DNA of 64,000 bases, taken from positions 192,001 to 256,000 of the forward strand of contig JAWAKK010000001.1 of assembly GCA_038887515.1 (NCBI GenBank). Direction: 5' to 3'. The stretch comes from Candidatus Nezhaarchaeales archaeon (GTDB taxonomy: Archaea > Thermoproteota > Methanomethylicia > Nezhaarchaeales > WYZ-LMO8). This document shows, piece after piece, positions 1-64,000 of this stretch (positions are counted from its first letter, which is position 1; each line of letters opens with the position of its first letter). A model generated the notes under the pieces. That model did no database searches. It was not told the origin of the DNA and saw only the letters and a program-made list of their open reading frames with translations. The translations under genes were made by a program, and so were the position numbers.

Positions 1-489
1 ATTATCGTAAACCCTTTCTACTTCACCTAAAAACCATACATCGGGTGCTAGCCTCAAGGCCTCTTTAACTGTTATTAACTCAAAATTGGCGAGCGCTTCC
101 CTAGTCTCTAGGGGGAGCCCAATGTTCAACCTAACAAACTCTTTAGACACATCAATACAAGGCCTAGTTATAGCAGGATGAGCTATTAATGGTTTTTCTT
201 TGAGGGGTTCAATCAACTTGGGCAGTCCGCCAGTGTGATCGTAGTGTCTATGAGAAAGCACTATAACCTCAACGCTGCTCAAGTCAATATTTAACCTTTC
301 AGCATTCTCAAAAAGGGCTCTCCCCGTTTGTCCGGTGTCAAAAAGTAAGTTGTAGTTTCTTTCCCCTTCGTACTTAATGGAGACTAGGGCACTAAACCCG
401 TGCTCAGCCATGAGGCTTGTGAAGCCAGCATAATCTTCTACAAGGATTATAATCTCTAATGAATTAAGGATTAACGTCACGAAGTTCAC
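1..489 (-). CDS. MBL-fold metallo-hydrolase, MJ0301/MptH-like (7,8-dihydropterin-6-yl-methyl-4-(beta-D-ribofuranosyl)aminobenzene 5'-phosphate synthase family); truncated by the left window edge, not in ORF track
   Basis: Manual translation of the minus strand from GTG 489 (or GTG 480): ...ILVEDYAG..MAEHGFSALV..LLFDTGQ..LFENAERL..IVLSHRHYDHTGGL. It has the HxHxDH MBL motif plus the AEHG.S and FDTG signatures of this family. Confidence 0.85.
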   Translation of the reverse strand, partial: MNFVTLILNSLEIIILVEDYAGFTSLMAEHGFSALVSIKYEGERNYNLLFDTGQTGRALFENAERLNIDLSSVEVIVLSHRHYDHTGGLPKLIEPLKEKPLIAHPAITRPCIDVSKEFVRLNIGLPLETREALANFELITVKEALRLAPDVWFLGEVERVYDN

Positions 490-644
490 CTACAAGACTC
501 CTTTCAGCTAAATTATTAAGTATTGTGTATAACAGCCTTAAACAGCCGTTCCTGATCGATAACGTGAATGATTTTGAGAGCTCTCTTTTTGAGAATCATA
601 CTTAAAAGCTTCGTTCAGAAGCCTCCTTTCGGGGGGACGAAGTT

Positions 645-1136
645 TTGAATAGGAAGGCGATGTATATAGCAATTGTCGTAGCTTTTGCATTGCTATTGGT
701 AAGTGCTGGCGGGATGCTAACGCTGACTAGAGCTCAAAGCAATAATAGGATTTCATGGGATACGAGCGTCCAGTTCGATTTTAAAGCTAGAAAATGTTTT
801 GGATGTAAGCTAGGCCCTCTAAGGAGCACATTTCAGATATCAGCAGAATATAACGAGACTATAAATGAAGTGTTAAGGGCTAACGATGATACGTGTAACT
901 TACTTAATCAAGGTTATAGAGTCGTACTTATAAGACCAATAGTCAAAGCCTACGTACAAGGAGACGGTACTGTATCACTTAGGGGCCCTCAAGCCATAGT
1001 AGTCCTTAGCAACAATAGTACAGCAGCCGTATACCTCATAAACGTAGATACGAGGGAGGTAACTCATGTAGCGACTGTGAACATCAATGCCTTCAAGGAG
1101 CTTAAACAACTTTGTACTCGAGGTTTATTCCCGTAA
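645..1136 (+). CDS. Hypothetical secreted/membrane-anchored protein
   Basis: N-terminal basic plus hydrophobic signal/TM segment, GGGGG RBS-like run before TTG, CFGC motif. No family recognised. Confidence 0.6.
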   Translation: MNRKAMYIAIVVAFALLLVSAGGMLTLTRAQSNNRISWDTSVQFDFKARKCFGCKLGPLRSTFQISAEYNETINEVLRANDDTCNLLNQGYRVVLIRPIVKAYVQGDGTVSLRGPQAIVVLSNNSTAAVYLINVDTREVTHVATVNINAFKELKQLCTRGLFP

Positions 1137-1200
1137 GATAGTAAACGTAAATAACCATTTAACACTCCTCTATTTTTAGTCTTGACCCCCCTTTGGGCGT

Positions 1201-1680
1201 GTGCTAAAATTGAAGTTAGGATCTATATTAATTGCTAGCTCCGTTGTGTTGCTCATAGTCCTAGTCCCTCTCTACGTGTACTTAACTTACCCAAATGTGC
1301 AAGACGAAGAAGAAGCGCTCCTTGAAGGGAGTGTTACACCGGTAGCTTCCTTTAGACCTCCTAAGTTCTTAATTGGTTCAATAGTTTATGGATCTGCAAG
1401 AGAAGTGATTGATATTCATGAACCCACGATCGAACGGTTTAATAATCATTTAGTCGTCAAATTTAATGAAGTTAAGAAGTGTTTCCTACTGCTTGCACCA
1501 GCTTACAGAGAAGCGGTATCTGGCAAGGTTATGTCGGGAAGCCAAGTCGCAGGGCTAATAGTTCAAGAAGGCTCAATAGTTAAAATAGCGGTTTTTAAAA
1601 CTTCTAGGGGCTTGTTTTCAGTAGTCCTGGAGGTTCAAGTCGGCAGCGAACGTTATGTTATTGCGTCTAAGGGTAGGTAG
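1201..1680 (+). CDS. Hypothetical protein with N-terminal TM anchor
   Basis: Single N-terminal hydrophobic helix followed by a beta-rich soluble region; 6 nt from the next gene. Confidence 0.6.
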   Translation: MLKLKLGSILIASSVVLLIVLVPLYVYLTYPNVQDEEEALLEGSVTPVASFRPPKFLIGSIVYGSAREVIDIHEPTIERFNNHLVVKFNEVKKCFLLLAPAYREAVSGKVMSGSQVAGLIVQEGSIVKIAVFKTSRGLFSVVLEVQVGSERYVIASKGR

Positions 1681-1686
1681 ATCATC

Positions 1687-2241
1687 TTGCCAAGTCTATA
1701 CGAAACGTCGGTTCTCATTTCGGACACTATATGTTTGTCACTCTTCGGTTACATCATTTACGTTTTCTTAAAAATATACATGAAGCTTCAGGATAAAAGT
1801 TTATTGTATCTCTCATGTTCTTTCACACTTTTAGCCTTCAGCCAGTTATCATCTATTTTTTCGGTCCTCATAGAGTCCTCAAGACTTTCCTTAACTCTCT
1901 ACATCTTGACCTCGTCGTTAGCGGCAACAAGCTTCTTATTGATAGTGGTCTCGGTACTACAAGAGAAGAGGGCATTGACTGTTGTTGCCCCAATTATTGT
2001 GGCTGTACCGGACCTCATAGCATGTGCATTAGCTGCGGTTGCATCCTTTATCTGCGAGGGCAAGCAGCTCAAAGCTTACTTATTGGCCCTATCCATAGTT
2101 CATGTACTTCGTGGGCTTGGATCAGCTTTAATATACGTCGATGTAGGAATGCTCCTACCGATCGCATCCGAGATCGCAAGAGCGTTTGCAACGTTGCTCT
2201 TCGCAATCTTCCACGTTAGTAGGGTCGTGGGCCGTGAGTAA
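1687..2241 (+). CDS. Hypothetical polytopic membrane protein (about 6 TM)
   Basis: Almost entirely hydrophobic helices; its stop overlaps the GTG start of the downstream HTH gene. Confidence 0.7.
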   Translation: MPSLYETSVLISDTICLSLFGYIIYVFLKIYMKLQDKSLLYLSCSFTLLAFSQLSSIFSVLIESSRLSLTLYILTSSLAATSFLLIVVSVLQEKRALTVVAPIIVAVPDLIACALAAVASFICEGKQLKAYLLALSIVHVLRGLGSALIYVDVGMLLPIASEIARAFATLLFAIFHVSRVVGRE

Positions 2242-2524
2242 AGCCAAGAAAAGGAGCAGGCTGCAAATAGTTATGGAGGTCCTCGAAGCGCTCAACGAAC
2301 GTAGTGCACTACATGCTACCGAGCTGTCCCTTATAGTAAGGCTCTCTTACGATCGGTTAAAGAGCATTTTGGAAGATCTGAGTAAGAAGGGTCTGTTAAC
2401 TCTTGAACAAATGAATGATGGACATAGATCGCTAACTATAAGGCTAACGGTTAAAGGAGAGACTCTATTTGAAGAGCTTAAAAAATTGAAGAAACTACTA
2501 GAAGAGTACGGTCTGCTTGACTAG
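2234..2524 (+). CDS. Archaeal winged helix-turn-helix transcription regulator (HTH_45-like)
   Basis: KRSRLQIVMEVLEAL..ATELS..RLSYDRL..L..L..KGLL..LTVKG pattern; likely start GTG 2234. Confidence 0.85.
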   Translation: MSKAKKRSRLQIVMEVLEALNERSALHATELSLIVRLSYDRLKSILEDLSKKGLLTLEQMNDGHRSLTIRLTVKGETLFEELKKLKKLLEEYGLLD

Positions 2525-2627
2525 GTTGAATTAAATGTAGACTGGGAGCCGACATAATTGGAATGCACGACTTTATTACTAAGTCAGTGATTTATTCATT
2601 ATCTGCAGAGTCGTGTACGAAAGATAC

Positions 2628-3455
2628 CTAAATGGTTAGTGCCTCATAACCCTTTACTACGAACGTTTCAGCTTTAGCGTTCCGCACTATTGCTATTGGC
2701 ATGAACTCTGCCGTTGTAAACGCGGCCACCTCATCATTAATGTTTAAAGCTATTAATCCGCAAGGGCCATTCACTAGATTCCCAGCTCTAATTACTGCAC
2801 TTCTTAAAGGCAGTGCATTCTCTTCGTAAAAGGTGGAAATGGCTCTACAGGGTTGAGCCATCATTATTGCCTCTCCATAACCTGTAGAGCAGGAGGCAAC
2901 TAGCTTAGAAACCCAAAAGCCAGCTCCCGGAATTGGGGTGTCGCCAACCCTTCCACGCATCTTACCTTTGATACCTCCAGTGCTAATAGCTGAAGCCAGT
3001 CTACCCATTTTATCTAAGGCTATTGCGCCCACAGTCTCACAACTTAAGTCTTTGGCCCCTCCATCAAGAGGAGGGAGCCCCTTCTTTCTGGCCAGCTCGT
3101 CAGCTCCATCACCTACCAGCAATACGTGGTTAGTTTCTTCCATGACTATTCTAGCTAGCCTTACTGCATTCCAAGTGGCCTTAACGTAAGCTACAGCCCC
3201 AGCTCTGTTCATCCACATTACCCCAGCATCGAGACTAACATTTCCAAGGGCGTCTTTACAAGAGCCGCGGCCTGCATTAAAGACCCCGCTTTCCTCCATA
3301 AATGAGACAGATTCAACAACGGCATCGAGAGATGAGCCACCGTCGTTCAGAACCTTAAAGCCTATCTCGCCGGAGATCCTTAAAACTTCTAAGGCTTTTC
3401 TTAAATCGTTAGCTTCCCATCTACCGGCCCCGCCATGCAAGACTATAGTTGGCAT
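2628..3455 (-). CDS. iaaA: Isoaspartyl peptidase / plant-type L-asparaginase (Ntn hydrolase)
   Basis: IVLHGGAG, FNAGRGS, catalytic Thr in ETVGAIALD, STGG, GRVGDTPIPGAG, TGYGE. Confidence 0.9.
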   Translation of the reverse strand: MPTIVLHGGAGRWEANDLRKALEVLRISGEIGFKVLNDGGSSLDAVVESVSFMEESGVFNAGRGSCKDALGNVSLDAGVMWMNRAGAVAYVKATWNAVRLARIVMEETNHVLLVGDGADELARKKGLPPLDGGAKDLSCETVGAIALDKMGRLASAISTGGIKGKMRGRVGDTPIPGAGFWVSKLVASCSTGYGEAIMMAQPCRAISTFYEENALPLRSAVIRAGNLVNGPCGLIALNINDEVAAFTTAEFMPIAIVRNAKAETFVVKGYEALTI

Positions 3456-3696
3456 TTAGACCGCCGGTTTAACGACCCCTACATTGGTATGAATACCATG
3501 GAGACCTCGATAAACTTTATCCTGCTTCAAGCCTTCATAAGTTAAAGTTGTTTACAAGACACACATATCAGAGCAGTGGGATCGGTAGCCCTAAGACGAA
3601 TGCATCATGCGACACTGAGAGCCGACGTGGAGGCTCGATAATTACGCCCTAGCGGTGGATTAATAGTTCAGCTAGCATAGGCTTTAGGAGAGAACA

Positions 3697-4116
3697 ATGT
3701 ATAACAATGTTGTAGAGGCTCTTAAACGCAGGGGCTTTGATGTTGTAGGGACCTGCGAGCACAGCAATGAAGTATACCTAGGGGTTAAGATGCCAGAACT
3801 TGTATTTACCTTGAATTCGATTGAAGCCTTTGAGGCTAACTTCCCTCTTGAAACCTTCGAAGAAAAGTTCAAGCTTACGCTGGCACACTTGACGGAAGCA
3901 GATTACGATTTCTGTAGGAACGCGGGGGTTAAGCCTATAATTGCATTAAGGAAAAAAGGTTTGCTTGGCTTCATAAAACGCTTACTCAATAAACATAAGC
4001 CAATATACCTATGCCGTGACTCTGTATGGCTTCCTCAGAGTACTGAAAATCTCCTTGACTTATTGGAGACGCTAAAACATTGGTACTCGGTACGATCCCC
4101 TAAAAAGAGAACATAG
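3697..4116 (+). CDS. Hypothetical protein
   Basis: 139-aa ORF with AGGAG RBS upstream of ATG; no family recognised. Confidence 0.6.
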   Translation: MYNNVVEALKRRGFDVVGTCEHSNEVYLGVKMPELVFTLNSIEAFEANFPLETFEEKFKLTLAHLTEADYDFCRNAGVKPIIALRKKGLLGFIKRLLNKHKPIYLCRDSVWLPQSTENLLDLLETLKHWYSVRSPKKRT

Positions 4117-4133
4117 AGTTATGGAATGAAGGT

Positions 4134-5201
4134 CTAAAAAGGAATATCTTCCTCGATAAGACCTCTTAATAGTTCTATTAAATCTTCCAAGTCCTTAATG
4201 CTTAGGACTTCTTGGAACGTATGGACGTATCTCGTCGGAACAGCTACGACTCCGCTTGGGACCCCCTCTCTCGATAGTTGTATGGCAGTCGCATCAGTAG
4301 TTCCTCCTTCTAGAACCTCAAGCTGAAATGGAATTTTCCTTTTCTCAGCTATTTCCATGACCCATTGCTTCACCTTAGGATTAGGTATGAGTCCTCCAGA
4401 TAGCGAGTCCCTGCGGCCGTCGGCAGCTACTATTACCGGTCCCTTGCCGACCTTTACTGGGGCTTCATGGACGTCTACATTCGGATGATCTCCAGCTATG
4501 GTAGTGTCGACTGCTATGCCTACTGTAGGCTTAATGGCATAACCAGCAACCGTAGCTCCTCTAAGCCCAACTTCTTCTTGTATCGTGAAAACAGCGTAAA
4601 CTTTGTTCCTAGGTTTAACGTCCTTAAGCGCTTGGACTAGGGCAGCGCAACCGGCTCTATCATCAAAAGCTTTTCCAGATACAAGACCGTTGACTAATTC
4701 CACGAAGTTTCTATCTATTGTTATAAAATCTCCTACAGCAATTCCCATCTCCTTAACTTCTTCTAAGCTCCGAGCTCCAACATCAATGAACATCTTCTCG
4801 TAAGTCAGCAGTTGCCGTCTCTCCTCGTCTTTCATCACGTGGACAGCTTTGCTTCCTATGACTCCCTTCACTCTTCCCTTACTACCATGGATTACTACTC
4901 GTTGCCCCACGAGCAATTGATCCCATATACCCCCAAGTTTAGCGAACCTTATGAAGCCCTTTTCGTCTATGCTCTTAACTATTAACGCTATCTCATCCAT
5001 GTGAGCAGCTATCATAAGTGACTTGTCGCCTGAACCCTTGTAGGCTATTAGGTTGCCCAGCTGGTCTCTAACAAATCCGTCAACGTGTCCCTTGAGTTCA
5101 TCAACTATTATGTTAGCGACTTCGTCTTCGAGACCTGGAGGACCGTGAGCTTCTGAAAGCCTCCTCAACACGTCAATTAATTCCCTCATAAGAACCACCA
5201 T
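4134..5201 (-). CDS. M42 family (TET) aminopeptidase
   Basis: AAHMDEI, KAFDDRAG, QEEVGLRGA, GGTTD, RYVHT; real start may be ATG 5189. Confidence 0.93.
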   Translation of the reverse strand: MVVLMRELIDVLRRLSEAHGPPGLEDEVANIIVDELKGHVDGFVRDQLGNLIAYKGSGDKSLMIAAHMDEIALIVKSIDEKGFIRFAKLGGIWDQLLVGQRVVIHGSKGRVKGVIGSKAVHVMKDEERRQLLTYEKMFIDVGARSLEEVKEMGIAVGDFITIDRNFVELVNGLVSGKAFDDRAGCAALVQALKDVKPRNKVYAVFTIQEEVGLRGATVAGYAIKPTVGIAVDTTIAGDHPNVDVHEAPVKVGKGPVIVAADGRRDSLSGGLIPNPKVKQWVMEIAEKRKIPFQLEVLEGGTTDATAIQLSREGVPSGVVAVPTRYVHTFQEVLSIKDLEDLIELLRGLIEEDIPF

Positions 5202-5285
5202 TATAATATTATGCTTTTAATAAAAAATGTTGTGTTTAAACTTCCAGTTGGATCGATAACGACTTCTTGGGTTTAAAGTCCTTTC

Positions 5286-5343
5286 GACTCAGAGCGATGG
5301 CTCTCTATCATGCAGTCAATACGAAGGGCGCGATCATCATCGC
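5286..5343 (-). ncRNA. Box C/D 2'-O-methylation guide sRNA (candidate)
   Basis: Minus strand reads ATGATGA(C) tcgcgcccttcgta TTGA(D') ctgc ATGATAG(C') agagccatcgct CTGA(D). Intergenic, 52-nt core (5289-5340), guide lengths 14 and 12 nt. Confidence 0.7.
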
Positions 5344-5476
5344 CTAGCTCGACATATTAAAGCTCTAATAACTGAAGTGCTTACACGCCTACTTAAAGTT
5401 GTCATTTAATTTTGCAAAGCCTATCTTACAATCACCACGACACAACTTCTAAAAAGTTAAATGAGATTAAGGACTA

Positions 5477-6295
5477 TTACGTAACCTTCCTTCTTTTTTC
5501 CTTGACTATGGACATGAAGGCCTTGACTTTATCGACGTCTACGGGTGCTGATAGATTTCCTCCTCTAAAGTAACTGCCAACTATTGCTGCGTCGGCTAGC
5601 CTAAATAGCGTACTTATGTTTTCTGGGTTGCAACCACTACCAATTATGATAGAAGCACTAGGTAACCTTGCTCTGACCCTTTCTACGTATGTTAAAGATG
5701 GAGGGGTGCCCGTGCTTGGACCCGTTAGGATTATTGCATCGGCAAGCCCCCTACTCAAGGCTTCTTCAGCTATAACCTCTACTGGTCTTTGGACCAAAGG
5801 TGCTCCGTGTTTTACGTGGATATCGGCAAATACCCTAACCTTTAATGCTTGGTACAAAATCTTCGCCCTTTGGACCTTGTAAGCACAAGGATCTATGATC
5901 CCTTGATCTGTAACGATAACCTCTACGTAAGCATTGGCCCTTATGAAGGCTCCTCCAACTGCCTTAGCAATAGCTATGGCTGATATGGCATCATTCCTTA
6001 GCACATTTATGCCAAGAGGGACATCAACCTCTCTTGCAACCTCTCTAGCTATAACTGCCATACAGGCTATGGTCGATGGCTCTGCATGTCCCCTTCGATA
6101 GGGCATATCCCAGAAATTCTCGATCAAGATACCGTCGATTCCTCCATCCCTTAGTGCCCTAGCATCCCTTAGGGTCTTTTCAATTATTGAATCCACTTCG
6201 CCCCCGTCGTACAGGGGGGCGCCTGGTAGAGGGGGTAAATGTATTACTCCTATAACAGCTTTTGTGGTCTTAAAGATATCTTCTATAATTTTCAC
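5477..6295 (-). CDS. BtpA/SgcQ family TIM-barrel protein
   Basis: GVIHLPPLPGAP, IENFWDMPY, GINVLRND, ADIHVKH, IIIGSG, AIVGS. Confidence 0.92.
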   Translation of the reverse strand: MKIIEDIFKTTKAVIGVIHLPPLPGAPLYDGGEVDSIIEKTLRDARALRDGGIDGILIENFWDMPYRRGHAEPSTIACMAVIAREVAREVDVPLGINVLRNDAISAIAIAKAVGGAFIRANAYVEVIVTDQGIIDPCAYKVQRAKILYQALKVRVFADIHVKHGAPLVQRPVEVIAEEALSRGLADAIILTGPSTGTPPSLTYVERVRARLPSASIIIGSGCNPENISTLFRLADAAIVGSYFRGGNLSAPVDVDKVKAFMSIVKEKRRKVT

Positions 6296-6403
6296 CTTTC
6301 TACAGTCCCTCCCAGTTACTTACTTTAAGTCAAAATTAATTAATTAGAAAATCTATCGAGGTAATAGTGAACGCTACAAATTTTGAGGTGGGCCTCTTAG
6401 GTT

Positions 6404-6976
6404 ATGGATAAACCTCAGGCATCGAGGTTAAGCTTTATTTCCAAAGATTATGAACTAATATCATCAGGACATACTTTGAAGAGTCTACACTCAACCGTTT
6501 ACAGAGTTGACGACCTCGTGTTAAAGATAAGGAGTTTTGATGTTAAGTCCGCTAAGGACATTAAAGAGTACCTGAAGAATTTGACAAAGAACTTTGATTT
6601 TGTGCCAGACCTGTTAGGGGTTTTGGTGGGGACTATAGAGCTCGACGGCGAGGTTAAAGTAGCCGTCGTGAGCGTTCACTCTTATGCTGAGCCATTAAGC
6701 GTACCGACTTTGAGGGATATATGGGAAATATTGGCGATAGTATTTCAAGCACAATCCAAGGGCTACACGCTAGACCTGAAGCCTTCAAACTTTGGTAAGC
6801 TTCGGGACCGAGTGGTTTACGTAGACGAGTACGGCTTAGGTAAGCCGCTTCCAAGAGATATTCTCGAAGACTTCGAGAAGTTGAAGAAGAAAATAGAACA
6901 TTACTTTAAACAAGTAGCTAGCGCTTTCTCGAACCAAGGCCTGGAGGCAACAATTTCCAATACCGACAACTTTTAA
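6404..6976 (+). CDS. Minimal atypical protein-kinase-like fold protein
   Basis: STVYR..LVLKI (beta3 Lys), VPDLLG, catalytic loop DLKPSN and DFG-equivalent VDEYG. Confidence 0.65.
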   Translation: MDKPQASRLSFISKDYELISSGHTLKSLHSTVYRVDDLVLKIRSFDVKSAKDIKEYLKNLTKNFDFVPDLLGVLVGTIELDGEVKVAVVSVHSYAEPLSVPTLRDIWEILAIVFQAQSKGYTLDLKPSNFGKLRDRVVYVDEYGLGKPLPRDILEDFEKLKKKIEHYFKQVASAFSNQGLEATISNTDNF

Positions 6977-7025
6977 GAAAGCTCGTGGGCAGTACTTAGC
7001 AACTAGTCAGCTCCTTCAGCTCCCT

Positions 7026-7604
7026 TCAATTTATGGATAATTTGAGATTTTCAGCTATGACGTTTAAGGCCTCTAGCGGAGTTGAAACTGTTGAGCCAAT
7101 AATTATAGTTGGTATACCTAATTTCTTGCCAGCTTCGAGATCAGTAATTCTATCGCCCATGAACACCACAAGGTCTCGGCCAATTTCAGCGTCAAGCTTT
7201 CTAAGAGCTATTTCTATTTGTCTTGCCCTATCGAGCTCTTCATCTCTAGTTACATAAACGTCAACGTATGAATCCAAGCCACTAATTTTGAGGGCTGCTT
7301 TTAAGCCTCTCTCGCTCTGGAGAGTCACTATAGCTACCTTGACTTCCAGTGATTTTAATAATTTTAAGAGCCTCTTCGATCCTTCAAGCTCTTTAAGCTC
7401 CCTTATCGAATTAACTTCGTAGTTTTCAATCAACTGGCTAAGCTCTTTATATAGCGCTTCGTCTTTGGCTCTAGTGACTCTTAGAGCCTCAAAGACCGAA
7501 GTTACTTCATGTCCTACGACCCTTGACAAAGCCCTTTTAACTTCATCCCAATTAACGGGGACGTAAATCAATGTTCCATCCAGGTCTGAAACGAAGACCC
7601 TCAT
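7026..7604 (-). CDS. HAD-superfamily hydrolase (phosphatase)
   Basis: Motif I SDLDGTL, motif II IVT, motif IV MGDRITD. Confidence 0.9.
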   Translation of the reverse strand: MRVFVSDLDGTLIYVPVNWDEVKRALSRVVGHEVTSVFEALRVTRAKDEALYKELSQLIENYEVNSIRELKELEGSKRLLKLLKSLEVKVAIVTLQSERGLKAALKISGLDSYVDVYVTRDEELDRARQIEIALRKLDAEIGRDLVVFMGDRITDLEAGKKLGIPTIIIGSTVSTPLEALNVIAENLKLSIN

Positions 7605-7747
7605 GGCCGTCTTACTTTATATGAACGCCTCCCTTTTTAAGCTCTACTGGCTAAATGGTTAACCATATGTTATTAAGCGATGGTGACAAGCATCTTTTAG
7701 GGTCAATTTTAACAGTAAATTTTGCGGATAGGGCTTGTGGTGGGCTT

Positions 7748-8524
7748 ATGGATCTCAGCATTGAAGAACTTGAGAGGTATGATAGACAGATACGCATAGC
7801 TGGACTTGGAGTAGATGGCCAGAGAAAGTTAAAGACTGCGAAGGTATTGGTAGCTGGACTGGGAGGGCTTGGATGTCCAGCTTCCCTGTACTTAGCCGCT
7901 TCCGGTATCGGGAAGCTAGTAATCGTAGATAAAGACAAGGTTGAGCTAAGCAACTTAAATAGACAGATCCTTCACTGGACCCCTGATATAGGTAAACTGA
8001 AAGTTGAGTCTGTGGCAGAAAAGATACTTAAAATAAATCCCAACGTTGAAGTTGAACCATTAGCTTTAGAAATCGACGAAGGAAACGTCGAGGATCTAGT
8101 CAGTAAGGTCGACGTGGTCGTCGACGGCATGGATAACTTTAGAACTCGTTTCCTTCTTAACGAAGCGTGTATACGACAAAACAAGCCATTCGTTCATGCT
8201 GCAGTTTACGGTCTTGAAGGTCAGTTAATAACAGTGCTACCAGGTAAAGGGCCTTGCCTAAGGTGTATAATTCCCTTAGAACCTCCTCAACAAACGCCCG
8301 TACCGGTATTGAGTACGACGCCGGGGGTCATGGCAACCCTTGAAGTCATGGAGGTTGTGAAGCTTGTAGCAGGCTTGGGGAAACCTTGTAGTGACAAACT
8401 ATTGATATTTGACGGCTATGAAATGAAGTTTCATGAAGTAAGAGTTGAACCATCACCAAGTTGCCCTGTATGTTCAAAGCTTAAGGAGATAGAACGCCAT
8501 AAACCTCACAACCTACTCCAATAA
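7748..8524 (+). CDS. ThiF/MoeB/UbaA E1-like adenylyltransferase
   Basis: RYDRQI, GLGGLG, SNLNRQ, DNFRTR, Zn-binding CLRC and CPVC; likely start ATG 7748. Confidence 0.92.
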   Translation: MDLSIEELERYDRQIRIAGLGVDGQRKLKTAKVLVAGLGGLGCPASLYLAASGIGKLVIVDKDKVELSNLNRQILHWTPDIGKLKVESVAEKILKINPNVEVEPLALEIDEGNVEDLVSKVDVVVDGMDNFRTRFLLNEACIRQNKPFVHAAVYGLEGQLITVLPGKGPCLRCIIPLEPPQQTPVPVLSTTPGVMATLEVMEVVKLVAGLGKPCSDKLLIFDGYEMKFHEVRVEPSPSCPVCSKLKEIERHKPHNLLQ

Positions 8525-8920
8525 TATTTCAAGCCTCTTTACTGAGCCGCTTTCCACCACATATGCAGCTATCGAACCATCCACAGAGCTTATGATTAGC
8601 CATACTACAGGCCAGCTCTTCATACTTTCTAAGTCGATTGCTGATGGAATCGGCGGACCTGGATGTGAGTGATAAATCCCTATAACCTCTAGACCTACCT
8701 CTTCCGCATACCTGTGAGCTTCGTAAACACTTCTCGGATCCACTTCAAAACGTATTTGGCTCGTAGGTGAGATGTTCTTGGCCTTGTAGAGTTTGACAAC
8801 CTTGAAGCCTTCGTCTTCCACTACGCCGAGGAGGAAGCCACATACTTCGTGATATTCAGCTAGGGAGTCATGAACCATCTCCATTACGAGGAGACTACTT
8901 ATCTTCAACCTACTTCTCAT
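8513..8920 (-). CDS. JAMM/MPN+ (Mov34) metalloprotease, desampylase-like
   Basis: EVCGFL and YHSHP.....PSAID (JAMM HxHx7Sx2D); likely start ATG 8920. Confidence 0.9.
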   Translation of the reverse strand: MRSRLKISSLLVMEMVHDSLAEYHEVCGFLLGVVEDEGFKVVKLYKAKNISPTSQIRFEVDPRSVYEAHRYAEEVGLEVIGIYHSHPGPPIPSAIDLESMKSWPVVWLIISSVDGSIAAYVVESGSVKRLEILLE

Positions 8921-9061
8921 TCTAAGAAGAATATAAGATTGTAAATCCTTATTAGCATACACGGTTTCTCTCAAACTCGTGAGGATTGTTGTTTTGCAAC
9001 ATCAATGCAAGGAAGAAACTTATCAGTTACCCTTATTAATTTACTTACCTCCTATGCAGTG

Positions 9062-9253
9062 ATGTGTGAATTTCGAGTTTACTTGAAAACCAATAGTGAA
9101 CTTAGAGAAGTAGCTAGTGGGGTCGTTAAGGCGGTAGTAGAGGGTAGAACTGTCAAACTTATAACGTCGTTCGGTGAAGTTAAGAAAGTTGACAGCGCAA
9201 CCATAGAATCCGTCGATGTACCGAATGAGAAGTTAATATTAATAAAACTTTGA
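9062..9253 (+). CDS. cooT: CooT family small nickel-binding protein
   Basis: Begins MCEFRVYL (conserved Cys2), then FGE.K...A.I..VD; about 63 aa from ATG 9062. Confidence 0.75.
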   Translation: MCEFRVYLKTNSELREVASGVVKAVVEGRTVKLITSFGEVKKVDSATIESVDVPNEKLILIKL

Positions 9254-9259
9254 GGGGCC

Positions 9260-10039
9260 GTGTCAGACTTGATACCTAAGAATCATCCTAGATATCATTC
9301 CCTAATAGTCAGGGAGAAGCTTATAGAGCACTTTGAAAAGGGTGCGGTAGCTAAAGCCGGTCTAATAGCTCATGGAAGAGGGGAAGCCTTCGATTACATA
9401 ATAGGAGAGGAGACTATTGAACCAGCGATGAAAGCTATAAGGGCGGCGGCATGCGCACTGCTCTTGGCTAAAAGACCTGTGATCTCCGTCAACGGAAATA
9501 CAGTAGCACTTGTTAGTGAGTGGATTATTAAGCTGTCAGAGACTGTGAACGCGAAGATCGAGGTAAACTTATTTTATAGAACTAATGAGAGGTTGAAGAC
9601 CATAGAGTCCATTCTAAAAAGCCTTGGAGCTAAAGAAGTTTTAGGGGTTGACGAGAAGTATCAAGCTACAATGCCTGAACTTATGAGCGAGAGGAGGAAA
9701 GTTGATTCTAGAGGGATCCTAATAAGCGATGTTGTATTAGTGCCATTGGAGGATGGCGATAGAACTGAGGCTCTAAGGAAGATGGGGAAGACCGTTATAG
9801 CCATAGACTTAAACCCTCTATCGAGAACTGCGAGGGCCGCATCTATAACCATAGTTGATAACGTAGTTAGAGCGATCCCGAAACTTGTCAATGAGGTCTC
9901 AAGACTGAAAAACCTGCCAAGAGGCGAGTTACTTTCCATGCTGGAATCCTACGACAATAAAGCTATACTATCTGAGGTGCTGGACTACATGAGCCATAGG
10001 CTCAAAAGGTTAGCTGAAGAACTTAGAAATGAAAAGTGA
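9260..10039 (+). CDS. pps: 4-phosphopantoate--beta-alanine ligase (archaeal phosphopantothenate synthetase)
   Basis: HPRY.SL..RE, GLIAHGRGEAFDY, SVNGN, EVNLFYR, VPLEDGDR, DLNPLSRT. Confidence 0.95.
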   Translation: MSDLIPKNHPRYHSLIVREKLIEHFEKGAVAKAGLIAHGRGEAFDYIIGEETIEPAMKAIRAAACALLLAKRPVISVNGNTVALVSEWIIKLSETVNAKIEVNLFYRTNERLKTIESILKSLGAKEVLGVDEKYQATMPELMSERRKVDSRGILISDVVLVPLEDGDRTEALRKMGKTVIAIDLNPLSRTARAASITIVDNVVRAIPKLVNEVSRLKNLPRGELLSMLESYDNKAILSEVLDYMSHRLKRLAEELRNEK

Positions 10040-10375
10040 GCTTAAAGTCTCCGTAAAAGCTCGATAAGGTACTTCGCATCTCTAAGCTCTGAGCCATCTT
10101 TACGTCATGGCGGAGATTATAGGAAACGCCATCCAGACGGTGAAACATCGCATATAGTAACATTACAAAGCAGGTATAATAATCGCTCCTAGCAATCGTA
10201 ACCAAACTTACCCTCAGAACTTAACAACGCCCTCACACTCTATGGTTTAAGGGGTATCGATGGGAAGTATGGAAATTAATTGAAAAGTCCGAAAAGAAAT
10301 TAGCATCACAACTAAGATAAATGCCAATAGAAGCCAGTAATTTTCTTGTTATAGCTATTGAGGTTAGGATAACAC

Positions 10376-10784
10376 TCATTTATGTACATCGTCTTTACTC
10401 ATCAAATTACGTGCAGCAAGCAATCCAGCCTTTACTATTAAGTCGGCTGTGATCGCTTCGTACACTATTCCATTAACCTCAACATATCTGCATTCATAAG
10501 GATCACACACTACAGCATGGACTTTGACCAACCCTGCCTTGAAGCCGATCCTCAAGAGCTACGTCATTGATCCAGATTCTGTTGGATTCCAACGGTTTAT
10601 CACGAAATATATCGAGAGGAAGCTCTTCCTTCTCTACTATGACCTTTGCCCCTAGTGGTTCGAGTATCTGCCTGAGGATAGAGGCCGCCTTCTCTACTTC
10701 TTCACCCGTCACCTCACATCTAGGACATGTTTGTCCTTCGTATACAAGCCTCTGCCACCTAATTTTCAAGACTTTCAACTTCAA
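10376..10784 (-). pseudogene. DUF2703 family thioredoxin-like Cys-rich protein, frameshifted
   Basis: The first frame gives W.RL...G.TCPRC..T, ESNRIWIN, SPCCSV-stop at 10503. The homologous tail (CDPYECRYVEVNGIVYEAITADLIVKAGL...) continues in another frame to TGA at 10376. The shift falls in a short (TG)n run. Confidence 0.7.
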
Positions 10785-10997
10785 GCACCACCAATTACTA
10801 CACAAACCATCACATGCCGCAATTTAACGGTACAGCAGTACATAAAGTTTTACGTTATAAAAGACGTTATTAGAATGAAGGGGTCAACATGCAACTGTTA
10901 GCAGGCTCAAGTACTTACAAAGTACGATTTAAGGCATCTTGTAGTTTATGAAGGTATAAGTTTGAGTTCTCCACGTATTTTTCATGTTGAGTGTTTG

Positions 10998-11795
10998 TTA
11001 AAAGAATCCCTCCTCCATTGCTACTTCATAAAGCTCGCTCAAGTTAACGTCTCTCACACCATTTATTGGCTCTCCGCATTCGTAACCATTAACGATAACC
11101 CTCAATATAGGCTTAGAATATAGCTTCGATGCCCAAGAGAGAAGTCTCCTCGCGATTACGAACTTAGCGTACTTGAGTGGCCAAGCAACCTCATCTCTAC
11201 TAAGCCAAGGTTTGGAATATTTGCCAACGGTTCTTGAGAGATCCATCCCTATCATCACGACTATTTTGCAATCTAGTTCTAAAGCCATGAATACAGCTCT
11301 ATCACCATCAGTGAAACCTCCAAAGTTGTAGAGACATCCAAAAGGTTTAACTTGCGTAGTCCCGATAACCCTCTCACTAAACCTTTTCACATGCCTTTCC
11401 AGTGCTTGAATGTTGTCTCCATGGGCGTGAACGATTATATATGCCCCTCTGCGCCATACTTCATATATGTCGTCTACATTGCCATCTAAGTCTGTGACCA
11501 CGATATGAGGTATAACACCGACTTTCAGTAGTTTACTGCATGCACCATTAGCAGCTATTATCACCCCGTCTATTTTTTTCGAAAACACTGCACTTATGCC
11601 TCTCTCGATTGAAGGTCCTGCACCAACAACGAAGACGACCCTATTCTTTACAAACTCTCTTACAACGCTTACATCACAAGCTCTATCTTTAATCATTGCG
11701 TAAAGTTTTAGCGTAGCCTCGGTGTCCACGTTCATGCTTATACCTAAAGCTCCCGCGATCCAAATGTACCATGGCTCCCACAATGTCCAGTCCAA
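10998..11795 (-). CDS. mptE: 6-hydroxymethyl-7,8-dihydropterin pyrophosphokinase
   Basis: VGAGPS, VTDLDG, HAHGDN, GTTQ, NFGGFTDGDRA, GMD..GKYSK. Confidence 0.92.
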   Translation of the reverse strand: MDWTLWEPWYIWIAGALGISMNVDTEATLKLYAMIKDRACDVSVVREFVKNRVVFVVGAGPSIERGISAVFSKKIDGVIIAANGACSKLLKVGVIPHIVVTDLDGNVDDIYEVWRRGAYIIVHAHGDNIQALERHVKRFSERVIGTTQVKPFGCLYNFGGFTDGDRAVFMALELDCKIVVMIGMDLSRTVGKYSKPWLSRDEVAWPLKYAKFVIARRLLSWASKLYSKPILRVIVNGYECGEPINGVRDVNLSELYEVAMEEGFF

Positions 11796-11825
11796 GAAGC
11801 AGCGACCTCCGCTTTCTCTAGGATA

Positions 11826-12707
11826 TTATGAGAACTCGCCTATTGTGCCCTTCTGTTTGGCTACTAGGTCATGTTTATGGATGCTCTCTTCGCTTCTAAC
11901 GTAACACTCAAAAAATGTAGACTTAGGGAAGTCCTTGAATTCCTCTACTATTGCCTTAACCATTGACCTAATAACGTCTTCTGCAAACTTTGGATTCAAC
12001 ACTGCTTTGCATATGACCTCACCTTCATCGCTCCTCTTTAGCAAGCCATATGTTGGAGAGCTTACGGACCTCTGAATTATCTTTACAAGTTTAATGGCAT
12101 CTAGATCGTATCCCTGAGGAACCTCAATCAATATTTTACCGGTAACTCTCTGCATATGCGTAGCAAGCGGAATTTCGATCGATGGTTTATCCTCGAAAAA
12201 CTGCCTTACTTTCTCTTTAACGTACTCTAAAGCACATGGACAGGCAGTCATGCCTTTAACTGATACTCCTACAGCCTTTTTTGCTGTTATTTGCCCCTTT
12301 GATCGGAGGCCCCAAGCTTTCCCTATGAGTAGGCACGGTTCAAAACTTATTAAATCGGAATTCTCAACTCGGCTTTCGAAGATGATCTCTCCCTTAGCCT
12401 TAACGTAAGACCTAGAAGCATAATCGTGCTTCTCTAAAAGAGCTATAGCCATTTTCTCACATATATCTTCAAGCTTCCCAGCTTTCATCGCAAAGTGGGA
12501 AACGACTTCTGCTATTACTTGGTAATGACGAGAAGCGTGAATCCCCTTCATAGTTGAAGGGAGGTTTATATAGGCATCGAAGACTGGAAGAGTATAATGA
12601 GGTTTTCCACCAAACTTTACAAAGGCTACTGGCATTTTTACTCCTTTGACGCCGACGAATTGTAACGGTATTGAAAATGTAGGCTTTTTTTCATGTACAT
12701 CTTCCAT
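11826..12707 (-). CDS. mptA: GTP cyclohydrolase MptA (FolE2/IV family)
   Basis: KGIHASR, GMTACPCA, THMQR, LLKRSDE, NPKFAED, ESIHKHD; likely start ATG 12707. Confidence 0.93.
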   Translation of the reverse strand: MEDVHEKKPTFSIPLQFVGVKGVKMPVAFVKFGGKPHYTLPVFDAYINLPSTMKGIHASRHYQVIAEVVSHFAMKAGKLEDICEKMAIALLEKHDYASRSYVKAKGEIIFESRVENSDLISFEPCLLIGKAWGLRSKGQITAKKAVGVSVKGMTACPCALEYVKEKVRQFFEDKPSIEIPLATHMQRVTGKILIEVPQGYDLDAIKLVKIIQRSVSSPTYGLLKRSDEGEVICKAVLNPKFAEDVIRSMVKAIVEEFKDFPKSTFFECYVRSEESIHKHDLVAKQKGTIGEFS

Positions 12708-12819
12708 TAATACCACTACTCCAAAGGTTAAGGAAAATATAGATTTACTTATAAAATAATTATCTTTTTGCATTTACAGTTTCGGTAAAAAAGTACTTAC
12801 CAGTAGTGGTGAAGTCTTT

Positions 12820-13455
12820 TTGACTTTAACGAAAAAAGTCCACGTAAAGCCTGGAGCTCTATACGAAGTTATAGTAACAACTTTGGGCTCCGATGGTAGA
12901 CCGCATGCAGCCCCTATGGGAATCCGGATGATAGATTACAATTCGTTCAGTATGAGATCATATGGCGAGACCAAGACCCTTTTAAACTTGAGATTGAGAG
13001 GCCAAGGAGTTTTGAACGTAGTCGACGACGTCGAAGTATTTTTTAAGTGCATCTTTGAGCCGCATAAATTGTCGTTCGATTGGTCAATGACTATTCCGAG
13101 GCTTAAAAGTGCTTGTGCATGGCTTCTATTTAGGGTTGAAAATATAGTTACGAGAGATGAATACTATGAGCTGTTGTGCTCAATAGTAGACTTCAATGCT
13201 GTAAAGAAGAAACCGAAACCTCTATGTAGAGCTGAAACCTCTCTACTTGAAGCTCTGATACACTATACAAGGGTTAAGTACTATAAGTCCATAGGGGATG
13301 AACCAAAAGTTTGCGAACTGAAGGAGTTGTTAAACCACCACCTTTTGATAGTAGAACGAATCGGCTGGCCAAAATTGAAGCGTATGGCGAGTGAGCTGAA
13401 GATGAAAGTTCTTGAGCTTGGCATTGAGCCCCATCGAAATTACCTTTTAAGATGA
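12820..13455 (+). CDS. DUF447 family protein (split-barrel, flavin-binding-like)
   Basis: EVIVTT....PHAAPMGI, T..NL, RAE..LLEALIHYTR; divergent from mptA. Confidence 0.85.
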   Translation: MTLTKKVHVKPGALYEVIVTTLGSDGRPHAAPMGIRMIDYNSFSMRSYGETKTLLNLRLRGQGVLNVVDDVEVFFKCIFEPHKLSFDWSMTIPRLKSACAWLLFRVENIVTRDEYYELLCSIVDFNAVKKKPKPLCRAETSLLEALIHYTRVKYYKSIGDEPKVCELKELLNHHLLIVERIGWPKLKRMASELKMKVLELGIEPHRNYLLR

Positions 13456-13694
13456 ACATAGTTCATTCAAACTTAGTTTACTTGGATAATTCAAAGGGCC
13501 GTCGCGCATGTTATTAGAGTTCTTCTAGCTCCAAAAATTTCATTATTAGGTCAGATGGCCTTGTACATTAAGGCAGTAAACGGCGATCTTAGTGCAATGC
13601 GTAAAAGGAATTTTGAGAATAAGCCTTGAAGTCTCCCCCTTAACAGGGCCTATAATGGTATGTAGTCTGCAAAGCTTAGAGCAAATTAAGTTTG

Positions 13695-14600
13695 TTAAGT
13701 CCCGGAATCTAAAACTTTAGGGCCGTGATCTGAAATGCCGCAAACGATTATTTGTCTACCTTTTAGTTGGTCAGTTAGCAAGTCGCGCAACTTATTAACG
13801 TTGCTTTCGTAGGCTAAAACATAAAAGACGCCCTTCTTAACTGAAGCACCTACAGCACCTTCCTCGACAATCATTTCGGCAAGCTCTTTGATATCTCCAT
13901 CCATGAAGCCTACTTCTTCGGCGAATTTTTTAGCGTTATACATAAGTTCCTTCACGTTAGGCCTTTTCAGGAGCTTCGAAAGAGCTTTAAGACCATAAGT
14001 GTTTATGACGTCCCTCCTGCTTTCGATCATCTCCTTTGTTGACATAGTTCGTAGAGTAGCAACTATTACGCGTAAGTTTTGATCGTATGGTAACCAATCG
14101 ACGATGCCGATACCTGGCGCTCCTTCTCTAACTCTGATCTCGACTCCGCCATGAATTTGTGCAATCACATCGCCTAAGCCCGTCAAGTGCTCGACCTCGA
14201 CAACGTGCGCTATAGTGCCCGCTTGAAGAACAGTCATCACATCGCCTAGTGCTTTCGAAAGAGCCAACGCTGAACCTAAAGCTGTAGCTCCACTGACACC
14301 ATAACCCACACCCATGGGTACTTCGCTTTCGTGAAGTATCTTAACCCTAGCTTTTACGCCTAGACCCCTAAGCATCCTTTTAACTACTTCTCTGGAAATT
14401 TCGTTGCCGCCAATAATCTCTATTTCCTCTCTAAGAGAAAGGTGTATGCAGGTCTTAACACCGATATCTAGATTTAGCCCTGCACCTCTAGAGCCTGTCT
14501 CTAAAACATTTTCGTGCTCTTTAATTTCGAAGAAGCAGGTTATGTGACATGGAACCCAAACAGATGCCTTAACCTCTCTACCAAGTTTTATTCCTGACAT
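13695..14600 (-). CDS. pok: Pantoate kinase (GHMP family)
   Basis: VPCHITCFF, GSRGAG, P.GVGYGVSGA, AH..EV...TGLGDV, GAPG. Confidence 0.92.
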   Translation of the reverse strand: MSGIKLGREVKASVWVPCHITCFFEIKEHENVLETGSRGAGLNLDIGVKTCIHLSLREEIEIIGGNEISREVVKRMLRGLGVKARVKILHESEVPMGVGYGVSGATALGSALALSKALGDVMTVLQAGTIAHVVEVEHLTGLGDVIAQIHGGVEIRVREGAPGIGIVDWLPYDQNLRVIVATLRTMSTKEMIESRRDVINTYGLKALSKLLKRPNVKELMYNAKKFAEEVGFMDGDIKELAEMIVEEGAVGASVKKGVFYVLAYESNVNKLRDLLTDQLKGRQIIVCGISDHGPKVLDSGT

Positions 14601-14793
14601 TTCAGTCGTCCTCCTTCTTATTTTATGAACTTAAATTTGCTGCTAAGCTTCTTTCTAGAGATTAACTTCACAAAAGCGTTTAAAGTAATAGAATTAAACG
14701 CGAAGATGATGTTGAAGATTCAGCGAGTAGTCCTGTTAATAGCTGTTTTCTAATAGTTTTTCCCGAGAAAAGGTTTATTAAAAGGTTTAAGTA

Positions 14794-17328
14794 GTGGAAG
14801 GAGAACAAGTGATGATAGAAAAGCCACATGCCCTTCAAATCGAAGAGATATTCAGACTGCTAAACTCATCTCCCAAAGGATTAACGCAAGAAGAAGCATC
14901 AAGAAGGCTTAAGGTTTATGGCAAGAACGTCTTAGAAGAAGAGAAGGTTAGTAAATTAAAGATGTTCTTGAGACAATTTAAGAGTTACTTGATTTACGTA
15001 CTACTATTGGCAGCACTAATAGCCATGATTGCTGGCAAGATTAGAGACTTCGTGATAATAACCTTCTTGATTCTAGTTAATGGAATTATAGGGTATTGGC
15101 AGGAGCTTAAAGCCGAATCGTCTATAAGAGCCTTAAAGAAACTTACTGAAAGCAAAGTAAAGGTTCTAAGAGATGGAATGTTAATTGAGGTACCATCTTC
15201 AGAGCTAGTTCCTGGAGACGTTGTAATTCTGTCCGAAGGAGACTTAGTAACGGCGGATATAAGGTTGTTCAAGGACTCAGGTTTGATGGTAGATGAATCG
15301 ACGATAACTGGCGAGTCTATCCCCGTATCGAAGGACTGCTCACTTCAGGTACCTCCAGATGCTATGCCTTACGAACTTAAGAACATGGTCTTAGCCGGAA
15401 CTACCATTGTTAGGGGTTCTGGAACCGGTATAGTTGTTAGGACCGGAAGGTCAACGTATTTGGCTTCAATAGCTGATAAAGCCAAAGAGAAATCACCTGA
15501 AAGCCCCTTTACGAGAGCAATGAACCTCTTTGTTAGAAGATACGTGTCATTAGTGATAGTTCTCTTAACAGTTGTAGGCGTTGTTGGATACTTTCAAGCT
15601 AGAAATATAGTTGAAATAGCTTACTTCCTCGTAGCCCAGCTGGTCTCAGCTGTTCCTGAAGGCCTACCTATAGTTACGGTCCTAGTTCTAACTATAGGAG
15701 CTATGTCCTTAAGCAAAAAGAAAACTCTTGTGAGGTATCTACCGGCAGTAGAGACTCTTGGAAGCACAACAGTAATAGTGTCAGATAAAACTGGAACTAT
15801 TACCGAAGGAAGGCTTATGGTCAAGGAATTTTATACAACAGATCGAGAGAAGCTCAAGTTGATAGCTGCTCTATGTAACGATGCTAGGGGCGGTATTGGA
15901 GACCCGATAGATGTCGCTCTAGCTAGATGGGTTGGTGATGACTACGAGATACTTAGAACGCGGTATCCTAGAGTTAAGGAGTATCCTTTCGATGTCAAGC
16001 GTAGGTTTATGGCGACCGTAAATAACGTTTATGGTCGATTGATGATTTTTATTAAAGGGGCTTACGAAGCTCTCACACCTATAGCTAATAACAGTCCCAA
16101 CAGCTTAAAGGAACTAGAGAAGGCGTTAGAGTCTATGGCTGATAGAGGTCTCAGGGTTCTAGCTCTAGGCATCGGCGAGTGGAATGGAGATGACTTTGAG
16201 AACTGGAAGATAGAGATAGTCGGGCTTGTAGGCTTCCTCGACCCTCCAAAGGAGGGGGTCGAGGAAGCAGTCTTAACAGCCAGAAAGGCCGGTATAAGGG
16301 TCATAATGGTAACAGGCGACTATCCTTTAACGGCAAGAGCCGTAGCTAAAGATGTTGGAATATGGAGTGAAGGTGACCTAGTACTTACTGGAAAGGACGT
16401 AGACTCGATGGATGATGACGAGCTCTATGAGGCGTTGAAGAGAACAACAGTCCTAGCTAGGACATTACCTGAGCAAAAATATCGAGTAGTTAAGGTACTA
16501 CAGGAAAGAGGAGAAATAGTATCAGTAACTGGCGATGGCGTCAACGACGTCCCTGCATTGAAAGTAGCGGATTTAGGAGTAGCTATGGGTTCAGGGACTG
16601 AAGCTGCCAAAAGCGTGGCAAAAATGATCATAGTGGACAATAACTTGAAAGTTATAGTTGATGCAATTAGAGGCGGAAGGATAATAGCCGACAACATTAG
16701 GAAGGTTATATACTATTTAGTGTCGACTAACATAGGAGAGCTCGTATTAATATCTTCGGCAATACTAGCAGGGTTACCTCTACCACTTTATCCAACTCAA
16801 GTATTGTGGGTAAATCTCGTTACCAATGGGGTCCAAGATAAGACGTTTCCATTGGCAAAGGAAGAGGGCAATGTAATGGGACGTGTCCCGAGAAATCCTT
16901 ACAAACAGTTCTTCGATTTGTCCCAGATAGCTAGGATATTGATCTTTGGCCTCGTCATGGGATTGGGAAACTTCTTCCTCTTTAACCACTTATTGAATAT
17001 ATGTGGCGTTGAAAGAGCTATTTCTATAATCTTCACTTCAGTTGTTATAGCTGAATGGTTAAACGGATTTCAAGCTCAGAAAGAGAAAGAACCTTTCTTC
17101 AAGAATATAAGGAAGAGTTTAACGATAAACCCCTACATATTCTTGGGTACATGTATTGGTTTGGCCTTACAGGTACTAGCTCTTTACGTGGTGCCTGATT
17201 GGTTCCATGCTATACCTATAACTTTAGAATGTTGGGGTTATGCCTCAATAGTCCCATTAGCGTGCTTCATGACTGTTGAGATTAGGAAGTGGGCTGAGCT
17301 ATTGATTGAGAAACTCAAGAGAGGGTAA
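14794..17328 (+). CDS. P-type (P2A-like) cation-transporting ATPase
   Basis: TGES, PEGL, DKTGT, KGA, DPP, TGD, TGDGVND; TM6 reads NLVTNGVQD. Confidence 0.95.
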   Translation: MEGEQVMIEKPHALQIEEIFRLLNSSPKGLTQEEASRRLKVYGKNVLEEEKVSKLKMFLRQFKSYLIYVLLLAALIAMIAGKIRDFVIITFLILVNGIIGYWQELKAESSIRALKKLTESKVKVLRDGMLIEVPSSELVPGDVVILSEGDLVTADIRLFKDSGLMVDESTITGESIPVSKDCSLQVPPDAMPYELKNMVLAGTTIVRGSGTGIVVRTGRSTYLASIADKAKEKSPESPFTRAMNLFVRRYVSLVIVLLTVVGVVGYFQARNIVEIAYFLVAQLVSAVPEGLPIVTVLVLTIGAMSLSKKKTLVRYLPAVETLGSTTVIVSDKTGTITEGRLMVKEFYTTDREKLKLIAALCNDARGGIGDPIDVALARWVGDDYEILRTRYPRVKEYPFDVKRRFMATVNNVYGRLMIFIKGAYEALTPIANNSPNSLKELEKALESMADRGLRVLALGIGEWNGDDFENWKIEIVGLVGFLDPPKEGVEEAVLTARKAGIRVIMVTGDYPLTARAVAKDVGIWSEGDLVLTGKDVDSMDDDELYEALKRTTVLARTLPEQKYRVVKVLQERGEIVSVTGDGVNDVPALKVADLGVAMGSGTEAAKSVAKMIIVDNNLKVIVDAIRGGRIIADNIRKVIYYLVSTNIGELVLISSAILAGLPLPLYPTQVLWVNLVTNGVQDKTFPLAKEEGNVMGRVPRNPYKQFFDLSQIARILIFGLVMGLGNFFLFNHLLNICGVERAISIIFTSVVIAEWLNGFQAQKEKEPFFKNIRKSLTINPYIFLGTCIGLALQVLALYVVPDWFHAIPITLECWGYASIVPLACFMTVEIRKWAELLIEKLKRG

Positions 17329-17717
17329 GTGCTATAAGTCGCTGACATAGTTTTCTTGAGCCCTACTAATACTTTCGCTAGCCTTCAGAGTATATCGTTA
17401 AGGATTAACATCACGAATAACGTAGTCGTCGTAATTGAATGGAGAGGTCAACGGCATCGTTACTGACAGATTAGATGCAATACATCAATGCTTTGAACCC
17501 TAGACTAGAGCCCATTATAGTTGCGTACTTTCCCTGAATTTGAAAATGTTATCGGTCATACATAAGAAGTCATGTTGGTGGTGTTATAGAGCTTGGAGTT
17601 TGTCTTGCCGGAATTTAGAAAGTGCAACTCCAACAACAAAATCAAGTGAACTTAACTACGCTTAAGTAGGATAAGTTATTTTAACAACGCTAACAATCTT
17701 CTGTTTGTGGAGGCTTA

Positions 17718-18701
17718 ATGATGCTTTCGTCTAGAAAAGCCCTGTTATTGATAATAGTCCTCGCATTCTTAATCGCTTTTACATCCTATACGTCTTATGC
17801 CCTCTCTATTGAAAATAGGAGGTTGAAGTTTGAATTAATGCAGATGGAGACTTTTCGTCTATCATATGAACAGCTAAAGAAATTGGAGAAGGAATTTGAA
17901 GACCTTTATAGGAGTTACCACGAAGTCCTTGAGGCGAATAAGAAGCTTGAGGAGGCCTTGAGGTATTTACAGGGCAAGCTCGTACTTCCATACAACTTCA
18001 CGTTGATGGAACTGGAGGAGTTTGCTGAAAAGTACCATTTCGCTTATGACGAGGAAATGATAAGGTTTGTGATGAATGCTACCGGCGGTTGGGATGGGAG
18101 CGAAGTCGATTTCTTCTCAGACCTATACAGTATATATGCAGCCTGGAGGGGCACCTTCATTTACGATGAAAAAGCATCTACACCAACAATCTCCCTTCCA
18201 TTCATTAACATAGGGGGGTGGAACTACTATAAAACTACATTGGGCGACGAGTATTTAGCTGAGGTTCTTTTCTACGAGGACAACCCGAAAGAAGTTAACG
18301 AAGTCTCCGCCATCCTAGAATTCAGGCAGCATAGGGGTACTTGTGGAAGCTACGCTCATGTATTAGTCACCCTATACTACGTTTACTTCGATATAATCAA
18401 TAGAAAGATACCTGTAGCCTATCTGTCAGTAGGGATAGAAGGCCTAGCACATCATGCATGTGTCCTGCTAAGGACTGAGGGCGACAAAGTAGTAATAATA
18501 GATTGGGAGCCCATCACGGCTGAAGCCAACATGGTGAAGTTTATTCCAATCGATGATGCCAAACAATTGCATAGCAAATACTGGTTGGGGCGGGAACTAA
18601 CATACGAAGGCGTATGGATGCGGCCTAACATCAATAGAACCTTTTCTTCTTACGAAGAATTCAAAAAGTGGCTAGTGGAAGAGTTCAACCATACATCATA
18701 G
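17718..18701 (+). CDS. Membrane-anchored coiled-coil protein with C-terminal transglutaminase-like (Cys-His-Asp) domain
   Basis: N-terminal TM, heptad stalk, then GTCGSYA..L (Cys), HHACV (His), VIIDW (Asp). Confidence 0.7.
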   Translation: MMLSSRKALLLIIVLAFLIAFTSYTSYALSIENRRLKFELMQMETFRLSYEQLKKLEKEFEDLYRSYHEVLEANKKLEEALRYLQGKLVLPYNFTLMELEEFAEKYHFAYDEEMIRFVMNATGGWDGSEVDFFSDLYSIYAAWRGTFIYDEKASTPTISLPFINIGGWNYYKTTLGDEYLAEVLFYEDNPKEVNEVSAILEFRQHRGTCGSYAHVLVTLYYVYFDIINRKIPVAYLSVGIEGLAHHACVLLRTEGDKVVIIDWEPITAEANMVKFIPIDDAKQLHSKYWLGRELTYEGVWMRPNINRTFSSYEEFKKWLVEEFNHTS

Positions 18702-19078
18702 ATACTCACAGTTTAGCTTTACAACTTGAGAAACTACTAACATTCTTCTTTAAGTCTTTATTAAATCACGCGTAAATGTACAGGGTTAATTAATAGTTTT
18801 TAAATTTGGTCTACGTACATGCCGTAAGATAGAAAACTAAAGTCTCAAGAAAAGTCTTCGTACCATCCGGTACATTATTAACCATCTTTTAAAATTGGAG
18901 CTGAAATATCGACATTCTTAAACCCGTTGGAGTCTACGTTTATTACGAGATTACATTTCTTCTAGACCTCGCAATATCTAAATCCTAGTGATGAAGTTTA
19001 GAAGTGAAGCTTAGTTGTCGATTAAACGTAATCTTTTAAACGAAGTGCTTATTACAATGTCGCATATGGAAGGTTGCG

Positions 19079-20680
19079 TCACTTAATGATCTTTGCCATG
19101 TACACGCCATCCTTCCTATACCCATGCTTAGCATAATATTCTTTAACACCTAGGGCTGATAGCACCAACAGCTTCTTTACATCATACTTGTCCCTTGCAA
19201 TCCTCTCAGCTTCTTGAAGCAACATAGATCCATAACCTCTGTGTTGCCAATCGCTCTTAGAGTCCTCTCCTACGGGGACTACGTTACCATAAACATGGAG
19301 GACCCTTATTATTGCTGATGACCTTTTAATAACTTCAGGTCTAAAAGCTTTATCTGATGGTATCCTAAGTCTAAGCAGCCCTATGAGTATGTCGTTTGCG
19401 ACGTCTTCGTAGGAGAGGAAGACTTCTATGCCGTCAGAAGCTTCGTACTCCTCGATCTTAAGTTTCACGTGGTCGAGATCAGGTTCAATACCCCTTTTAA
19501 GCCTTACATGCCCAACCTCCCTACATCTAATACAATTGCACTTTAAACCTTGAATTTCAAGTCTCCTAAGCACTATATTCCTAAGATCCCCCCTCTTGAC
19601 GCCGTCAACTATAAGTTGAACTGGAATATCACGTTGTATCCTCTGAATTCTAATCCATCGCGGAACTATCTTCTTTATTTCGACTATTATGTCGGCAGCT
19701 TCTTCCGAAGAATATGGCTTATAACTACCTTTAAGCCACATATCGTAAAGCTTTGTCCCCTTCAGTACCAAAGTTGGATATATCTTGATATTATCTGGCT
19801 TAAAGTTGGGATCGTTAAACACTATTCTAAACATTTCTAGGTCCCGCTTTGGGCTTGAACCTGGTAAGCCTAACATGAAGTGAGCTGTGACCTCGAAACC
19901 GCAGTCTTTAGCAACTCTAAATGCTTCGACAACGTCATTAACGGTGTGCCCCCTATTTATGATCTCGTATACGTCGTTGAACACCGTCTGAACGCCAAGC
20001 TCTACTCTAGTAAAGCCCATCTCCAATAGGTTGTTTGCTTGACCCACCTTAAACATGTCAGGACGAGTTTCTGCAGTTATACCAGAATTCCTTATGGGAG
20101 CCTTTTCGGCTATGAGCTTTGCTTCCTCTAGATCGGTAGATTCGACCCCGTTAATTGCATCTAGGCACCTCTTAACGAACCACCTCTGGTATTCAAGAGG
20201 TAAGTAAGTGAAGTTGCCTCCTAGAATTATGAGTTCAACTTTGTCGACCTTATGGCCTATTTCTTTTAACTGGTCGATTCTACTTTCAACCTGCATGTAT
20301 GGATCATAGTTCCACTCTCTAGCTCTCCTACCAGCGGGCTCTAACCCTGTGTAAGCTGAAGGTGTACCTAGCTCAGGTCCTCCAGGGCAATAAATGCATC
20401 GTCCGTGAGGGCATGGATGTGGCTTAACCATGACCGCTACCGGTATTATCCCACTCAGCGAGCGTACCTTCTTAATCCTTAGAAAATACTCGAGATACTC
20501 CCTGTAACCTAATGCTCTCAAGATATCAGAGTTCTTTGGAGGAGGGACCTCATACTTTTTCGATATAGTTATCTTAAGTTTATTTAGTTCGGAAGCATCG
20601 GCCGGAGGGTTTTCAGTTACCGCCTTCGCAATCTCTAAGCAAGCCTTCCTAAAGGTTTCGCTATTAACGTGCAATATCAT
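19079..20680 (-). CDS. elp3: tRNA uridine(34) acetyltransferase Elp3 (radical SAM + GNAT)
   Basis: CPHGRCIYCPGG, ETRPD, ELGVQ, KIYPTLV, RIQRDIP, CIRCRE, QHRGYG. Confidence 0.97.
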   Translation of the reverse strand: MILHVNSETFRKACLEIAKAVTENPPADASELNKLKITISKKYEVPPPKNSDILRALGYREYLEYFLRIKKVRSLSGIIPVAVMVKPHPCPHGRCIYCPGGPELGTPSAYTGLEPAGRRAREWNYDPYMQVESRIDQLKEIGHKVDKVELIILGGNFTYLPLEYQRWFVKRCLDAINGVESTDLEEAKLIAEKAPIRNSGITAETRPDMFKVGQANNLLEMGFTRVELGVQTVFNDVYEIINRGHTVNDVVEAFRVAKDCGFEVTAHFMLGLPGSSPKRDLEMFRIVFNDPNFKPDNIKIYPTLVLKGTKLYDMWLKGSYKPYSSEEAADIIVEIKKIVPRWIRIQRIQRDIPVQLIVDGVKRGDLRNIVLRRLEIQGLKCNCIRCREVGHVRLKRGIEPDLDHVKLKIEEYEASDGIEVFLSYEDVANDILIGLLRLRIPSDKAFRPEVIKRSSAIIRVLHVYGNVVPVGEDSKSDWQHRGYGSMLLQEAERIARDKYDVKKLLVLSALGVKEYYAKHGYRKDGVYMAKIIK

Positions 20681-20721
20681 TACTTAGTGGCCCCTCTCTA
20701 GATGTAGTGCTTATAGAATAG

Positions 20722-21606
20722 CTACAAGTACCTAATTATCAATTCGTCTACCACTTCGACTACTTCATTAAAATTCTTTGATATCATCCTAGATAAGATC
20801 TCGCTTGCTTTCCCTACAGCCCTTTCTCTAGTGTTGCTCCTATTAATGAAACCGCCTACGAACCAGAGTATGGAGTCTAAGTGGAGTGGCGGTATCTTAC
20901 ACTTCTCAGCTACGATCCCCCATGCTCTCTGGGCTTCTCTAGGCTTTTCGACTATAACTTTTACGATGTCGTGCCACTTCTTAAAGTTTGAGTCTATTAT
21001 GTCGACAATCCCCGATGTCCACGACAATTTAGCTATTCTAGAGTCTATAGGTATTGGTATATCGAAAGAGGCTGTAAGAGGCTTCTCGTAATAGGCTCTA
21101 TAGGCATAACAAATCATTTTTAATGAAAATACGACGGTCTTCGAGTTCCACTTCGACTTTAGGTTTGAGGCTAATGCTTTAGCGAAAGCGCGTAGGTCTT
21201 TCGCGTACTCTGTTATCTTCTGGGGGTCCAAGATGTTGGCTGTCAACGCTCTTAGAAGTCTTGACGTCTTGCTACTACGTAAAGCGACATTTATCTTGGA
21301 TTTTGAAAGGAAGTTGATAACGATCTTTATAGCTTCTATCAGGCTCTTTGGCTGGTTAAGCTTTGAAATGTAAAAAGCGAACTCATTCCAATAATCTTCA
21401 CCTCTCCCACTAAGTCTGTAGCTCACTAGGCTATTCAGTACTATAAGCGTTAGAGCTGTCCCGAAATCCATCTTACTCGTAATTAGCTTAATCGCTTGAA
21501 ACTGTGGATCGAGCTCTTCAACCCTCAATGCGCATTCTAGTCCCAAGGAACTTAACTTCTCAGCTACGACTTCCATTCTCTCATGATTGGACCTGATGAT
21601 CGCCAA
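20722..21606 (-). CDS. N-glycosylase/DNA lyase (archaeal 8-oxoguanine glycosylase, AGOG)
   Basis: EELDPQF, NSLVSYRL.G.GE.YW..F, KTVVFS.KM, IPIPID.R, PPLHLDS.LW. Confidence 0.9.
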   Translation of the reverse strand: MAIIRSNHERMEVVAEKLSSLGLECALRVEELDPQFQAIKLITSKMDFGTALTLIVLNSLVSYRLSGRGEDYWNEFAFYISKLNQPKSLIEAIKIVINFLSKSKINVALRSSKTSRLLRALTANILDPQKITEYAKDLRAFAKALASNLKSKWNSKTVVFSLKMICYAYRAYYEKPLTASFDIPIPIDSRIAKLSWTSGIVDIIDSNFKKWHDIVKVIVEKPREAQRAWGIVAEKCKIPPLHLDSILWFVGGFINRSNTRERAVGKASEILSRMISKNFNEVVEVVDELIIRYL

Positions 21607-21910
21607 GCGCGGACACCTTTGAGGTCGGTTTGCTTACTTTTTTACTTACTCCTCGTTAAAAATAAAGTTCAAGGCCTCTAACTTTAAGGCAAATTTCGCA
21701 GAGCCTCTTGATACGTCCAGCTATTAGTAGTGCTTAGATGCCAGCTTTTTCATGACATCGTCGGGACAGCTTCTAGGTTTAAGGATGAAAGCTCTAATAG
21801 CCGTCTCGGTTACGCATCTCATAGTTCTGTAACTTTTCATCATCCTATGAACCCGTTGAGACCTTAATAAACTGCGGGCGCCGGATTATAGAGATCTTAT
21901 GTAAGAGTTA

Positions 21911-22699
21911 CTATGTTATGATCATTGGGATAAGGCTTAGACAGCCAATTAATATACAGAAAAGCCAGGACTTTAGCTTTGATGCTACGTTCATTAGAGT
22001 GCCTATAGTTGCATAACCAACGACTGCCGAGACTAGGACCCCGATGGCAGCTGAGGGAATTAGTAAATATGCTTTATTGGTCAACAACAAATACGCTTCA
22101 GCCATAGCTATGACTGGGATGCTTAGTATAAAGCTAATTCTTACGGAATCCTTCGCACTATAACCTAGAAACAACATGGTTGCTATGGTCAATCCACTTC
22201 TGCTGAGCCCGGGCATGATAGAGAAAGCTTGAATAAGCCCTATAAGTATGGAATCAGGAATCTTAAGTCTCCTAAAAGTTCTCTCTTTCATTGCCAACTT
22301 CTGAATTAGACCAATTAGTATTAGGCATACGCCTATTAGAACCATGAACACCGTTAAGTTCGTACCCGCAAGCCAGCTTACTACTTGATATACAAAGAAA
22401 CCAACAACGCATGTAATTACTGTCGCTATTACTATAAACATTAAGAACTTGGAGTCATCGTTTATATCACCGCGAAGTGTAGGCAATAAGTTGTTAACAA
22501 GTCTCTTCAAATCCTTCCTGAAATATAACACAGCAGCCAAAAGGGTTCCTGCATGCAACCATATGGCTAAGTTCACTGCTTCGTTTGGACTAATCCCAAA
22601 GTGCAAAAGTATTAGAGAAATTATTCCTTGGCTAGAAACTGGAATCCACTCGGCTACCCCTTGGATTACGCCAAGTATGATAAGTAGTAGGACCTCCAA
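21911..22699 (-). CDS. uppP: Undecaprenyl/polyprenyl-diphosphate phosphatase (BacA/UppP family)
   Basis: QGVAEWIPVSS, H.GT..A, PGLSRSG.T, SF.LSIP. Confidence 0.9.
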   Translation of the reverse strand: MEVLLLIILGVIQGVAEWIPVSSQGIISLILLHFGISPNEAVNLAIWLHAGTLLAAVLYFRKDLKRLVNNLLPTLRGDINDDSKFLMFIVIATVITCVVGFFVYQVVSWLAGTNLTVFMVLIGVCLILIGLIQKLAMKERTFRRLKIPDSILIGLIQAFSIMPGLSRSGLTIATMLFLGYSAKDSVRISFILSIPVIAMAEAYLLLTNKAYLLIPSAAIGVLVSAVVGYATIGTLMNVASKLKSWLFCILIGCLSLIPMIIT

Positions 22700-22927
22700 A
22701 CTCTAGCCTCCGAGGACACGAGACAACACCATGCTTAAAATGTTTCTAAACGTTTTTAAGACGCTTTTAAAACCGTATCATGAAAATTGAGGGGCCATAA
22801 GAACTCTCCACCTTCTGATGATAAACCTTCGATATTCTAAAACCCTCAAGATTCTTCGATAAGCTATCCGTGCAAGCACGCTTTATAATCTAAGAACGAG
22901 CACACGGCTATTAAATGTAGCTAGCGC

Positions 22928-24481
22928 CTAACTTAGGGTCATGAACCCAAAGTCTAGTTCCTCGTCTTGAACGTAACTTTTCCGGAGTCTAACGGCAAGT
23001 TCGGCTTTGTAGAGTTCTCTGCCTAGGTATGCCGCATGGTCTAGAGTCGATATGAGACCTCTCTCTATTAACTCATCGCAGATATCGCTAGCGCTTGAAC
23101 CCTCGATGATGTATGAGGCTCTACCTGCCTTAATGTGCGATGCAACTATTATCCCTCTATCTTTATCTATAGTCACTTTAATGTAGCCTGCGGAATCTTG
23201 AGCTCTAGTCCCCCTTCTGCATGCCTTTATAACCTCGTTACACCCCTCTTTATGGGGCGGGATGGTTGTATCCCTTTTCTCTTTTAGGGCTAGGAGGTTA
23301 AAGCTAAGATCCTTCATGGCCTTACCTCTTATCTTCGAAAGCTTAGCCATTTTCGCTGCTAAGCAAAGCTCTCTCACACAACCTGACGTCTTATTGCTTG
23401 CTTCTGTAGTCAAAAGTAACGAAATTTCTAGCTCAGCCGCTATGGCCGCCATAAGACCATTAACTCCCACACTGTCTACGTCCATCAGCTCCGTGACGTT
23501 TCCAACCCCCATCATTAACGGTATTTCGGGTCTCCTCTTGGAAAACTCGTAGTATGCTACTAGAGACTCAAGAATACTCGACTGCAACGGGGGACTCAAT
23601 ATCGGATCTGCAATTACCTTCTTGAATCCCATGTTAAATGCAAGGTCTACGGCTTCTTCAAGGTTTTTTACTTTTTCACATATAGTTGACGGGTAGTACC
23701 CTTTCTTCACGTCTGTTGGCACCACTACTATGGCAACATCGCGCGGCAGCTCCTCAAGGTCTTGGAGGACCCCCTTATCCACACTTATTACGAGGTCTGC
23801 TCCTGCATCTACTGCAGCGGTTATCTCAACTGGGTTTAAGGAGTCTATACTTATGGGCCCTTCAATCTCGCTTTTAGCAATTTTGACTAACTTACGAACA
23901 GCATCGGGAAAGCACTCACCTGCAGTCATGCCTAAGTCTATGATGTCTGCTCCAGCACTTTTATATCGACGAGCCTCAGTGAGTACGTCGTCAACCGTCT
24001 TGTCTAAAGCCGAGGTTATCTCGGCAACAACCCTCAACGACCCCTTAGCTATAGGGACCCCGGCTATGTCGAATAAAGCTTTCTTTTTTTCTTCCTCCTC
24101 TATGTTCCTAAGTTGTACCTCGTCTTCTAACTTTTTACTTAATCTTAAGACTTTGCATGCAGGATCTAGCTTTGATAGCTCAACCTTACCCAACATTGAC
24201 AGCACGTACGGTAAATCAGCTGCGTGGATAGGACCCTTAAATGTCGGTATTCCTAGTTCCTTCTCTATCAACGATACATCCCCGCCAATAAGCCCTGGAG
24301 TCAATATAACGTCGAAGCCCTTGACCTTCTCCTCCTTCAACCTCCTTGCAATCTCGCGAGGGGGGATTAAAGCCGCAACTTCATGTGGCATAACGTAGAC
24401 TTCAAAGTCTACGCCAGACTTTGAGGCATACTCTTCGACGATCTTCGAAGCCGCTTTGCCAGTAACTAGTAGGACCTTCAT
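22928..24481 (-). CDS. Dihydropteroate synthase-like protein (MJ0107-type; pterin-binding barrel plus C-terminal DUF4346)
   Basis: LLVTG, KGP.HA.D, GADIIDLG, SIDS, DPIL, GVGNVTEL.D.DS.G.N, HAAYLGREL.KAE....YVQD; likely start ATG 24481. Confidence 0.9.
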   Translation of the reverse strand: MKVLLVTGKAASKIVEEYASKSGVDFEVYVMPHEVAALIPPREIARRLKEEKVKGFDVILTPGLIGGDVSLIEKELGIPTFKGPIHAADLPYVLSMLGKVELSKLDPACKVLRLSKKLEDEVQLRNIEEEEKKKALFDIAGVPIAKGSLRVVAEITSALDKTVDDVLTEARRYKSAGADIIDLGMTAGECFPDAVRKLVKIAKSEIEGPISIDSLNPVEITAAVDAGADLVISVDKGVLQDLEELPRDVAIVVVPTDVKKGYYPSTICEKVKNLEEAVDLAFNMGFKKVIADPILSPPLQSSILESLVAYYEFSKRRPEIPLMMGVGNVTELMDVDSVGVNGLMAAIAAELEISLLLTTEASNKTSGCVRELCLAAKMAKLSKIRGKAMKDLSFNLLALKEKRDTTIPPHKEGCNEVIKACRRGTRAQDSAGYIKVTIDKDRGIIVASHIKAGRASYIIEGSSASDICDELIERGLISTLDHAAYLGRELYKAELAVRLRKSYVQDEELDFGFMTLS

Positions 24482-24539
24482 GTCCCTCAAAAAGCAAGAG
24501 ACATTAAGCGTCAATTAAAAATTGCTTTAAACGAGAAGT

Positions 24540-24594
24540 TAGTCAGCACGTGCACTTCTCATCACTCATCAGGACCGTGGAGGCTCATCACGAC
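24540..24594 (-). ncRNA. Box C/D 2'-O-methylation guide sRNA
   Basis: Minus strand reads GTGATGA(C) gcctccacggtc CTGA(D') tga GTGATGA(C') gaagtgcacgtg CTGA(D). All four boxes match consensus, with two 12-nt guides and a TTTAAAA element about 20 nt upstream. Core is 24543-24591. Confidence 0.88.
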
Positions 24595-24835
24595 ACGAAC
24601 GCTTATTAAAGTTTTAAACTGCTACTTTAATTTTTTACAACAATTTAAAACTAGATGCTATTGATGAACCGAGGCTCCAAAGCCAATGGTTAAAAGCGTT
24701 ACAGGAAAAGGCTACGGTTGCCGCAGAATATCATGGACTTCTCAGCTTCTTAGAGGTTTAGGAAAAGATAAGTTATGAATAGCATCTCAAGCTAAAAGAA
24801 TTTTAAGGTCCCCCTCAACCATAGGGCTGAGAAGA

Positions 24836-25555
24836 ATGCCCGACAACGTCGTAGTGGTGGATGACGTACACAAGGCCTATAGGGTAGGGGAAGTCACAAC
24901 ATGGGCTCTAAGAGGTGTATCTATCAAAGTCGAGAGGGGCGACATGATATCGATTATGGGACCTTCTGGTTCAGGAAAATCTACACTTTTAAACATGATA
25001 GGTTTACTCGATAGACCAACAAAGGGTAAAGTCTACATTGATGGAGTGGACACGAGCAAGTTGGGTGATCGTGAGCTCGCAAGCTTCAGGAACTACAAGA
25101 TAGGCTTCGTTTTCCAACAATTTAACTTGGTCGGCAGACTTACAGTCCTCGAGAACATAGAACTCCCACTAATAGCAAGAGGACTACCAAGACCTGTCAG
25201 GGTAAAGATGGTCACCGAGGCCCTGCACAGGGTGGGTGGCGACGAGAGCTGGCTAGTTAAAAGGCCTACGCAGTTATCCGGTGGTCAACAACAGAGAGTC
25301 GCAATTGCGAGGGCCATAGTTACTTCGCCCTCAATAATACTCGCGGACGAGCCTACCGGGAACTTAGATAGAACATCAGCAAAGGTAGTCATGAACACCT
25401 TCCTCAAACTAAATAAAGCCGGTCAGACCATAATAGTGGTGACGCACGATCCAGAGGTTGCCAACTGCACAAATAGGATATACGTTATTAGGAATGGAGT
25501 TATCGTCGACATTAAGGAGCCGGACAGAAGCCACAATATACTAGTTAGTGTATGA
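24836..25555 (+). CDS. ABC transporter ATP-binding protein (LolD/MacB-type)
   Basis: GPSGSGKST, FVFQQFNL, LSGGQQQRVAIARA, ADEPTGNLD, VTHD. Confidence 0.95.
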   Translation: MPDNVVVVDDVHKAYRVGEVTTWALRGVSIKVERGDMISIMGPSGSGKSTLLNMIGLLDRPTKGKVYIDGVDTSKLGDRELASFRNYKIGFVFQQFNLVGRLTVLENIELPLIARGLPRPVRVKMVTEALHRVGGDESWLVKRPTQLSGGQQQRVAIARAIVTSPSIILADEPTGNLDRTSAKVVMNTFLKLNKAGQTIIVVTHDPEVANCTNRIYVIRNGVIVDIKEPDRSHNILVSV

Positions 25556-25647
25556 CGCGATTTACTTTTCTAGGTAGCTCGTTTACCGACATATTTATGA
25601 GAAAATTTGTAAGATAATCGTGTAGGATTTAAGGGAGGAAAGAGATA

Positions 25648-28509
25648 TTGACTCGCAAAGTTACATTCACCGTATCGATTTTAGCCTTAGCGTTCATGAT
25701 TGTCACCCTCGTCATATCTTTAGCCCAGTCTAGTAGCTTCGAAGTGTTGTCAACGTCTTTCAAGTCTTCTGCCGGTATGGATGTTTATCCCGGAAGTCGG
25801 AGAGCTTACTTGAGAATAGATGTACAGTATCACGGAACTGAAGACGCTTACTCTGTCACTGGCTACCTCAAGGATCTACCGCCTGGAATATCTCCTAGCT
25901 TCGGTTACGGCTTAACTTCACCAGCTAGGGACCCTAATGGAACAACCAAGATTAGCATATCTCAAGGAGACATTTTCTACTTCGACTTTTATCTTGATGT
26001 TAATAAAGGAGTAGAGCCCGATACCTACGACCTTACCTTAATTGTGAGCTACAAAATTGGAACTGAAACCAAATCCGAGAACTTCAGAGTAAGTATAGCT
26101 ATAGCACCATACCCTGAGCTAAGGATCATAGCAGTAGATGTTTCATGGAACCCTGGGGCTTACCCAAGAACAATAGATGCGTCTCTAAGGGTAACTATTA
26201 GGAACGTAGGCACGTCAGATCTAAGAAATGCTGTAGCCAAGCTTTTACTTCCAGAGGGCTTTAGACCGAGAGAGCTGAGCACTCAAGTAAACCCTATAGT
26301 TGCTGGTGACCAGGCTTTAATTCAATTTAACGATATAGACATTGATGTGGGACAAGGTAGCTATACCGCGATCATAGATATTAACGGCACGGCTCAGACC
26401 CCCGATGGTGTAACCTACAATGCATCGGCATCAATATCGATATCAATAAAGGTAGAGGCTGTAGCCAGCGAACTTTACGTCATAAAACCCCTATCTGCTC
26501 AATGGGGTGAGGCTCAACCACGTCCTTCATATCCCGGTTCGAGGTATGTCCCCCTTACAATAACCCTAATAAATGGAGGCGAGTACGACGCTCTTGGCCT
26601 CATTGTTAGAACCTCCTCTCAGTACCTAAAGCCCATAAAGGCTGAAGATACGTATCCGGCTAGGATTTATCCTGGAGACTCTTGCAGCTTAACTTTCTAC
26701 TTCGACGTTGCAACATACGCATATGAGAAATTTAACTTAGTATTGGACATGGAGTATTGGGTTGATATAGGCGGGGGTACTTTAGTCCGAGTATCTTCGA
26801 GACAGCATATTCAAGTATTTGTGGAAGAATACGTAGGTACCCAAGGCGAAGGCATTTACGTAGTTTCGACAGGCTGGCTAAACAATTACAACGTCTTCCC
26901 TAACACCGACAACGCTACATACCAAGTAGTTATAGCCAACAGGCTTCCATTTCAGCTAAGAGGCATAAAGGCCTCGCTTACATTACCGTTAGGATTTAGA
27001 GGTGACATGGGGTCTATTGCAACAGCGTACTTTGACGGACCCTTAACAAGTTACTCGTCGGCAGCTCTCCCCTTCAGGGTCTCGGTGGGCAACGTCAAGC
27101 CGGGATTGTATGAGGCAACTTTGACTGTAGATTACATAGCCGAGTCTGGCGGTCCTGGAACTAGGAAAGTAGAACATTTTAATGTTAAAATGAGGGTTAT
27201 AGATGATAAAGACGCAATAGAGTTAATAAGCGCTACGTGGCTTGCTTCAGCCGTCGAGCCTAGAACTTACGGAGCCGTCCTCAGAGTTGACTTGCGTAAC
27301 AATTACATAGACTCAATGAATGGTGTAATCTTAGAGATTAACTTACCGCGCGGCTTCTTCAGTGCCATCGACAACTCTTCGAAGATTAAAATAGCTTCGA
27401 CGTCACCTGAGATAGTGCAGGTAGCTCAGAACTTACCTCAAAGCATAGAGGCGCTCATATCTATCATTAGGGCTACGGCCATATCGCCACAACAATCACA
27501 GCAATACCCTCGAGGAAGCACTATATCGTTTTTAGTACCTCTGAACGTACTCGTCAATTCTACGGGGATCTATAAAGCTACGGGTACCGTAAGTTACATA
27601 GATTCTTGGGGTTGCAGGAGGGAGTGTAAAGTAGAAGTACCATTAACCGTCCTCGGCTCGGCTAGGTACGTAGACGTTAAGCTTCTAGGATCTATGAGCA
27701 TAAAAAGTAGGTATACGAACATGACCTTAGTACTTCAAAACCTAGGCAGCTCACCTGCATACAACGTCTACTTGACCATAAGGGCTACTCAAAGCGCTCT
27801 AGGTACCAGCGCTCCACTCTTAATCGCAACGCCCTCCACGATATATCTTGATATGCTTGAAGCTAACGCCACGACGAGCATACCAATGGTTTTCGCTTTT
27901 AACCCCTTGGGTTATCAAAGCGTTATGGGTGCAACAACCGTAGTGAATTACGGTGTAGCCCCTCTAATGGTATCTATCTCTTACAAGGACGCTAACGGCT
28001 ACTCTCATAACTTCGACGTTACTGTAGCTGTCGCCTTAGAACCCTTCATAGACGTAGTCGTAAGGGACTTAAAGGCCGAAGCATCCCAAGGAGCACTCGA
28101 AGTTAGCGGCACTCTAATAAACTATGGTTCGGCCACGGCGTATAGGCTTGAAGTTGGTGCTCGTGCCGGAAGTTCATCGTCCAGCTCGTTTATAGGAGAC
28201 CTAGAACCTGGATCTCAAACGGCGTTTAGAATCAGGATGCAAGTTCCGGAAAACGTGAGCGATTACGTTAAACTTACCATAAGCTACTACAATATATTTA
28301 ATGAGTACGATAAGCGGGAGCTTAACGTCACGATCACACGCATACAACCCAAAGTAGAGGAGAAGCCTGTAGCCGAGGCTCCTATTCCATTTTACGGCCT
28401 ATTAATGATAGTTTTAGTGATAATATTCTTGGCGCTAGTCGGGATACTAGTCTACAGACTTTATAGGTCCCACATGCGAAGGCTTCGCAGTGGGGTATCC
28501 ACTCAATGA
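25648..28509 (+). CDS. Large extracellular COG1361/S-layer-domain (repeated Ig-like) protein with N-terminal signal and C-terminal TM anchor
   Basis: Repeated YPG....L.V.I.N.G....V...L.LP.GF and GDLEPG units; C-terminal hydrophobic helix plus basic tail; lies between the ABC ATPase and permease. Confidence 0.8.
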   Translation: MTRKVTFTVSILALAFMIVTLVISLAQSSSFEVLSTSFKSSAGMDVYPGSRRAYLRIDVQYHGTEDAYSVTGYLKDLPPGISPSFGYGLTSPARDPNGTTKISISQGDIFYFDFYLDVNKGVEPDTYDLTLIVSYKIGTETKSENFRVSIAIAPYPELRIIAVDVSWNPGAYPRTIDASLRVTIRNVGTSDLRNAVAKLLLPEGFRPRELSTQVNPIVAGDQALIQFNDIDIDVGQGSYTAIIDINGTAQTPDGVTYNASASISISIKVEAVASELYVIKPLSAQWGEAQPRPSYPGSRYVPLTITLINGGEYDALGLIVRTSSQYLKPIKAEDTYPARIYPGDSCSLTFYFDVATYAYEKFNLVLDMEYWVDIGGGTLVRVSSRQHIQVFVEEYVGTQGEGIYVVSTGWLNNYNVFPNTDNATYQVVIANRLPFQLRGIKASLTLPLGFRGDMGSIATAYFDGPLTSYSSAALPFRVSVGNVKPGLYEATLTVDYIAESGGPGTRKVEHFNVKMRVIDDKDAIELISATWLASAVEPRTYGAVLRVDLRNNYIDSMNGVILEINLPRGFFSAIDNSSKIKIASTSPEIVQVAQNLPQSIEALISIIRATAISPQQSQQYPRGSTISFLVPLNVLVNSTGIYKATGTVSYIDSWGCRRECKVEVPLTVLGSARYVDVKLLGSMSIKSRYTNMTLVLQNLGSSPAYNVYLTIRATQSALGTSAPLLIATPSTIYLDMLEANATTSIPMVFAFNPLGYQSVMGATTVVNYGVAPLMVSISYKDANGYSHNFDVTVAVALEPFIDVVVRDLKAEASQGALEVSGTLINYGSATAYRLEVGARAGSSSSSSFIGDLEPGSQTAFRIRMQVPENVSDYVKLTISYYNIFNEYDKRELNVTITRIQPKVEEKPVAEAPIPFYGLLMIVLVIIFLALVGILVYRLYRSHMRRLRSGVSTQ

Positions 28510-29738
28510 GACTCTCGACATTATTGTTCATAGTTGATGCATTTAGGCTCTCTTTCAAGGTGATTAAAGAGAGGAAATTAAGGGCGACGCTAACGATGTT
28601 GGGAATAATGATGGGTCCCTTAGTCATGATAATGATGGGTTCTGTAGTCGCTGGCTACTCAAATTATATAGTAAATCAGATAGCATCGTTAGGACAAAAC
28701 ACCATAATAATATACCCTTCGTCGGATTACAAGCTAACACAAGATGACCTAAACTATGTAAGGTCATTCCCATACGTCGAGGAGGCCGAGCCCTTCTACG
28801 CAACCCAAGGAGTTATGAAGAGGGGTGGAGAAAACATTCAAGTATACGTATACGCCGTTAAGCTCTCGCTAGTACTAAAGTCCATAGGTGGCCTCGAAAT
28901 ATTGGAGGGAAATAAACCTTCGGAAAGCGACGTTCTTGCAGCTCTTGTAGGTTACAAGGTGGCCTTCGATGAAGAAGGCAATAAGTTATACAATGTAGGC
29001 GACGTCATAACGTTGACGACAAGTGAAGTTAAAGGTGGGCGGATCGTTAAGACAAGGAACATAAATGTCGTAACTGCTGGAATCCTTAAGGAATATGGTG
29101 GTGCACTACTGTTTAGTCCTGACCAGACTATTTTTCTGAATGTTGAGGCTGGGAAAAAACTGCTAAGCATTAATGATTGGTCTGGAATATTTATTATGCT
29201 TAAGGACTCCATTTATGTTAATGATTTCACGAAATCCCTTAGAGACGTATACGGCAATAGACTTACAGTAATAGCATTTGGAGCTATAGCAAAGATAGCA
29301 TCTAGCGTGACGGCAGCAATCTCATTCATAAATTTTACAACCTCACTTTCCGCATTAGCAGTTGCAATTGCTGGAATTACTGCAACGATGGTCACATCAG
29401 TTATAGAGAGAACTAGAGAAATAGGAGTTATGAAGGCCGTAGGTTTTACTAACATTCAAGTAGTGCTAATGATTTTAGCAGAGTCTCTTGCTATAAGCCT
29501 AATAGGTGGGTTGATTGGAGTAATCTTAGGTATTATTGGAGCCTACGCGCTTGCATCACAAGGTCTAGAGATTGCTGGCGAAACTACATCACTTGTTATA
29601 AAGGCTCAGCCAGCGTTAACTCCTGACTTATTCTTGTTAACGCTAGGGTTAACAGTCCTCGTAGGCATAATTGGTGGTTTACTGCCTGCATATATGGCCT
29701 CCAAGATACCGCCAGCCGTAGCGTTGCGTTACGAGTAA
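28506..29738 (+). CDS. ABC transporter permease (MacB/FtsX-like)
   Basis: R.LR..LT.LGI, SVIERTREIGVMKAVG, PAY.AS...P..ALRYE; ATGA overlap with the upstream gene. Confidence 0.93.
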   Translation: MRLSTLLFIVDAFRLSFKVIKERKLRATLTMLGIMMGPLVMIMMGSVVAGYSNYIVNQIASLGQNTIIIYPSSDYKLTQDDLNYVRSFPYVEEAEPFYATQGVMKRGGENIQVYVYAVKLSLVLKSIGGLEILEGNKPSESDVLAALVGYKVAFDEEGNKLYNVGDVITLTTSEVKGGRIVKTRNINVVTAGILKEYGGALLFSPDQTIFLNVEAGKKLLSINDWSGIFIMLKDSIYVNDFTKSLRDVYGNRLTVIAFGAIAKIASSVTAAISFINFTTSLSALAVAIAGITATMVTSVIERTREIGVMKAVGFTNIQVVLMILAESLAISLIGGLIGVILGIIGAYALASQGLEIAGETTSLVIKAQPALTPDLFLLTLGLTVLVGIIGGLLPAYMASKIPPAVALRYE

Positions 29739-29749
29739 ACATGCCACCA

Positions 29750-30253
29750 TTAATGATCTTTCACCTCGCTTTTCTCCATGATTCTAAGAACTTCTTGTAG
29801 CTTTTCAGCTCGATACTTCACGAGGGCCTTTATTATGTCGAGGACCTTGGAATCTAGCCTTGAGAGGACGTCTAGACGGAGAACGAATGGCATGCCAATG
29901 AATAGTTCTACCTTGTCTGACACTTGCTCCAAGAGCTTTTGTATAAATAGGGCTACGAACTTCTTGCCTTTATCAGTTATTGAATAGATCTTCCGGACCT
30001 TAGCGCCACAATGATACTTATTCGCAGTGACGTAACCTAACGTCTCAAGGTACCTTAAGACTGGATAGAGAGAGCCGGGGCTTGGCTTCCATAGACCCAT
30101 GCTCCGCTTCGCAATCTCTTGAATTATTCTATAACCATGTTTTTCGCCTTCGAGAAGCAGCAATAATGTTGATACTTTTAGAAGACCCTTTCCTAAAGAA
30201 CGAAGCGTCTTAACTACGTCCCTTTCAACGATTCTGTCAGTGTTCTGATTCAT
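29750..30253 (-). CDS. PadR family transcriptional regulator
   Basis: HGY.II..I....G.W.PSPGSLYPVL..LE..G.V......RK.Y.IT.KG. Confidence 0.92.
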   Translation of the reverse strand: MNQNTDRIVERDVVKTLRSLGKGLLKVSTLLLLLEGEKHGYRIIQEIAKRSMGLWKPSPGSLYPVLRYLETLGYVTANKYHCGAKVRKIYSITDKGKKFVALFIQKLLEQVSDKVELFIGMPFVLRLDVLSRLDSKVLDIIKALVKYRAEKLQEVLRIMEKSEVKDH

Positions 30254-30379
30254 AGAAAACTCCTCATAATTTAGAAATAAGACCTTCAGTATTAAGCCTG
30301 TTTCTTCGAACGCCGATATCTAAAGACCATTTAGAGGTAAGAGGGATGCGAGAACATCTTAAAGATGTGTTTTGAAGTC

Positions 30380-31162
30380 TTATTTTGAAGCCCCCTCTAT
30401 CCCTCTAGAACCAACAATCTTTTCTATTTCTCGTAGTATTTCTCTCGGTCTCTTTAATACGACGACCCCCTCTATGGTTAATAGCTTCCTCACATTCCCT
30501 AGATCTATAGGGGTACTCTTGGCCTTAATTTTGGCCCTAAACCTAACGGCTCCAAATGGGCACGAGTGAAGGCAATTACTGCATCCGATACACTTTGATA
30601 AGTTTATGTGCCCTGACCCTTCTACAAGTTCGAAAGCTTTCGTAGGACATGAAGTTAAGGGTTTACATTCCTTGCATTTATGTAACTCACAGATCAATCT
30701 GTTGACTATGTGAGGGGTCTCAGTCTCGTATTCGACTTCGGAGTCCGTCGGAACTATAAGAACCTTGACCCCACCCTTCAGAGCTTGAGCTACAGCTATA
30801 GTCGGAGGCGTATCGGCTATCCCTCTTACAATCTTTGCAACGGTATTTGCTGATGCCGGTGATGCTATTAGAGCACTGTACGTCCTCATCAGCAGTCTTC
30901 CAGCTTTGCTACAACTAGCCCCATCACTAGGCGTTACAAGTTCTCTATAATAGTTACCATCTGCTATGGTCCTTAATTTACCCTCAAGACCATAAATTCT
31001 AACGACTTCAAGCCCGGCTTGAGATATGAATACCGTTATTTCGAAACCCTTTGATACTAGCTCCTCCATAACTTCTATGCTTTCAAAGAGATGGTGGCCA
31101 GCGCCCGTCAAGCACCATGCCAACCTATTTCGATGGTAGCTCAACTCTCTTCGCACCTTCAA
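30380..31162 (-). CDS. dmrX: Dihydromethanopterin reductase (acceptor), flavoprotein plus ferredoxin
   Basis: AWCLTGAGH, PASANTVAKIV.GIADT, AQA.K, ferredoxin motifs C..C.....CP and CIGCSNC...CP; start uncertain (TTG 31162 or 31123). Confidence 0.85.
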   Translation of the reverse strand: MKVRRELSYHRNRLAWCLTGAGHHLFESIEVMEELVSKGFEITVFISQAGLEVVRIYGLEGKLRTIADGNYYRELVTPSDGASCSKAGRLLMRTYSALIASPASANTVAKIVRGIADTPPTIAVAQALKGGVKVLIVPTDSEVEYETETPHIVNRLICELHKCKECKPLTSCPTKAFELVEGSGHINLSKCIGCSNCLHSCPFGAVRFRAKIKAKSTPIDLGNVRKLLTIEGVVVLKRPREILREIEKIVGSRGIEGASK

Positions 31163-34100
31163 GTAGCAAGTCTACTTGGTTGGCTAAGTCTCTAAGCACG
31201 GTCTGATAATCAATCTTCCCCATCTCTATAAGGTACATTTTTTCTTCAAGAGCTTTAGTGGTGGCCTCTGAAACGAGGTCTTTAAATCTTTCAATTAAAT
31301 AGTCATATACTCCTCTGCCCAAGGCAGTTGCTATTAACCCTCCCCACTTATTTTTGATGACGTACTTATGCCTTATCAACCCCTCGATAATTTTTGAATA
31401 AGTCGATGGCCTACCTATACCCCTCTCCTTCATTAACTTTATGACGTCTCCCTCTTTATACAACGGTATTTTTGACGTTCTTCTGATCTCAACGTTCTCC
31501 ACCTTAAGGAGATCACCTACATTCAATCTATTTATAAGCTTGTAGCCGAGGACGTCAAGATAGCCAGGATCCTTTATCTCAACTATCCCTTCTTGGTCGG
31601 TAAGGTACTTAACGCCATTAATTTCAAGGCTGAACTTGTACTTCGCTTTAACGACTATAGCTTTCTTCATTTGGCTAGCTATGAACCTCCTAAATATCAG
31701 GTCGTATAACCTATAGTGCCTCATGGATAATGGTACTATGGTTTTTATAGAACCATCCATAACTAAGCGTTGAAGCGTAAGCGCATCTATTGGCCGCGTA
31801 GGCCTTATACATTCATGCGCGCCTTCCTTGAACCAATCTCTGGGCACGAACCAATTCTTGAACTCTTCCTTATACCTTTCCTGCAGGTAGTCCCTGGCGA
31901 TAATTTTACCGACGTCAGAGACGGTCGTGCTATCGGTTCTATGATAAGTTATAAAACCCATTTCAAACAATTCTTGCGCTATCCTCATAGTTTCAGACGA
32001 GCTAAAGCCCTTCGTCGATGCTACGTACAGAAGGTCGTCTGTAGTAAAGGGAGGGGGTGGGTTAACCTCGACTTCTTCAAGAGACACGTCTTCGACAACG
32101 ACTTGAGATTCTTTGATCCGGTGATATTGATCTTTAAGTTCTTTAAATGGTAGGGGGACTTCAAAATGAAGTTTAAAGCCTTCTTGGACGTCGACTACTA
32201 CGTAGTTGGTTATGTTCCTCTTCCACTCCTCGCATCTTTCTATTATCCACCCTAAGACGGGCGTCTGAACCCTACCTGCAGCAAGCCACTTCTTGCCAAA
32301 GATATCCCACAACTTTTCACTCAATCCAAAACCTATCCACCTATCTTCTATTCTTCGAACTATCTGAGCTTCTACCATTGATACGCTTATATCACGAGGT
32401 TTATTTAATGATTCATAGATAGCCCTTCTAGTAACCTCGTGAAACTCGCTTCTTCGTACCGTGTTCAAGTAAGGGGCTATGGTACAGGCTATGTCCCATC
32501 CTATCTTTTCTCCTTCGACGTCGGGGTCGGTCGCTATGAAGGCTAAGTCGACTTCGCTTGCTATTTTTCTAATTACGTTCACAACTTCATATGAACTAAA
32601 TATTAAGTTCGATCCGCACTTAGGGCACCTATCATCACTTGATGCGAACTGATACCCACACTTCTTACATCTCTTAATGGTGCTATAGAGCGGAGCATAG
32701 CCCTCACCTATCAATAGCACTCCGTACTTACCTACATCCTCTGTCACCAGGTCGTAAACATGTCCTCTAGTCGCGACTATACTCAATAGGAAGTTCCCGG
32801 CAAAAACCTCGAAAACCTTTAAAGATCCCACAGTTCTCCTAGATGGTCTTCCAAAAAAGTTTGCGATAGCACGTGCCTTTGTTGGGCTTTCAACAACCAT
32901 TAAGGCGCTTTTAACGGGATCCTTTACTTCTTCGACTTCGCCGGTTATAGCTTTCTTAGCCTTGACCCTATCTTCGTCTATCTCCTTGAGCACTTCTTCC
33001 AATCTCACTTCAGAGAGATGTTTCCATTGTACATCGTCTATGTAAATTCTAGTCTGCTTCATTAAGTTATTGAGGGCGTTACGATCGTTAGGTAAGCATA
33101 TCACTACACTAAGTCCCTTTGTTAAGCCACCAGTATACATTCTTGAGGTTCTTCCGCTTGCCTGTATGTACGTCATCACATCAGGGATGAACATGTACAA
33201 CTTTCCATCTATTTCTCTTACGTCGATTAGTTGGCTTTCAAGTAGCTGCTTCTTGATTTCCTCTCTCTTTAGTAACTCATTCATTAAGTTCTTTGCGTCT
33301 TCAAAGATTTTCCTTACTTCTTCGAGGTAACCCTCGAGCTTCGTGGCGCTACGGAGTGCATCAGCTATAAGTCTCGCTTCGTCATATCTAAGTCTCAGAG
33401 CGTGTTTCCTCATTTCAGCTACCATCTTAGCTAAGTGGAATGCTTCCTCTCCTTTGACAATCGTTTGTAGAACCGACATTACCTGAAGGAGCCTTATTGG
33501 GTGACCTTCTTCGGAGTCTAATGTAAACCTGAACTTTGGCACAGCGACAAAGACCGCGTACCTAACCCTTTCAGGGAGATCGAGACCTCTAACTATAACA
33601 CCATAGTAACTTGCAACCCCGACTAGCACATCAAGTTCTCCTTTAGCAAAGTCTTCTACAAGCTTCTTTACACCCCTCATTCCGGACTTAGCAAAAGCGG
33701 CTTTAATACCATTTGAAACCAAATAGTCCGTAAGAGCCTGAGCGAATTTTGCTCCTAAATCATACGAAACATATATGAGACCTCCAACGCCTAGCCTCCT
33801 TATAAGCTCAAGAGCTGGCTCCATTAGATCTTCAAGTTTGCTACCATCAATCACTACGTAGCAGTCTTGAATGTTCCTCATGTACTCCATTATTGTACCC
33901 GCTTCAAACCCAAGCAGCTCCCGAAACAACCTCACCCTCAAACCTCTAGCTCGGCCGGTCGCGCTTAGAACTATAAGTTGACCGAACTCGTTATTAGAAG
34001 TCAAGTCCTTTAATTCCGCAGTCATCATGTCAAGCTTAGACCTAACTTCTTCAATCTTCTCCTTACGTCCAGCCTTCAGCAAATCGACTAATTTAGTCTT

Positions 34101-34868
34101 TTCTTTTACCAATCTCATGGCTAAAGTGATAGCCTCAGGCGGGAATCCCATCAAATTCAGAACTCTGTCTATGTTTTTCGACCTTCTAAGTAGAGCGTCG
34201 ACATCATCTACAGCTACTAAGTTGAACTTGGCTCCTACCATTTTCTGGAAGTTCTTTGCAAGTGACATCGGGGTAGTTACTACAACGTCTACTTCTCCCC
34301 TCTTTATGGCATCGAATGCTTCTTCTTTATCCTTAACGTGTCCGCCGAACAGTGGAATTATCTTTAAATTGAGCAAGGCTTTCTCAGCATACTTGTTAAG
34401 CCAATCGTAAACTTGGTTTGCGAGTACTATAGTAGGCAATATGAAGAGCGACTTTTTCCCTTGCTTAGCGTAATACAACGTTAACGTAACTGCGAATAGT
34501 GTTTTTCCAACACCTGTTGGAGCTATTACAGCAAAGCTAAGCCCTGACAAAGCTCTCTTAGCCCACGTCCTTTGAGCACTCCACATCTTTTTTCCTGTAA
34601 CTTCGCTGAAGAAGTCTTCAAAGTCTTTCAACTTGTGAGCTAATATGACATAATCTTTGAGCCCCTTCAGCTTATTGGCCTTCTCTAAGAGCTCTCCGAG
34701 CTTTAACCTAAAGTCGATGGGCGACGATTTAGCTAGATCTATTAGCTTCTGTACTTCCTCGCCATCGGGTAGACAGTTATCACAAGGCAGGCCAGCTAAG
34801 AGCCTCTCATCGGTTACGTCCCCGTTACAGTTAGGGCAAAGACCCTTGAACACTGCGCGCATCATCAC
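31125..34868 (-). CDS. rgy: Reverse gyrase
   Basis: N-terminal Zn finger CPNC..C..C, APTGVGKT, DDVD, QASGRTSR, VESPTKA, second Zn finger, AGRVQTP, catalytic ITYHRTDS, GIGRPSTY. Confidence 0.98.
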   Translation of the reverse strand: MMMRAVFKGLCPNCNGDVTDERLLAGLPCDNCLPDGEEVQKLIDLAKSSPIDFRLKLGELLEKANKLKGLKDYVILAHKLKDFEDFFSEVTGKKMWSAQRTWAKRALSGLSFAVIAPTGVGKTLFAVTLTLYYAKQGKKSLFILPTIVLANQVYDWLNKYAEKALLNLKIIPLFGGHVKDKEEAFDAIKRGEVDVVVTTPMSLAKNFQKMVGAKFNLVAVDDVDALLRRSKNIDRVLNLMGFPPEAITLAMRLVKEKTKLVDLLKAGRKEKIEEVRSKLDMMTAELKDLTSNNEFGQLIVLSATGRARGLRVRLFRELLGFEAGTIMEYMRNIQDCYVVIDGSKLEDLMEPALELIRRLGVGGLIYVSYDLGAKFAQALTDYLVSNGIKAAFAKSGMRGVKKLVEDFAKGELDVLVGVASYYGVIVRGLDLPERVRYAVFVAVPKFRFTLDSEEGHPIRLLQVMSVLQTIVKGEEAFHLAKMVAEMRKHALRLRYDEARLIADALRSATKLEGYLEEVRKIFEDAKNLMNELLKREEIKKQLLESQLIDVREIDGKLYMFIPDVMTYIQASGRTSRMYTGGLTKGLSVVICLPNDRNALNNLMKQTRIYIDDVQWKHLSEVRLEEVLKEIDEDRVKAKKAITGEVEEVKDPVKSALMVVESPTKARAIANFFGRPSRRTVGSLKVFEVFAGNFLLSIVATRGHVYDLVTEDVGKYGVLLIGEGYAPLYSTIKRCKKCGYQFASSDDRCPKCGSNLIFSSYEVVNVIRKIASEVDLAFIATDPDVEGEKIGWDIACTIAPYLNTVRRSEFHEVTRRAIYESLNKPRDISVSMVEAQIVRRIEDRWIGFGLSEKLWDIFGKKWLAAGRVQTPVLGWIIERCEEWKRNITNYVVVDVQEGFKLHFEVPLPFKELKDQYHRIKESQVVVEDVSLEEVEVNPPPPFTTDDLLYVASTKGFSSSETMRIAQELFEMGFITYHRTDSTTVSDVGKIIARDYLQERYKEEFKNWFVPRDWFKEGAHECIRPTRPIDALTLQRLVMDGSIKTIVPLSMRHYRLYDLIFRRFIASQMKKAIVVKAKYKFSLEINGVKYLTDQEGIVEIKDPGYLDVLGYKLINRLNVGDLLKVENVEIRRTSKIPLYKEGDVIKLMKERGIGRPSTYSKIIEGLIRHKYVIKNKWGGLIATALGRGVYDYLIERFKDLVSEATTKALEEKMYLIEMGKIDYQTVLRDLANQVDLLLEGAKRVELPSK

Positions 34869-34900
34869 TACTCAAAAAACCAGAAAAACTAGGAGCTTAT

Positions 34901-35311
34901 TTAATCTTGCTTAGCCCTAAGGTCCTCAACATCCTCTATGTACATTATGTTGAAGTTTAAGTCATCTACGAAACGCATTCTTGCCTTAACCCTAGTGGAT
35001 CCGTACCTCACAACTACTTTTACGTCTATAGCGTCCCCCTTAAGTGAAGAATAATCGTATGGTAACCTTCCATTCCCTTTAATGACCCTAACGTTAAAAT
35101 CGACCTTCACCTCTTCTCTAAAAGGTTGTAAAGACATGGATTTTTCGATTGCCTCTTTGACTGCATTAAGTACGTCTTCTCTCTTGGCTATGGGGAGCCC
35201 AACGAATTGGTGATAGAGAGCTCCAAGAGCTATCCCAGCTTCAAATATGGCCCTCTCTCTATCTGTTATCGAACGATGAAAGTATTTTTTTGCTGGATCC
35301 TCAAGACTCAT
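34901..35311 (-). CDS. mptD: Archaeal dihydroneopterin aldolase
   Basis: TDRERAIFEAGIALGALYHQFVG.P, AIE.SM..QP, Y.SL. Confidence 0.93.
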   Translation of the reverse strand: MSLEDPAKKYFHRSITDRERAIFEAGIALGALYHQFVGLPIAKREDVLNAVKEAIEKSMSLQPFREEVKVDFNVRVIKGNGRLPYDYSSLKGDAIDVKVVVRYGSTRVKARMRFVDDLNFNIMYIEDVEDLRAKQD

Positions 35312-35329
35312 ATTACTCTCGTTACAGTT

Positions 35330-36511
35330 CTAGGCTTTTAAAGGTACCTTTAACTCCGTGCCTTTACTCATAGCTACTCTTCGTAGATCCGCTATAAGTT
35401 CGTCAATAAGCTTCTCTGTATGATGAGGCATTAACACGACCCTCAGGTGAGTAGGAAACTCAGATAAAAACCATCCTAAACCCCTTACAATACGTGAGAA
35501 ATCTTTAACGCTTAAATTTTTGGCCCTAATACCTACAATGTTCATTACAGGCTTTACTAGGAGCTCTAGGTGACCATCGTTTTCAATTTCTTTCGACAAT
35601 CTTTCCGTTAGCTTCATGCATTTACTTATCATGTTCCTGTAACCTTCCTTACCTAAAACTCTCAATAATGTCCATACTGCAGTCACTGAACCTCCAGGCC
35701 TGCTTCCAGCTATCGTAAAGCTCTTGGCGTTGCCTCCAGCTAAGTAGGGAGTCCTGAAAGTTATCGAGTCGACAAGCTCAGGATCCTTAAAAAGTATGCC
35801 TCCAGCCGGTATAGGGACAAAACCCATTTTATGGGGGTCAACGGTTATGGATTGCACACCTTCTAGTCTGAAGTCGAAGTCCGGAACCGTGTACCCTAGA
35901 TCTCTTAGAAATGGCAAAACCATTCCTCCAAAGGCTGCATCGACATGCAAATATACATTCCTTTCAACCGCTAGCTCGCTAAGCTCTACTATTGGATCCA
36001 CAACGCCTAGAGCAGTTGTTCCAGCTATACCGACTATTGCAGCCGTATTTTTCGTAATACTACGCCTAACATAGTCGACATCGACTGTAAAATCACTATT
36101 TAATGGAACCCTTATGACTCTTAAGCCTAAGAGATCGGCAGCTTTATAAATAGAAATGTGGCATGACGATGGGACTATAATTTCACGCTTCTTTGTGTAG
36201 TTTCTTGCAGCCCATAAAGCAATTACGTTCGCTTCAGATCCGCTTGAGACTATGGCTCCAACCGCCCTCGGATTTGATAGAAGTCCTCCAAGATCCTTGA
36301 TGACCTCTTCCTCTAACTTAGCTATACCTCGCCAAACTCCGGGATCTCCTACGTTTCCATTCATGCCCATTAGGTATGCAATCTTAGATATGAGAAGGGG
36401 CTTAGGACACATAGAGCCGATGGCCCTATAGCTGAACCTTCTTACGTCTGATTCAACTATTTCTGCAAGATTCTTCAGTACCTTCTGTGGTTCTTCTCCC
36501 TTTTCCCTCAT
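35330..36511 (-). CDS. mfnA: PLP-dependent L-tyrosine/L-aspartate decarboxylase
   Basis: GSMC..P, N.GDPG, SGSEAN, HVDAAFGG, DPHKMG (PLP Lys), GSRPG, R.V.MPH. Confidence 0.9.
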   Translation of the reverse strand: MREKGEEPQKVLKNLAEIVESDVRRFSYRAIGSMCPKPLLISKIAYLMGMNGNVGDPGVWRGIAKLEEEVIKDLGGLLSNPRAVGAIVSSGSEANVIALWAARNYTKKREIIVPSSCHISIYKAADLLGLRVIRVPLNSDFTVDVDYVRRSITKNTAAIVGIAGTTALGVVDPIVELSELAVERNVYLHVDAAFGGMVLPFLRDLGYTVPDFDFRLEGVQSITVDPHKMGFVPIPAGGILFKDPELVDSITFRTPYLAGGNAKSFTIAGSRPGGSVTAVWTLLRVLGKEGYRNMISKCMKLTERLSKEIENDGHLELLVKPVMNIVGIRAKNLSVKDFSRIVRGLGWFLSEFPTHLRVVLMPHHTEKLIDELIADLRRVAMSKGTELKVPLKA

Positions 36512-36725
36512 CGAGGATCATCATTTCATCTCTCAATGATTTGAAGACATACGCTCAGTTGGAAGGCCACTTTCCTTAAAAAGCTTTACGTAGATACGCC
36601 TCTTTTCTATATTTTTGATGCGTATAAATATGTACTTCTATGTAAATTTTTGGGATTGTATAAACAACATTAGAAGCCTTTTGTAGTCAAGCTTTTAAGT
36701 TGGTTGCCAGAGAGCCTATGTCGGC

Positions 36726-38090
36726 TTGGACATGACTGTTAGAGCAATAATTTTGGGCTCTGGCAAAGAAGTGGGCAGAGCCTGCATAGTAATTAAGGGA
36801 GATAGTGGATCAATAATGCTGGACTGCGGAATTCATCCTACAATTACTGGCCTCGAAGGAACACCGAAGCTCGATCTAATCGATATGGGGTCCGTGACAA
36901 ATGTCGTACTAACCCACGCTCATCTAGATCATAGTGGAACCATACCGAGGCTCTTAAATTTAGGGTTTAAAGGAGACATCGTAGCTACCTTGCCTACCGC
37001 AGCTCTAGTAGGGATGATGTGGAGGGATCAAGTCAGTATAATGAAAAGGGAGTGGCCCGAGGAGTTGAGACTCTGGGATGTGAAGGAGATGAATAAGGTG
37101 CTTGCAAGCCACATACGATACGTAACATACGAAGAAGAGGTTAGACTGCCCAATGGCGTAAACTTGAAACTTCACGATGCGGGTCACATCTTGGGTTCAT
37201 CGTTTGTCGAACTAGAAATTGATGGTTTGAAGATAGGTTACACAGGCGATCTGGGTACATCATCCAACCACCTTCAATACTGGGACGCCTCAGCCCTCAG
37301 AGGGGTCCACGTGCTTTTCTGTGAATCGACATATGGGGGTATTGAGAGGAAAGGTAGGGAGGCCCTTGAAAGGGAGCTTGTGGAAGCCGTAAAGTCGACG
37401 CTTGAAGGCGGAGGGAAGGTATTAATACCCGCAATGTCTGTCGGTAAGGCCCAAGAAATTTTATTGACACTTAAAAGGCATGAAACCAAGATACCCGACG
37501 CCCCAGTGGTGCTTGACGGTATGGCCTACAAAGCGACGAGGATATACTCTCAGTTCATAATGTATATGAACGATAGGATAAAGAGGGCCTTCATAATCAA
37601 CGGTGAAGATCCATTCGATTGGGAGAGATTATTCCAACCTAAGTCCCTTAAAAAGAGACGCGAACTAGTCGAAAGCGAAAATCCCTGCATATTCATAGCT
37701 CCCTCTGGAATGCTTAAGGGCGGATGGAGCCAGTGGTACTTAGCTAAGCTTGCACCTAATCCGGAGAATGCAGTAGTGATATGCGGCTACGTAGATCCTC
37801 AAACACCAGCTAGCGAACTGGTCTCAGGAGCCAAGGAGGTGAAGGTTACGGACTTCATCGCTAAAGAGGAAGTTAGAGTACAAATAAATTGCAAGGTTTA
37901 CCACGTAGAGATCTCTAGACACGCTATGCACTCAGAGCTCTGTAGGTTCATAGCTACAGTTAAGCCTGAAAACCTAGTCTTACTGCACGGTAATAGTGAA
38001 AACATTAAGAAATTAATGGATTCTGTTGGCAGTTATTCGAAGAGGGTAGAGGTTCCCGAGAACGGCTCAACTATTAGTCTTAGAGACTGA
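36726..38090 (+). CDS. beta-CASP MBL-fold ribonuclease lacking KH domains (aCPSF2/aCPSF1b-like)
   Basis: EVGR.C, LDCG, THAHLDH, AGHILGS, YTGD, ESTYG, SGML.GG, SRHA, HG. Confidence 0.9.
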   Translation: MDMTVRAIILGSGKEVGRACIVIKGDSGSIMLDCGIHPTITGLEGTPKLDLIDMGSVTNVVLTHAHLDHSGTIPRLLNLGFKGDIVATLPTAALVGMMWRDQVSIMKREWPEELRLWDVKEMNKVLASHIRYVTYEEEVRLPNGVNLKLHDAGHILGSSFVELEIDGLKIGYTGDLGTSSNHLQYWDASALRGVHVLFCESTYGGIERKGREALERELVEAVKSTLEGGGKVLIPAMSVGKAQEILLTLKRHETKIPDAPVVLDGMAYKATRIYSQFIMYMNDRIKRAFIINGEDPFDWERLFQPKSLKKRRELVESENPCIFIAPSGMLKGGWSQWYLAKLAPNPENAVVICGYVDPQTPASELVSGAKEVKVTDFIAKEEVRVQINCKVYHVEISRHAMHSELCRFIATVKPENLVLLHGNSENIKKLMDSVGSYSKRVEVPENGSTISLRD

Positions 38091-38164
38091 TAGATTTACG
38101 TGATCGAATCATTCACCGTAAGGTAATTAAGTTCAAGGATTACTTATAAGAATCGCTAGGTTAG

Positions 38165-39031
38165 GTGTCTGCTTTGTACGTCTCAAAGTATATGAGTTCA
38201 CCCGTTGTAACCGCTAAATTAACTGATAACTTAGCGTACGTTAGGAACCTAATGCTAAAGCACGAAATAAGTAGGGTACTCATAGTCGACGACGCGTTAA
38301 AACCTATAGGCATCATAACTAAGGGCGACATGATTAGGATAATGATATCAAGGGACTGGAGGGACAGACCTCTAGAGTCGATACACGTAAATGACGTCAA
38401 GGGACCCATGGAACTGAAGCTTGCAACACCACGAATGACCGTTAAGAGGGCAGCTAGTGTTATGATAAAGAATCTGATAAGCGGCCTTCCAGTAATCTTA
38501 CCAGCTTCCGGGGATCTCGTAGGGATAATAACTAAAACCGATTTGTTAGAAGCATTCGTAGATGGTTACGTCGGTTTATACAAGGTCGGAGACCTCATGA
38601 CTAAGTACCCGATAACGGTCAAGAGAACCCATAGCATATTTAAGGTTCAAGAGCTACTAGCTAAGTATAATGTTTCAAGGATAATAGTTGTTGATAATAA
38701 GAAGCCTATAGGCATCATAACCGAGACAGACGTCGTCTTCGGTAAACATGTTAAACCAGTGCTAGACAAGGGTAAGTTCATAAAACAGAGGGTTAAAGAC
38801 CACTACAAGGATAGAGAAGCGGTCGTGAGGGTCTACAGGGTTCCAATAGTAGAAGACTTCATGACTCCAGACCCTTACGTTATAAGTGTTGACGAGGATG
38901 CTACAAAGGCTGCTACTATGATGCTTGAACATGGTATAAGCGGTCTACCGGTCGTGAATCGCGATGAGCTTGTAGGGATAATAACTAAAACCGATTTGGT
39001 TAAAGGGATGGCAGGGTTAATAAAGAGTTAA
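38165..39031 (+). CDS. CBS-domain protein (two Bateman modules)
   Basis: Four CBS repeats with GIITKGD / GIITKTD / GIITETD / GIITKTD. Confidence 0.92.
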   Translation: MSALYVSKYMSSPVVTAKLTDNLAYVRNLMLKHEISRVLIVDDALKPIGIITKGDMIRIMISRDWRDRPLESIHVNDVKGPMELKLATPRMTVKRAASVMIKNLISGLPVILPASGDLVGIITKTDLLEAFVDGYVGLYKVGDLMTKYPITVKRTHSIFKVQELLAKYNVSRIIVVDNKKPIGIITETDVVFGKHVKPVLDKGKFIKQRVKDHYKDREAVVRVYRVPIVEDFMTPDPYVISVDEDATKAATMMLEHGISGLPVVNRDELVGIITKTDLVKGMAGLIKS

Positions 39032-39042
39032 GGGTCGTCAAC

Positions 39043-40122
39043 GTGAAGATAGCAGTATACGAGTACTTCACAGCCGTCAAGGCACTTAACGACCCCTCTT
39101 GGATTGAAGGAAACTCTATGCTGAATGCCGCGATCGAAGACTTTAGGAGAGCCGGGTATGAAGTAGAGGTAGTCGAGTCTATACCACCTAAGCGACCTGT
39201 AGACTTAGTGGTACTAATAGCTCCTTCGATTGGTAGAACACTCTACGGCCTAGTTAAGGCCTGCGAAGATGAGGGGTTAGAAGTCGTTGACTCTCCATCG
39301 ACCGCGGTCTTTCTTGCAACGGATAAAGCATTATTGTCTAGAAACCTCGAGCTTTGCGGAATAAAAACCCCTAAGACTATAGTCTCCAGGTTCGAAAACG
39401 GATTAGAAGCAATAGAGAAGGCCTTAATAACTCACAGTAGAGTGGTGGTTAAGCCAGCTGATGGAGACGGTTGCGCAGGGCTTTGCCTTGTATCAGACAT
39501 GGTCGAAGCACGTAAAGCTCTAAACGTAGTAAAGCAGAGCTCTAAGTTGCCATACTTTTTAATTCAAGAGTTCACTGATGGGTTGAATTTGAGCGTAAGC
39601 ATATTGGCATGCGAAGACCTCGTAATACCAATATCAATAAACATGCAGAACATACACCTCGAAGGTCCTTCGGGAAGCTCACGCTACCTTGGAAGCGTAG
39701 TGCCCTACGAGCATAACGAAAAGGTCCTTGATGTAGCTGTGCGGGCAGTAAGATCTCTAGGCAACGTAAAGGGCTTCTTTGGCGTCGATGTAGTATTAAA
39801 GAAGAATGAACCTTACGTCATTGAGGTCAATCCAAGACTAACCACGAGTTACCTAGCGCTAAGGGAAATATCTGAGGACAATATACTCGAAATGCTCGTC
39901 AAATCATACTTCGACAAGAATTCGCTAAAGCCGATTAAGCTGAGGGGTAGGGCAATCGTTGAGAAACTCGTAGCTGACAGAGACATGGTTCTAAGCACTT
40001 TGGACGTAAGCTTAAGGTTGCCAAGTGGCGCTAAACTTCTCTCAACGATTGTTGATGGCCGGCATGCTATAAGAAAAGGAGAAGCTTACGCCTTATACGT
40101 GATGAGAGATTCATACCCCTAG
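39043..40122 (+). CDS. mfnD: ATP-grasp ligase, MfnD (tyramine--L-glutamate ligase)-like
   Basis: YEY, EG..ML.A...DF, IAP, DK, VVKPADGDGC, QEF..G..LSVS, N.Q, G.D, IEVNPRLTTSY. Confidence 0.78.
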   Translation: MKIAVYEYFTAVKALNDPSWIEGNSMLNAAIEDFRRAGYEVEVVESIPPKRPVDLVVLIAPSIGRTLYGLVKACEDEGLEVVDSPSTAVFLATDKALLSRNLELCGIKTPKTIVSRFENGLEAIEKALITHSRVVVKPADGDGCAGLCLVSDMVEARKALNVVKQSSKLPYFLIQEFTDGLNLSVSILACEDLVIPISINMQNIHLEGPSGSSRYLGSVVPYEHNEKVLDVAVRAVRSLGNVKGFFGVDVVLKKNEPYVIEVNPRLTTSYLALREISEDNILEMLVKSYFDKNSLKPIKLRGRAIVEKLVADRDMVLSTLDVSLRLPSGAKLLSTIVDGRHAIRKGEAYALYVMRDSYP

Positions 40123-40125
40123 CTC

Positions 40126-40803
40126 GTGGTAGCTTATAAATCCTCTTGGCGTTATAGGGGTCTTAGGCGACTTAAGAGCTATATGAAGGACGTACTTGGT
40201 CGAGACGTCGCAGAAAAAGAGATAAATATTAAAATAGCAAGCTACTTTGGCTCAGAGAGTGAATTAAAGATGCTGAAAGCGGGTAAATTCGATCGATTCA
40301 TGGAGAGATATAAAGCATTGCTCAACGATGACCCCGAACTTAAGAGGCGCTTAACTCCCTATAGCACCTTTTGTGGGGGCCCTCTTCCATACCCTGGGCC
40401 TGGCCCTTATCCTCCACCAAATATAGCATTGGATCCAAGTGGTTGGAGTAAAGCCCGCGGCTACCCAAAGACAATCTTGCTGGGTAAAGAGCTCGTAACT
40501 TTCAAGATTAAGGGGGTGGTAACGTTTACAGTAAGGCTCGCGGAGAACGGTGTCTTTGATGTCGAGGTGAGGGAGGGCCGTGATCCTATACTGTCAGTGG
40601 AGATGACGCCTGAACTATTTAAGAAAATGGTCTTAGGCAAAGAGAGGGTAATATACGCTCTCGCGCATCCGGATAACGTTGTGTCCTTTAAGGACGGCAT
40701 TGCCTTTAGCGATTGGATAACTATATTCGAAGTCATTGGAATCCTCCAAGAACTTGTTGAATCAGACCCAGAAATGTGGCGTTTTATTGAGGAGGGGCTT
40801 TAA
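40126..40803 (+). CDS. Hypothetical protein with C-terminal SCP2 (sterol carrier)-like segment and Pro-rich linker
   Basis: F.I.G..TFTV.....V.V.EG.DP...VEM..E.F..MV.G pattern resembles SCP2; start uncertain; first gene of the oxidoreductase operon. Confidence 0.55.
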   Translation: MVAYKSSWRYRGLRRLKSYMKDVLGRDVAEKEINIKIASYFGSESELKMLKAGKFDRFMERYKALLNDDPELKRRLTPYSTFCGGPLPYPGPGPYPPPNIALDPSGWSKARGYPKTILLGKELVTFKIKGVVTFTVRLAENGVFDVEVREGRDPILSVEMTPELFKKMVLGKERVIYALAHPDNVVSFKDGIAFSDWITIFEVIGILQELVESDPEMWRFIEEGL

Positions 40804-40804
40804 G

Positions 40805-42277
40805 TTGGAGGTAAAGGTTCAAGTATCTAAGGAGTTCGTAGTAGAGACTTTATCGAAGATAGTTGGTGATCGTAACGTTGTTGTCGATATAAAAGAGCTA
40901 GAGCCCTACTCCAAGGACGATAGCTTTGTCAAGCCGATCATGCCGTTGTGCGTAGTAAAGCCTGTCGCGATTGAAGAGGTCCAAGAAGTCGTCAGATTTG
41001 CGAATCAGTACAAAATACCAATAACTCCTACTTCGAGCGGCCCCAATAATCTAGGTGGAACTATACCTTCACCCGATGGCTTAGTCATAGATCTTAGGAA
41101 CATGAACCGCGTATTGGATATCGACTACAGGGCTTGGATGGCGTCGGTAGAACCAGGTGTAACATTCTCTCAACTTCAAAGTATCGTTAATAAGGAGGGC
41201 CTTCGAGTCCTAACTCCATCAGAAAACCCGGCATCCTCATCAGTGCTCTCGACCTATTTGGACTTAGTTCCATTGTACGGGTGGGTGTATTATGGAGAGG
41301 AGAACCTAACAACCATGACGGTAGTACTGCCCAACGGAGATTTAGTTAAAACTGGTGAAGCAGCTTTTCCAGAAATGCACCACCCGTACATGCACTCGCA
41401 TGCCTCACCACTCGCAGGATTGATGAATTACATGTGGTATCAATCACAAGGTACGCTTGGCATAGTGGTTCAGGGGTGGATTAAACTCAAACCTAAAGGA
41501 GAGATGGAAAAGGTTTACTTTATTCCAATAGATGACGCTAAAGACCTTCAAGGAATACTGCGGGCAATCATGTGGCTACGGTACCCACGCGATATGGCAG
41601 TACTAAATAAGCAGGACTTTGCCTTAATGTTTGCAGAGTCCTCTCCTAAATGTTATCCCGAGAAAGTCAGGGAACTAAGAGAGGTTCTACCCAATTGGGT
41701 TATTATGTTCTCACTTAGGGGGAGAGCTGAGGCCGTTGAAGTAATGGAGAGCGACTTGAAGAAGCTAGGCGAGGAGAGATCGTTTAAACTTGTAGACGAG
41801 ATTTGTGGCATCACATCCGAGATGGCCCTTAGTGAGATAGCAACTCCATCTGGCTTCACTAAGTGGCGTAACTACAAAGGGGCCAGGAACATAATACCAT
41901 TCATAGCGTCGATTAAGGACGTTCCAGCGATTTACAAAGAGGTACTTAAGATTTCAGAAAAACTTCGTTACCCCAAAGACGATGTAGGGGTAACGATTAT
42001 TCCGACGGATAGGATAGGAGTTGTCGCCTGCTCCATAAGCTTTGCTAGAGACCCAACGTCTCAAGAAAATACCGATTTAGTTAAGAAGGTTTACGTAGAG
42101 TCGGCGAAGGCTTTACTTGACCTAGGCGCTTTCTACAGTAGACCCTATGGTTTGCTCTCCAGCTTAATTTATAGTAGGTGTCAGACGTACTATGAAGTCC
42201 TGCTGGATATAAAGAGGGTTATCGACCCTAACAATATCATGAACCCTAGAAGGTTACAATTTGGAGGTGACGACTAA
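40805..42277 (+). CDS. FAD-binding oxidoreductase (VAO/PCMH-GlcD superfamily), subunit 1
   Basis: VVKP....EVQ.V...AN....P..P.SSG, IDL..MN, VEPGVTF, QGTLGIV, DPNNIMNP; no C-terminal EHG; likely start TTG 40805 after GGAGGGG. Confidence 0.88.
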   Translation: MEVKVQVSKEFVVETLSKIVGDRNVVVDIKELEPYSKDDSFVKPIMPLCVVKPVAIEEVQEVVRFANQYKIPITPTSSGPNNLGGTIPSPDGLVIDLRNMNRVLDIDYRAWMASVEPGVTFSQLQSIVNKEGLRVLTPSENPASSSVLSTYLDLVPLYGWVYYGEENLTTMTVVLPNGDLVKTGEAAFPEMHHPYMHSHASPLAGLMNYMWYQSQGTLGIVVQGWIKLKPKGEMEKVYFIPIDDAKDLQGILRAIMWLRYPRDMAVLNKQDFALMFAESSPKCYPEKVRELREVLPNWVIMFSLRGRAEAVEVMESDLKKLGEERSFKLVDEICGITSEMALSEIATPSGFTKWRNYKGARNIIPFIASIKDVPAIYKEVLKISEKLRYPKDDVGVTIIPTDRIGVVACSISFARDPTSQENTDLVKKVYVESAKALLDLGAFYSRPYGLLSSLIYSRCQTYYEVLLDIKRVIDPNNIMNPRRLQFGGDD

Positions 42278-43494
42278 TGGATGGAGAGGTTGAGAAAATG
42301 TGGATTTTTCCAGCCGAGCGAAGGAGGGTTCTAGAGGATTTCTATGACTTAATGATATTGTGCAACAAGTGTGGGTACTGCAAGTTTATTTATGCTCCAG
42401 AGGCGAAGGATGCGAGATTTGTGACTCAATGCCCGCGAGGAAACGTGTTTAAGCATCTAGCTTATTACGCTAGCGGAACTATGGAGGTAGCAAGAGGCAT
42501 CGTGGAGAAGAGGCTTAAGTGGAGCAAGACGATAGAACACGTACTGTATACATGTACAGACTGTTATCACTGCGAATTTTGGTGTAATGTAGCGATGCGG
42601 GTCTACCCACTCACGATAATGGAGATAATGAAGGAGACATACATAAAGGAAGTCTGCCTTCCAGATCACTACAAGTGCGTATTAGACAACTTAGAGAAGA
42701 ATCGTAACCCATATGGTGAACCGCACGAAAAGCGCTTTTCATGGCTTAGCAACCCATTGCCTCCGAAGAAGGCTGAACTCATGCTATTTATAGGAGACGA
42801 AGCTGCGTACAAGAATAGAAGCATCGCCTTAGCAGCGGTCAATATACTTCGAAGGTTAAAGGTAGACTTCGGTCTCCTATATGAAGACGAGTGGCATAGT
42901 GGGTACCTACTATTTAGAGGCGGGTTACGTGAAAAAGGCATGGAGATGGTTAAGCACAACTTTGAGGCATTAGTAAGGGCAGGTGCAAAGAGAGTGGTGG
43001 TAGTAAGCCCACATGATTATAGAACATTCAAAGTTGATGCTGAAAATAGCGGCCTACATCCAGACTTTGAAGTACAACACATACTAGAATTCCTTCATCC
43101 TCTAATAGAGGAAAATAAGAACGAATTTAAGATGCTCAACAGGAAGGTAACATACCATGATCCTTGTCAACTGGTAAGACACGTAATGCCGTTCAAGATT
43201 TCGGAACAGCCGCGAGAAATATTAAAAGCGCTAGGCATGGAGGTCGTCGAAATGCCGAGAAATAGGCTAAACGCGTACTGTTGCGGTGCGGGTGGGGGGG
43301 TCCCATTCGGTTACCCCAATGTGACTAAGCTCGTCGCTAGGGCTAGGCTAGCAGAGGCCGCTACAACTGGAGCTAAAGAAGTGGTCGTGTCGTGTCCATC
43401 ATGCGAAATGAGTTTAGGAGCAGTCTGCGGAGAATTCGGGTTATCGGTTAAACACATCCTCACGTTAATTCAAGAAGCTTTGGGTGGTCAGTAA
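42277..43494 (+). CDS. Fe-S oxidoreductase, GlcF/HdrD-like (2x[4Fe-4S] plus CCG domains)
   Basis: CNKCGYC..CP, CTDCYHCEFWC, YHDPC, CCGAGGG, SCPSC. Confidence 0.9.
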   Translation: MDGEVEKMWIFPAERRRVLEDFYDLMILCNKCGYCKFIYAPEAKDARFVTQCPRGNVFKHLAYYASGTMEVARGIVEKRLKWSKTIEHVLYTCTDCYHCEFWCNVAMRVYPLTIMEIMKETYIKEVCLPDHYKCVLDNLEKNRNPYGEPHEKRFSWLSNPLPPKKAELMLFIGDEAAYKNRSIALAAVNILRRLKVDFGLLYEDEWHSGYLLFRGGLREKGMEMVKHNFEALVRAGAKRVVVVSPHDYRTFKVDAENSGLHPDFEVQHILEFLHPLIEENKNEFKMLNRKVTYHDPCQLVRHVMPFKISEQPREILKALGMEVVEMPRNRLNAYCCGAGGGVPFGYPNVTKLVARARLAEAATTGAKEVVVSCPSCEMSLGAVCGEFGLSVKHILTLIQEALGGQ

Positions 43495-44993
43495 TGAGTG
43501 ATGACAATAAAGTTGGTGTAGTAAAGAAAGTCCTAAGCGACATAGTGGGCGCTGAATGGGTCTCGGACGACCCCGCCATCCTCATAGCTTATTCACGCGA
43601 CTACGCGACATACATGAAGTTTAACTGGAAAAGCATATCCCCCCATCTCGTCGTTCTTCCGAGAACTGTTGACGAAGTGAAGGCCATAGTGAAGGTGGCT
43701 AGAGAATACAAAATACCGATAGTCCCCGTAGGCTCTTTTGGTAATCAATTTGCTTGGGGGGTTCCGAAAGCAGGTGGAATAATAGTCGATGTGTCCAGGA
43801 TGGACGAGATACTATGGATAGACGAAGACAACATGGTTGCAGTCGTGGAGGCTGGTTGTCCAATCTTCAAGTTACAAGCAGAAATGTTGAAGAGGAGAAT
43901 GTTTATACATCAACCCGGAGCGTGCTCCACATTTTTAATAGGATCTCACTATACTCACGGCATAGTTAACAAGGCAACCGCTAGGCTAGGATATGTAAAT
44001 CGCCAAATAGTTGGTTATGAAATGGTTCTTGGAGATGGTAGAGTCATCAGGACCGGGAGCTTAGCAAATTACTCTAACCCTAGAGCGCTATGGCCTCACG
44101 GTCCTGGTCCAGACCTTGGTCACTTGCCTAGGATGGCTCAAGGAACTCTAGGCATAGTAACTAAGGTCGCGGTAAGAGGACATCCGTTAGATGAAGAAAC
44201 GAAAATTATTCAGCCTGCTTTCAATGACGTCGATAGGGCGACGGCAGCTCTCGACGAAATAGTGAAGTCAGAGCTCACCACTGGAAGCTCAATGTACACA
44301 GGCTTTAAGTTCACTCAGTACTTCGCCGATACGCCTGAGAGCGCTGATAGGCTTGACAGGGTCAACCCAGAGTGGATGCTCATGCTGTCGTTGCAGGGGA
44401 CCAAGAGGTGGATAGAGTACGCTGAGAAAAGGGTTAGAGAAATTACTAAGAAACACGGCGGGCTAATAGTAACCGATAAGTTGCCATTCTATCAAATGTT
44501 TGCTGATGCTCAAATAAATCAGTCGTGCTCGCTCTTCTCCGAGTTTCCAATAAAGTATTGGTCATACCCAGGGACTGTTGGGGCTCCAGCCGGCATGGTG
44601 GTCTCGGCGCTCTACGACTTCCCGAAGTACTTCAAGTTGATGACGTTGCTATACCTTTACGATCCTATTCTCGGGGATCCAGACGAACTTGACGTGATGT
44701 GGAAGAGAGGTGCAATAATTTATCCGGAGCAGAACGGCCATTACGCGATGTTTGAGTTAATGATAGCTGGCCATCCAACGGATCCACGATTAATCAGAGA
44801 GGTAGCTCCACGGTTCGCTCCAAGGTATTTAAGAGCCCTCGTCAAGCTTGGATTAAGGCTGGACGCTAAATACGGACTTGCACGGCCTTGTGAAGTAGGT
44901 GTAATACCAACGTACATGGACCTTGCAAGGAGGTTGAAGAACCTACTCGATCCGGATGAAATAATGTCTCCAGGAGCATGGGAGGGCATTTAG
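43494..44993 (+). CDS. FAD-binding oxidoreductase (VAO/PCMH-GlcD superfamily), subunit 2
   Basis: VVLP.TV.EV..IV..A....IP.VP, D.SRMD.I, VEAG, GPGPDL, QGTLGIVTK, DPDEIMSPG; TAATG coupling to the upstream gene. Confidence 0.88.
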   Translation: MSDDNKVGVVKKVLSDIVGAEWVSDDPAILIAYSRDYATYMKFNWKSISPHLVVLPRTVDEVKAIVKVAREYKIPIVPVGSFGNQFAWGVPKAGGIIVDVSRMDEILWIDEDNMVAVVEAGCPIFKLQAEMLKRRMFIHQPGACSTFLIGSHYTHGIVNKATARLGYVNRQIVGYEMVLGDGRVIRTGSLANYSNPRALWPHGPGPDLGHLPRMAQGTLGIVTKVAVRGHPLDEETKIIQPAFNDVDRATAALDEIVKSELTTGSSMYTGFKFTQYFADTPESADRLDRVNPEWMLMLSLQGTKRWIEYAEKRVREITKKHGGLIVTDKLPFYQMFADAQINQSCSLFSEFPIKYWSYPGTVGAPAGMVVSALYDFPKYFKLMTLLYLYDPILGDPDELDVMWKRGAIIYPEQNGHYAMFELMIAGHPTDPRLIREVAPRFAPRYLRALVKLGLRLDAKYGLARPCEVGVIPTYMDLARRLKNLLDPDEIMSPGAWEGI

Positions 44994-45005
44994 GGGCTGA
45001 GAAAG

Positions 45006-45224
45006 ATGGTTAACCCAATAGACCCCCTTGAGCTAAGCGAAGAGGTCATAGAGAGAACGGACGTTAACGAATACCTATGGAATGTGTATCGCGAGAAGCT
45101 GCTTTCAAAGCCCAGGAAGAAGAAGTATTGGCAAAAGGAATACGAATATCGTCAAAGAGTTCTAAAGGTATTAGAGGAAATAAGGGACCTCAAAAGTTCC
45201 CTACCTGAAGAAAACGTGAAGTAG
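45006..45224 (+). CDS. Small charged hypothetical protein, last gene of the oxidoreductase operon
   Basis: 72-aa ORF 12 nt after the preceding stop, GGGG RBS-like run; predicted helical. Confidence 0.6.
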   Translation: MVNPIDPLELSEEVIERTDVNEYLWNVYREKLLSKPRKKKYWQKEYEYRQRVLKVLEEIRDLKSSLPEENVK

Positions 45225-45642
45225 AGCCAAGTGACTGTGAAAAACCTAAAACAAACAGCCGCCTTTCTTCCCACAATTCCTATAAATACCTAGACAATTA
45301 TAAGTTCACGTGCGTTCAAAACTTCAAGCGCAATGCTTAGCTATGCAAGATAATGATAAGATTAGCAACAAGCTTTTTCCATAAATATTCGAATTATAAT
45401 TGCTCCTCGCCCTCTTAATACGGAAGGTACTTTAAGTAAGCAACATGACTTAAAATTTTACCTGACGACTCCTTTGATGTCAACGAGTCTTCAACGTCCT
45501 GCCCTACTTTCGATATCGTTCATAATAGATGAAAGTGAGTGGACATGTCCAATTGCTATGTGCAAGACGATATTGTTGCTTAAAGCTTAAAAAACCTTAA
45601 GAGAAAGGTTTAAAAGAAATTTCGGTTGGATAATCCGACCAA

Positions 45643-46695
45643 GTGATTCCTATGAATTTAAGGTATGTGGCTATAATATTAGTAGCTGTTATAGTGGTTG
45701 AGGCTTTAGCAATCGGTTACATGGCCCTTAACAATAACCAGCTTAGTGAAACACTTTCACAGCTTCAAAGCGAATATCGGAAGCTTCAAAGCGAATACCA
45801 AGCCCTCGTAGGCGAGTACAGGCAGTTCACGACTGCTATATACCCCCTGACGTTGATTGACGATGCGAATAGAGTCATAACAATAAGTTCAGAACCTCTC
45901 AGAATAGTATCTTTAGCTCCTTCTATAACCGAAATTCTCTTCACTTTAAACTTGAGCGATAGGGTCCTCGGGGTAACAATGTTCTGCGACTATCCTCCAA
46001 TAGTTAACGAAATGAAGGAGAAAGGAAGATTAACAGTTATAGGCGGCTACTGGGATCCTGATGCCGAGAAGATAATAGGACTACGACCAGATCTCGTGAT
46101 AGGTTACGCATCAGTCTCACCACACGTCGACCTCGCTGAGAGGCTAACAGCTTTAAACATAACCGTTATGCTCTTGTACCCGCATAATTTGCACGAAGTC
46201 TTCAACAACATAATCTTAATAGGGAAAGCTACTGGGAAACTCGTGGAAGCACAGAAGCTAGTTCAACAGCTTGAAGCTAGGGTCAATAGCACCATCGAAA
46301 AGATCAAGAACTTACCTAAGATCAAGGTATACTACGAAATATGGTTTGACCCGATATGGACTACAGGCCCTGGCACTTTCATAGACGAGCTCATATCGTT
46401 AGCCGGAGGTATAAACGTGTTTGGCGACGCTAAGACCATGGGGGTTGTAGTTAGTTATGAGGACGTAGTAAACAGGAACCCGGACGTAATTGTGCTTCCC
46501 GATACTTACATGAAGGAGTTCAGCATCTCAAAGGAACAAGTGATCTCAAGACCTGGGTGGTCTGCGATAAATGCCGTCAAGAACGACAGGATATACTTCA
46601 TAGATGAAGACATAGTAGTGAGACCTGGACCTCGATTAGTTGAAGGTCTAGAGGTTTTGGCGAGGTTAATACATCCAGAGGCGTTTGGTGGTTGA
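45643..46695 (+). CDS. btuF: Cobalamin/corrinoid ABC transporter substrate-binding protein with TM anchor and coiled-coil stalk
   Basis: RIVSLAPSITEILF.L, VT.FCDYP, E.I..L.PDLV, GGINVF, RPGPRL. Confidence 0.88.
   Translation: MIPMNLRYVAIILVAVIVVEALAIGYMALNNNQLSETLSQLQSEYRKLQSEYQALVGEYRQFTTAIYPLTLIDDANRVITISSEPLRIVSLAPSITEILFTLNLSDRVLGVTMFCDYPPIVNEMKEKGRLTVIGGYWDPDAEKIIGLRPDLVIGYASVSPHVDLAERLTALNITVMLLYPHNLHEVFNNIILIGKATGKLVEAQKLVQQLEARVNSTIEKIKNLPKIKVYYEIWFDPIWTTGPGTFIDELISLAGGINVFGDAKTMGVVVSYEDVVNRNPDVIVLPDTYMKEFSISKEQVISRPGWSAINAVKNDRIYFIDEDIVVRPGPRLVEGLEVLARLIHPEAFGG
45761..45797 (+). repeat. In-gene tandem repeat agcttcaaagcgaata x2, 21-nt period (one heptad)
   Basis: Copies at 45761-45776 and 45782-45797 encode LQSEY twice in the stalk. 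Confidence 0.85.
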
Positions 46696-47741
46696 CGCTA
46701 GAACACATAGAGGCTAGGAGACGTAGATGGAAGCTATACATGACGTCATTAGGAGTACTACTACTAACTACATTTTTTTCCATATGCATAGGTTCATCGC
46801 TTATACCATTTGAGGAAACGTTAAAGGTGTTTTTTAAATGGCTCTTGCCGTCTATGAATGTAGACCCGCTATACGAACAGATAATTTGGACCATCAGGTT
46901 ACCGAGGGTACTGATGGGCTGCATGGTTGGAGCAGCTTTATCGCTCGCAGGCGCACTACTTCAAGGTATATTTAGGAATCCTATGGCCGACCCCTATGTT
47001 ATAGGGGTCTCGTCGGGTGCTGCTTTAGGTGCATCTATAGCTATAGTGCTAGGCTTCGGCTTCACAATCTTTGGTTCAGCTGCCATATCATCTATGGCCT
47101 TCATATTCGCCATGACATCATTGATCATAGTTTATAGCTTGAGCCGCGTAGGCGGTAAGGTCCCAGTAATGACCTTACTCTTATCCGGTATAGCTGTCGG
47201 CATACTTTTTTCGGCAATAACATCCTTCCTCTCGCTGTTTGTAGGCGAGAAGCTAGCTAACGTTTACTTTTGGTTGCTTGGCAACTTGTCTAAGTCTGAG
47301 TGGAACCACGTAGTAGTTTCGGCGCCGGTGTTGATATCATGTAGCGTAGTTGCAATGCTTTACGCTAGAGACCTAAATTTAATGTCTATGGGCGAAGATA
47401 CCGCCATAAGCCTCGGTATAGACGTCGAAAACACTAAACTTGTACTAATAACAATTAGTTCCCTCATGACTTCAATAGCCGTCTCCTTCACTGGGATGAT
47501 AGCTTTCGTAGGTCTCATGGTTCCCCACATAGTAAGACTCATAGTAGGTCCGGATCATAGAGTCCTGCTTCCTTGCTCGACGCTCTTTGGGGCCCTCTTC
47601 TTAATTGTATGCGATGACATGGCAAGGGCATTTGCTTTAATTACTTCAACTCAAATACCTGTAGGCATAATAACAGCCTTGGCTGGAGGTCCCTTCTTCA
47701 TATACCTCTTAAGGCGCAGGAAGAAGGAATATTCCCTTTAA
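46692..47741 (+). CDS. btuC: FecCD/BtuC family ABC permease
   Basis: IRLPR, Q..FRNPMADPY.IG.SSGA, GED.A..LG, I.FVGL.VPH, PVG..TA..G.PFF. Confidence 0.92.
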   Translation: MTLEHIEARRRRWKLYMTSLGVLLLTTFFSICIGSSLIPFEETLKVFFKWLLPSMNVDPLYEQIIWTIRLPRVLMGCMVGAALSLAGALLQGIFRNPMADPYVIGVSSGAALGASIAIVLGFGFTIFGSAAISSMAFIFAMTSLIIVYSLSRVGGKVPVMTLLLSGIAVGILFSAITSFLSLFVGEKLANVYFWLLGNLSKSEWNHVVVSAPVLISCSVVAMLYARDLNLMSMGEDTAISLGIDVENTKLVLITISSLMTSIAVSFTGMIAFVGLMVPHIVRLIVGPDHRVLLPCSTLFGALFLIVCDDMARAFALITSTQIPVGIITALAGGPFFIYLLRRRKKEYSL

Positions 47742-47818
47742 GAGCTCTATGATTGTTGACTAAGCAACGCAAATTCAATAATAGATTTGACGAATTAGAA
47801 TTTGTGACCCTCAAAGTC

Positions 47819-48262
47819 TTAATGACTTTGACCCTCTAATAACTTCTCAAGTCCTCCTCTCTCCACATAGTCCTTAAGCTCAGTTAAGCTCCTTAACACA
47901 ACGTCTGAGTGTAGTGTTATCCAGGGACTTGGATTATCGAACTCTATTATTGAAATTACTTTCTTGCCCTTCAGTTTAGCATAGAACAATTCCATACAGG
48001 CTCCAGCCGAAATCTTAGGCAGATAGGCTATCAAGACATCACACCTCTCAACATCCCTTAAATCTCTATCTATGAAGTCTCTAGGTTGAGCCTTCTTCCA
48101 CCATTCTCCTTCAATAGCTCTATAAATTACTCTTTCCCTTTCCCACGGATCTATAACTTCGTAACCTCTGGCTTCGAGGATCCTTCTTATCTTGGCTCTA
48201 TACTCTTGCCTATCTTCCATGCCCTGTATAGGTCCAGCCACGAAGACTCTAATCATAATCAT
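47819..48262 (-). CDS. Nucleoside 2-deoxyribosyltransferase-like family protein
   Basis: VFVAGPI, DP, RDL..V..CD..IA, SAGACME..YA...GK. Confidence 0.82.
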   Translation of the reverse strand: MIMIRVFVAGPIQGMEDRQEYRAKIRRILEARGYEVIDPWERERVIYRAIEGEWWKKAQPRDFIDRDLRDVERCDVLIAYLPKISAGACMELFYAKLKGKKVISIIEFDNPSPWITLHSDVVLRSLTELKDYVERGGLEKLLEGQSH

Positions 48263-48374
48263 TCACCGGCATCGATTCAATACTGCTTTTAGGAGTTTGG
48301 GAAGCAAGGATGTAGGTAAGCTCGATAGCCCAAAAAGTTTAAGGATGGTATAAGTTGGCAACGTAAAAAATCAT

Positions 48375-49277
48375 TTAGAAGCGCGATATTTTAAATCTCG
48401 GGTGAGTTGATGGCGGACGTTTTCCATCTTCCATCAGTACTTGACCATAGGCTGCGCTTATAATAGCTATCGCGGGAACAATGAATTCTGCTTCGTGTAT
48501 AGGACCGAAGAACACGAAGTCCCCTCCAATGGCTATTGGCAACCCACTTACGATTGCGGAGCAGGCAGCTGTTAGAGCTATGTTCTTTTTCTGTTTGAGA
48601 GACCTCCACAGTGCAATAGCGTTGTGAGCTCCACAGCCACAAGGATAACCGTAGCGGCTCTTAATTTCGTAAATCGCTTTACAAGCTAGCCCGAGCGTTG
48701 CAAGGTCCATCACTACCGTGTCTATCATTATCTTCTCTATCCCAAAGCTCTTCATTTTAGGGATTAAAACGTCGAGTAGCCTTATCCTCTCTTTGTAAGA
48801 TATTATAGCCTTAGAACTGTAGGTAAGTGCGACCGCCGCTTTAAGCCCAACTTCTTTGGCTTTTTGATATACGTGCTCTTTAGTCTCGGGGTTAAAGGAG
48901 TTTAGAAGCGTTCTATCTAGTATTCCAAGTTCTTTAGCGGTTTGTAGACCACTGATAGCAGCTTCATCGGTTACGTAGTCTATCAGTATTGGTATCTTAG
49001 TTGCATCGGCGGCGAACTCTATGCGTCTCTTTGCGTTTTCAGCGTTAGTACAAACTACGTCAAGCATGCATGGAAGTCCAACCTTATCACATACCTCTTG
49101 GTATTTTGCAATTAAGTCTTGCGCGGCTTCCTTATCTATATTGCCGCTCTCGTCCGAAGTTTTATCGTCTTTAAAGAATATACTGCCTATGACCACTGTG
49201 GGGTACTCTCCAGGCTGTCCACCAACTTTGACACCTGCAATGTCAAAGGTCAATTGGTCCTTCTCAAACTTAAACAC
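48375..49277 (-). CDS. mtrH: Stand-alone MtrH/MtgA/MtoA-family methylcorrinoid:tetrahydropterin methyltransferase
   Basis: F.F.K.Q....IAGVKVGGQPGEYPTV..GSIF, ID, NS.N, D..V.D, P.GCG.HNA, GGDF...GPI; no other mtr subunits nearby. Confidence 0.88.
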   Translation of the reverse strand: MFKFEKDQLTFDIAGVKVGGQPGEYPTVVIGSIFFKDDKTSDESGNIDKEAAQDLIAKYQEVCDKVGLPCMLDVVCTNAENAKRRIEFAADATKIPILIDYVTDEAAISGLQTAKELGILDRTLLNSFNPETKEHVYQKAKEVGLKAAVALTYSSKAIISYKERIRLLDVLIPKMKSFGIEKIMIDTVVMDLATLGLACKAIYEIKSRYGYPCGCGAHNAIALWRSLKQKKNIALTAACSAIVSGLPIAIGGDFVFFGPIHEAEFIVPAIAIISAAYGQVLMEDGKRPPSTHPRFKISRF

Positions 49278-49417
49278 AGCACTTAACCCCCAATGTATAT
49301 AACGGAGAGAGTTGCTTCGGCTCGCTTAAAAAGCCTTTCTATAAGCGTAGGGAGGATGAACTCGATGTTAAGCATATTAAGGGCTCAGCATCTTTACATA
49401 ACTCCAGTTGACCATAT

Positions 49418-51331
49418 ATGACGTTAGAACACAAAACCTCTAAAAAAGTAATGGTCCGCTTTGAACCTCAAGGAAGGAAGGTATCAGTAGAGCAGGGGTT
49501 AACAATTTTAGAAGTTGCGCAGAAAGCTGGTGTTGGAATTAGGAGTGAGTGTGGTGGCCGAGGACTATGTGGGAAGTGTTTAGTTGTAGTTGAAGATCAA
49601 TCAAACTTGAACCCGATATCAATTATTGAACTGCAACAAGTACCTAGAGACAAACTTAAGCTAGGATACAGGCTTGCATGTCAAAGCATTGTCAAAGGCG
49701 ATGTAATGATATTCATCCCACCAGAAAGTAGAATGGAAACAAGGAGAATATTAAGTGAGGGGGCTGAAGAGACCTTCATGCTGGATCCGTCAGTCAAGAA
49801 AATTTACCTATCGTTGCCAAAGCCTAGCCTACAGGACGTTACTCCCGACCTAGAAAGACTTTGTTATCTATTGAGTGAAATGGGAATAGTTGGTGTTGAT
49901 ATAGATCATAAACTAATACAGGCGTTGCCATTGATCTTGAGGCAAGCCGACTGGAAGGTTACAATTACCCTATGGATGGATAAAGAAATAATAGCTATAG
50001 AGGAGGGAAATAAGACCAGCGAAATATACGGCATCTCTGTAGATATAGGCACGTCAAAGATTGTCTTACACTTAGTGAATCTTGCTTCTGGTGAAACTAC
50101 CTCCGTAAAATCTATGGAGAATCCGCAAATAGCCTACGGAGAGGACGTCATCTCGAGGATAAGCTATGCCTCCTTCAATGAGGGAGGGTTGAGAAGGTTG
50201 CAAGAAATCGTAGTTGAAGCCATAAATTCGCTCATAGAAGAAGCGTGCCGAGAAGCCGGCGTAAAGAAAGATAACATATATGAGATAACGGTCGTAGGAA
50301 ACACGGCAATGCACCACATCTTCTTGGGGTACTCACCGAAACAGCTCGCTATCGCGCCATACGTCCCAGTTGTTAAGCGGCCGATAAATGTGAAGGCCGA
50401 GTGCCTGAACCTCAAGGTAAACCCGCTGGCCAACGTCCACGTGCTTCCAATTATAGCTGGTTTCGTGGGCGCTGACGCAGTTGCAGATGTTTTGGCTACG
50501 AGAATTTATGAACTCGATGAAATAAGCTTGCTAATAGACATTGGGACTAACAGTGAAGTCTTCGTAGGTAATAGGGAGGATATAATTTCATGCTCATGCG
50601 CTGCCGGCCCAGCATTCGAAGGGATGCACATAGAGCACGGTATGAAGGCGGTGACGGGAGCTATCGAGAAGGTTAGGATAGACCCTAAAGACTATGAGGT
50701 GGACTATGAAACTATCAATAGTGCTAAGCCTATAGGGATTTGTGGCTCAGCGATAATAGATGCCATTGCCGAGATGTTTAAGTGCGGGATAATAGATAGC
50801 CGCGGACGCTTCAAACGAGACGTCCAATCAAAGCGCTTACGTAGCGAGAATGGTAGGCTAAAATTTGTGATAGCTTGGAGGGAGGAGACCGGAACTGGCC
50901 ACGATATAACCATTAGCGAGAGGGATATACAAGAAATCATATTAGCGAAGGCGGCAATACGTACTGGTATATCGATACTAATGAAGGAGAAGAATTTGAA
51001 GGAAAAGGACTTAGATCGCATATACGTTGCCGGAGCCTTTGGAAACTACTTAAACCCTGAAAGCGCGTTATTCGTAGGCTTATTCCCCGATGTCGACTTA
51101 AGCAAGATAAGATTCGTCGGCAACGCAGCAATAACTGGAGCAAAGCTTTGTCTACTTTCAAAGAATATGAGGAAAAGCGCTGAATACCTTTCAAACACCA
51201 TCCGCTACGTCGAGCTAACGATACATCCGGACTTTCATAGAGAATTCGTCGAGGCCCTTTTCATTCCACATCGAGATATAAACAGGTACCCGACCGTAGC
51301 GAGGTATTTGGGCAAAAAATTAACCACCTAG
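49418..51331 (+). CDS. ATP-dependent corrinoid reductive activator (RACo/MtoD type: N-terminal [2Fe-2S] plus ASKHA/DUF4445)
   Basis: CGGRGLCGKC...RLAC, DIGTSK, NPQ..YG.DVISR, GNTAMHH, DIGTN.E, AGPAFEG, GICGS, AGAFG, GNAA. Confidence 0.93.
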   Translation: MTLEHKTSKKVMVRFEPQGRKVSVEQGLTILEVAQKAGVGIRSECGGRGLCGKCLVVVEDQSNLNPISIIELQQVPRDKLKLGYRLACQSIVKGDVMIFIPPESRMETRRILSEGAEETFMLDPSVKKIYLSLPKPSLQDVTPDLERLCYLLSEMGIVGVDIDHKLIQALPLILRQADWKVTITLWMDKEIIAIEEGNKTSEIYGISVDIGTSKIVLHLVNLASGETTSVKSMENPQIAYGEDVISRISYASFNEGGLRRLQEIVVEAINSLIEEACREAGVKKDNIYEITVVGNTAMHHIFLGYSPKQLAIAPYVPVVKRPINVKAECLNLKVNPLANVHVLPIIAGFVGADAVADVLATRIYELDEISLLIDIGTNSEVFVGNREDIISCSCAAGPAFEGMHIEHGMKAVTGAIEKVRIDPKDYEVDYETINSAKPIGICGSAIIDAIAEMFKCGIIDSRGRFKRDVQSKRLRSENGRLKFVIAWREETGTGHDITISERDIQEIILAKAAIRTGISILMKEKNLKEKDLDRIYVAGAFGNYLNPESALFVGLFPDVDLSKIRFVGNAAITGAKLCLLSKNMRKSAEYLSNTIRYVELTIHPDFHREFVEALFIPHRDINRYPTVARYLGKKLTT

Positions 51332-51566
51332 GATTGGGCAGTTCTTTTGGAAAGGCTTCGAATTTTATGTTAACAAAGAAGTTTATCGTCCAAAGCTTAC
51401 AGTTATCCGTTTGACTTTTTATAGATGCCTAGACTTACGTTAAATTGATCGTTGAGTCGCTTAACTAATGCTTGCAATCGGCATCCTACATTGATCGTTA
51501 AAAGCGTAAAAACATATTTAAATGTAAAATGAGCGTAAAAAGTAAACCCCCAGGAGGTTCAGTAAA

Positions 51567-52232
51567 ATGTGTCCTACTATCGAAAATGAACTAAAAGAAT
51601 TATTGAAAGCAATAGTGGATCTCGAAGAGGGCAGGGCTATCGAAATAACGAAGAGGCTCGTAGAGTCCGGTGTAGACCCAGTAAGGATACTGGATTGCGT
51701 TCGAGAAGCATCTGAAGAGATAGGGAAGAGATTTGAAAGCGGAGAGTACTTCGTGGCCGACTTAGTGATGGCAGGAGAGATATTGAAAGGAATAAGTGAA
51801 ATAGTGAGACCTAAGCTCAAAGAGTTTGGGAAGTCCAGAGAAGTAATAGGTAGACTATTAATAGGAACTGTTGAGGGAGACATACATGACATAGGTAAGA
51901 AGATCGTTATAACGATGGCTGAAGCCGCTGGGTTCGAAGTCCTCGATATAGGGGAAGATGTGCCCCCACAGAAGTTTGTTGAAGCGATAAAGGAGTTCAA
52001 CCCCGACATAGTTGGAATGTCCGGTTTACTTACGCTAGTAATAGACTCAATGAAGAGGACAGTCGACGCAATAAAGGCTGCAGGTCTTAGAGACAAGGTG
52101 AAAATAATAATCGGAGGTGGAAGGGTGGACGAGCATGCCAAGGAATACACCGGCGCAGATGCTTGGACAAACGATGCTGCGTCGGGAGTAAGAACGATGG
52201 TGAAATGGATGGAGGAGAGGAAAAGGAAATGA
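51567..52232 (+). CDS. Corrinoid (B12-binding) methyl-carrier protein, MtoC/MtaC-like
   Basis: Helical cap (G..FE.GEYF..DL) plus GTVEGDIHDIGK (DxHxxG), SGLL, IIGG; GGAGG RBS. Confidence 0.95.
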   Translation: MCPTIENELKELLKAIVDLEEGRAIEITKRLVESGVDPVRILDCVREASEEIGKRFESGEYFVADLVMAGEILKGISEIVRPKLKEFGKSREVIGRLLIGTVEGDIHDIGKKIVITMAEAAGFEVLDIGEDVPPQKFVEAIKEFNPDIVGMSGLLTLVIDSMKRTVDAIKAAGLRDKVKIIIGGGRVDEHAKEYTGADAWTNDAASGVRTMVKWMEERKRK

Positions 52233-53497
52233 TTAAGGAACCCATAGACGAAATGAGAGAGAGACAGAAGAAAGAGCCCGAAGAGGTCCTGAAAGAGAGG
52301 GCCACAATATTTGAAGCAGCGGTAGATCTTAAAGAGCCCGAAAGAGTTCCATTGCTACTACTTTCATGTGGTCACCTGCTCGGTAAGTATTACAAATTAA
52401 GCGAGATATTCTTCAACTACGATACATTAAAGAAGGCTTCACTAAAAGTCATCGAAAACTTCCCAGCAGACTTATTTGCACCGGTACCTGCCGCCGATGG
52501 CTTCATATTTTCAGTAGCCTTCGCAGATTACCCCGATCTCTCACCCGTAGTCCGCTTCATAGCGGGACCTATACACGACATTTTGGGTGATAAATACACT
52601 CGATGGCCTGGAAGGGAGCTTAGCGAGAACACTACTTTTCAGTTTATAGGTGGAAAGTTCATGGAGGTCGAAGAGTACGACAAGCTTATTGAAGACCCAA
52701 TAGGTTTCATAAATGAGGTAGTGGTGCCTAGAGTTTGCACAAACCTAGCTAAACCAGGTATATCTAGGTACGCGACGTATGCTAGACTCGGCATAGCTGG
52801 TCGAGACTTCCTATTTAACGGTATGATAGGGACAAGCATCGAGCTAACTAAGGTCGGCATACCACCAATTCCGCTTACGTCTGCTTATGCCCCGCTAGAC
52901 GTCATAAGTGACTTTATGAGGTATCCAACTAATATGATGCTCGACTTACGTAGGTACCCTGATAAAGTTAAGAGTGCTACCGAGGTGCTGGTTGAGCCAA
53001 TAATCAAGATAGCGATGGCACTTAAGCCAGCAGGAGCGAAATTTGCTTTCATTCCGCTACATTTAAATGAGATGCTTCCTCCAAAGCTTTACAACGAGTT
53101 CTACTGGCCCTACTTAAAGGAAGTAATAGTGAGACTTTACCAAAACGGTATAAGGTCATACATTCTTTTTGAAGGGAACCACATGCCCCACTTAGAGACG
53201 ATACTTGAGTTACCTAAAGGATGGGGTCTCGGGGTCTTTGAAAAAGGCGATATAAAGAAGATTAGAGAAACCTTAAAGGGACATACTTGCGTTGCCGGAG
53301 GCATCCCCATATCGTTGCTCCTGCAAGCCACTCCGGACAAAATAGATAGTTACGTCAAAGAATTGCTTGCAGACCTAGCTCCAGGTGGAGGCTTCATACT
53401 TGGGCCAGGTATAGGCGAAATACCAGCCGAAGTACCGGATGCCAATTTAAGGGCACTGGTCAACGCAGCACTAAAGTATGGTAGATATAAGAGGTAA
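52229..53497 (+). CDS. URO-D-fold substrate:corrinoid methyltransferase (MT1), MtoB/O-demethylase-like
   Basis: EPERVP, P.D...D..R.....DL...PDKV, F.PLH, FYWP.LK, FEG, LPKG, GGGFI; lacks the MtaA HxC Zn motif; ATGA overlap with the corrinoid gene (start 52229). Confidence 0.8.
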   Translation: MIKEPIDEMRERQKKEPEEVLKERATIFEAAVDLKEPERVPLLLLSCGHLLGKYYKLSEIFFNYDTLKKASLKVIENFPADLFAPVPAADGFIFSVAFADYPDLSPVVRFIAGPIHDILGDKYTRWPGRELSENTTFQFIGGKFMEVEEYDKLIEDPIGFINEVVVPRVCTNLAKPGISRYATYARLGIAGRDFLFNGMIGTSIELTKVGIPPIPLTSAYAPLDVISDFMRYPTNMMLDLRRYPDKVKSATEVLVEPIIKIAMALKPAGAKFAFIPLHLNEMLPPKLYNEFYWPYLKEVIVRLYQNGIRSYILFEGNHMPHLETILELPKGWGLGVFEKGDIKKIRETLKGHTCVAGGIPISLLLQATPDKIDSYVKELLADLAPGGGFILGPGIGEIPAEVPDANLRALVNAALKYGRYKR

Positions 53498-53669
53498 TCA
53501 ATTCTTTAACCTTCACATTTTTATCCTCCAAAGGGCGATATAGCCGGTTAACCTAGACTTTAACCTTTTAAGTCGTCCATCTTTTCTTACCCCCTAAGAC
53601 CATAAGATCGTGGTTCTTTCCTTCAGACAAGGATTGAAGAAGTTGAAGACAGAAATTATTCTTTTTTTA

Positions 53670-53684
53670 GAAAAAGCTTATAAA
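53670..53684 (+). promoter_or_regulatory. BRE-TATA promoter for the CocE-like/symporter unit
   Basis: GAAAAAG-CTTATAAA ending about 32 nt upstream of ATG 53717. Confidence 0.5.
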
Positions 53685-53716
53685 AATTTCGACACCAACA
53701 ATTCTTCGTGGTATAA

Positions 53717-55627
53717 ATGTTCGTAAAGAGAGGAGTACACGTTTACAGGGGTAACGAGTATCATCAAAGGCTCCACGATTACGATGAGGCTATAAGACCC
53801 CAGAAGATAAGCTTGGAGACTTGGGGAAAAATTAAGGACAAGATAGAATGCGTGTACTTCCTTGGATACCCTGAAATATCGAAGGAACCTGAAAGTCGAC
53901 CACAATATAAGGTTAAGGTAGAGAAGGACGTTATGATACCTGTGAGGGATGGGGTAAAGATAGCAGCTGACGTCTATAGACCGGATGCAGAGGGCAAGTT
54001 TCCAACGATCTTGTCGTTCGGTAGCTGGGGCAAAGATATATGTGAAATGGTCATGTGGTTGCCTCCTCAGCAGTATCAGCCAGACACACCTTTCTGGGCC
54101 GGGAACCTTGAAGCCGGTCCTATACCTTATCTCGTTGAGCGTGGTTACGTAGTAGTAGTCCCTGATCCTAGAGGATGGAAGCTATCAGGTGGAGAGATAG
54201 ACGTATTTGTTGAAACTATGTTCAATGATTGGCCTCGGGATATATACGACATAATCGACTGGATAATAAAGCAACCCTGGTCTAATGGCGTAGTAGGAAT
54301 GATGGGAGAATGCATATATGGTGCAGCTCAAATATTCGCTGCAGCACTAGCCCCTCATCCAGCCCTTAAGGCTATAGCTCCTTGGGAATTCGTAGGCGTG
54401 CTGGTAAGCGACGTCAATTTTACTGGTGTAGTACATACGATGCTCTACAGCATCTTGACTAATAGGCACGTAAACGACTCAAATGCTTGGCCGAGATGTA
54501 AGCTGAGACCTTGGGCCTTTAAGCATTTAAGCAAAGACGAGGTAGAAAACAGATTAAAGGAACTACTTGAACATCCCGACATCAAGTACAACGCAAGGTA
54601 TTATGGAGTCCTACAGTATCCCGACATGGATCCTGCAGGCTTCATGGTTGATGGGCTAATGTTCTGGTTACATCCACCTCCTCCTGGAAAAGAGTTCCCG
54701 ATAAACGACAACTTCCCTTACGATAAGATAAAGATACCAGTATATCTCAACACACCGTGGAACGTCGTAGTATACATATGGGACACATTCTATGCTTACG
54801 AGAAGGTGGGCTCTAAAGCTAAGAAGTTGTTCGTCTCTATACCAAGAGAGATGAGAAGACCTTGGGTTGACTATCCCGAAGAGATTCTTAGATGGCACGA
54901 CTACTGGCTCAAAGGCATAGACACGGGAATCGTTGATGAACCGCCCGTCAAGCTGTTCGTTACAGGAATAAACATGTGGAAGTTCGAAAGAGAATGGCCT
55001 CCAGCTAGAGCAAGTTATACGAAGATTTACTTGCATCCAGGAGGTTGCTTATCGTTCGAGAAGCCTCCAGCAAACTCGCCCCCAGACTACTTCGTACAGC
55101 ATCCTCTCTACGAGGACCCAACAGTTTACGCGATGTTCTATACGTCAGAGCCTCTAAAAGAGGAAATAGAAGCCATAGGTCCCGTAGAGTTGATACTTGA
55201 GGCTAGCATAGACGGTGACTTCACGAACTGGATCATCGACTTAGTTGATATATCTCCATTAGGAGAAGCGCAGGTTCTAGGTCAAGGATGGCTTTGCACG
55301 TACTTCAGGGAAATTGATGAAGCAAAGTCTAGGCCTGGATGGCCTCGATATAAGAGGACGCATGCTAAACCAACACCTCGCAACGAGAAAATAAGGTATA
55401 GGATAGCATTAATGCCTATTGCCCACGTATTCCAAGTTGGCCATAGAATACAGGTTATAGTTAGAAACCAAGACGACCTGCTGAGCATAGACGGCTTGAT
55501 AAGGGACTACATACTCCCAAGAATGGAGAAAGTCACTCACACGATATACTACGGAGAGTCAGCATTGCTGCTACCTATAGTACCTAAACCGAGAGAGAGG
55601 ATCGTAATAGCGGAGGGACTAGCCTAA
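53717..55627 (+). CDS. CocE/NonD (X-Pro dipeptidyl-peptidase-like) alpha/beta-hydrolase-fold protein with atypical active site
   Basis: VMIPVRDG..IAADVYRP, RGYVVV..DPRG...S.G, QPWSNG.VGM.G, RW.DYWLKG, EWPP, C-terminal jelly-roll (F..GHRI). Confidence 0.9.
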   Translation: MFVKRGVHVYRGNEYHQRLHDYDEAIRPQKISLETWGKIKDKIECVYFLGYPEISKEPESRPQYKVKVEKDVMIPVRDGVKIAADVYRPDAEGKFPTILSFGSWGKDICEMVMWLPPQQYQPDTPFWAGNLEAGPIPYLVERGYVVVVPDPRGWKLSGGEIDVFVETMFNDWPRDIYDIIDWIIKQPWSNGVVGMMGECIYGAAQIFAAALAPHPALKAIAPWEFVGVLVSDVNFTGVVHTMLYSILTNRHVNDSNAWPRCKLRPWAFKHLSKDEVENRLKELLEHPDIKYNARYYGVLQYPDMDPAGFMVDGLMFWLHPPPPGKEFPINDNFPYDKIKIPVYLNTPWNVVVYIWDTFYAYEKVGSKAKKLFVSIPREMRRPWVDYPEEILRWHDYWLKGIDTGIVDEPPVKLFVTGINMWKFEREWPPARASYTKIYLHPGGCLSFEKPPANSPPDYFVQHPLYEDPTVYAMFYTSEPLKEEIEAIGPVELILEASIDGDFTNWIIDLVDISPLGEAQVLGQGWLCTYFREIDEAKSRPGWPRYKRTHAKPTPRNEKIRYRIALMPIAHVFQVGHRIQVIVRNQDDLLSIDGLIRDYILPRMEKVTHTIYYGESALLLPIVPKPRERIVIAEGLA

Positions 55628-55637
55628 AGATTAGGAC

Positions 55638-55769
55638 ATGATGGGGTTGGTGTACATGATATATTGGGAATGGTTGCTTGGATGGGAAGGCCTAGCCTTC
55701 TACGTACTGATAATATTGTGCATCATAGGGGCATTGGCCTTAAGAAAAGGCAAGAAGCGAGGAGGATGA
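55638..55769 (+). CDS. Small single-TM accessory protein of the sodium:solute symporter (not in ORF track)
   Basis: (MMGLVY)MIYWEWLLGWEGLAFYVLIILCIIGALALRKGKKRGG-stop; GGTG precedes ATG 55656; its 3' end contains the GGAGG RBS of the symporter. Confidence 0.65.
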   Translation: MMGLVYMIYWEWLLGWEGLAFYVLIILCIIGALALRKGKKRGG

Positions 55770-55773
55770 AAAT

Positions 55774-57315
55774 ATGGAAATTAGGTATGATATATTGATA
55801 CCAACAATGGTATACTACTTCATAGCCACCATAGGTTTTGGTCTCTACTATCGCAAGAGATATGGTAAAGCTGCATACGACTTCGCTTTGGCGAGCAGAA
55901 CTCTACCGTGGTGGCTAGTTTTCACAGGCGCTGTCCTCATACCTTTCGGAGGGGGGCATACCGTATCGCCAGCCGAGGCTACATGGGCTTTCGGTGTTGG
56001 CCCACTGTTATGGCCCATCTTGGGCGCCGTTCCCTCGCTCTTGTTGCTCTTCTTCGTTACTGGTAGAATCATGAGGGGAATAGGTGCTAGAACCGTCGGT
56101 GAGGCTATGGAAATGACTTTCGGCCCTACGGCAAGGATTCTACTGGCGGTCACGACATGCCTCCACATGATGATTATAGCTGGTCTAGAACTTTATGGCA
56201 CAGCCTCGGCAATCTACGGGTTTACAGGGTTCGAATACGCATTCTGCATAGTCATAGCTTTCGTCTTAATCATAATATACACATTCTTCGCGGGCGTAAT
56301 GCAAGCCTCGGTACTCAATGCTATTAACCTTGCAGTCTACTACGTAGGCTTCATATTAGCGTTCGTAGCCTTAACCTTCTGGCTTGCACCTATCGGCGGT
56401 TGGGATGCTGCCGCCCAAGCGATAGTTCAGCGTATGGGCGATGCGGGGGTAACACTGTTCTCTAGTAGAGCAGCTGAGATGATAGCAATCCTCGGCATAC
56501 CTATAGCTATATCCCACATAGCTGCCGTCACGGTATGCCAAGGAGCCGCTCAACCCGTTCTATCAGCAAAAGATCCAAAGGAGATAATTAAGGGATGGCC
56601 CCTACTCATAATATTTAACGGCCTTGCCCCCATAATATGGGTCATCGCAGGTCTCTTAGCCTTCTCAGCGCCAGCTTCCCTTTATGGCGGGGCCGCAACA
56701 CTCATAGAAAATATGAGGGCTCAAGGGTTAGCCGTGCCAGCGACTATAGTCACAATAACACAGCTATGGCCTGCCGCCGCCGCGGCACTATTAATGGCAC
56801 TATTAGCTGCAACGCTGTCTACAGCCGGGGCCTTCTGTTTAGGTGCTGCTACGTCACTAACTGAGGACATAGTTAGGCGCTTCTTAAAACCGGATATGAG
56901 CGAGAGAAGTGCAGTAACACTGATGAGGCTCCTAATAGTGTTAACTGGAGTCATAGCGCTAATAAGCGCCTTCCTGAAACCATTCTTGATGGCTGGCTTC
57001 ATCTGGATATTTACGTTCTACATACCTCTATTCGTATCGTTCATACTAGGGCTCGCTTGGAAGAGAAACGAAAAAGCAACAATAGCGACCACCATGATAA
57101 GCTGGGCCATAAATATACTATGGATACTCTTCAAGCCGGTAATAGAGCAGACGATGCCAATATACTTACACCCAGCTATGGGTAACGTCTACCCAGTCAC
57201 GATAGCCTCAATAATAGTATACGTAGTTCTAGTACTAGTAATGAAAGGAACTAAACCGGGCCTACTTAAAGAAATTAAAGGTACCGCCGTCGAACAAGCC
57301 ATAGTAAAACCATAA
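55774..57315 (+). CDS. Sodium:solute symporter (SSS/PutP family)
   Basis: DF.LA.R.LPW, GGG, about 13 TM helices, SAKD, LAA.LST, W.R.N...A. Confidence 0.9.
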   Translation: MEIRYDILIPTMVYYFIATIGFGLYYRKRYGKAAYDFALASRTLPWWLVFTGAVLIPFGGGHTVSPAEATWAFGVGPLLWPILGAVPSLLLLFFVTGRIMRGIGARTVGEAMEMTFGPTARILLAVTTCLHMMIIAGLELYGTASAIYGFTGFEYAFCIVIAFVLIIIYTFFAGVMQASVLNAINLAVYYVGFILAFVALTFWLAPIGGWDAAAQAIVQRMGDAGVTLFSSRAAEMIAILGIPIAISHIAAVTVCQGAAQPVLSAKDPKEIIKGWPLLIIFNGLAPIIWVIAGLLAFSAPASLYGGAATLIENMRAQGLAVPATIVTITQLWPAAAAALLMALLAATLSTAGAFCLGAATSLTEDIVRRFLKPDMSERSAVTLMRLLIVLTGVIALISAFLKPFLMAGFIWIFTFYIPLFVSFILGLAWKRNEKATIATTMISWAINILWILFKPVIEQTMPIYLHPAMGNVYPVTIASIIVYVVLVLVMKGTKPGLLKEIKGTAVEQAIVKP

Positions 57316-57333
57316 CCTTTTTCCCTCTTTTTG
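57316..57333 (+). terminator. Oligo(T) archaeal terminator candidate
   Basis: Pyrimidine tract with two T-runs immediately after the symporter stop. Confidence 0.45.
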
Positions 57334-57762
57334 TTAATGGTAAGTAATAGTAAGCAATAGATGGACTTTTATTTATGTGAACAAAAATAGTTAATGAGAT
57401 ATATGGGAAGCACTTTTAAGCAGGAGCCTTTGGCCTCTTAGCCTCCTTACTCAAGGCTTTATATCCAACCCAGAACCATATGTTTACTACCCAAAGCAAT
57501 ATTAGGGTCTCTACGAAGAGACTTAATGGCAACGGAATACTCAAAATTCTTCCCCCACAAAAAGGTTTGGTAAAGTGATTTATAAGACTTGTCACGACAC
57601 TAAACTCTAAATTTCATGGGTTAAGAAGAAAACTTACGTGAAAACTCCTAAGTAACGGTTAAATGAAAGCTTTACGTCTTATGTGATAATGGTTTCTTAG
57701 CAAAGTTTAAATAAGGTTCTGAAGTCGATAAAGAGAAGAAGCTTTCCCCTCTAAGTAAGGCG

Positions 57763-58509
57763 ATGATAAACTATTGGGTGCAACGCATGCTTGAAGGAAA
57801 AGGGTTATCAAAATATTTCGGTAAACTAGCAGCAGTTAAAGATGTTAACTTCAAGATATGCGAAAGGGAAATAGTGGGCCTCATAGGTCCAAATGGTTCC
57901 GGAAAAACGACTTTATTTAACGTAATATCAGGATTCTACAAACCGGAAACAGGTAAAGTCTTCTTCATGGGGAAAGACATAACAGGTCTTCCCCCTTTTA
58001 AGATATGTAGAATGGGTATTGCAAGGACGTTTCAACTTATTAGGCCCTTCTTGACCATGACGGTGCTTGAGAACGTAATGGTTGGTAGCCTATATGGCGC
58101 CGGTAAGGGTATGATTACTAGTCGAGAAGAAGCCATGGAACTCCTCAAATTCGTCGGGTTAGACAAGAAAAAAGACGTCTTAGCAAGCCAGCTTAACCTT
58201 TGCGAGCGAAAATTCCTTGAAATCGCGAGGGCCTTAGCTACGAAACCTAAGGTGCTTTTACTTGATGAACCATTAAGCGGTCTAAACCCTACGGAGATAC
58301 TTCAAGCAAGAGAACTAATCAGAAAAATTAGGGACGACTTCGGAATTACAGTGTTTTGGGTAGAACACATAATGAAGGCCCTAAGAGGAGTCGTTGAAAG
58401 AGTCATCGTATTGAATTATGGAGAGAAGATAGCCGAGGGCCCCCTCGAAGAGGTCACGCGAGACCCTAAGGTCGTAGAAGCTTACTTAGGAGAGAGGTGG
58501 ATGATCTAG
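57763..58509 (+). CDS. livG: LIV-type ABC transporter ATP-binding protein
   Basis: GPNGSGKTT, GIARTFQ, LLDEP..GLN, VEH, V.EAYLG; start may be ATG 57787. Confidence 0.92.
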   Translation: MINYWVQRMLEGKGLSKYFGKLAAVKDVNFKICEREIVGLIGPNGSGKTTLFNVISGFYKPETGKVFFMGKDITGLPPFKICRMGIARTFQLIRPFLTMTVLENVMVGSLYGAGKGMITSREEAMELLKFVGLDKKKDVLASQLNLCERKFLEIARALATKPKVLLLDEPLSGLNPTEILQARELIRKIRDDFGITVFWVEHIMKALRGVVERVIVLNYGEKIAEGPLEEVTRDPKVVEAYLGERWMI

Positions 58510-58518
58510 GTGATATGA

Positions 58519-59226
58519 ATGCTTGAAGTACAAAACGTAGACGTATTTTACGGAGAGCTGCAAGTCCTATGGGGTGTTTCGTTAAAGGTTGAGAAGGGCG
58601 AGATAGTTGCATTGATAGGTCCTAATGGAGCAGGCAAATCAACACTATGCAAGTCGGTCATAGGCTTGCTCCGCCCAAAGAACGGCACCATCACATTCAT
58701 GGGCAAGCGGATAGACAACTTATCAACGCCAGACATAATAAGGCTCGGAATATCCATAGTACCAGAGGGTCGAAGGCTCTTTGGAAACATGACAGTAAGG
58801 GAAAACCTCGAACTTGGAGCATACGTTTCCGAGGTCAGAAAGAACATAGGTGAACAGCTTGAATGGGTCTTCAACATATTCCCCATATTAAAGGAAAGGC
58901 AGAATCAGCTTGCAGGAAGTTTGAGCGGTGGCCAGCAACAGATGTTGGCTATAGCGAGAGCTTTGATGTCGAAACCTAGGTTCCTAATACTCGATGAGCC
59001 GTCGCTCGGTTTAGCACCGAAAGTTGTGCTCACAGTTTATGAAATTATAAGGAAGTTGCGCGATGAAGGGGTAACCATACTTCTAGTCGAGCAGTATGCT
59101 AGTCAAGCTTTGAAGAACTCCGATAAAGCTTTCATACTTGAAAATGGGAGGATCGTTGGTTGGGGGGCGTCAGAAAACCTTCTTAAAGACGAACGTGTTA
59201 GGAAAGCTTACTTAGGAGAGGAGTAG
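58519..59226 (+). CDS. livF: LIV-type ABC transporter ATP-binding protein
   Basis: GPNGAGKST, VPEGRRLF, LSGGQQQMLAIARALM, DEPSLGLAP, VEQ. Confidence 0.94.
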   Translation: MLEVQNVDVFYGELQVLWGVSLKVEKGEIVALIGPNGAGKSTLCKSVIGLLRPKNGTITFMGKRIDNLSTPDIIRLGISIVPEGRRLFGNMTVRENLELGAYVSEVRKNIGEQLEWVFNIFPILKERQNQLAGSLSGGQQQMLAIARALMSKPRFLILDEPSLGLAPKVVLTVYEIIRKLRDEGVTILLVEQYASQALKNSDKAFILENGRIVGWGASENLLKDERVRKAYLGEE

Positions 59227-59227
59227 C

Positions 59228-60112
59228 ATGTCTGTTCCTGGACTTACAGACTTATTAAGCATAGGAAACATAGTAGTCAACGGCTTGCTCCTTGGCGGTC
59301 TATTCGCATTAATAGCGTTTGGATTATCGGTATTCGTGGGAGTCATGAGGGTTATAAACATAGCTCACGGAGACTTTGCAATTTTATCAGCATACTTTGC
59401 GCTATCAATAATGTTATTCCTAAGAGTTGATCCTTTCATAAGCTTAATAGCCGTTGTACCGATAATGTTCGTGGTGGGCTACGCCTTTCAAAGGTTCATA
59501 ATAAATAGGCTACTCCCCATGGGAGCTAACCAACCTGTCATAGCGACTTTTGCACTAAGCATCGTAATACAAAATCTATTACTCTTGACTTTCACAGCGG
59601 ACGCCCGAAGCCTGATAGTTCCCTACTTACTAGAGCCCCTAGAATTCTTTGGAATAAGCATTTCACGACGCTACGGGGTGAGCTTCCTTACTGCCCTTAT
59701 AATGTTCGTGGCTATATACTTCTTCCTTAAGAAGACTTATACCGGCAAGGCTATGCGAGCGGTGCCATTTGATATCGAAGCTGCGAAAATGCTTGGAATA
59801 AGGCCCTTCTCGATCTATAATTTTGCGGCAGGCTTCGCTATGATTGCGGTAGCTGTTGCAGGCGTGCTGTTAGGTATGGTTTTCACATTTTACCCCGATA
59901 CGGGCCCGATGTTCCTATTATTGTCTTTCGGAGCCGTAGTGGTCGGGGGCGTTGGAAGCCTAAAGGGAACTCTCATAGGAGGCATAATAATGGGCGAAGC
60001 ACTGGTCCTGGGAGGATACTTGGGTTCACACTACCAGTTAATGTTTTGCTACCTAGTAATATTAGCAATCCTAATAGCAAGACCTCAAGGAATCTTCGGG
60101 GAGAGGTTCTAA
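59228..60112 (+). CDS. livH: LIV-type ABC transporter permease
   Basis: NGL..G...AL.A.GL....GV..VIN.AHG, T..GKAMRAV, VVGG.GS..G, RPQG.FG. Confidence 0.92.
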   Translation: MSVPGLTDLLSIGNIVVNGLLLGGLFALIAFGLSVFVGVMRVINIAHGDFAILSAYFALSIMLFLRVDPFISLIAVVPIMFVVGYAFQRFIINRLLPMGANQPVIATFALSIVIQNLLLLTFTADARSLIVPYLLEPLEFFGISISRRYGVSFLTALIMFVAIYFFLKKTYTGKAMRAVPFDIEAAKMLGIRPFSIYNFAAGFAMIAVAVAGVLLGMVFTFYPDTGPMFLLLSFGAVVVGGVGSLKGTLIGGIIMGEALVLGGYLGSHYQLMFCYLVILAILIARPQGIFGERF

Positions 60113-60113
60113 G

Positions 60114-61064
60114 ATGTCCATACTAAAATTTGAGCTTAAACGAAACTATGTTTACATAGTAGTCGTAATAGCAATACTTGCATCCCTACCTATGTGGGTA
60201 GGCGGCTTTTTGAGAGATGCATTGATACTCTTCTTCTTATACCTTGCTGCTGCTGAGGTCTGGGGCTTTATGGCTAAGCACGCCGGCATGGTTTCTCTAG
60301 GTCAACAAATTTTCATAGGAATTGGAGGCTATATGACTGCGGTCCTATGTATGTATGAGGGCCTGCCGTTGTGGGCTAGTGTTATAGTCGCCGCCTTAAT
60401 AGGGAGTGGATTGGCAGCAGCCCTCTCCTTTCCGTTGTTAAGGTTGCGCGGCATTTACTTCTCGATAGGCTCCTTCCTTACAGCTGAAATTATTAAGTTA
60501 ATCTTCAATAGCTGGGAGTACGTTGGCGCCGGTAAGGGGCTAATATTTGTCGGAGCCTACGGTATACCCACGACAGTAATCTACTACCCTGCCATGGTTA
60601 TCGGTCTGTCCTCTATGTTCTTAATATATTACTTGTACCATTCAAAGCTAGGCTTCGGCCTTAGAAGCATAGGAGCTGATGAAGATGCTGCCGCTAGCCT
60701 TGGCGTTGACACATTTAGATGTAAAGCTCTCCTCTTCGTCTTTTCCGGCTTCATTACAAGCTTAGTGGGAGCAATAAATGCAATCCACCATACCTATCTA
60801 CATCCAACTTCAGCATTCAACATACTTTGGACGGTAAGCTTCCTATTCGTAGCGGTCCTGGGAGGACTTGGAACGATAATTGGGCCAGTTATCGGAAGCG
60901 CTATCTTTACGGCTTTAACATACTTGTTCTCTATGTACATTGGGCTAAGCCTGCTACTAGAGGGATTGGTCGTACTCGTTATATTACTGGTAGTTCCAGG
61001 AGGAATTTGGGGCTCCATAGCAAAGAAGTTGAGATACAAGATAAAACTAAAAGAACCCCTCTAA
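60114..61064 (+). CDS. livM: LIV-type ABC transporter permease
   Basis: G.VSLG...F.G.GGY, RLRG.YF.I, S..G..LR.I..DE.AA..LGV, GG.GT..GP..G. Confidence 0.92.
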   Translation: MSILKFELKRNYVYIVVVIAILASLPMWVGGFLRDALILFFLYLAAAEVWGFMAKHAGMVSLGQQIFIGIGGYMTAVLCMYEGLPLWASVIVAALIGSGLAAALSFPLLRLRGIYFSIGSFLTAEIIKLIFNSWEYVGAGKGLIFVGAYGIPTTVIYYPAMVIGLSSMFLIYYLYHSKLGFGLRSIGADEDAAASLGVDTFRCKALLFVFSGFITSLVGAINAIHHTYLHPTSAFNILWTVSFLFVAVLGGLGTIIGPVIGSAIFTALTYLFSMYIGLSLLLEGLVVLVILLVVPGGIWGSIAKKLRYKIKLKEPL

Positions 61065-61136
61065 TGGTTCATAATTGAAGGAGCTCGATGATTACCCGGT
61101 AATAAAACTTTTATTCTTTTTCATTACTATATTCTA

Positions 61137-62507
61137 TTGATTCTTATGAAGAAGACGTATGCTGCAATCATTGCTATAGTGGTCGTTGTCGTCGTTATTG
61201 TTGCGGGCGTTGCCGCCTACTTCTTAACCCTACCTCCACCAGGTCCAGCTGCCCCCGAGTACATAAAGATCGGCTGGCCAGTCCCATTAACTGGGGGCAT
61301 AGCAGCCTTCGGAGAGCCAGATCCTTGGATTGCTAGACAAATCGAGGATTACGTTAACAACGTTATGGGCGGCGTTTACTTAGCTGAGTACGGTAAGAAG
61401 GTCCCGATAAAGATCATTATGAGGGATACTAAGAGCGATCCTAATACTGCTGCTTCAGTTGCTGCTGAGCTAATAACTAGAGAGAACGTAGACTTAATGG
61501 TAGTCCTACACACGCCCGGAACAGTTAACCCGGTAACGGGGCAATGTGAGAGGTACGGGGTACCATGCATAGCTCTCGATTGTCCCGTGCTCTCATGGCT
61601 TGAAGGTGCTCCTTACAGGTGGTCGTACTTAGCGTTCTGGACTGAAGTCGACGTAGCCCACGTTTTTGTGGGGATATGGGACTCCTTGGGAGACAAGACT
61701 AACAAAGTTGTTGCAGGTCTATGGAGCGATGATCCTGACGGCAGGACGTTCCGAGAACTAACAGTTAAGCTGGCAAGGACACGGGGATATAGAGTTATAG
61801 ACTCCGGCTTAGTGCCCTACGGCACCTCCGATTTCAGCACATACATTGAAGAGTGGAAGAGAGCTGGAGCAGAAATACTTACTGGGAACTTTATTCCACC
61901 AGACTTTGCTACTCTCTGGAGGCAATGCCGTGAGCGCAGCTTTGTACCTAAAGTCGCTACAATAGGAAGGTCAGTTCTCTTCCCAGCTCAAGTAGAGGCC
62001 CTAGGAGGCGACTTAGGGGTCGGCCTGACAACTGAAGTATGGGTGCACGTGGTTTCTCCATTCCATTCATCGCTGACTGGCCAGACTCCAAGAGACCTAG
62101 CTGAAGCATACGAAAAAGCTTCGGGCAAACAGTGGAGTACGCCGTTAATATTCTCGCACGCGGCTTTCGAGCTAGTGGTCGACGTTCTTAAGAGGGCTGG
62201 TAGCTTGGATAAGGAGAAGGTTAGGGTGGCTATTGCGAATACTGACTTGGATACCATTGTTGGTCACATAAACTACAAGAAGCCGTTAAAGGAGATACTT
62301 AGCCCCGAAGAGTATGCAATCTACCAAGAATATCCGAAGTTGGTACAATACCAAGACCACTACTCCATAACTCCAGTCATCGGCGGACAGTGGGTTAGAG
62401 GGACGAAGTGGCCGTTCGAGCTCGAAGTAATCTACAACTGGAAGTACGGCAACATACCAGAAACAGCACCAGTAAGGCTTATACCCGAACTTCTCGGCAG
62501 AACATAA
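61137..62507 (+). CDS. LIV-type (PBP1) ABC substrate-binding protein, TM-anchored
   Basis: IKIG...PLTG..A.FG, D.KSD...A, DFS, PPDF, D.DTIVGHI. The ligand cannot be read from sequence; this family includes aromatic-acid binders. Confidence 0.88.
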   Translation: MILMKKTYAAIIAIVVVVVVIVAGVAAYFLTLPPPGPAAPEYIKIGWPVPLTGGIAAFGEPDPWIARQIEDYVNNVMGGVYLAEYGKKVPIKIIMRDTKSDPNTAASVAAELITRENVDLMVVLHTPGTVNPVTGQCERYGVPCIALDCPVLSWLEGAPYRWSYLAFWTEVDVAHVFVGIWDSLGDKTNKVVAGLWSDDPDGRTFRELTVKLARTRGYRVIDSGLVPYGTSDFSTYIEEWKRAGAEILTGNFIPPDFATLWRQCRERSFVPKVATIGRSVLFPAQVEALGGDLGVGLTTEVWVHVVSPFHSSLTGQTPRDLAEAYEKASGKQWSTPLIFSHAAFELVVDVLKRAGSLDKEKVRVAIANTDLDTIVGHINYKKPLKEILSPEEYAIYQEYPKLVQYQDHYSITPVIGGQWVRGTKWPFELEVIYNWKYGNIPETAPVRLIPELLGRT

Positions 62508-62527
62508 ATCTTCAGAAACTTCATACT

Positions 62528-62580
62528 ATTTTTTTGTGTAAAGTCTTAGAGAGAAGAAAATTTTCTTCTCTTTTTTTTAA
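62528..62580 (+). terminator. Oligo(T) terminator candidates after the LIV operon
   Basis: Runs of 7-8 T at about 62529 and 62571. Confidence 0.45.
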
Positions 62581-62635
62581 ATTTTATCCATGAAATTTAA
62601 TCATGCTACTTCTTTTTTTCACTACTTATTGAGAG

Positions 62636-62651
62636 GTGCAAACCTTAAATA
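62636..62651 (+). promoter_or_regulatory. BRE-TATA promoter for the AthL-like gene
   Basis: GTGCAAAC-CTTAAATA about 28 nt upstream of GTG 62680, consistent with a leaderless or short-leader transcript. Confidence 0.45.
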
Positions 62652-62679
62652 CTCACTTCATGTCCCTTACCTATTTATT

Positions 62680-64000
62680 GTGGGAACCTTGCCTGAACCT
62701 GAGACCGGTTTTGGTATATTATTGCCTGACGGTACTAGGCGATGCACTGGCTGTACTGTCGGCGGACCAGTGTTCGCCTACGTCAAAGACGGAAAGATAA
62801 CTAGGGTGACGCCAATCGAATTCGGGCCAGACGATGCTGAAAGCTGGGAAATAGAGGCTAGAGGGAGAGTCTTTAGACCTCCTCGAAAGGCACTTGTAGC
62901 GCCATACGTCTTGTCTGTTAGGAGCAGAATTTACTCGCCCGAAAGGCTACTGACGCCCATGAAGAGGATTGACTTTGATCCTGACGCTCCACCTGACAAG
63001 AGAAAGCAAGAAAACAGGGGGAAGTCGGGTTACGAACCTATAACTTGGGAAGAAGCTCTAGAGATAGTTGCCAACGAGATAGAGAGGGTTAGGAGGCAGT
63101 ACGGACCTGAAGCGATTGCCGCTACAGCAGATTCTCACTACGAGTGGGGCAACATACACTATAGGCATAGCACTCGCTTTAGGTTCTTCAACTTACTTGG
63201 TTTCACTTACGTAGATCATAACCCTGATAGCTGGGAGGGATGGCATTGGGGAGCAATGCACATGTGGGGCTTCAGCTGGAGGTTGGGTATCCCCGAACAG
63301 TACGATCTATTGTGGGACGCATTAAACCACTGCGACATGATCGTGTTCTGGAGTGCAGACCCGGATACGAATAGAGCTATAGGCTATCAAGGATATGAGT
63401 CAGCCCCCTGGAGGCTTTGGCTTAAGGAGCTCGGAGTCAAGGTCGTGGCTGTAGATCCGTTCTACAATTGGACAGCCCACATTATGTGGGCCGACAAGTG
63501 GTTTGCCCCTAGACCCGGTACCGATACTGCGCTGGCGGCAGCAATAGCCTATGTATGGATAACGGAGGATAGATACGACAAGAAGTTCGTTGAGACTAAA
63601 TGTTATGGATTTGACGAATTCAAGAAGTACATCCTCGGAGAAGCCGATCATACACCTAAGACCCCCAAGTGGGCTGAAGAACTGACCGGAATACCGGCTC
63701 GAGAAATAGTGGCGCTTGCTAGAGAGTGGGCTTCGAAGAGGACGATGCTAGCCGCTGGAGGTCTAGGTGGTTGGGGCGGAGCGTGTAGGAGTGCATATGG
63801 TCATGAGTGGGCCAGGTTCATGGTTGCTCTTGCCGCAATGCAAGGCATCGGAAAGCCGGGAGTCAACATTTGGGGTACTACGCAAGGCGCCCCCGTTGAC
63901 TGCACGTTCTTCTTCCCAGGATACGCTGAAGGTGGTATCTCGGGAGACCCCGTGAAGAGCGCTGCCTTCAAGAACCTATTAGCTCGCGGAATGACTAAGA
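62680..64000 (+). CDS. athL: Molybdopterin oxidoreductase, pyrogallol-phloroglucinol transhydroxylase large subunit (AthL)-like; truncated by the right window edge, not in ORF track
   Basis: Manual translation from GTG 62680/TTG 62689 is open to the edge: GGPVFAYVKDGKITR..W.IEARG..F.PPRK..PMKR.DFDP..SHYEWGNIHYRHS..HNPDSWEGWHWGAMHMWGFSWRLG.PEQYDLL..GGLGGWGGACR..GKPG.N.W.TTQG.P..FPGYAEGGISGD. Confidence 0.9.
   Translation, partial: MGTLPEPETGFGILLPDGTRRCTGCTVGGPVFAYVKDGKITRVTPIEFGPDDAESWEIEARGRVFRPPRKALVAPYVLSVRSRIYSPERLLTPMKRIDFDPDAPPDKRKQENRGKSGYEPITWEEALEIVANEIERVRRQYGPEAIAATADSHYEWGNIHYRHSTRFRFFNLLGFTYVDHNPDSWEGWHWGAMHMWGFSWRLGIPEQYDLLWDALNHCDMIVFWSADPDTNRAIGYQGYESAPWRLWLKELGVKVVAVDPFYNWTAHIMWADKWFAPRPGTDTALAAAIAYVWITEDRYDKKFVETKCYGFDEFKKYILGEADHTPKTPKWAEELTGIPAREIVALAREWASKRTMLAAGGLGGWGGACRSAYGHEWARFMVALAAMQGIGKPGVNIWGTTQGAPVDCTFFFPGYAEGGISGDPVKSAAFKNLLARGMTK

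Follow-up and report, generated by a model that had tools for sequence, protein, structure and literature searches.

Can one archaeon remove the methyl groups of plant-derived methoxylated aromatics and also break down the hydroxylated ring? To our knowledge, this combined methoxy-aromatic/pyrogallol ring-breakdown capacity has so far been characterised in bacteria only. The locus examined here raises the question for archaea: in a single archaeon, genes of the O-demethylation type adjoin a homologue of pyrogallol transhydroxylase, and a gene set resembling the rest of the route lies elsewhere in the genome. The window, by which we mean the whole stretch of DNA analysed, comprises 64,000 nt of a Candidatus Nezhaarchaeales archaeon (GCA_038887515.1, JAWAKK010000001.1 positions 192,001–256,000, forward strand), a hot-spring member of the Nezhaarchaeota lineage whose genome is 94% complete. 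The genome encodes CODH/ACS, with CdhC found, which would provide a methyl sink, and returned no match to MCR alpha. Our observations are of gene content, homologies, conserved active-site columns and synteny. As judged from open reading frames, Pfam and NCBIfam, all eight gene types named in an initial annotation lie where it placed them, and its statement that H4MPT biosynthesis is represented in the window is matched by a dihydromethanopterin-reductase-like gene found there. The region is a mosaic of three units arranged head to tail, and is an archaeal representative of already known systems. A composite catabolic region plus a distant cluster is the explanation that best accounts for the data, and taken in full we regard it as moderately likely.

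The first unit is a methyl-transfer cassette of the Mto type. It begins on the minus strand with an MtrH-family methyl-corrinoid:pterin methyltransferase (MtoA-type MT2; 300 aa, 48,375–49,277; PF02007, 208 bits), which scores 264 bits against an NCBIfam MtrH-family subfamily, under the cut-off of 287; the genome has one further MtrH-family gene. On the plus strand follow a RACo/AcsV-type reductive activator of corrinoid protein (MtoD-type; 637 aa, 49,418–51,331; Fer2, RACo_linker, Raco_middle, RACo_C_ter), with an N-terminal 2Fe-2S domain and 565 bits to the AcsV model, under its cut-off of 800; a corrinoid protein (MtoC-type; 221 aa, 51,567–52,232; B12-binding_2 and B12-binding); and a URO-D-fold methyltransferase I (MtoB/MtvB-type MT1; 52,205–53,497; PF01208), present in single copy in the genome. 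The database gene call for MT1 is 430 aa, and an alternative TTG start lies at 52,163. The MT2, activator and corrinoid protein are 81%, 70% and 70% identical, respectively, to their counterparts in the genus-mate G006, and the corrinoid protein is 64–80% identical to those of other archaeal cassettes. The same three proteins are 68–81% identical to cassettes in records QNVF01 and JAAOZJ01, accession prefixes that the accessible part of Welte et al. gives for mtoABC homologues. The four methyl-transfer components are thus co-located, as had been claimed, in a cassette orthologous to the QNVF01/JAAOZJ01 clusters. Within it, MT1 would transfer a methyl group from the substrate to the corrinoid protein in its Co(I) state, the MtrH-like MT2 would pass it on to H4MPT, and the RACo protein would re-reduce the inactive Co(II) form.

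The sole solved relative of MT1 is CdmB (PDB 9rui; 201 bits, ∼33% identity counted from the alignment). According to the CdmB paper, this enzyme is a chloromethane dehalogenase without activity on methoxylated aromatics, yet its closest relative is archaeal MtoB (31%). Family membership is thus no guide to the specificity of MT1, whose methyl donor could be a haloalkane, as for CdmB, or another small compound. We consider a non-aryl donor very unlikely. The ∼33% identity to CdmB is no closer than the reported distance between CdmB and MtoB, and the archaeal CdmB homologues described in that paper occur in Sigynarchaeales with mecE-like genes, a context not seen here; aromatic-catabolism genes instead adjoin MT1 both at this locus and in Bathyarchaeia relatives. 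In the tree, MT1 falls within a separate archaeal clade of nine rows that is sister to a Bacillota clade containing a syringate-utilising genus, Tepidanaerobacter. As far as the accessible text of PMC13564433 goes, T. acetatoxydans can use syringate for growth and has MT1s with 40–44% identity to MtoB1/2. The closest relatives of MT1 are 68% identical and belong to two Thermoproteota MAGs. On this basis, MT1 is probably an aryl methyl ether O-demethylase, the substrate being a prediction.

The second unit, all on the plus strand, opens with a CocE/NonD-family alpha/beta hydrolase (636 aa, 53,717–55,627; TIGR00976, 214 bits against a cut-off of 66), in which Cys199 occupies the nucleophile position when aligned with cocaine esterase and 3ib3. 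It is followed by a sodium:solute symporter family transporter (SSS1; 513 aa, 55,774–57,315; PF00474) and a five-gene LIV-type ABC importer (57,763–62,507). The latter consists of two ATPases (248 and 235 aa, 57,763–59,226; ABC_tran, BCA_ABC_TP_C), two permeases (294 and 316 aa, 59,228–61,064; BPD_transp_2) that resemble LivH/LivM/UrtB/UrtC with every NCBIfam score under cut-off, and a substrate-binding protein (456 aa, 61,137–62,507; Peripla_BP_6, 138 bits). Within its family, the source genome alone carries the CocE, SSS1 and importer genes, CocE being found in none of the nine family-mates. A hydrolase with a Cys nucleophile together with the symporter and the importer would form a unit for hydrolysis and uptake.

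The third unit starts with AthL, a homologue of the large subunit of pyrogallol–phloroglucinol transhydroxylase (62,590–64,000, plus strand, cut by the window end; AhtL-like_1st and Molybdopterin). Translation probably begins with the GTG at 62,680, and at full length in the genome AthL has 908 aa and runs on to C1:257316. A search for athS past position 64,000 had been set beforehand as a test, and the gene is indeed directly downstream: an AthS-type Fe-S small subunit of 280 aa (C1:257320–258162) begins 4 bp past AthL and matches 4v4c_B over its full length with 229 bits, including the C-terminal CarboxypepD_reg-like domain. A second symporter, SSS2 (C1:258481–259971), which is 46% identical to SSS1, comes after AthS. 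The assignment of an AthL-like Mo enzyme is well borne out, as AthL clusters with its characterised Pelobacter counterpart (4v4c_A; 1074.6 bits, ∼57% identity over residues 51–907, 857 residues) and keeps six active-site columns (H183, Y191, R192, D213, S214 and Y445). Of 17 sequences that are ≥61% identical (the source AthL counted), 16 share the Y–R pair, whereas all eight paralogues of 36–43% identity replace it by T–P, T–Q or T–M. The two subunits would constitute a Mo-bisMGD transhydroxylase, most likely isomerising pyrogallol to phloroglucinol.

Alternatively, AthLS could be a transhydroxylase or hydroxylase whose substrate is not pyrogallol but a different polyphenol, such as some other tri- or tetrahydroxybenzene. 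Such a reading draws on an identity to the characterised enzyme of just 57%, on the division of the true-AthL group into at least three sub-clades of 60–65% mutual identity, in which the source AthL lies with Bathyarchaeia apart from its genus-mates, and on the many family paralogues of unassigned substrate, with 3–8 AthL-family genes per Bathyarchaeia genome. We nevertheless judge it unlikely: six of the six checked active-site columns are as in Pelobacter, the Y–R pair separates the group from the paralogues, and the genome also encodes a downstream cluster of the phloroglucinol type.

That cluster emerged when downstream ring-degradation genes, as had been proposed, were looked for beyond the window. 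It lies ∼320 kb off on the same contig and includes a cyclase, SDR, BKACE, 3-hydroxyacyl dehydrogenase, CoA-transferase and cupin; in searches of the source genome a single cyclase and a single BKACE came up, separated by 4 kb. In family composition the seven genes match the Clostridium scatologenes pathway as set out in the accessible part of PMC10470551, and the same seven families form one cluster, at 56–78% identity, in two Bathyarchaeia genomes. Within 8 kb are also a homologue of DAPG/phloretin hydrolase (DAPG_hydrolase, 160.9 bits), an Amidohydro_2 protein, an aldehyde:ferredoxin oxidoreductase (AOR) and a paralogue of the ABC binding protein (C1:588577–589875, 57% aa identity). This second region would most likely convert phloroglucinol to acetyl-CoA through a reductase of the SDR family, a ring-opening hydrolase of the cyclase family, the 3-hydroxyacyl dehydrogenase, a BKACE lyase and the CoA-transferase, the last step falling to a thiolase encoded elsewhere (the genome has two thiolase-family genes). 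No named phloroglucinol reductase occurs among the best 60 of 176 PDB matches to the SDR, and the BKACE scores under both NCBIfam cut-offs (Kce, 257 against 382; 3,5-dioxohexanoate enzyme, 213 against 430). Since genus-mates keep the BKACE, dehydrogenase and cupin (82–93%) without cyclase, SDR or CoA-transferase, the three genes that they keep may also serve another pathway. The suggested UbiD-type gallate decarboxylase did not materialise, with no convincing candidate in the source genome; a UbiD homologue resembles VdcC (260 bits, cut-off 650), and its neighbourhood contains no partner subunits. The earlier view that archaea release the ring holds for growth experiments, but a phloroglucinol gene cluster has already been reported in Archaeoglobus genomes, according to the accessible part of a 2023 paper. 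We find it quite likely that the present genome encodes an AthLS-dependent route from a trihydroxybenzene to acetyl-CoA, with substrates and flux predicted from homology, as is every substrate and every flux in this account.

Whether the units belong together depends in the first place on the assembly. A single DNA run contains this stretch, and its assembly graph fragments within the binding-protein gene (61,176–62,299) into short pieces of higher depth, 25–51 compared with 15.6 to the left and 17.8 to the right. The genome also holds two paralogues of this gene, the one near the phloroglucinol-type cluster and one at C2:61130–62498 (70% aa identity), and one of the two includes a 402-nt stretch at 87% identity. 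The join of Mto/CocE/ABC to AthLS therefore depends on the path taken by the original assembler. A misjoin through the repeated gene is most improbable, as the short pieces tile the window without differences, the flank depths are alike, the paralogues are just 74–87% identical in DNA, LIV-type ABC genes stand beside AthL again on independent contigs, and both flanks are syntenic with genus-mates.

The join being accepted, the units could still be chance neighbours in a variable region. The Mto cassette would then collect methyl groups from some methoxylated compound and the cell would excrete the ring product, as A. fulgidus and M. shengliensis do, and CocE–ABC–AthLS would independently process trihydroxybenzenes, free or as esters, of tannin or flavonoid origin. 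Genus-mates show either module by itself at the corresponding locus. In G006 (93% complete) this is the Mto cassette, whose MT1 is a different one (51% identity), and there is no AthL match; G005 (95% complete) has AthLS, beside its his operon, and no MT1 match; beyond the modules, their flanks share nothing with the source genome. G009 has both, on separate contigs. The genome with the closest MT1, its completeness not given, has no match to AthL, cyclase or BKACE. On a 16-kb metagenome contig, an 81% identical CocE orthologue is flanked by two LIV ABC sets and two AthL gene ends, so that CocE, ABC and AthL are together there without a Mto cassette. Mto–AthLS adjacency, sought within 10 kb, is found at 0 of 75 MT1 loci and is seen in the source genome only, so that conserved linkage fails. 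The coupling proposed in the initial annotation is thus upheld for its gene content and not for a conserved Mto–AthLS linkage.

Intergenic gaps in the block are 147–448 bp, those between units being 220–448 bp, and together with a T-rich stretch before AthL they suggest several transcription units. From the activator to SSS2, on the other hand, all genes run on the same strand, uninterrupted by any unrelated gene, and in Bathyarchaeia MT1 and corrinoid protein genes lie near ring-pathway homologues in genomes with several AthL-family genes. We therefore regard chance neighbourhood as somewhat unlikely. Coupling proper, in which the demethylated product of MT1 would be the substrate of AthLS, is a possibility that we advance tentatively.

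In hot-spring Bathyarchaeia, AthLS adjoins LIV-type ABC genes at three loci, and the genomes concerned also carry the phloroglucinol-type cluster, some with MT1 beside ring-pathway genes. In 4 of the 75 MT1 loci, MT1 and the corrinoid protein are 1–3 kb from ring-pathway homologues; these four are not independent, because all are from Bathyarchaeia. This proximity, together with the AthL-family genes of the same lineage, indicates that O-demethylation and ring catabolism co-occur in archaea.

The analysis points, tentatively and with somewhat less than even confidence, to a complete route from methoxylated and trihydroxylated plant aromatics to acetyl-CoA in this Nezhaarchaeota-lineage genome (G000) and in hot-spring Bathyarchaeia, which would run through an H4MPT-linked O-demethylase, a Mo transhydroxylase and the phloroglucinol pathway, with the genes exchanged among lineages. 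The proposed substrates are syringate-, gallate-, pyrogallol- and phloretin-type compounds, which thermophilic archaea would ferment or oxidise. Every part is of a known kind; what is new is the presence and combination of these parts in archaea. The available text on Archaeoglobus fulgidus and Methermicoccus shengliensis describes conversion of methoxylated aromatics to their hydroxylated derivatives, archaeal use stopping at O-demethylation in these experiments, and the literature otherwise holds, in the portions available, a one-line mention of a phloroglucinol cluster in Archaeoglobus. A text search of a Bathyarchaeia preprint gave no mention of "ring", "benzoyl-CoA" or "phloroglucinol". 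Our literature search returned no paper claiming an archaeal pyrogallol transhydroxylase; archaeal homologues may be named in the supplementary lists of papers, and database records already name such Bathyarchaeota transhydroxylase proteins. If the proposed route is real, archaea would have an anaerobic means of ring cleavage that bypasses benzoyl-CoA, and would do more to lignin and tannin monomers than remove their methyl groups. Finding a methyl-transfer (Mto) cassette, a bona fide homologue of the transhydroxylase AthLS and a phloroglucinol-type cluster in one genome makes the route concrete and testable, and it would cover complete breakdown by archaea, at high temperature, of monomers of the tannin, flavonoid and syringyl types. 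The two halves of the interpretation in the initial annotation fare differently: evidence for ring processing is much stronger than what that annotation could draw on, O-demethylation is plausible, and functional coupling deduced from adjacency is the weakest link.

The gene content of the block at 48375-64000 is as it was first described, with all eight gene types recovered in the ORF listing and by Pfam and NCBIfam searches. The MtrH-family gene (MT2, 48375-49277) lies on the minus strand; the activator, the corrinoid protein, the URO-D-fold methyltransferase MT1 (52205-53497), the CocE-like hydrolase (53717-55627), an SSS symporter, a five-gene LIV ABC importer (57763-62507) and the AthL-like molybdoenzyme, of which the window holds the first 470 residues, are on the plus strand. 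The genome amounts to 1.29 Mb in nine contigs (94% complete, 1.4% contamination), with the window at G000:C1:192001-256000, and the only sequencing run that contains the window DNA carries the label "hot springs metagenome". No RNA run is listed as containing it; about 3% of each of two metatranscriptome runs from the same study yielded 0 reads, which says nothing about expression. Within the importer's binding-protein gene, the assembly graph has a branch point. Two island markers were considered and set aside: no tRNA occurs in window 38000-64000 or in the fetched locus L001, and the GC content of the block, 0.43-0.50 against 0.44 for the contig, rises only mildly, in the binding-protein, AthL and SSS genes.

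AthL begins at 62590 on the plus strand of the window contig (C1) and encodes 908 amino acids with PF21423, PF00384 and PF01568 domains. Among solved structures its best match is the large subunit of the Pelobacter transhydroxylase (4v4c_A), with 1074.6 bits and ∼57% identity between query residues 51-907 and chain residues 6-869; the second-best is a DMSO reductase, with 287 bits. Because relatives align only from residues 33-51, translation probably starts at an internal GTG at residue 31 (window 62680). The athS gene predicted by the initial annotation is found directly downstream, 4 bp from AthL. It encodes a 280-residue protein with a Fer4_11 (4Fe-4S dicluster) and a CarboxypepD_reg-like domain that matches the Pelobacter small subunit (4v4c_B) over its full length (229 bits, residues 2-278 against 2-274), and it is followed by a second SSS symporter (SSS2), a DUF998 gene, serine hydroxymethyltransferase and the his operon. 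Pelobacter residues H144, Y152, R153, D174, S175 and Y404, the active-site residues of that enzyme (the Mo-ligand Ser and substrate contacts), correspond in the printed alignment to H183, Y191, R192, D213, S214 and Y445 of the G000 protein, six of six being identical. In a 26-member alignment, the Y-R pair is retained in 16 of 17 AthL sequences of at least 61% identity, that of G000 among them, whereas all eight paralogues at 36-43% identity have T-P, T-Q or T-M in its place; two rows at 27-28% identity are unaligned at these positions. With the Y-R pair and the identical active-site columns, G000 AthL shows the hallmark of the orthologous group to which the characterised Pelobacter enzyme belongs, and the activity of that enzyme is predicted for it. 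As in Pelobacter, two adjacent genes encode a large Mo-bisMGD subunit and a small 3x[4Fe-4S]-type subunit with a C-terminal beta-barrel-like domain, each matched over its full length. The G000 pair differs in its archaeal host, in its neighbours (a CocE-family hydrolase, transporters and an H4MPT-linked methyltransferase cassette), and in that AthL falls in a sub-clade that it shares with hot-spring Bathyarchaeia.

AthL-family genes are present in seven of nine family-mates (E<=1e-50), three of which have near-orthologues (63-65% identity), and none was found in the 31 searched genomes of other families. A phylum-wide sample of 251 genomes yields near-orthologues (E<=1e-200) in 5. In a quick IQ-TREE reconstruction with SH-aLRT support only, G000 AthL groups with Bathyarchaeia sequences (support 99) and outside a clade of the genomes G005 (a genus-mate) and G009 and Nezhaarchaeales sequences (support 100); therefore, AthL at this hot spot was not simply inherited with its neighbours. 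Four Bathyarchaeia genomes (G041-G044, through loci L038, L040, L043 and L045) carry 3-8 AthL-family genes each, which fall into near-orthologue (60-77%) and paralogue (38-43%) groups and of which several lie near second cyclase paralogues (55-58%). AthLS adjoins LIV ABC genes at three Bathyarchaeia loci, and two of the four genomes carry the same seven-family phloroglucinol-type cluster as G000, at 56-78% identity (L115, L116). The occurrence of the same genes in hot-spring Bathyarchaeia suggests a trait common to a guild, with near-orthologues that are yet rare. The small subunit itself varies: its match in G005 (L019) and G009 (L021) ends at residue 192-193 of 280, short of the CarboxypepD_reg-like domain, and is full length in genome G001. 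The G005 AthLS is also adjoined by an extra Mo-enzyme group (L020, G005:C1:1265001-1285000) that comprises an AthL paralogue (43%) paired with a separate small subunit, a family member at 28% and several ORFs unmatched in G000.

A search of the G000 genome itself finds one cyclase-family and one BKACE gene, 4 kb apart and 320 kb downstream on the same contig. They belong to a seven-gene cluster (L009:8039-14547) with the cyclase, an SDR and a cupin on the minus strand and CoA-transferase A and B, BKACE and a 3-hydroxyacyl-CoA-dehydrogenase-like gene on the plus strand. The available text on the phloroglucinol pathway of Clostridium scatologenes (PMC10470551) names the SDR, cyclase, dehydrogenase and BKACE families (PGR, DPGC, HOHDH, TAL) and places a CoA-transferase and a thiolase in the cluster as well. 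In G000 the four families are likewise co-located with a CoA-transferase, and two thiolase-family genes lie elsewhere in the genome. This co-located set supplies candidates for the ring-reduction and ring-cleavage genes that the initial annotation looked for beyond 64000; a difference from C. scatologenes is that neither the SDR nor the BKACE reaches a specific model. The SDR gives only generic matches in the PDB, with no chain named as a phloroglucinol reductase among the best 60 of 176. For the BKACE, the best NCBIfam model is Kce (257 bits against a cut-off of 382), and the 3,5-dioxohexanoate:acetyl-CoA acetone transferase model scores 213 bits against a cut-off of 430. In the PDB, the cyclase matches nothing nearer than kynurenine formamidase and isatin hydrolase, both distant.

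The archaeal clusters further differ from the bacterial one in a conserved cupin of 118 amino acids (G000:C1:577930-578286, L009:9930-10286; also L115:12516-12854 and L116:5038-5376), which is 62-64% identical between G000 and Bathyarchaeia; the word "cupin" is absent from the available text of PMC10470551. Within the genus of G000, BKACE, dehydrogenase and cupin are conserved at 82-93%, and the BKACE locus of the genus-mates yielded no cyclase, SDR or CoA-transferase; the sole cyclase relative in these genomes is a 28% paralogue. The G005 cupin match comes in two pieces that overlap by four query residues, and this gene may be broken. Just past the BKACE-dehydrogenase pair of G005 (L102:12368-12733) lies an 81% match to the last 123 residues of SSS2, which may be a remnant or may have its remainder hidden by the 35% identity filter.

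Within 8 kb of the G000 cluster lie Amidohydro_2, aldehyde:ferredoxin oxidoreductase and DAPG_hydrolase-family genes and a LIV binding-protein gene paralogous to that of the window (G000:C1:584793-589881; L009:16793-19768; L121:1779-3881). The Amidohydro_2 family includes hydroxybenzoate decarboxylases, and the G000 gene can be assigned to that family and to nothing more specific. The DAPG_hydrolase-family protein matches the full profile with 160.9 bits; the legend to Figure 8 in the available part of PMC10470551 labels DAPG_hydrolase as phloretin hydrolase, and its homologue close to the cluster is a further likeness to C. scatologenes. The genes at this locus hint that acyl-phloroglucinols (phloretin, for one) and aromatic aldehydes are used. 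The UbiD-type gallate decarboxylase that had also been sought is not evident in G000. One of two UbiD homologues considered is a generic UbiD; the other is VdcC-like with 260 bits against a cut-off of 650, has no B/D partner subunits nearby, and is flanked by an MFS transporter and a rubrerythrin-like gene. Neither was accepted as support for a gallate decarboxylase.

MT1, the corrinoid protein, the MtrH-like MT2 and the RACo activator stand together in one cluster, and MT1 is single-copy in G000. The MtoABCD systems of Methermicoccus shengliensis and Archaeoglobus fulgidus are built from the same four component families. MT2, activator and corrinoid protein share 68-81% identity with their counterparts in cassettes of the archaeal records QNVF01000004 and JAAOZJ010000009 (L051, L080), in which MT1 is only 48-51% identical to that of G000. 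The G000 cassette is thus orthologous to clusters in records whose accession prefixes, QNVF01 and JAAOZJ01, are listed in the available text of Welte et al. among archaea with mtoABC homologues, at a threshold of at least 35% identity to A. fulgidus MtoABCD. Named MT1 relatives at 50-69% identity are archaeal MAG proteins of Desulfurococcaceae, Thermoprotei, Bathyarchaeia, Methanomethylicia, Ignisphaera and Nezhaarchaeales, and Bacillota of the Tepidanaerobacter group have relatives at ∼52%. In a FastTree reconstruction of 107 MT1 sequences, which do not include the MtoB, MtvB, OdmB and CdmB references, G000 MT1 falls in a nine-row Thermoproteota clade (support 100) separate from the clade that holds MT1 of the genus-mate G006, a row identical to one titled Candidatus Nezhaarchaeota. 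Within the main group, archaea account for 47 rows, and all of these together have as their sister a clade of 47 Bacillota/Atribacterota rows, a Tepidanaerobacter acetatoxydans MAG among them; according to the available text of PMC13564433, syringate supports growth of T. acetatoxydans, whose MT1s share 40-44% identity with MtoB1/2.

The sole solved relative of MT1 is the chloromethane methyltransferase CdmB (PDB 9rui; 201 bits, ∼33% identity as counted in the printed alignment), and matches to the MtaA and CmuA models of NCBIfam are weak. The available text of the CdmB paper describes CdmB as nearest to archaeal MtoB (31%), yet with no conversion of methoxylated aromatics. The relatives, the tree and the likeness to CdmB place MT1, judged by sequence, in the MtoB/MtvB/CdmB branch of URO-D-type methyltransferases, and its gene context makes an aryl methyl ether the most likely candidate substrate. 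CdmBCA of Acetobacterium dehalogenans has in common with the G000 system the URO-D/TIM-barrel fold, a corrinoid protein and an MT2; it differs in that identity amounts to one third only, in that the G000 MT2 is of the MtrH type for H4MPT rather than an H4F enzyme, and in the aromatic-catabolic context of G000. Relative to MtoABCD, in turn, the G000 MT1 belongs to another archaeal sub-clade than that of its genus-mate, ring-catabolic genes adjoin the cassette, and the neighbouring transporters are of the SSS and ABC types, in contrast to the MFS transporters in the available descriptions of the published systems.

The block, treated by the initial annotation as one island, is shown by synteny to be a mosaic. 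In G006, gene order matches that of G000 through the upstream genes and on through the MT2, activator and corrinoid genes (67-81% identity), and no G000 counterpart follows past MT1. In G005, the his operon (69-86%) leads directly to AthS and AthL (55% and 62%), and no G000 counterpart follows past AthL. Accordingly distributed are the genes themselves: G005 has AthLS and no MT1 match, G006 has the cassette and no AthL match, and G009 has both on different contigs. Linkage of the cassette to AthLS is not conserved and was seen in no further genome, with AthL within 10 kb at 0 of 75 MT1 loci (taken from species genomes, none of Archaeoglobus or Methermicoccus); searches of the genome whose MT1 is closest (68%) likewise gave no match to AthL, the cyclase or the BKACE. 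At four of the 75 loci, homologues of the dehydrogenase, cupin, SDR or CoA-transferase genes occur 1-3 kb from a pair of MT1 and corrinoid-protein genes; all four are Bathyarchaeia, so they are not independent.

The CocE gene is found in none of the nine family-mates. On a 16-kb metagenome contig (L113), two LIV ABC sets and two AthL gene ends (82% and 75%) flank two CocE genes, an orthologue at 81% and a paralogue at 32%, and CocE (72%) adjoins ABC genes on a second metagenome contig. The protein scores well above the family cut-off and has the N-terminal alpha/beta-hydrolase and PepX_C domains of cocaine esterase and the CocE/NonD hydrolases. It differs from them in the G-x-S-x-x-G elbow, where the nucleophile Ser is absent and Cys199 aligns with the nucleophile position of cocaine esterase and the Ser of 3ib3. 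Cys occupies this position in 9 of 16 aligned rows and Ser in the other 7, which are more distant (41-48% identity). We take the protein to be a putative thiol-type ester hydrolase, which might free a phenolic acid or polyphenol from its ester. The PDB matches of the importer's binding protein are weak (E 6e-10 to 2e-6) and not informative on the ligand.

The claim that H4MPT biosynthesis genes lie in the window holds for the tyrosine decarboxylase MfnA (35330-36511, minus strand, 419 bits); a dihydromethanopterin-reductase-like flavoprotein (30380-31162, minus strand) stays just below its cut-off, with 232 bits against 251. The 94%-complete genome gives no MCR alpha match and contains CdhC of CODH/ACS. 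With CdhC and the C1 genes present, methyl-H4MPT could have two fates, oxidation or entry into acetyl-CoA synthesis. G000 has two MtrH-family genes, and the canonical one (G000:C1:115816-116700, minus strand, 419 bits) is present despite the missing MCR alpha match. Just upstream of the cassette, at 45643-47741 on the plus strand, lie a Peripla_BP_2 binding protein and a FecCD permease (BtuF/BtuC-like, for corrinoid or iron-chelate uptake), in a segment (40.1-47.8 kb) without a counterpart at the same place in G006. The same segment holds, at 40736-44993 on the plus strand, two GlcD-like FAD-binding proteins on either side of an HdrD/TfrB-like Fe-S protein with a CCG domain; together they may form a lactate or 2-hydroxyacid dehydrogenase complex.

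Follow-up and report, generated by a model that had tools for sequence, protein, structure and literature searches.

An AthL-family molybdenum enzyme gene in a Nezhaarchaeales genome and its association with phloroglucinol-type genes

Genes at the locus

The 64,000-nucleotide window analyzed here (positions 192,001 to 256,000 of contig JAWAKK010000001.1 from a Candidatus Nezhaarchaeales genome) ends inside a large gene. An open frame on the plus strand, 62590..63999, is still open at the 3′ end of the window, and the AthL-like gene without a stop codon that the initial annotation had proposed for this position proved to be real: beyond the window the frame runs on uninterrupted, with no stop or frameshift until extended window position 65316, answering that annotation's own concern about a downstream frameshift. 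By homology, Pfam matches and fold, the gene (plus strand; 62689..64000 in the window, C1:254689-257316 in the host genome, G000) is athL-like and encodes an 875-aa large subunit of the Mo-bisPGD type. TTG 62689 is the likely start, giving 875 aa; the public gene call P0352, also 875 aa, is the same as the query protein except at residue 1, and close athL relatives share this start point. Position 62680, from which the gene had earlier been described, is indeed an in-frame GTG but lies three codons before the likely start. ATG 62590 was rejected as the start, since it is upstream of a TATA-like box and relatives start at the TTG position; this putative box, TTAAATA (62645..62651, plus strand), was read by eye upstream of the athL-like start. 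In three RNA runs from hot springs, partly fitting reads numbered 0, 0 and 8, most of them 90-95% alike.

The small-subunit gene (athM/bthL-like; C1:257320-258162, plus strand, outside the window) begins four bases past the large-subunit stop. Its 280-aa product has 12 Cys, three predicted [4Fe-4S] clusters and a C-terminal beta-sandwich, and matches 4v4c_B end to end with 228.9 bits; a neighboring small subunit that combines three [4Fe-4S] motifs with a C-terminal sandwich domain is a trait of AthL/BthL. Behind it, also outside the window, Pfam identifies a sodium:solute symporter (C1:258481-259971). By eye, the operon shows neither a signal peptide nor a gene for a membrane anchor, and it contains no dedicated electron-donor gene; the enzyme would be located in the cytoplasm.

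Upstream of athL, the plus strand carries a Liv-type ABC transporter of two ATPases, two permeases and a binding protein (57763..62507), a CocE/NonD hydrolase with a sodium:solute symporter (53717..57315), a pair whose linkage with athL relatives do not keep, and a putative Mto-like set that comprises a corrinoid activator (AcsV/RACo), a corrinoid protein and a URO-D-fold methyltransferase (49418..53497). A gene for an MtrH/MtgA-family methyltransferase (48375..49277, minus strand) is divergent from the corrinoid genes. The methyl-transfer genes resemble the MtoABCD layout, which is reported for Nezhaarchaeota in the available part of PMC8359953; the best Holophaga matches of the methyltransferase stand at 34-35%. 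With a CocE hydrolase and a methyltransferase set upstream on the same strand, and with many uncharacterized branches in the family, the enzyme might be thought to act on an unrelated aromatic or heteroaromatic substrate supplied by these adjacent genes. This is very improbable, since the neighbors are not conserved: near athL in 66 metagenome loci, a methyltransferase was found in none, a corrinoid protein in 2 and CocE in 1, and a methyltransferase adjoins athL in 2 of 67 GTDB loci.

Family assignment and fold of the large subunit

In a PDB search, the best match to the query was 4v4c_A, the pyrogallol hydroxytransferase large subunit of P. acidigallici, at 1074.7 bits; the next PDB match scored 287 bits, so the likeness is not due to chance. 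Against true AthL (P0381 = P80563), 479 of 877 aligned columns (55%) are identical, and the assignment to the AthL family made from the letters alone thus holds; the three sequence blocks quoted in its support were all found in the query, matching AthL. Pfam searches of the large and small subunits and their neighbors returned PF21423, PF00384 and PF01568 among the matches for the athL-like product, with the AthL-type first domain, PF21423, at 85.8 bits (cut-off 27). The AlphaFold model of the large subunit (mean pLDDT 74.9, with low confidence at residues 179-202, around the active site) matches the transhydroxylase crystal structure 4v4c_A with a TM of 0.91, the comparison that had been proposed as a check. 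Full-length homology and fold, both nearest AthL, place the protein in the AthL/RhL-PgtL branch of the DMSO reductase family. The N-terminal FS0 cluster motif is absent, as there are only two Cys near the N terminus and these are not kept in relatives.

Compared with AthL/BthL of P. acidigallici (P80563; PDB 4V4C/4V4D/4V4E), the archaeal pair is alike in subunit size (875 + 280 aa here versus 875 + 274), sequence, fold, the NPDSW Ser motif, all 12 pocket residues and a 12-Cys small subunit with a C-terminal sandwich domain; it differs in its archaeal host, its separate and earlier-branching subclade, and the substitutions S142D, H145Y, M146E and G151H. The enzyme type is a known one, represented here by an archaeal member.

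Active-site pocket and the His loop

Ser181, the serine of NPDSW that had been singled out as the Mo-ligating residue, is encoded by AGC at 63229..63231 (plus strand) and aligns with AthL Ser175, which we take to be the Mo ligand. Alignment further pairs AthL H144, Y152, R153, D174, S175 and W176 with query H150, Y158, R159, D180, S181 and W182, and AthL W354, Y404, F468, C557 and Y560 with query W362, Y412 (codon 63922..63924, plus strand), F474, C564 and Y567. With S143, these AthL positions make up a pocket of twelve residues, 12/12 of which are identical in the query; the roles of the AthL pocket residues were reportedly described by Messerschmidt in 2004. Formal alignment thereby bears out the retention of the catalytic His, Asp and Tyr and of the substrate-binding Tyr-Arg pair (H150, D180, Y412, Y158-R159), put forward earlier. 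The available part of PMC10100899 lists the pyrogallol enzyme as Ser-ligated.

How far these residues specify the reaction was gauged from 133 sequences: locus proteins with a minimum of 45% identity to the query and 740 aa in length, supplemented by a selection of database proteins, with four outgroups dropped. H144, Y152, S175 and W176 are present in 133/133, and D174 and Y404 in 132/133, whereas R153 (107/133), F468 (110/133), C557 (89/133) and W354 (58/133, with 18 more gapped at W354) are kept in the query but variable in other branches. Occurring in 132-133 of 133 members, the ~1000-aa group described below included, the catalytic His/Asp/Tyr trio marks the AthL family, not the reaction, and is not diagnostic of a transhydroxylase. 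Hence, the residues are kept as claimed, but the step from them to a transhydroxylase is weak, and the stronger proposition that kept His/Asp/Tyr proves transhydroxylase activity was rejected. All twelve residues together discriminate better than the trio, yet are common (158 of 352 family sequences). Pocket signature set against gene context gave 22/44 versus 20/73 loci, a comparison that was given no weight because its rows are kin and include 18 gapped at W354. In the 35-40% paralogues, Y404 is aligned in one alignment and not in another, and it is not counted as kept there.

The loop from D148 to R159 (63130..63165, plus strand) keeps AthL S143, H144, Y152 and R153 and carries the four substitutions listed above. 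The change from SSHHMW to DSHYEW had been read correctly, and G151H is a further one; H145Y is rare (5 of 133 sequences). A shift in specificity, which had been suggested for DSHYEW, finds no contextual support: the closest relative that shares DSHYEW, at metagenome locus L160, sits in a phloroglucinol-type gene run.

Phylogeny of the archaeal subclade

The family is large, with 2909 matches at E ≤ 1e-50 among 7995 scored. Two FastTree phylogenies (123 and 137 rows) and an IQ-TREE quick tree of 36 chosen rows all agree: the query shares a clade (support 99) with metagenome proteins and others from Bathyarchaeia records, and this clade branches outside a Dehalococcoidia group, a ~1000-aa proteobacterial group and a strict AthL clade of Holophaga, Sporobacter, Flavonifractor, Lachnospiraceae and Actinomycetota proteins. 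In the 36-row tree, the strict AthL clade has an SH-aLRT of 100 with the query outside, and forcing the query clade together with it was rejected (AU p=1.1e-7, for groups picked after earlier trees). The family tree that had been called for therefore confirms the AthL family but puts the protein outside the strict AthL clade, in an archaeal subclade shared with Bathyarchaeia; in the sense of membership in the clade of characterized AthL, the query is not a strict orthologue. In these AthL-based comparisons, none of the three outcomes that had been named as refuting the annotation (placement outside the family clade, loss of active-site residues, a frameshift) was observed. The AthL stand-in sequence shares 76-84% identity with strict AthL orthologues. 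The AthL-like operons of Dehalococcoidia, bacterial and likewise predicted from genomes only in the available parts of PMC3971608 and PMC4959651, encode 62-66% relatives beside the same neighboring gene set.

In the tree, the ~1000-aa proteobacterial group lies nearer AthL than does the query. Its plasmid members adjoin VOC-family and fumarylacetoacetate-hydrolase genes, with an acyl-CoA synthetase gene in 2 of 3, which suggests that other reactions may exist within the AthL family. A group in such a ring-dioxygenase-like context nesting nearer AthL than the query, together with the single Ser-ligated family of RhL and PgtL in the available part of PMC10100899, would be compatible with a net hydroxylase like RehLS or DbhLS, in which a water-derived OH is added and two electrons leave via the small subunit. 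RehLS of Aromatoleum anaerobium and DbhLS of Thauera aromatica AR-1 share with the archaeal pair the Ser-ligated RhL/PgtL family and the L+S layout, but differ, by the descriptions in the available source text, as net hydroxylases that feed hydroxyhydroquinone oxidation in nitrate reducers. Several observations make such a hydroxylase improbable here. The ~1000-aa group swaps R153 for W/Y, whereas the query keeps R153; the query protein is the sole match to itself in its own genome; and the RehLS product, hydroxyhydroquinone, enters a Btd/Bqd route in a nitrate reducer according to the available part of PMC10084136, whereas the genes neighboring the query's close relatives are phloroglucinol-type. 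No btdLS or bqdLMS genes were recognized within 20 kb around the gene. Sequences named RehL or DbhL were not encountered in the homologue searches, the representatives, the GTDB loci, the plasmids or an order-level search around a 'Pseudomonadota' locus.

Several other family members have unusual architectures or affiliations. Members of the ~1000-aa group at L107, L108, L109 and L154 combine the R153 to W/Y change with an N-terminal extension, which in the one tested had no Pfam match. A sister class at 36-44% (DGH..DSW, lacking Y152/R153; L006-L009, L120-L123, L126, L127) occurs in 7 of the 9 other genomes in the host's taxonomic family. A 1086-aa frame at L148:8851-12108 (G005) has a 4Fe-4S domain followed by an AthL-like domain, an apparent fusion of small and large subunits. 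P0348, an 875-aa protein of the same cluster, is labelled Thermosphaera sp.; the label may be a loose one, or the gene may have moved between thermophilic archaea.

Phloroglucinol-type genes and gene context

A seven-gene phloroglucinol-type cluster for a cyclase, an SDR, a cupin, CoA-transferase a/b, a BKACE and a 3HCDH occupies 6.5 kb of the host genome (C1:576040-582548; L095:11040-17548), ~320 kb downstream of athL. The cyclase has a W-x-Y that by eye resembles the DPGC signature. According to the available part of PMC10470551, C. scatologenes breaks down phloroglucinol with enzymes of the SDR, cyclase, 3HCDH and BKACE families (PGR-DPGC-TfD-TAL), and all four families are clustered both here and beside close athL relatives. 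Relative to that system, with orthology judged by family and context, the archaeal cluster has an extra cupin and CoA-transferase pair, and its BKACE has Ile at the diagnostic position where C. scatologenes TAL has Trp; it also lacks the Glu that marks the lysine-pathway enzyme.

Among relatives, the linkage to this ring-cleavage pathway is one of adjacency. At L160, whose protein is 85% identical and has the same DSHYEW, the genes for CoA-transferase a/b, BKACE, 3HCDH, cupin, SDR, cyclase, AthL and AthM follow one another on one strand, continuing after athM with a symporter, a binding protein and Liv genes. Behind athLM, L161 (76%) carries the complete gene set, L156-L159 have BKACE and 3HCDH near athL, and L155 (92%, on a 10-kb contig) has the transporter only. 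The seven closest metagenome loci (75-92%) thus divide into two with the whole set by athLM, four with BKACE and 3HCDH, and one with none. The 66 metagenome loci include BKACE in 34, 3HCDH in 30, cupin in 23, SDR in 21 and cyclase in 21, and the 67 GTDB loci include SDR in 18, 3HCDH in 16, BKACE in 14, cyclase in 13 and cupin in 9; many loci in both sets are near-copies and not independent. Relatives of the Liv transporter (70-78%) stand beside a phloroglucinol-type cluster in the archaeon G135 (L247), and the binding protein near the host cluster shares 57% identity with its counterpart upstream of athL.

The association is incomplete across genomes. Of 15 genomes in the order, one has the close cyclase. 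G227 (97% complete), which encodes a 73% query-clade protein in a gene cut at a contig end, has no close cyclase, SDR or BKACE; G475 has cyclase and BKACE, with SDR absent at the cut-off used; and in three further genomes of the host's taxonomic family, the AthL-like proteins (62-65%) have altered pockets and a close cyclase is absent. The archaea G135, G396 and G398 have a close cyclase and no athL match, so the cluster does not need an AthL-like enzyme.

The genome also contains candidate sources of both polyphenols. One of its two UbiD genes is closest to the AroY protocatechuate decarboxylase (304 bits), and such an enzyme could make pyrogallol from gallate. A PhlG/phloretin-hydrolase gene in the genome could supply phloroglucinol directly; it lies near the cluster (L096:79-4882) with genes for an amidohydrolase, an aldehyde:ferredoxin oxidoreductase and the binding protein. 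In two archaea whose cluster has no BKACE, a ~400-aa protein is encoded next to the 3HCDH gene (L247:14147-15352, L249:6821-8053); by motif it is presumably a DRE-TIM (homocitrate/isopropylmalate synthase-like) protein, which may replace BKACE there. In the window, two FAD-binding oxidoreductases flank a CCG/Fe-S protein (40736-44993), and a like trio (27-33%) precedes SDR-cyclase genes in L165, L199 and L201.

Proposed reaction and pathway

Taken together, the gene codes for an intact catalytic subunit. The enzyme is an AthL-family bis-PGD protein of two subunits with molybdenum (or tungsten), and is probably a transhydroxylase that would convert pyrogallol to phloroglucinol and feed phloroglucinol fermentation. 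The transhydroxylase reading follows mainly from gene context, which is stronger evidence for it than the kept catalytic residues. Counting against it are the position outside the strict AthL clade, the four changes in the loop round the catalytic His, the ~320-kb distance of the cluster, the lack of the cluster in G227, the archaea with a close cyclase and no athL match, the PhlG/phloretin-hydrolase gene as another potential source of phloroglucinol, and the Ile of the BKACE.

The same gene context fits equally well an enzyme that serves this pathway with another polyhydroxybenzene, either through hydroxyhydroquinone transhydroxylation or through one-way reductive dehydroxylation of 1,2,3,5-tetrahydroxybenzene with electrons arriving via the small-subunit clusters. 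AthL chemistry includes both half-reactions, the query branches deeply outside strict AthL with an altered His loop, and sequential hydroxyhydroquinone transhydroxylations are reportedly carried out by P. massiliensis. Such a reading is nevertheless judged unlikely, given that the 12 pocket positions equal those of AthL, that the operon has no dedicated electron-donor gene, and that the AroY-like decarboxylase offers a source of pyrogallol. Reductive dehydroxylation, if it occurs, would be an electron sink for a fermenting archaeon.

For the preferred pyrogallol transhydroxylase, the steps would follow those reportedly laid out for AthL by Messerschmidt in 2004. Pyrogallol would bind the Ser-ligated metal and be oxidized to an o-quinone, with His150 and Asp180 as acid-base groups; 1,2,3,5-tetrahydroxybenzene, activated by Tyr412, would add to the o-quinone; and ether cleavage would free phloroglucinol and restore the cosubstrate, with no net electron flow. 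Aromatic substrates may be taken up via the Liv ABC transporter or the symporters, and gallate may be decarboxylated by the AroY-like UbiD before transhydroxylation, after which the ring is predicted to be reduced and hydrolyzed and the product oxidized to triacetate, which would be split to acetyl-CoA. O-demethylation by the neighboring Mto-like set possibly feeds the ring pathway, this being its weakest link.

Distribution and relation to known archaeal metabolism

The host genome (1.29 Mb, 94% complete) carries CdhC, two thiolases and a MobA-like frame, and no match to mcrA was found in it. Proteins with 61% or more identity to the query are encoded in 4 of the order's 15 genomes, and these four belong to a single family. 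Across the phylum, 6 of 401 sampled genomes have such a protein, counting the host and with only two candidates scored per genome. A broader proposal, tentative and rather doubtful as a whole, is that the archaeal AthL subclade, thermophilic and represented in a Nezhaarchaeales-like genome and in several Bathyarchaeia, enables archaea that are not methanogens to demethylate lignin- and tannin-derived aromatics and then ferment the ring via phloroglucinol, a complete route in the manner of Holophaga, using an enzyme that is earlier-branching than bacterial AthL, heat-stable and rebuilt in its His loop. If true, the tie between an archaeal enzyme and phloroglucinol-type genes would bring archaea into anaerobic polyphenol turnover, extend to them a fermentation known from bacteria, and provide a natural variant, likely heat-stable, with which to test the diphenyl-ether mechanism, now based on a single enzyme.

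Both the chemistry and the very large family are known. In the available parts of the sources, AthL-like copies are predicted in Chloroflexi (PMC3971608, PMC4959651), AthL is mentioned only in a tree legend (PMC7327174), the downstream cluster is already reported in Archaeoglobus (PMC10470551), and a 2023 survey (Wells 2023, PMC10100899) has no archaeal entry among 285 RhL/PgtL sequences. In the available part of PMC8359953, A. fulgidus and M. shengliensis carry out O-demethylation and then release the hydroxylated ring, and the methoxydotrophs named there as cleaving the ring are bacteria. No description of an archaeal transhydroxylase was found in the literature covered, which excluded most subscription papers and whose supplements could list such genes. 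Public annotations do name copies in Bathyarchaeota and Nezhaarchaeota, some of them labelled 'pyrogallol hydroxytransferase'.

Two further features of the host genome were noted. One frame (C1:714699-716117) joins an N-terminal part that by eye is TrmB-like to a MobA-like domain, and a 1247-aa gene product in the window (31125-34868) resembles reverse gyrase by eye, pointing to a thermophile.
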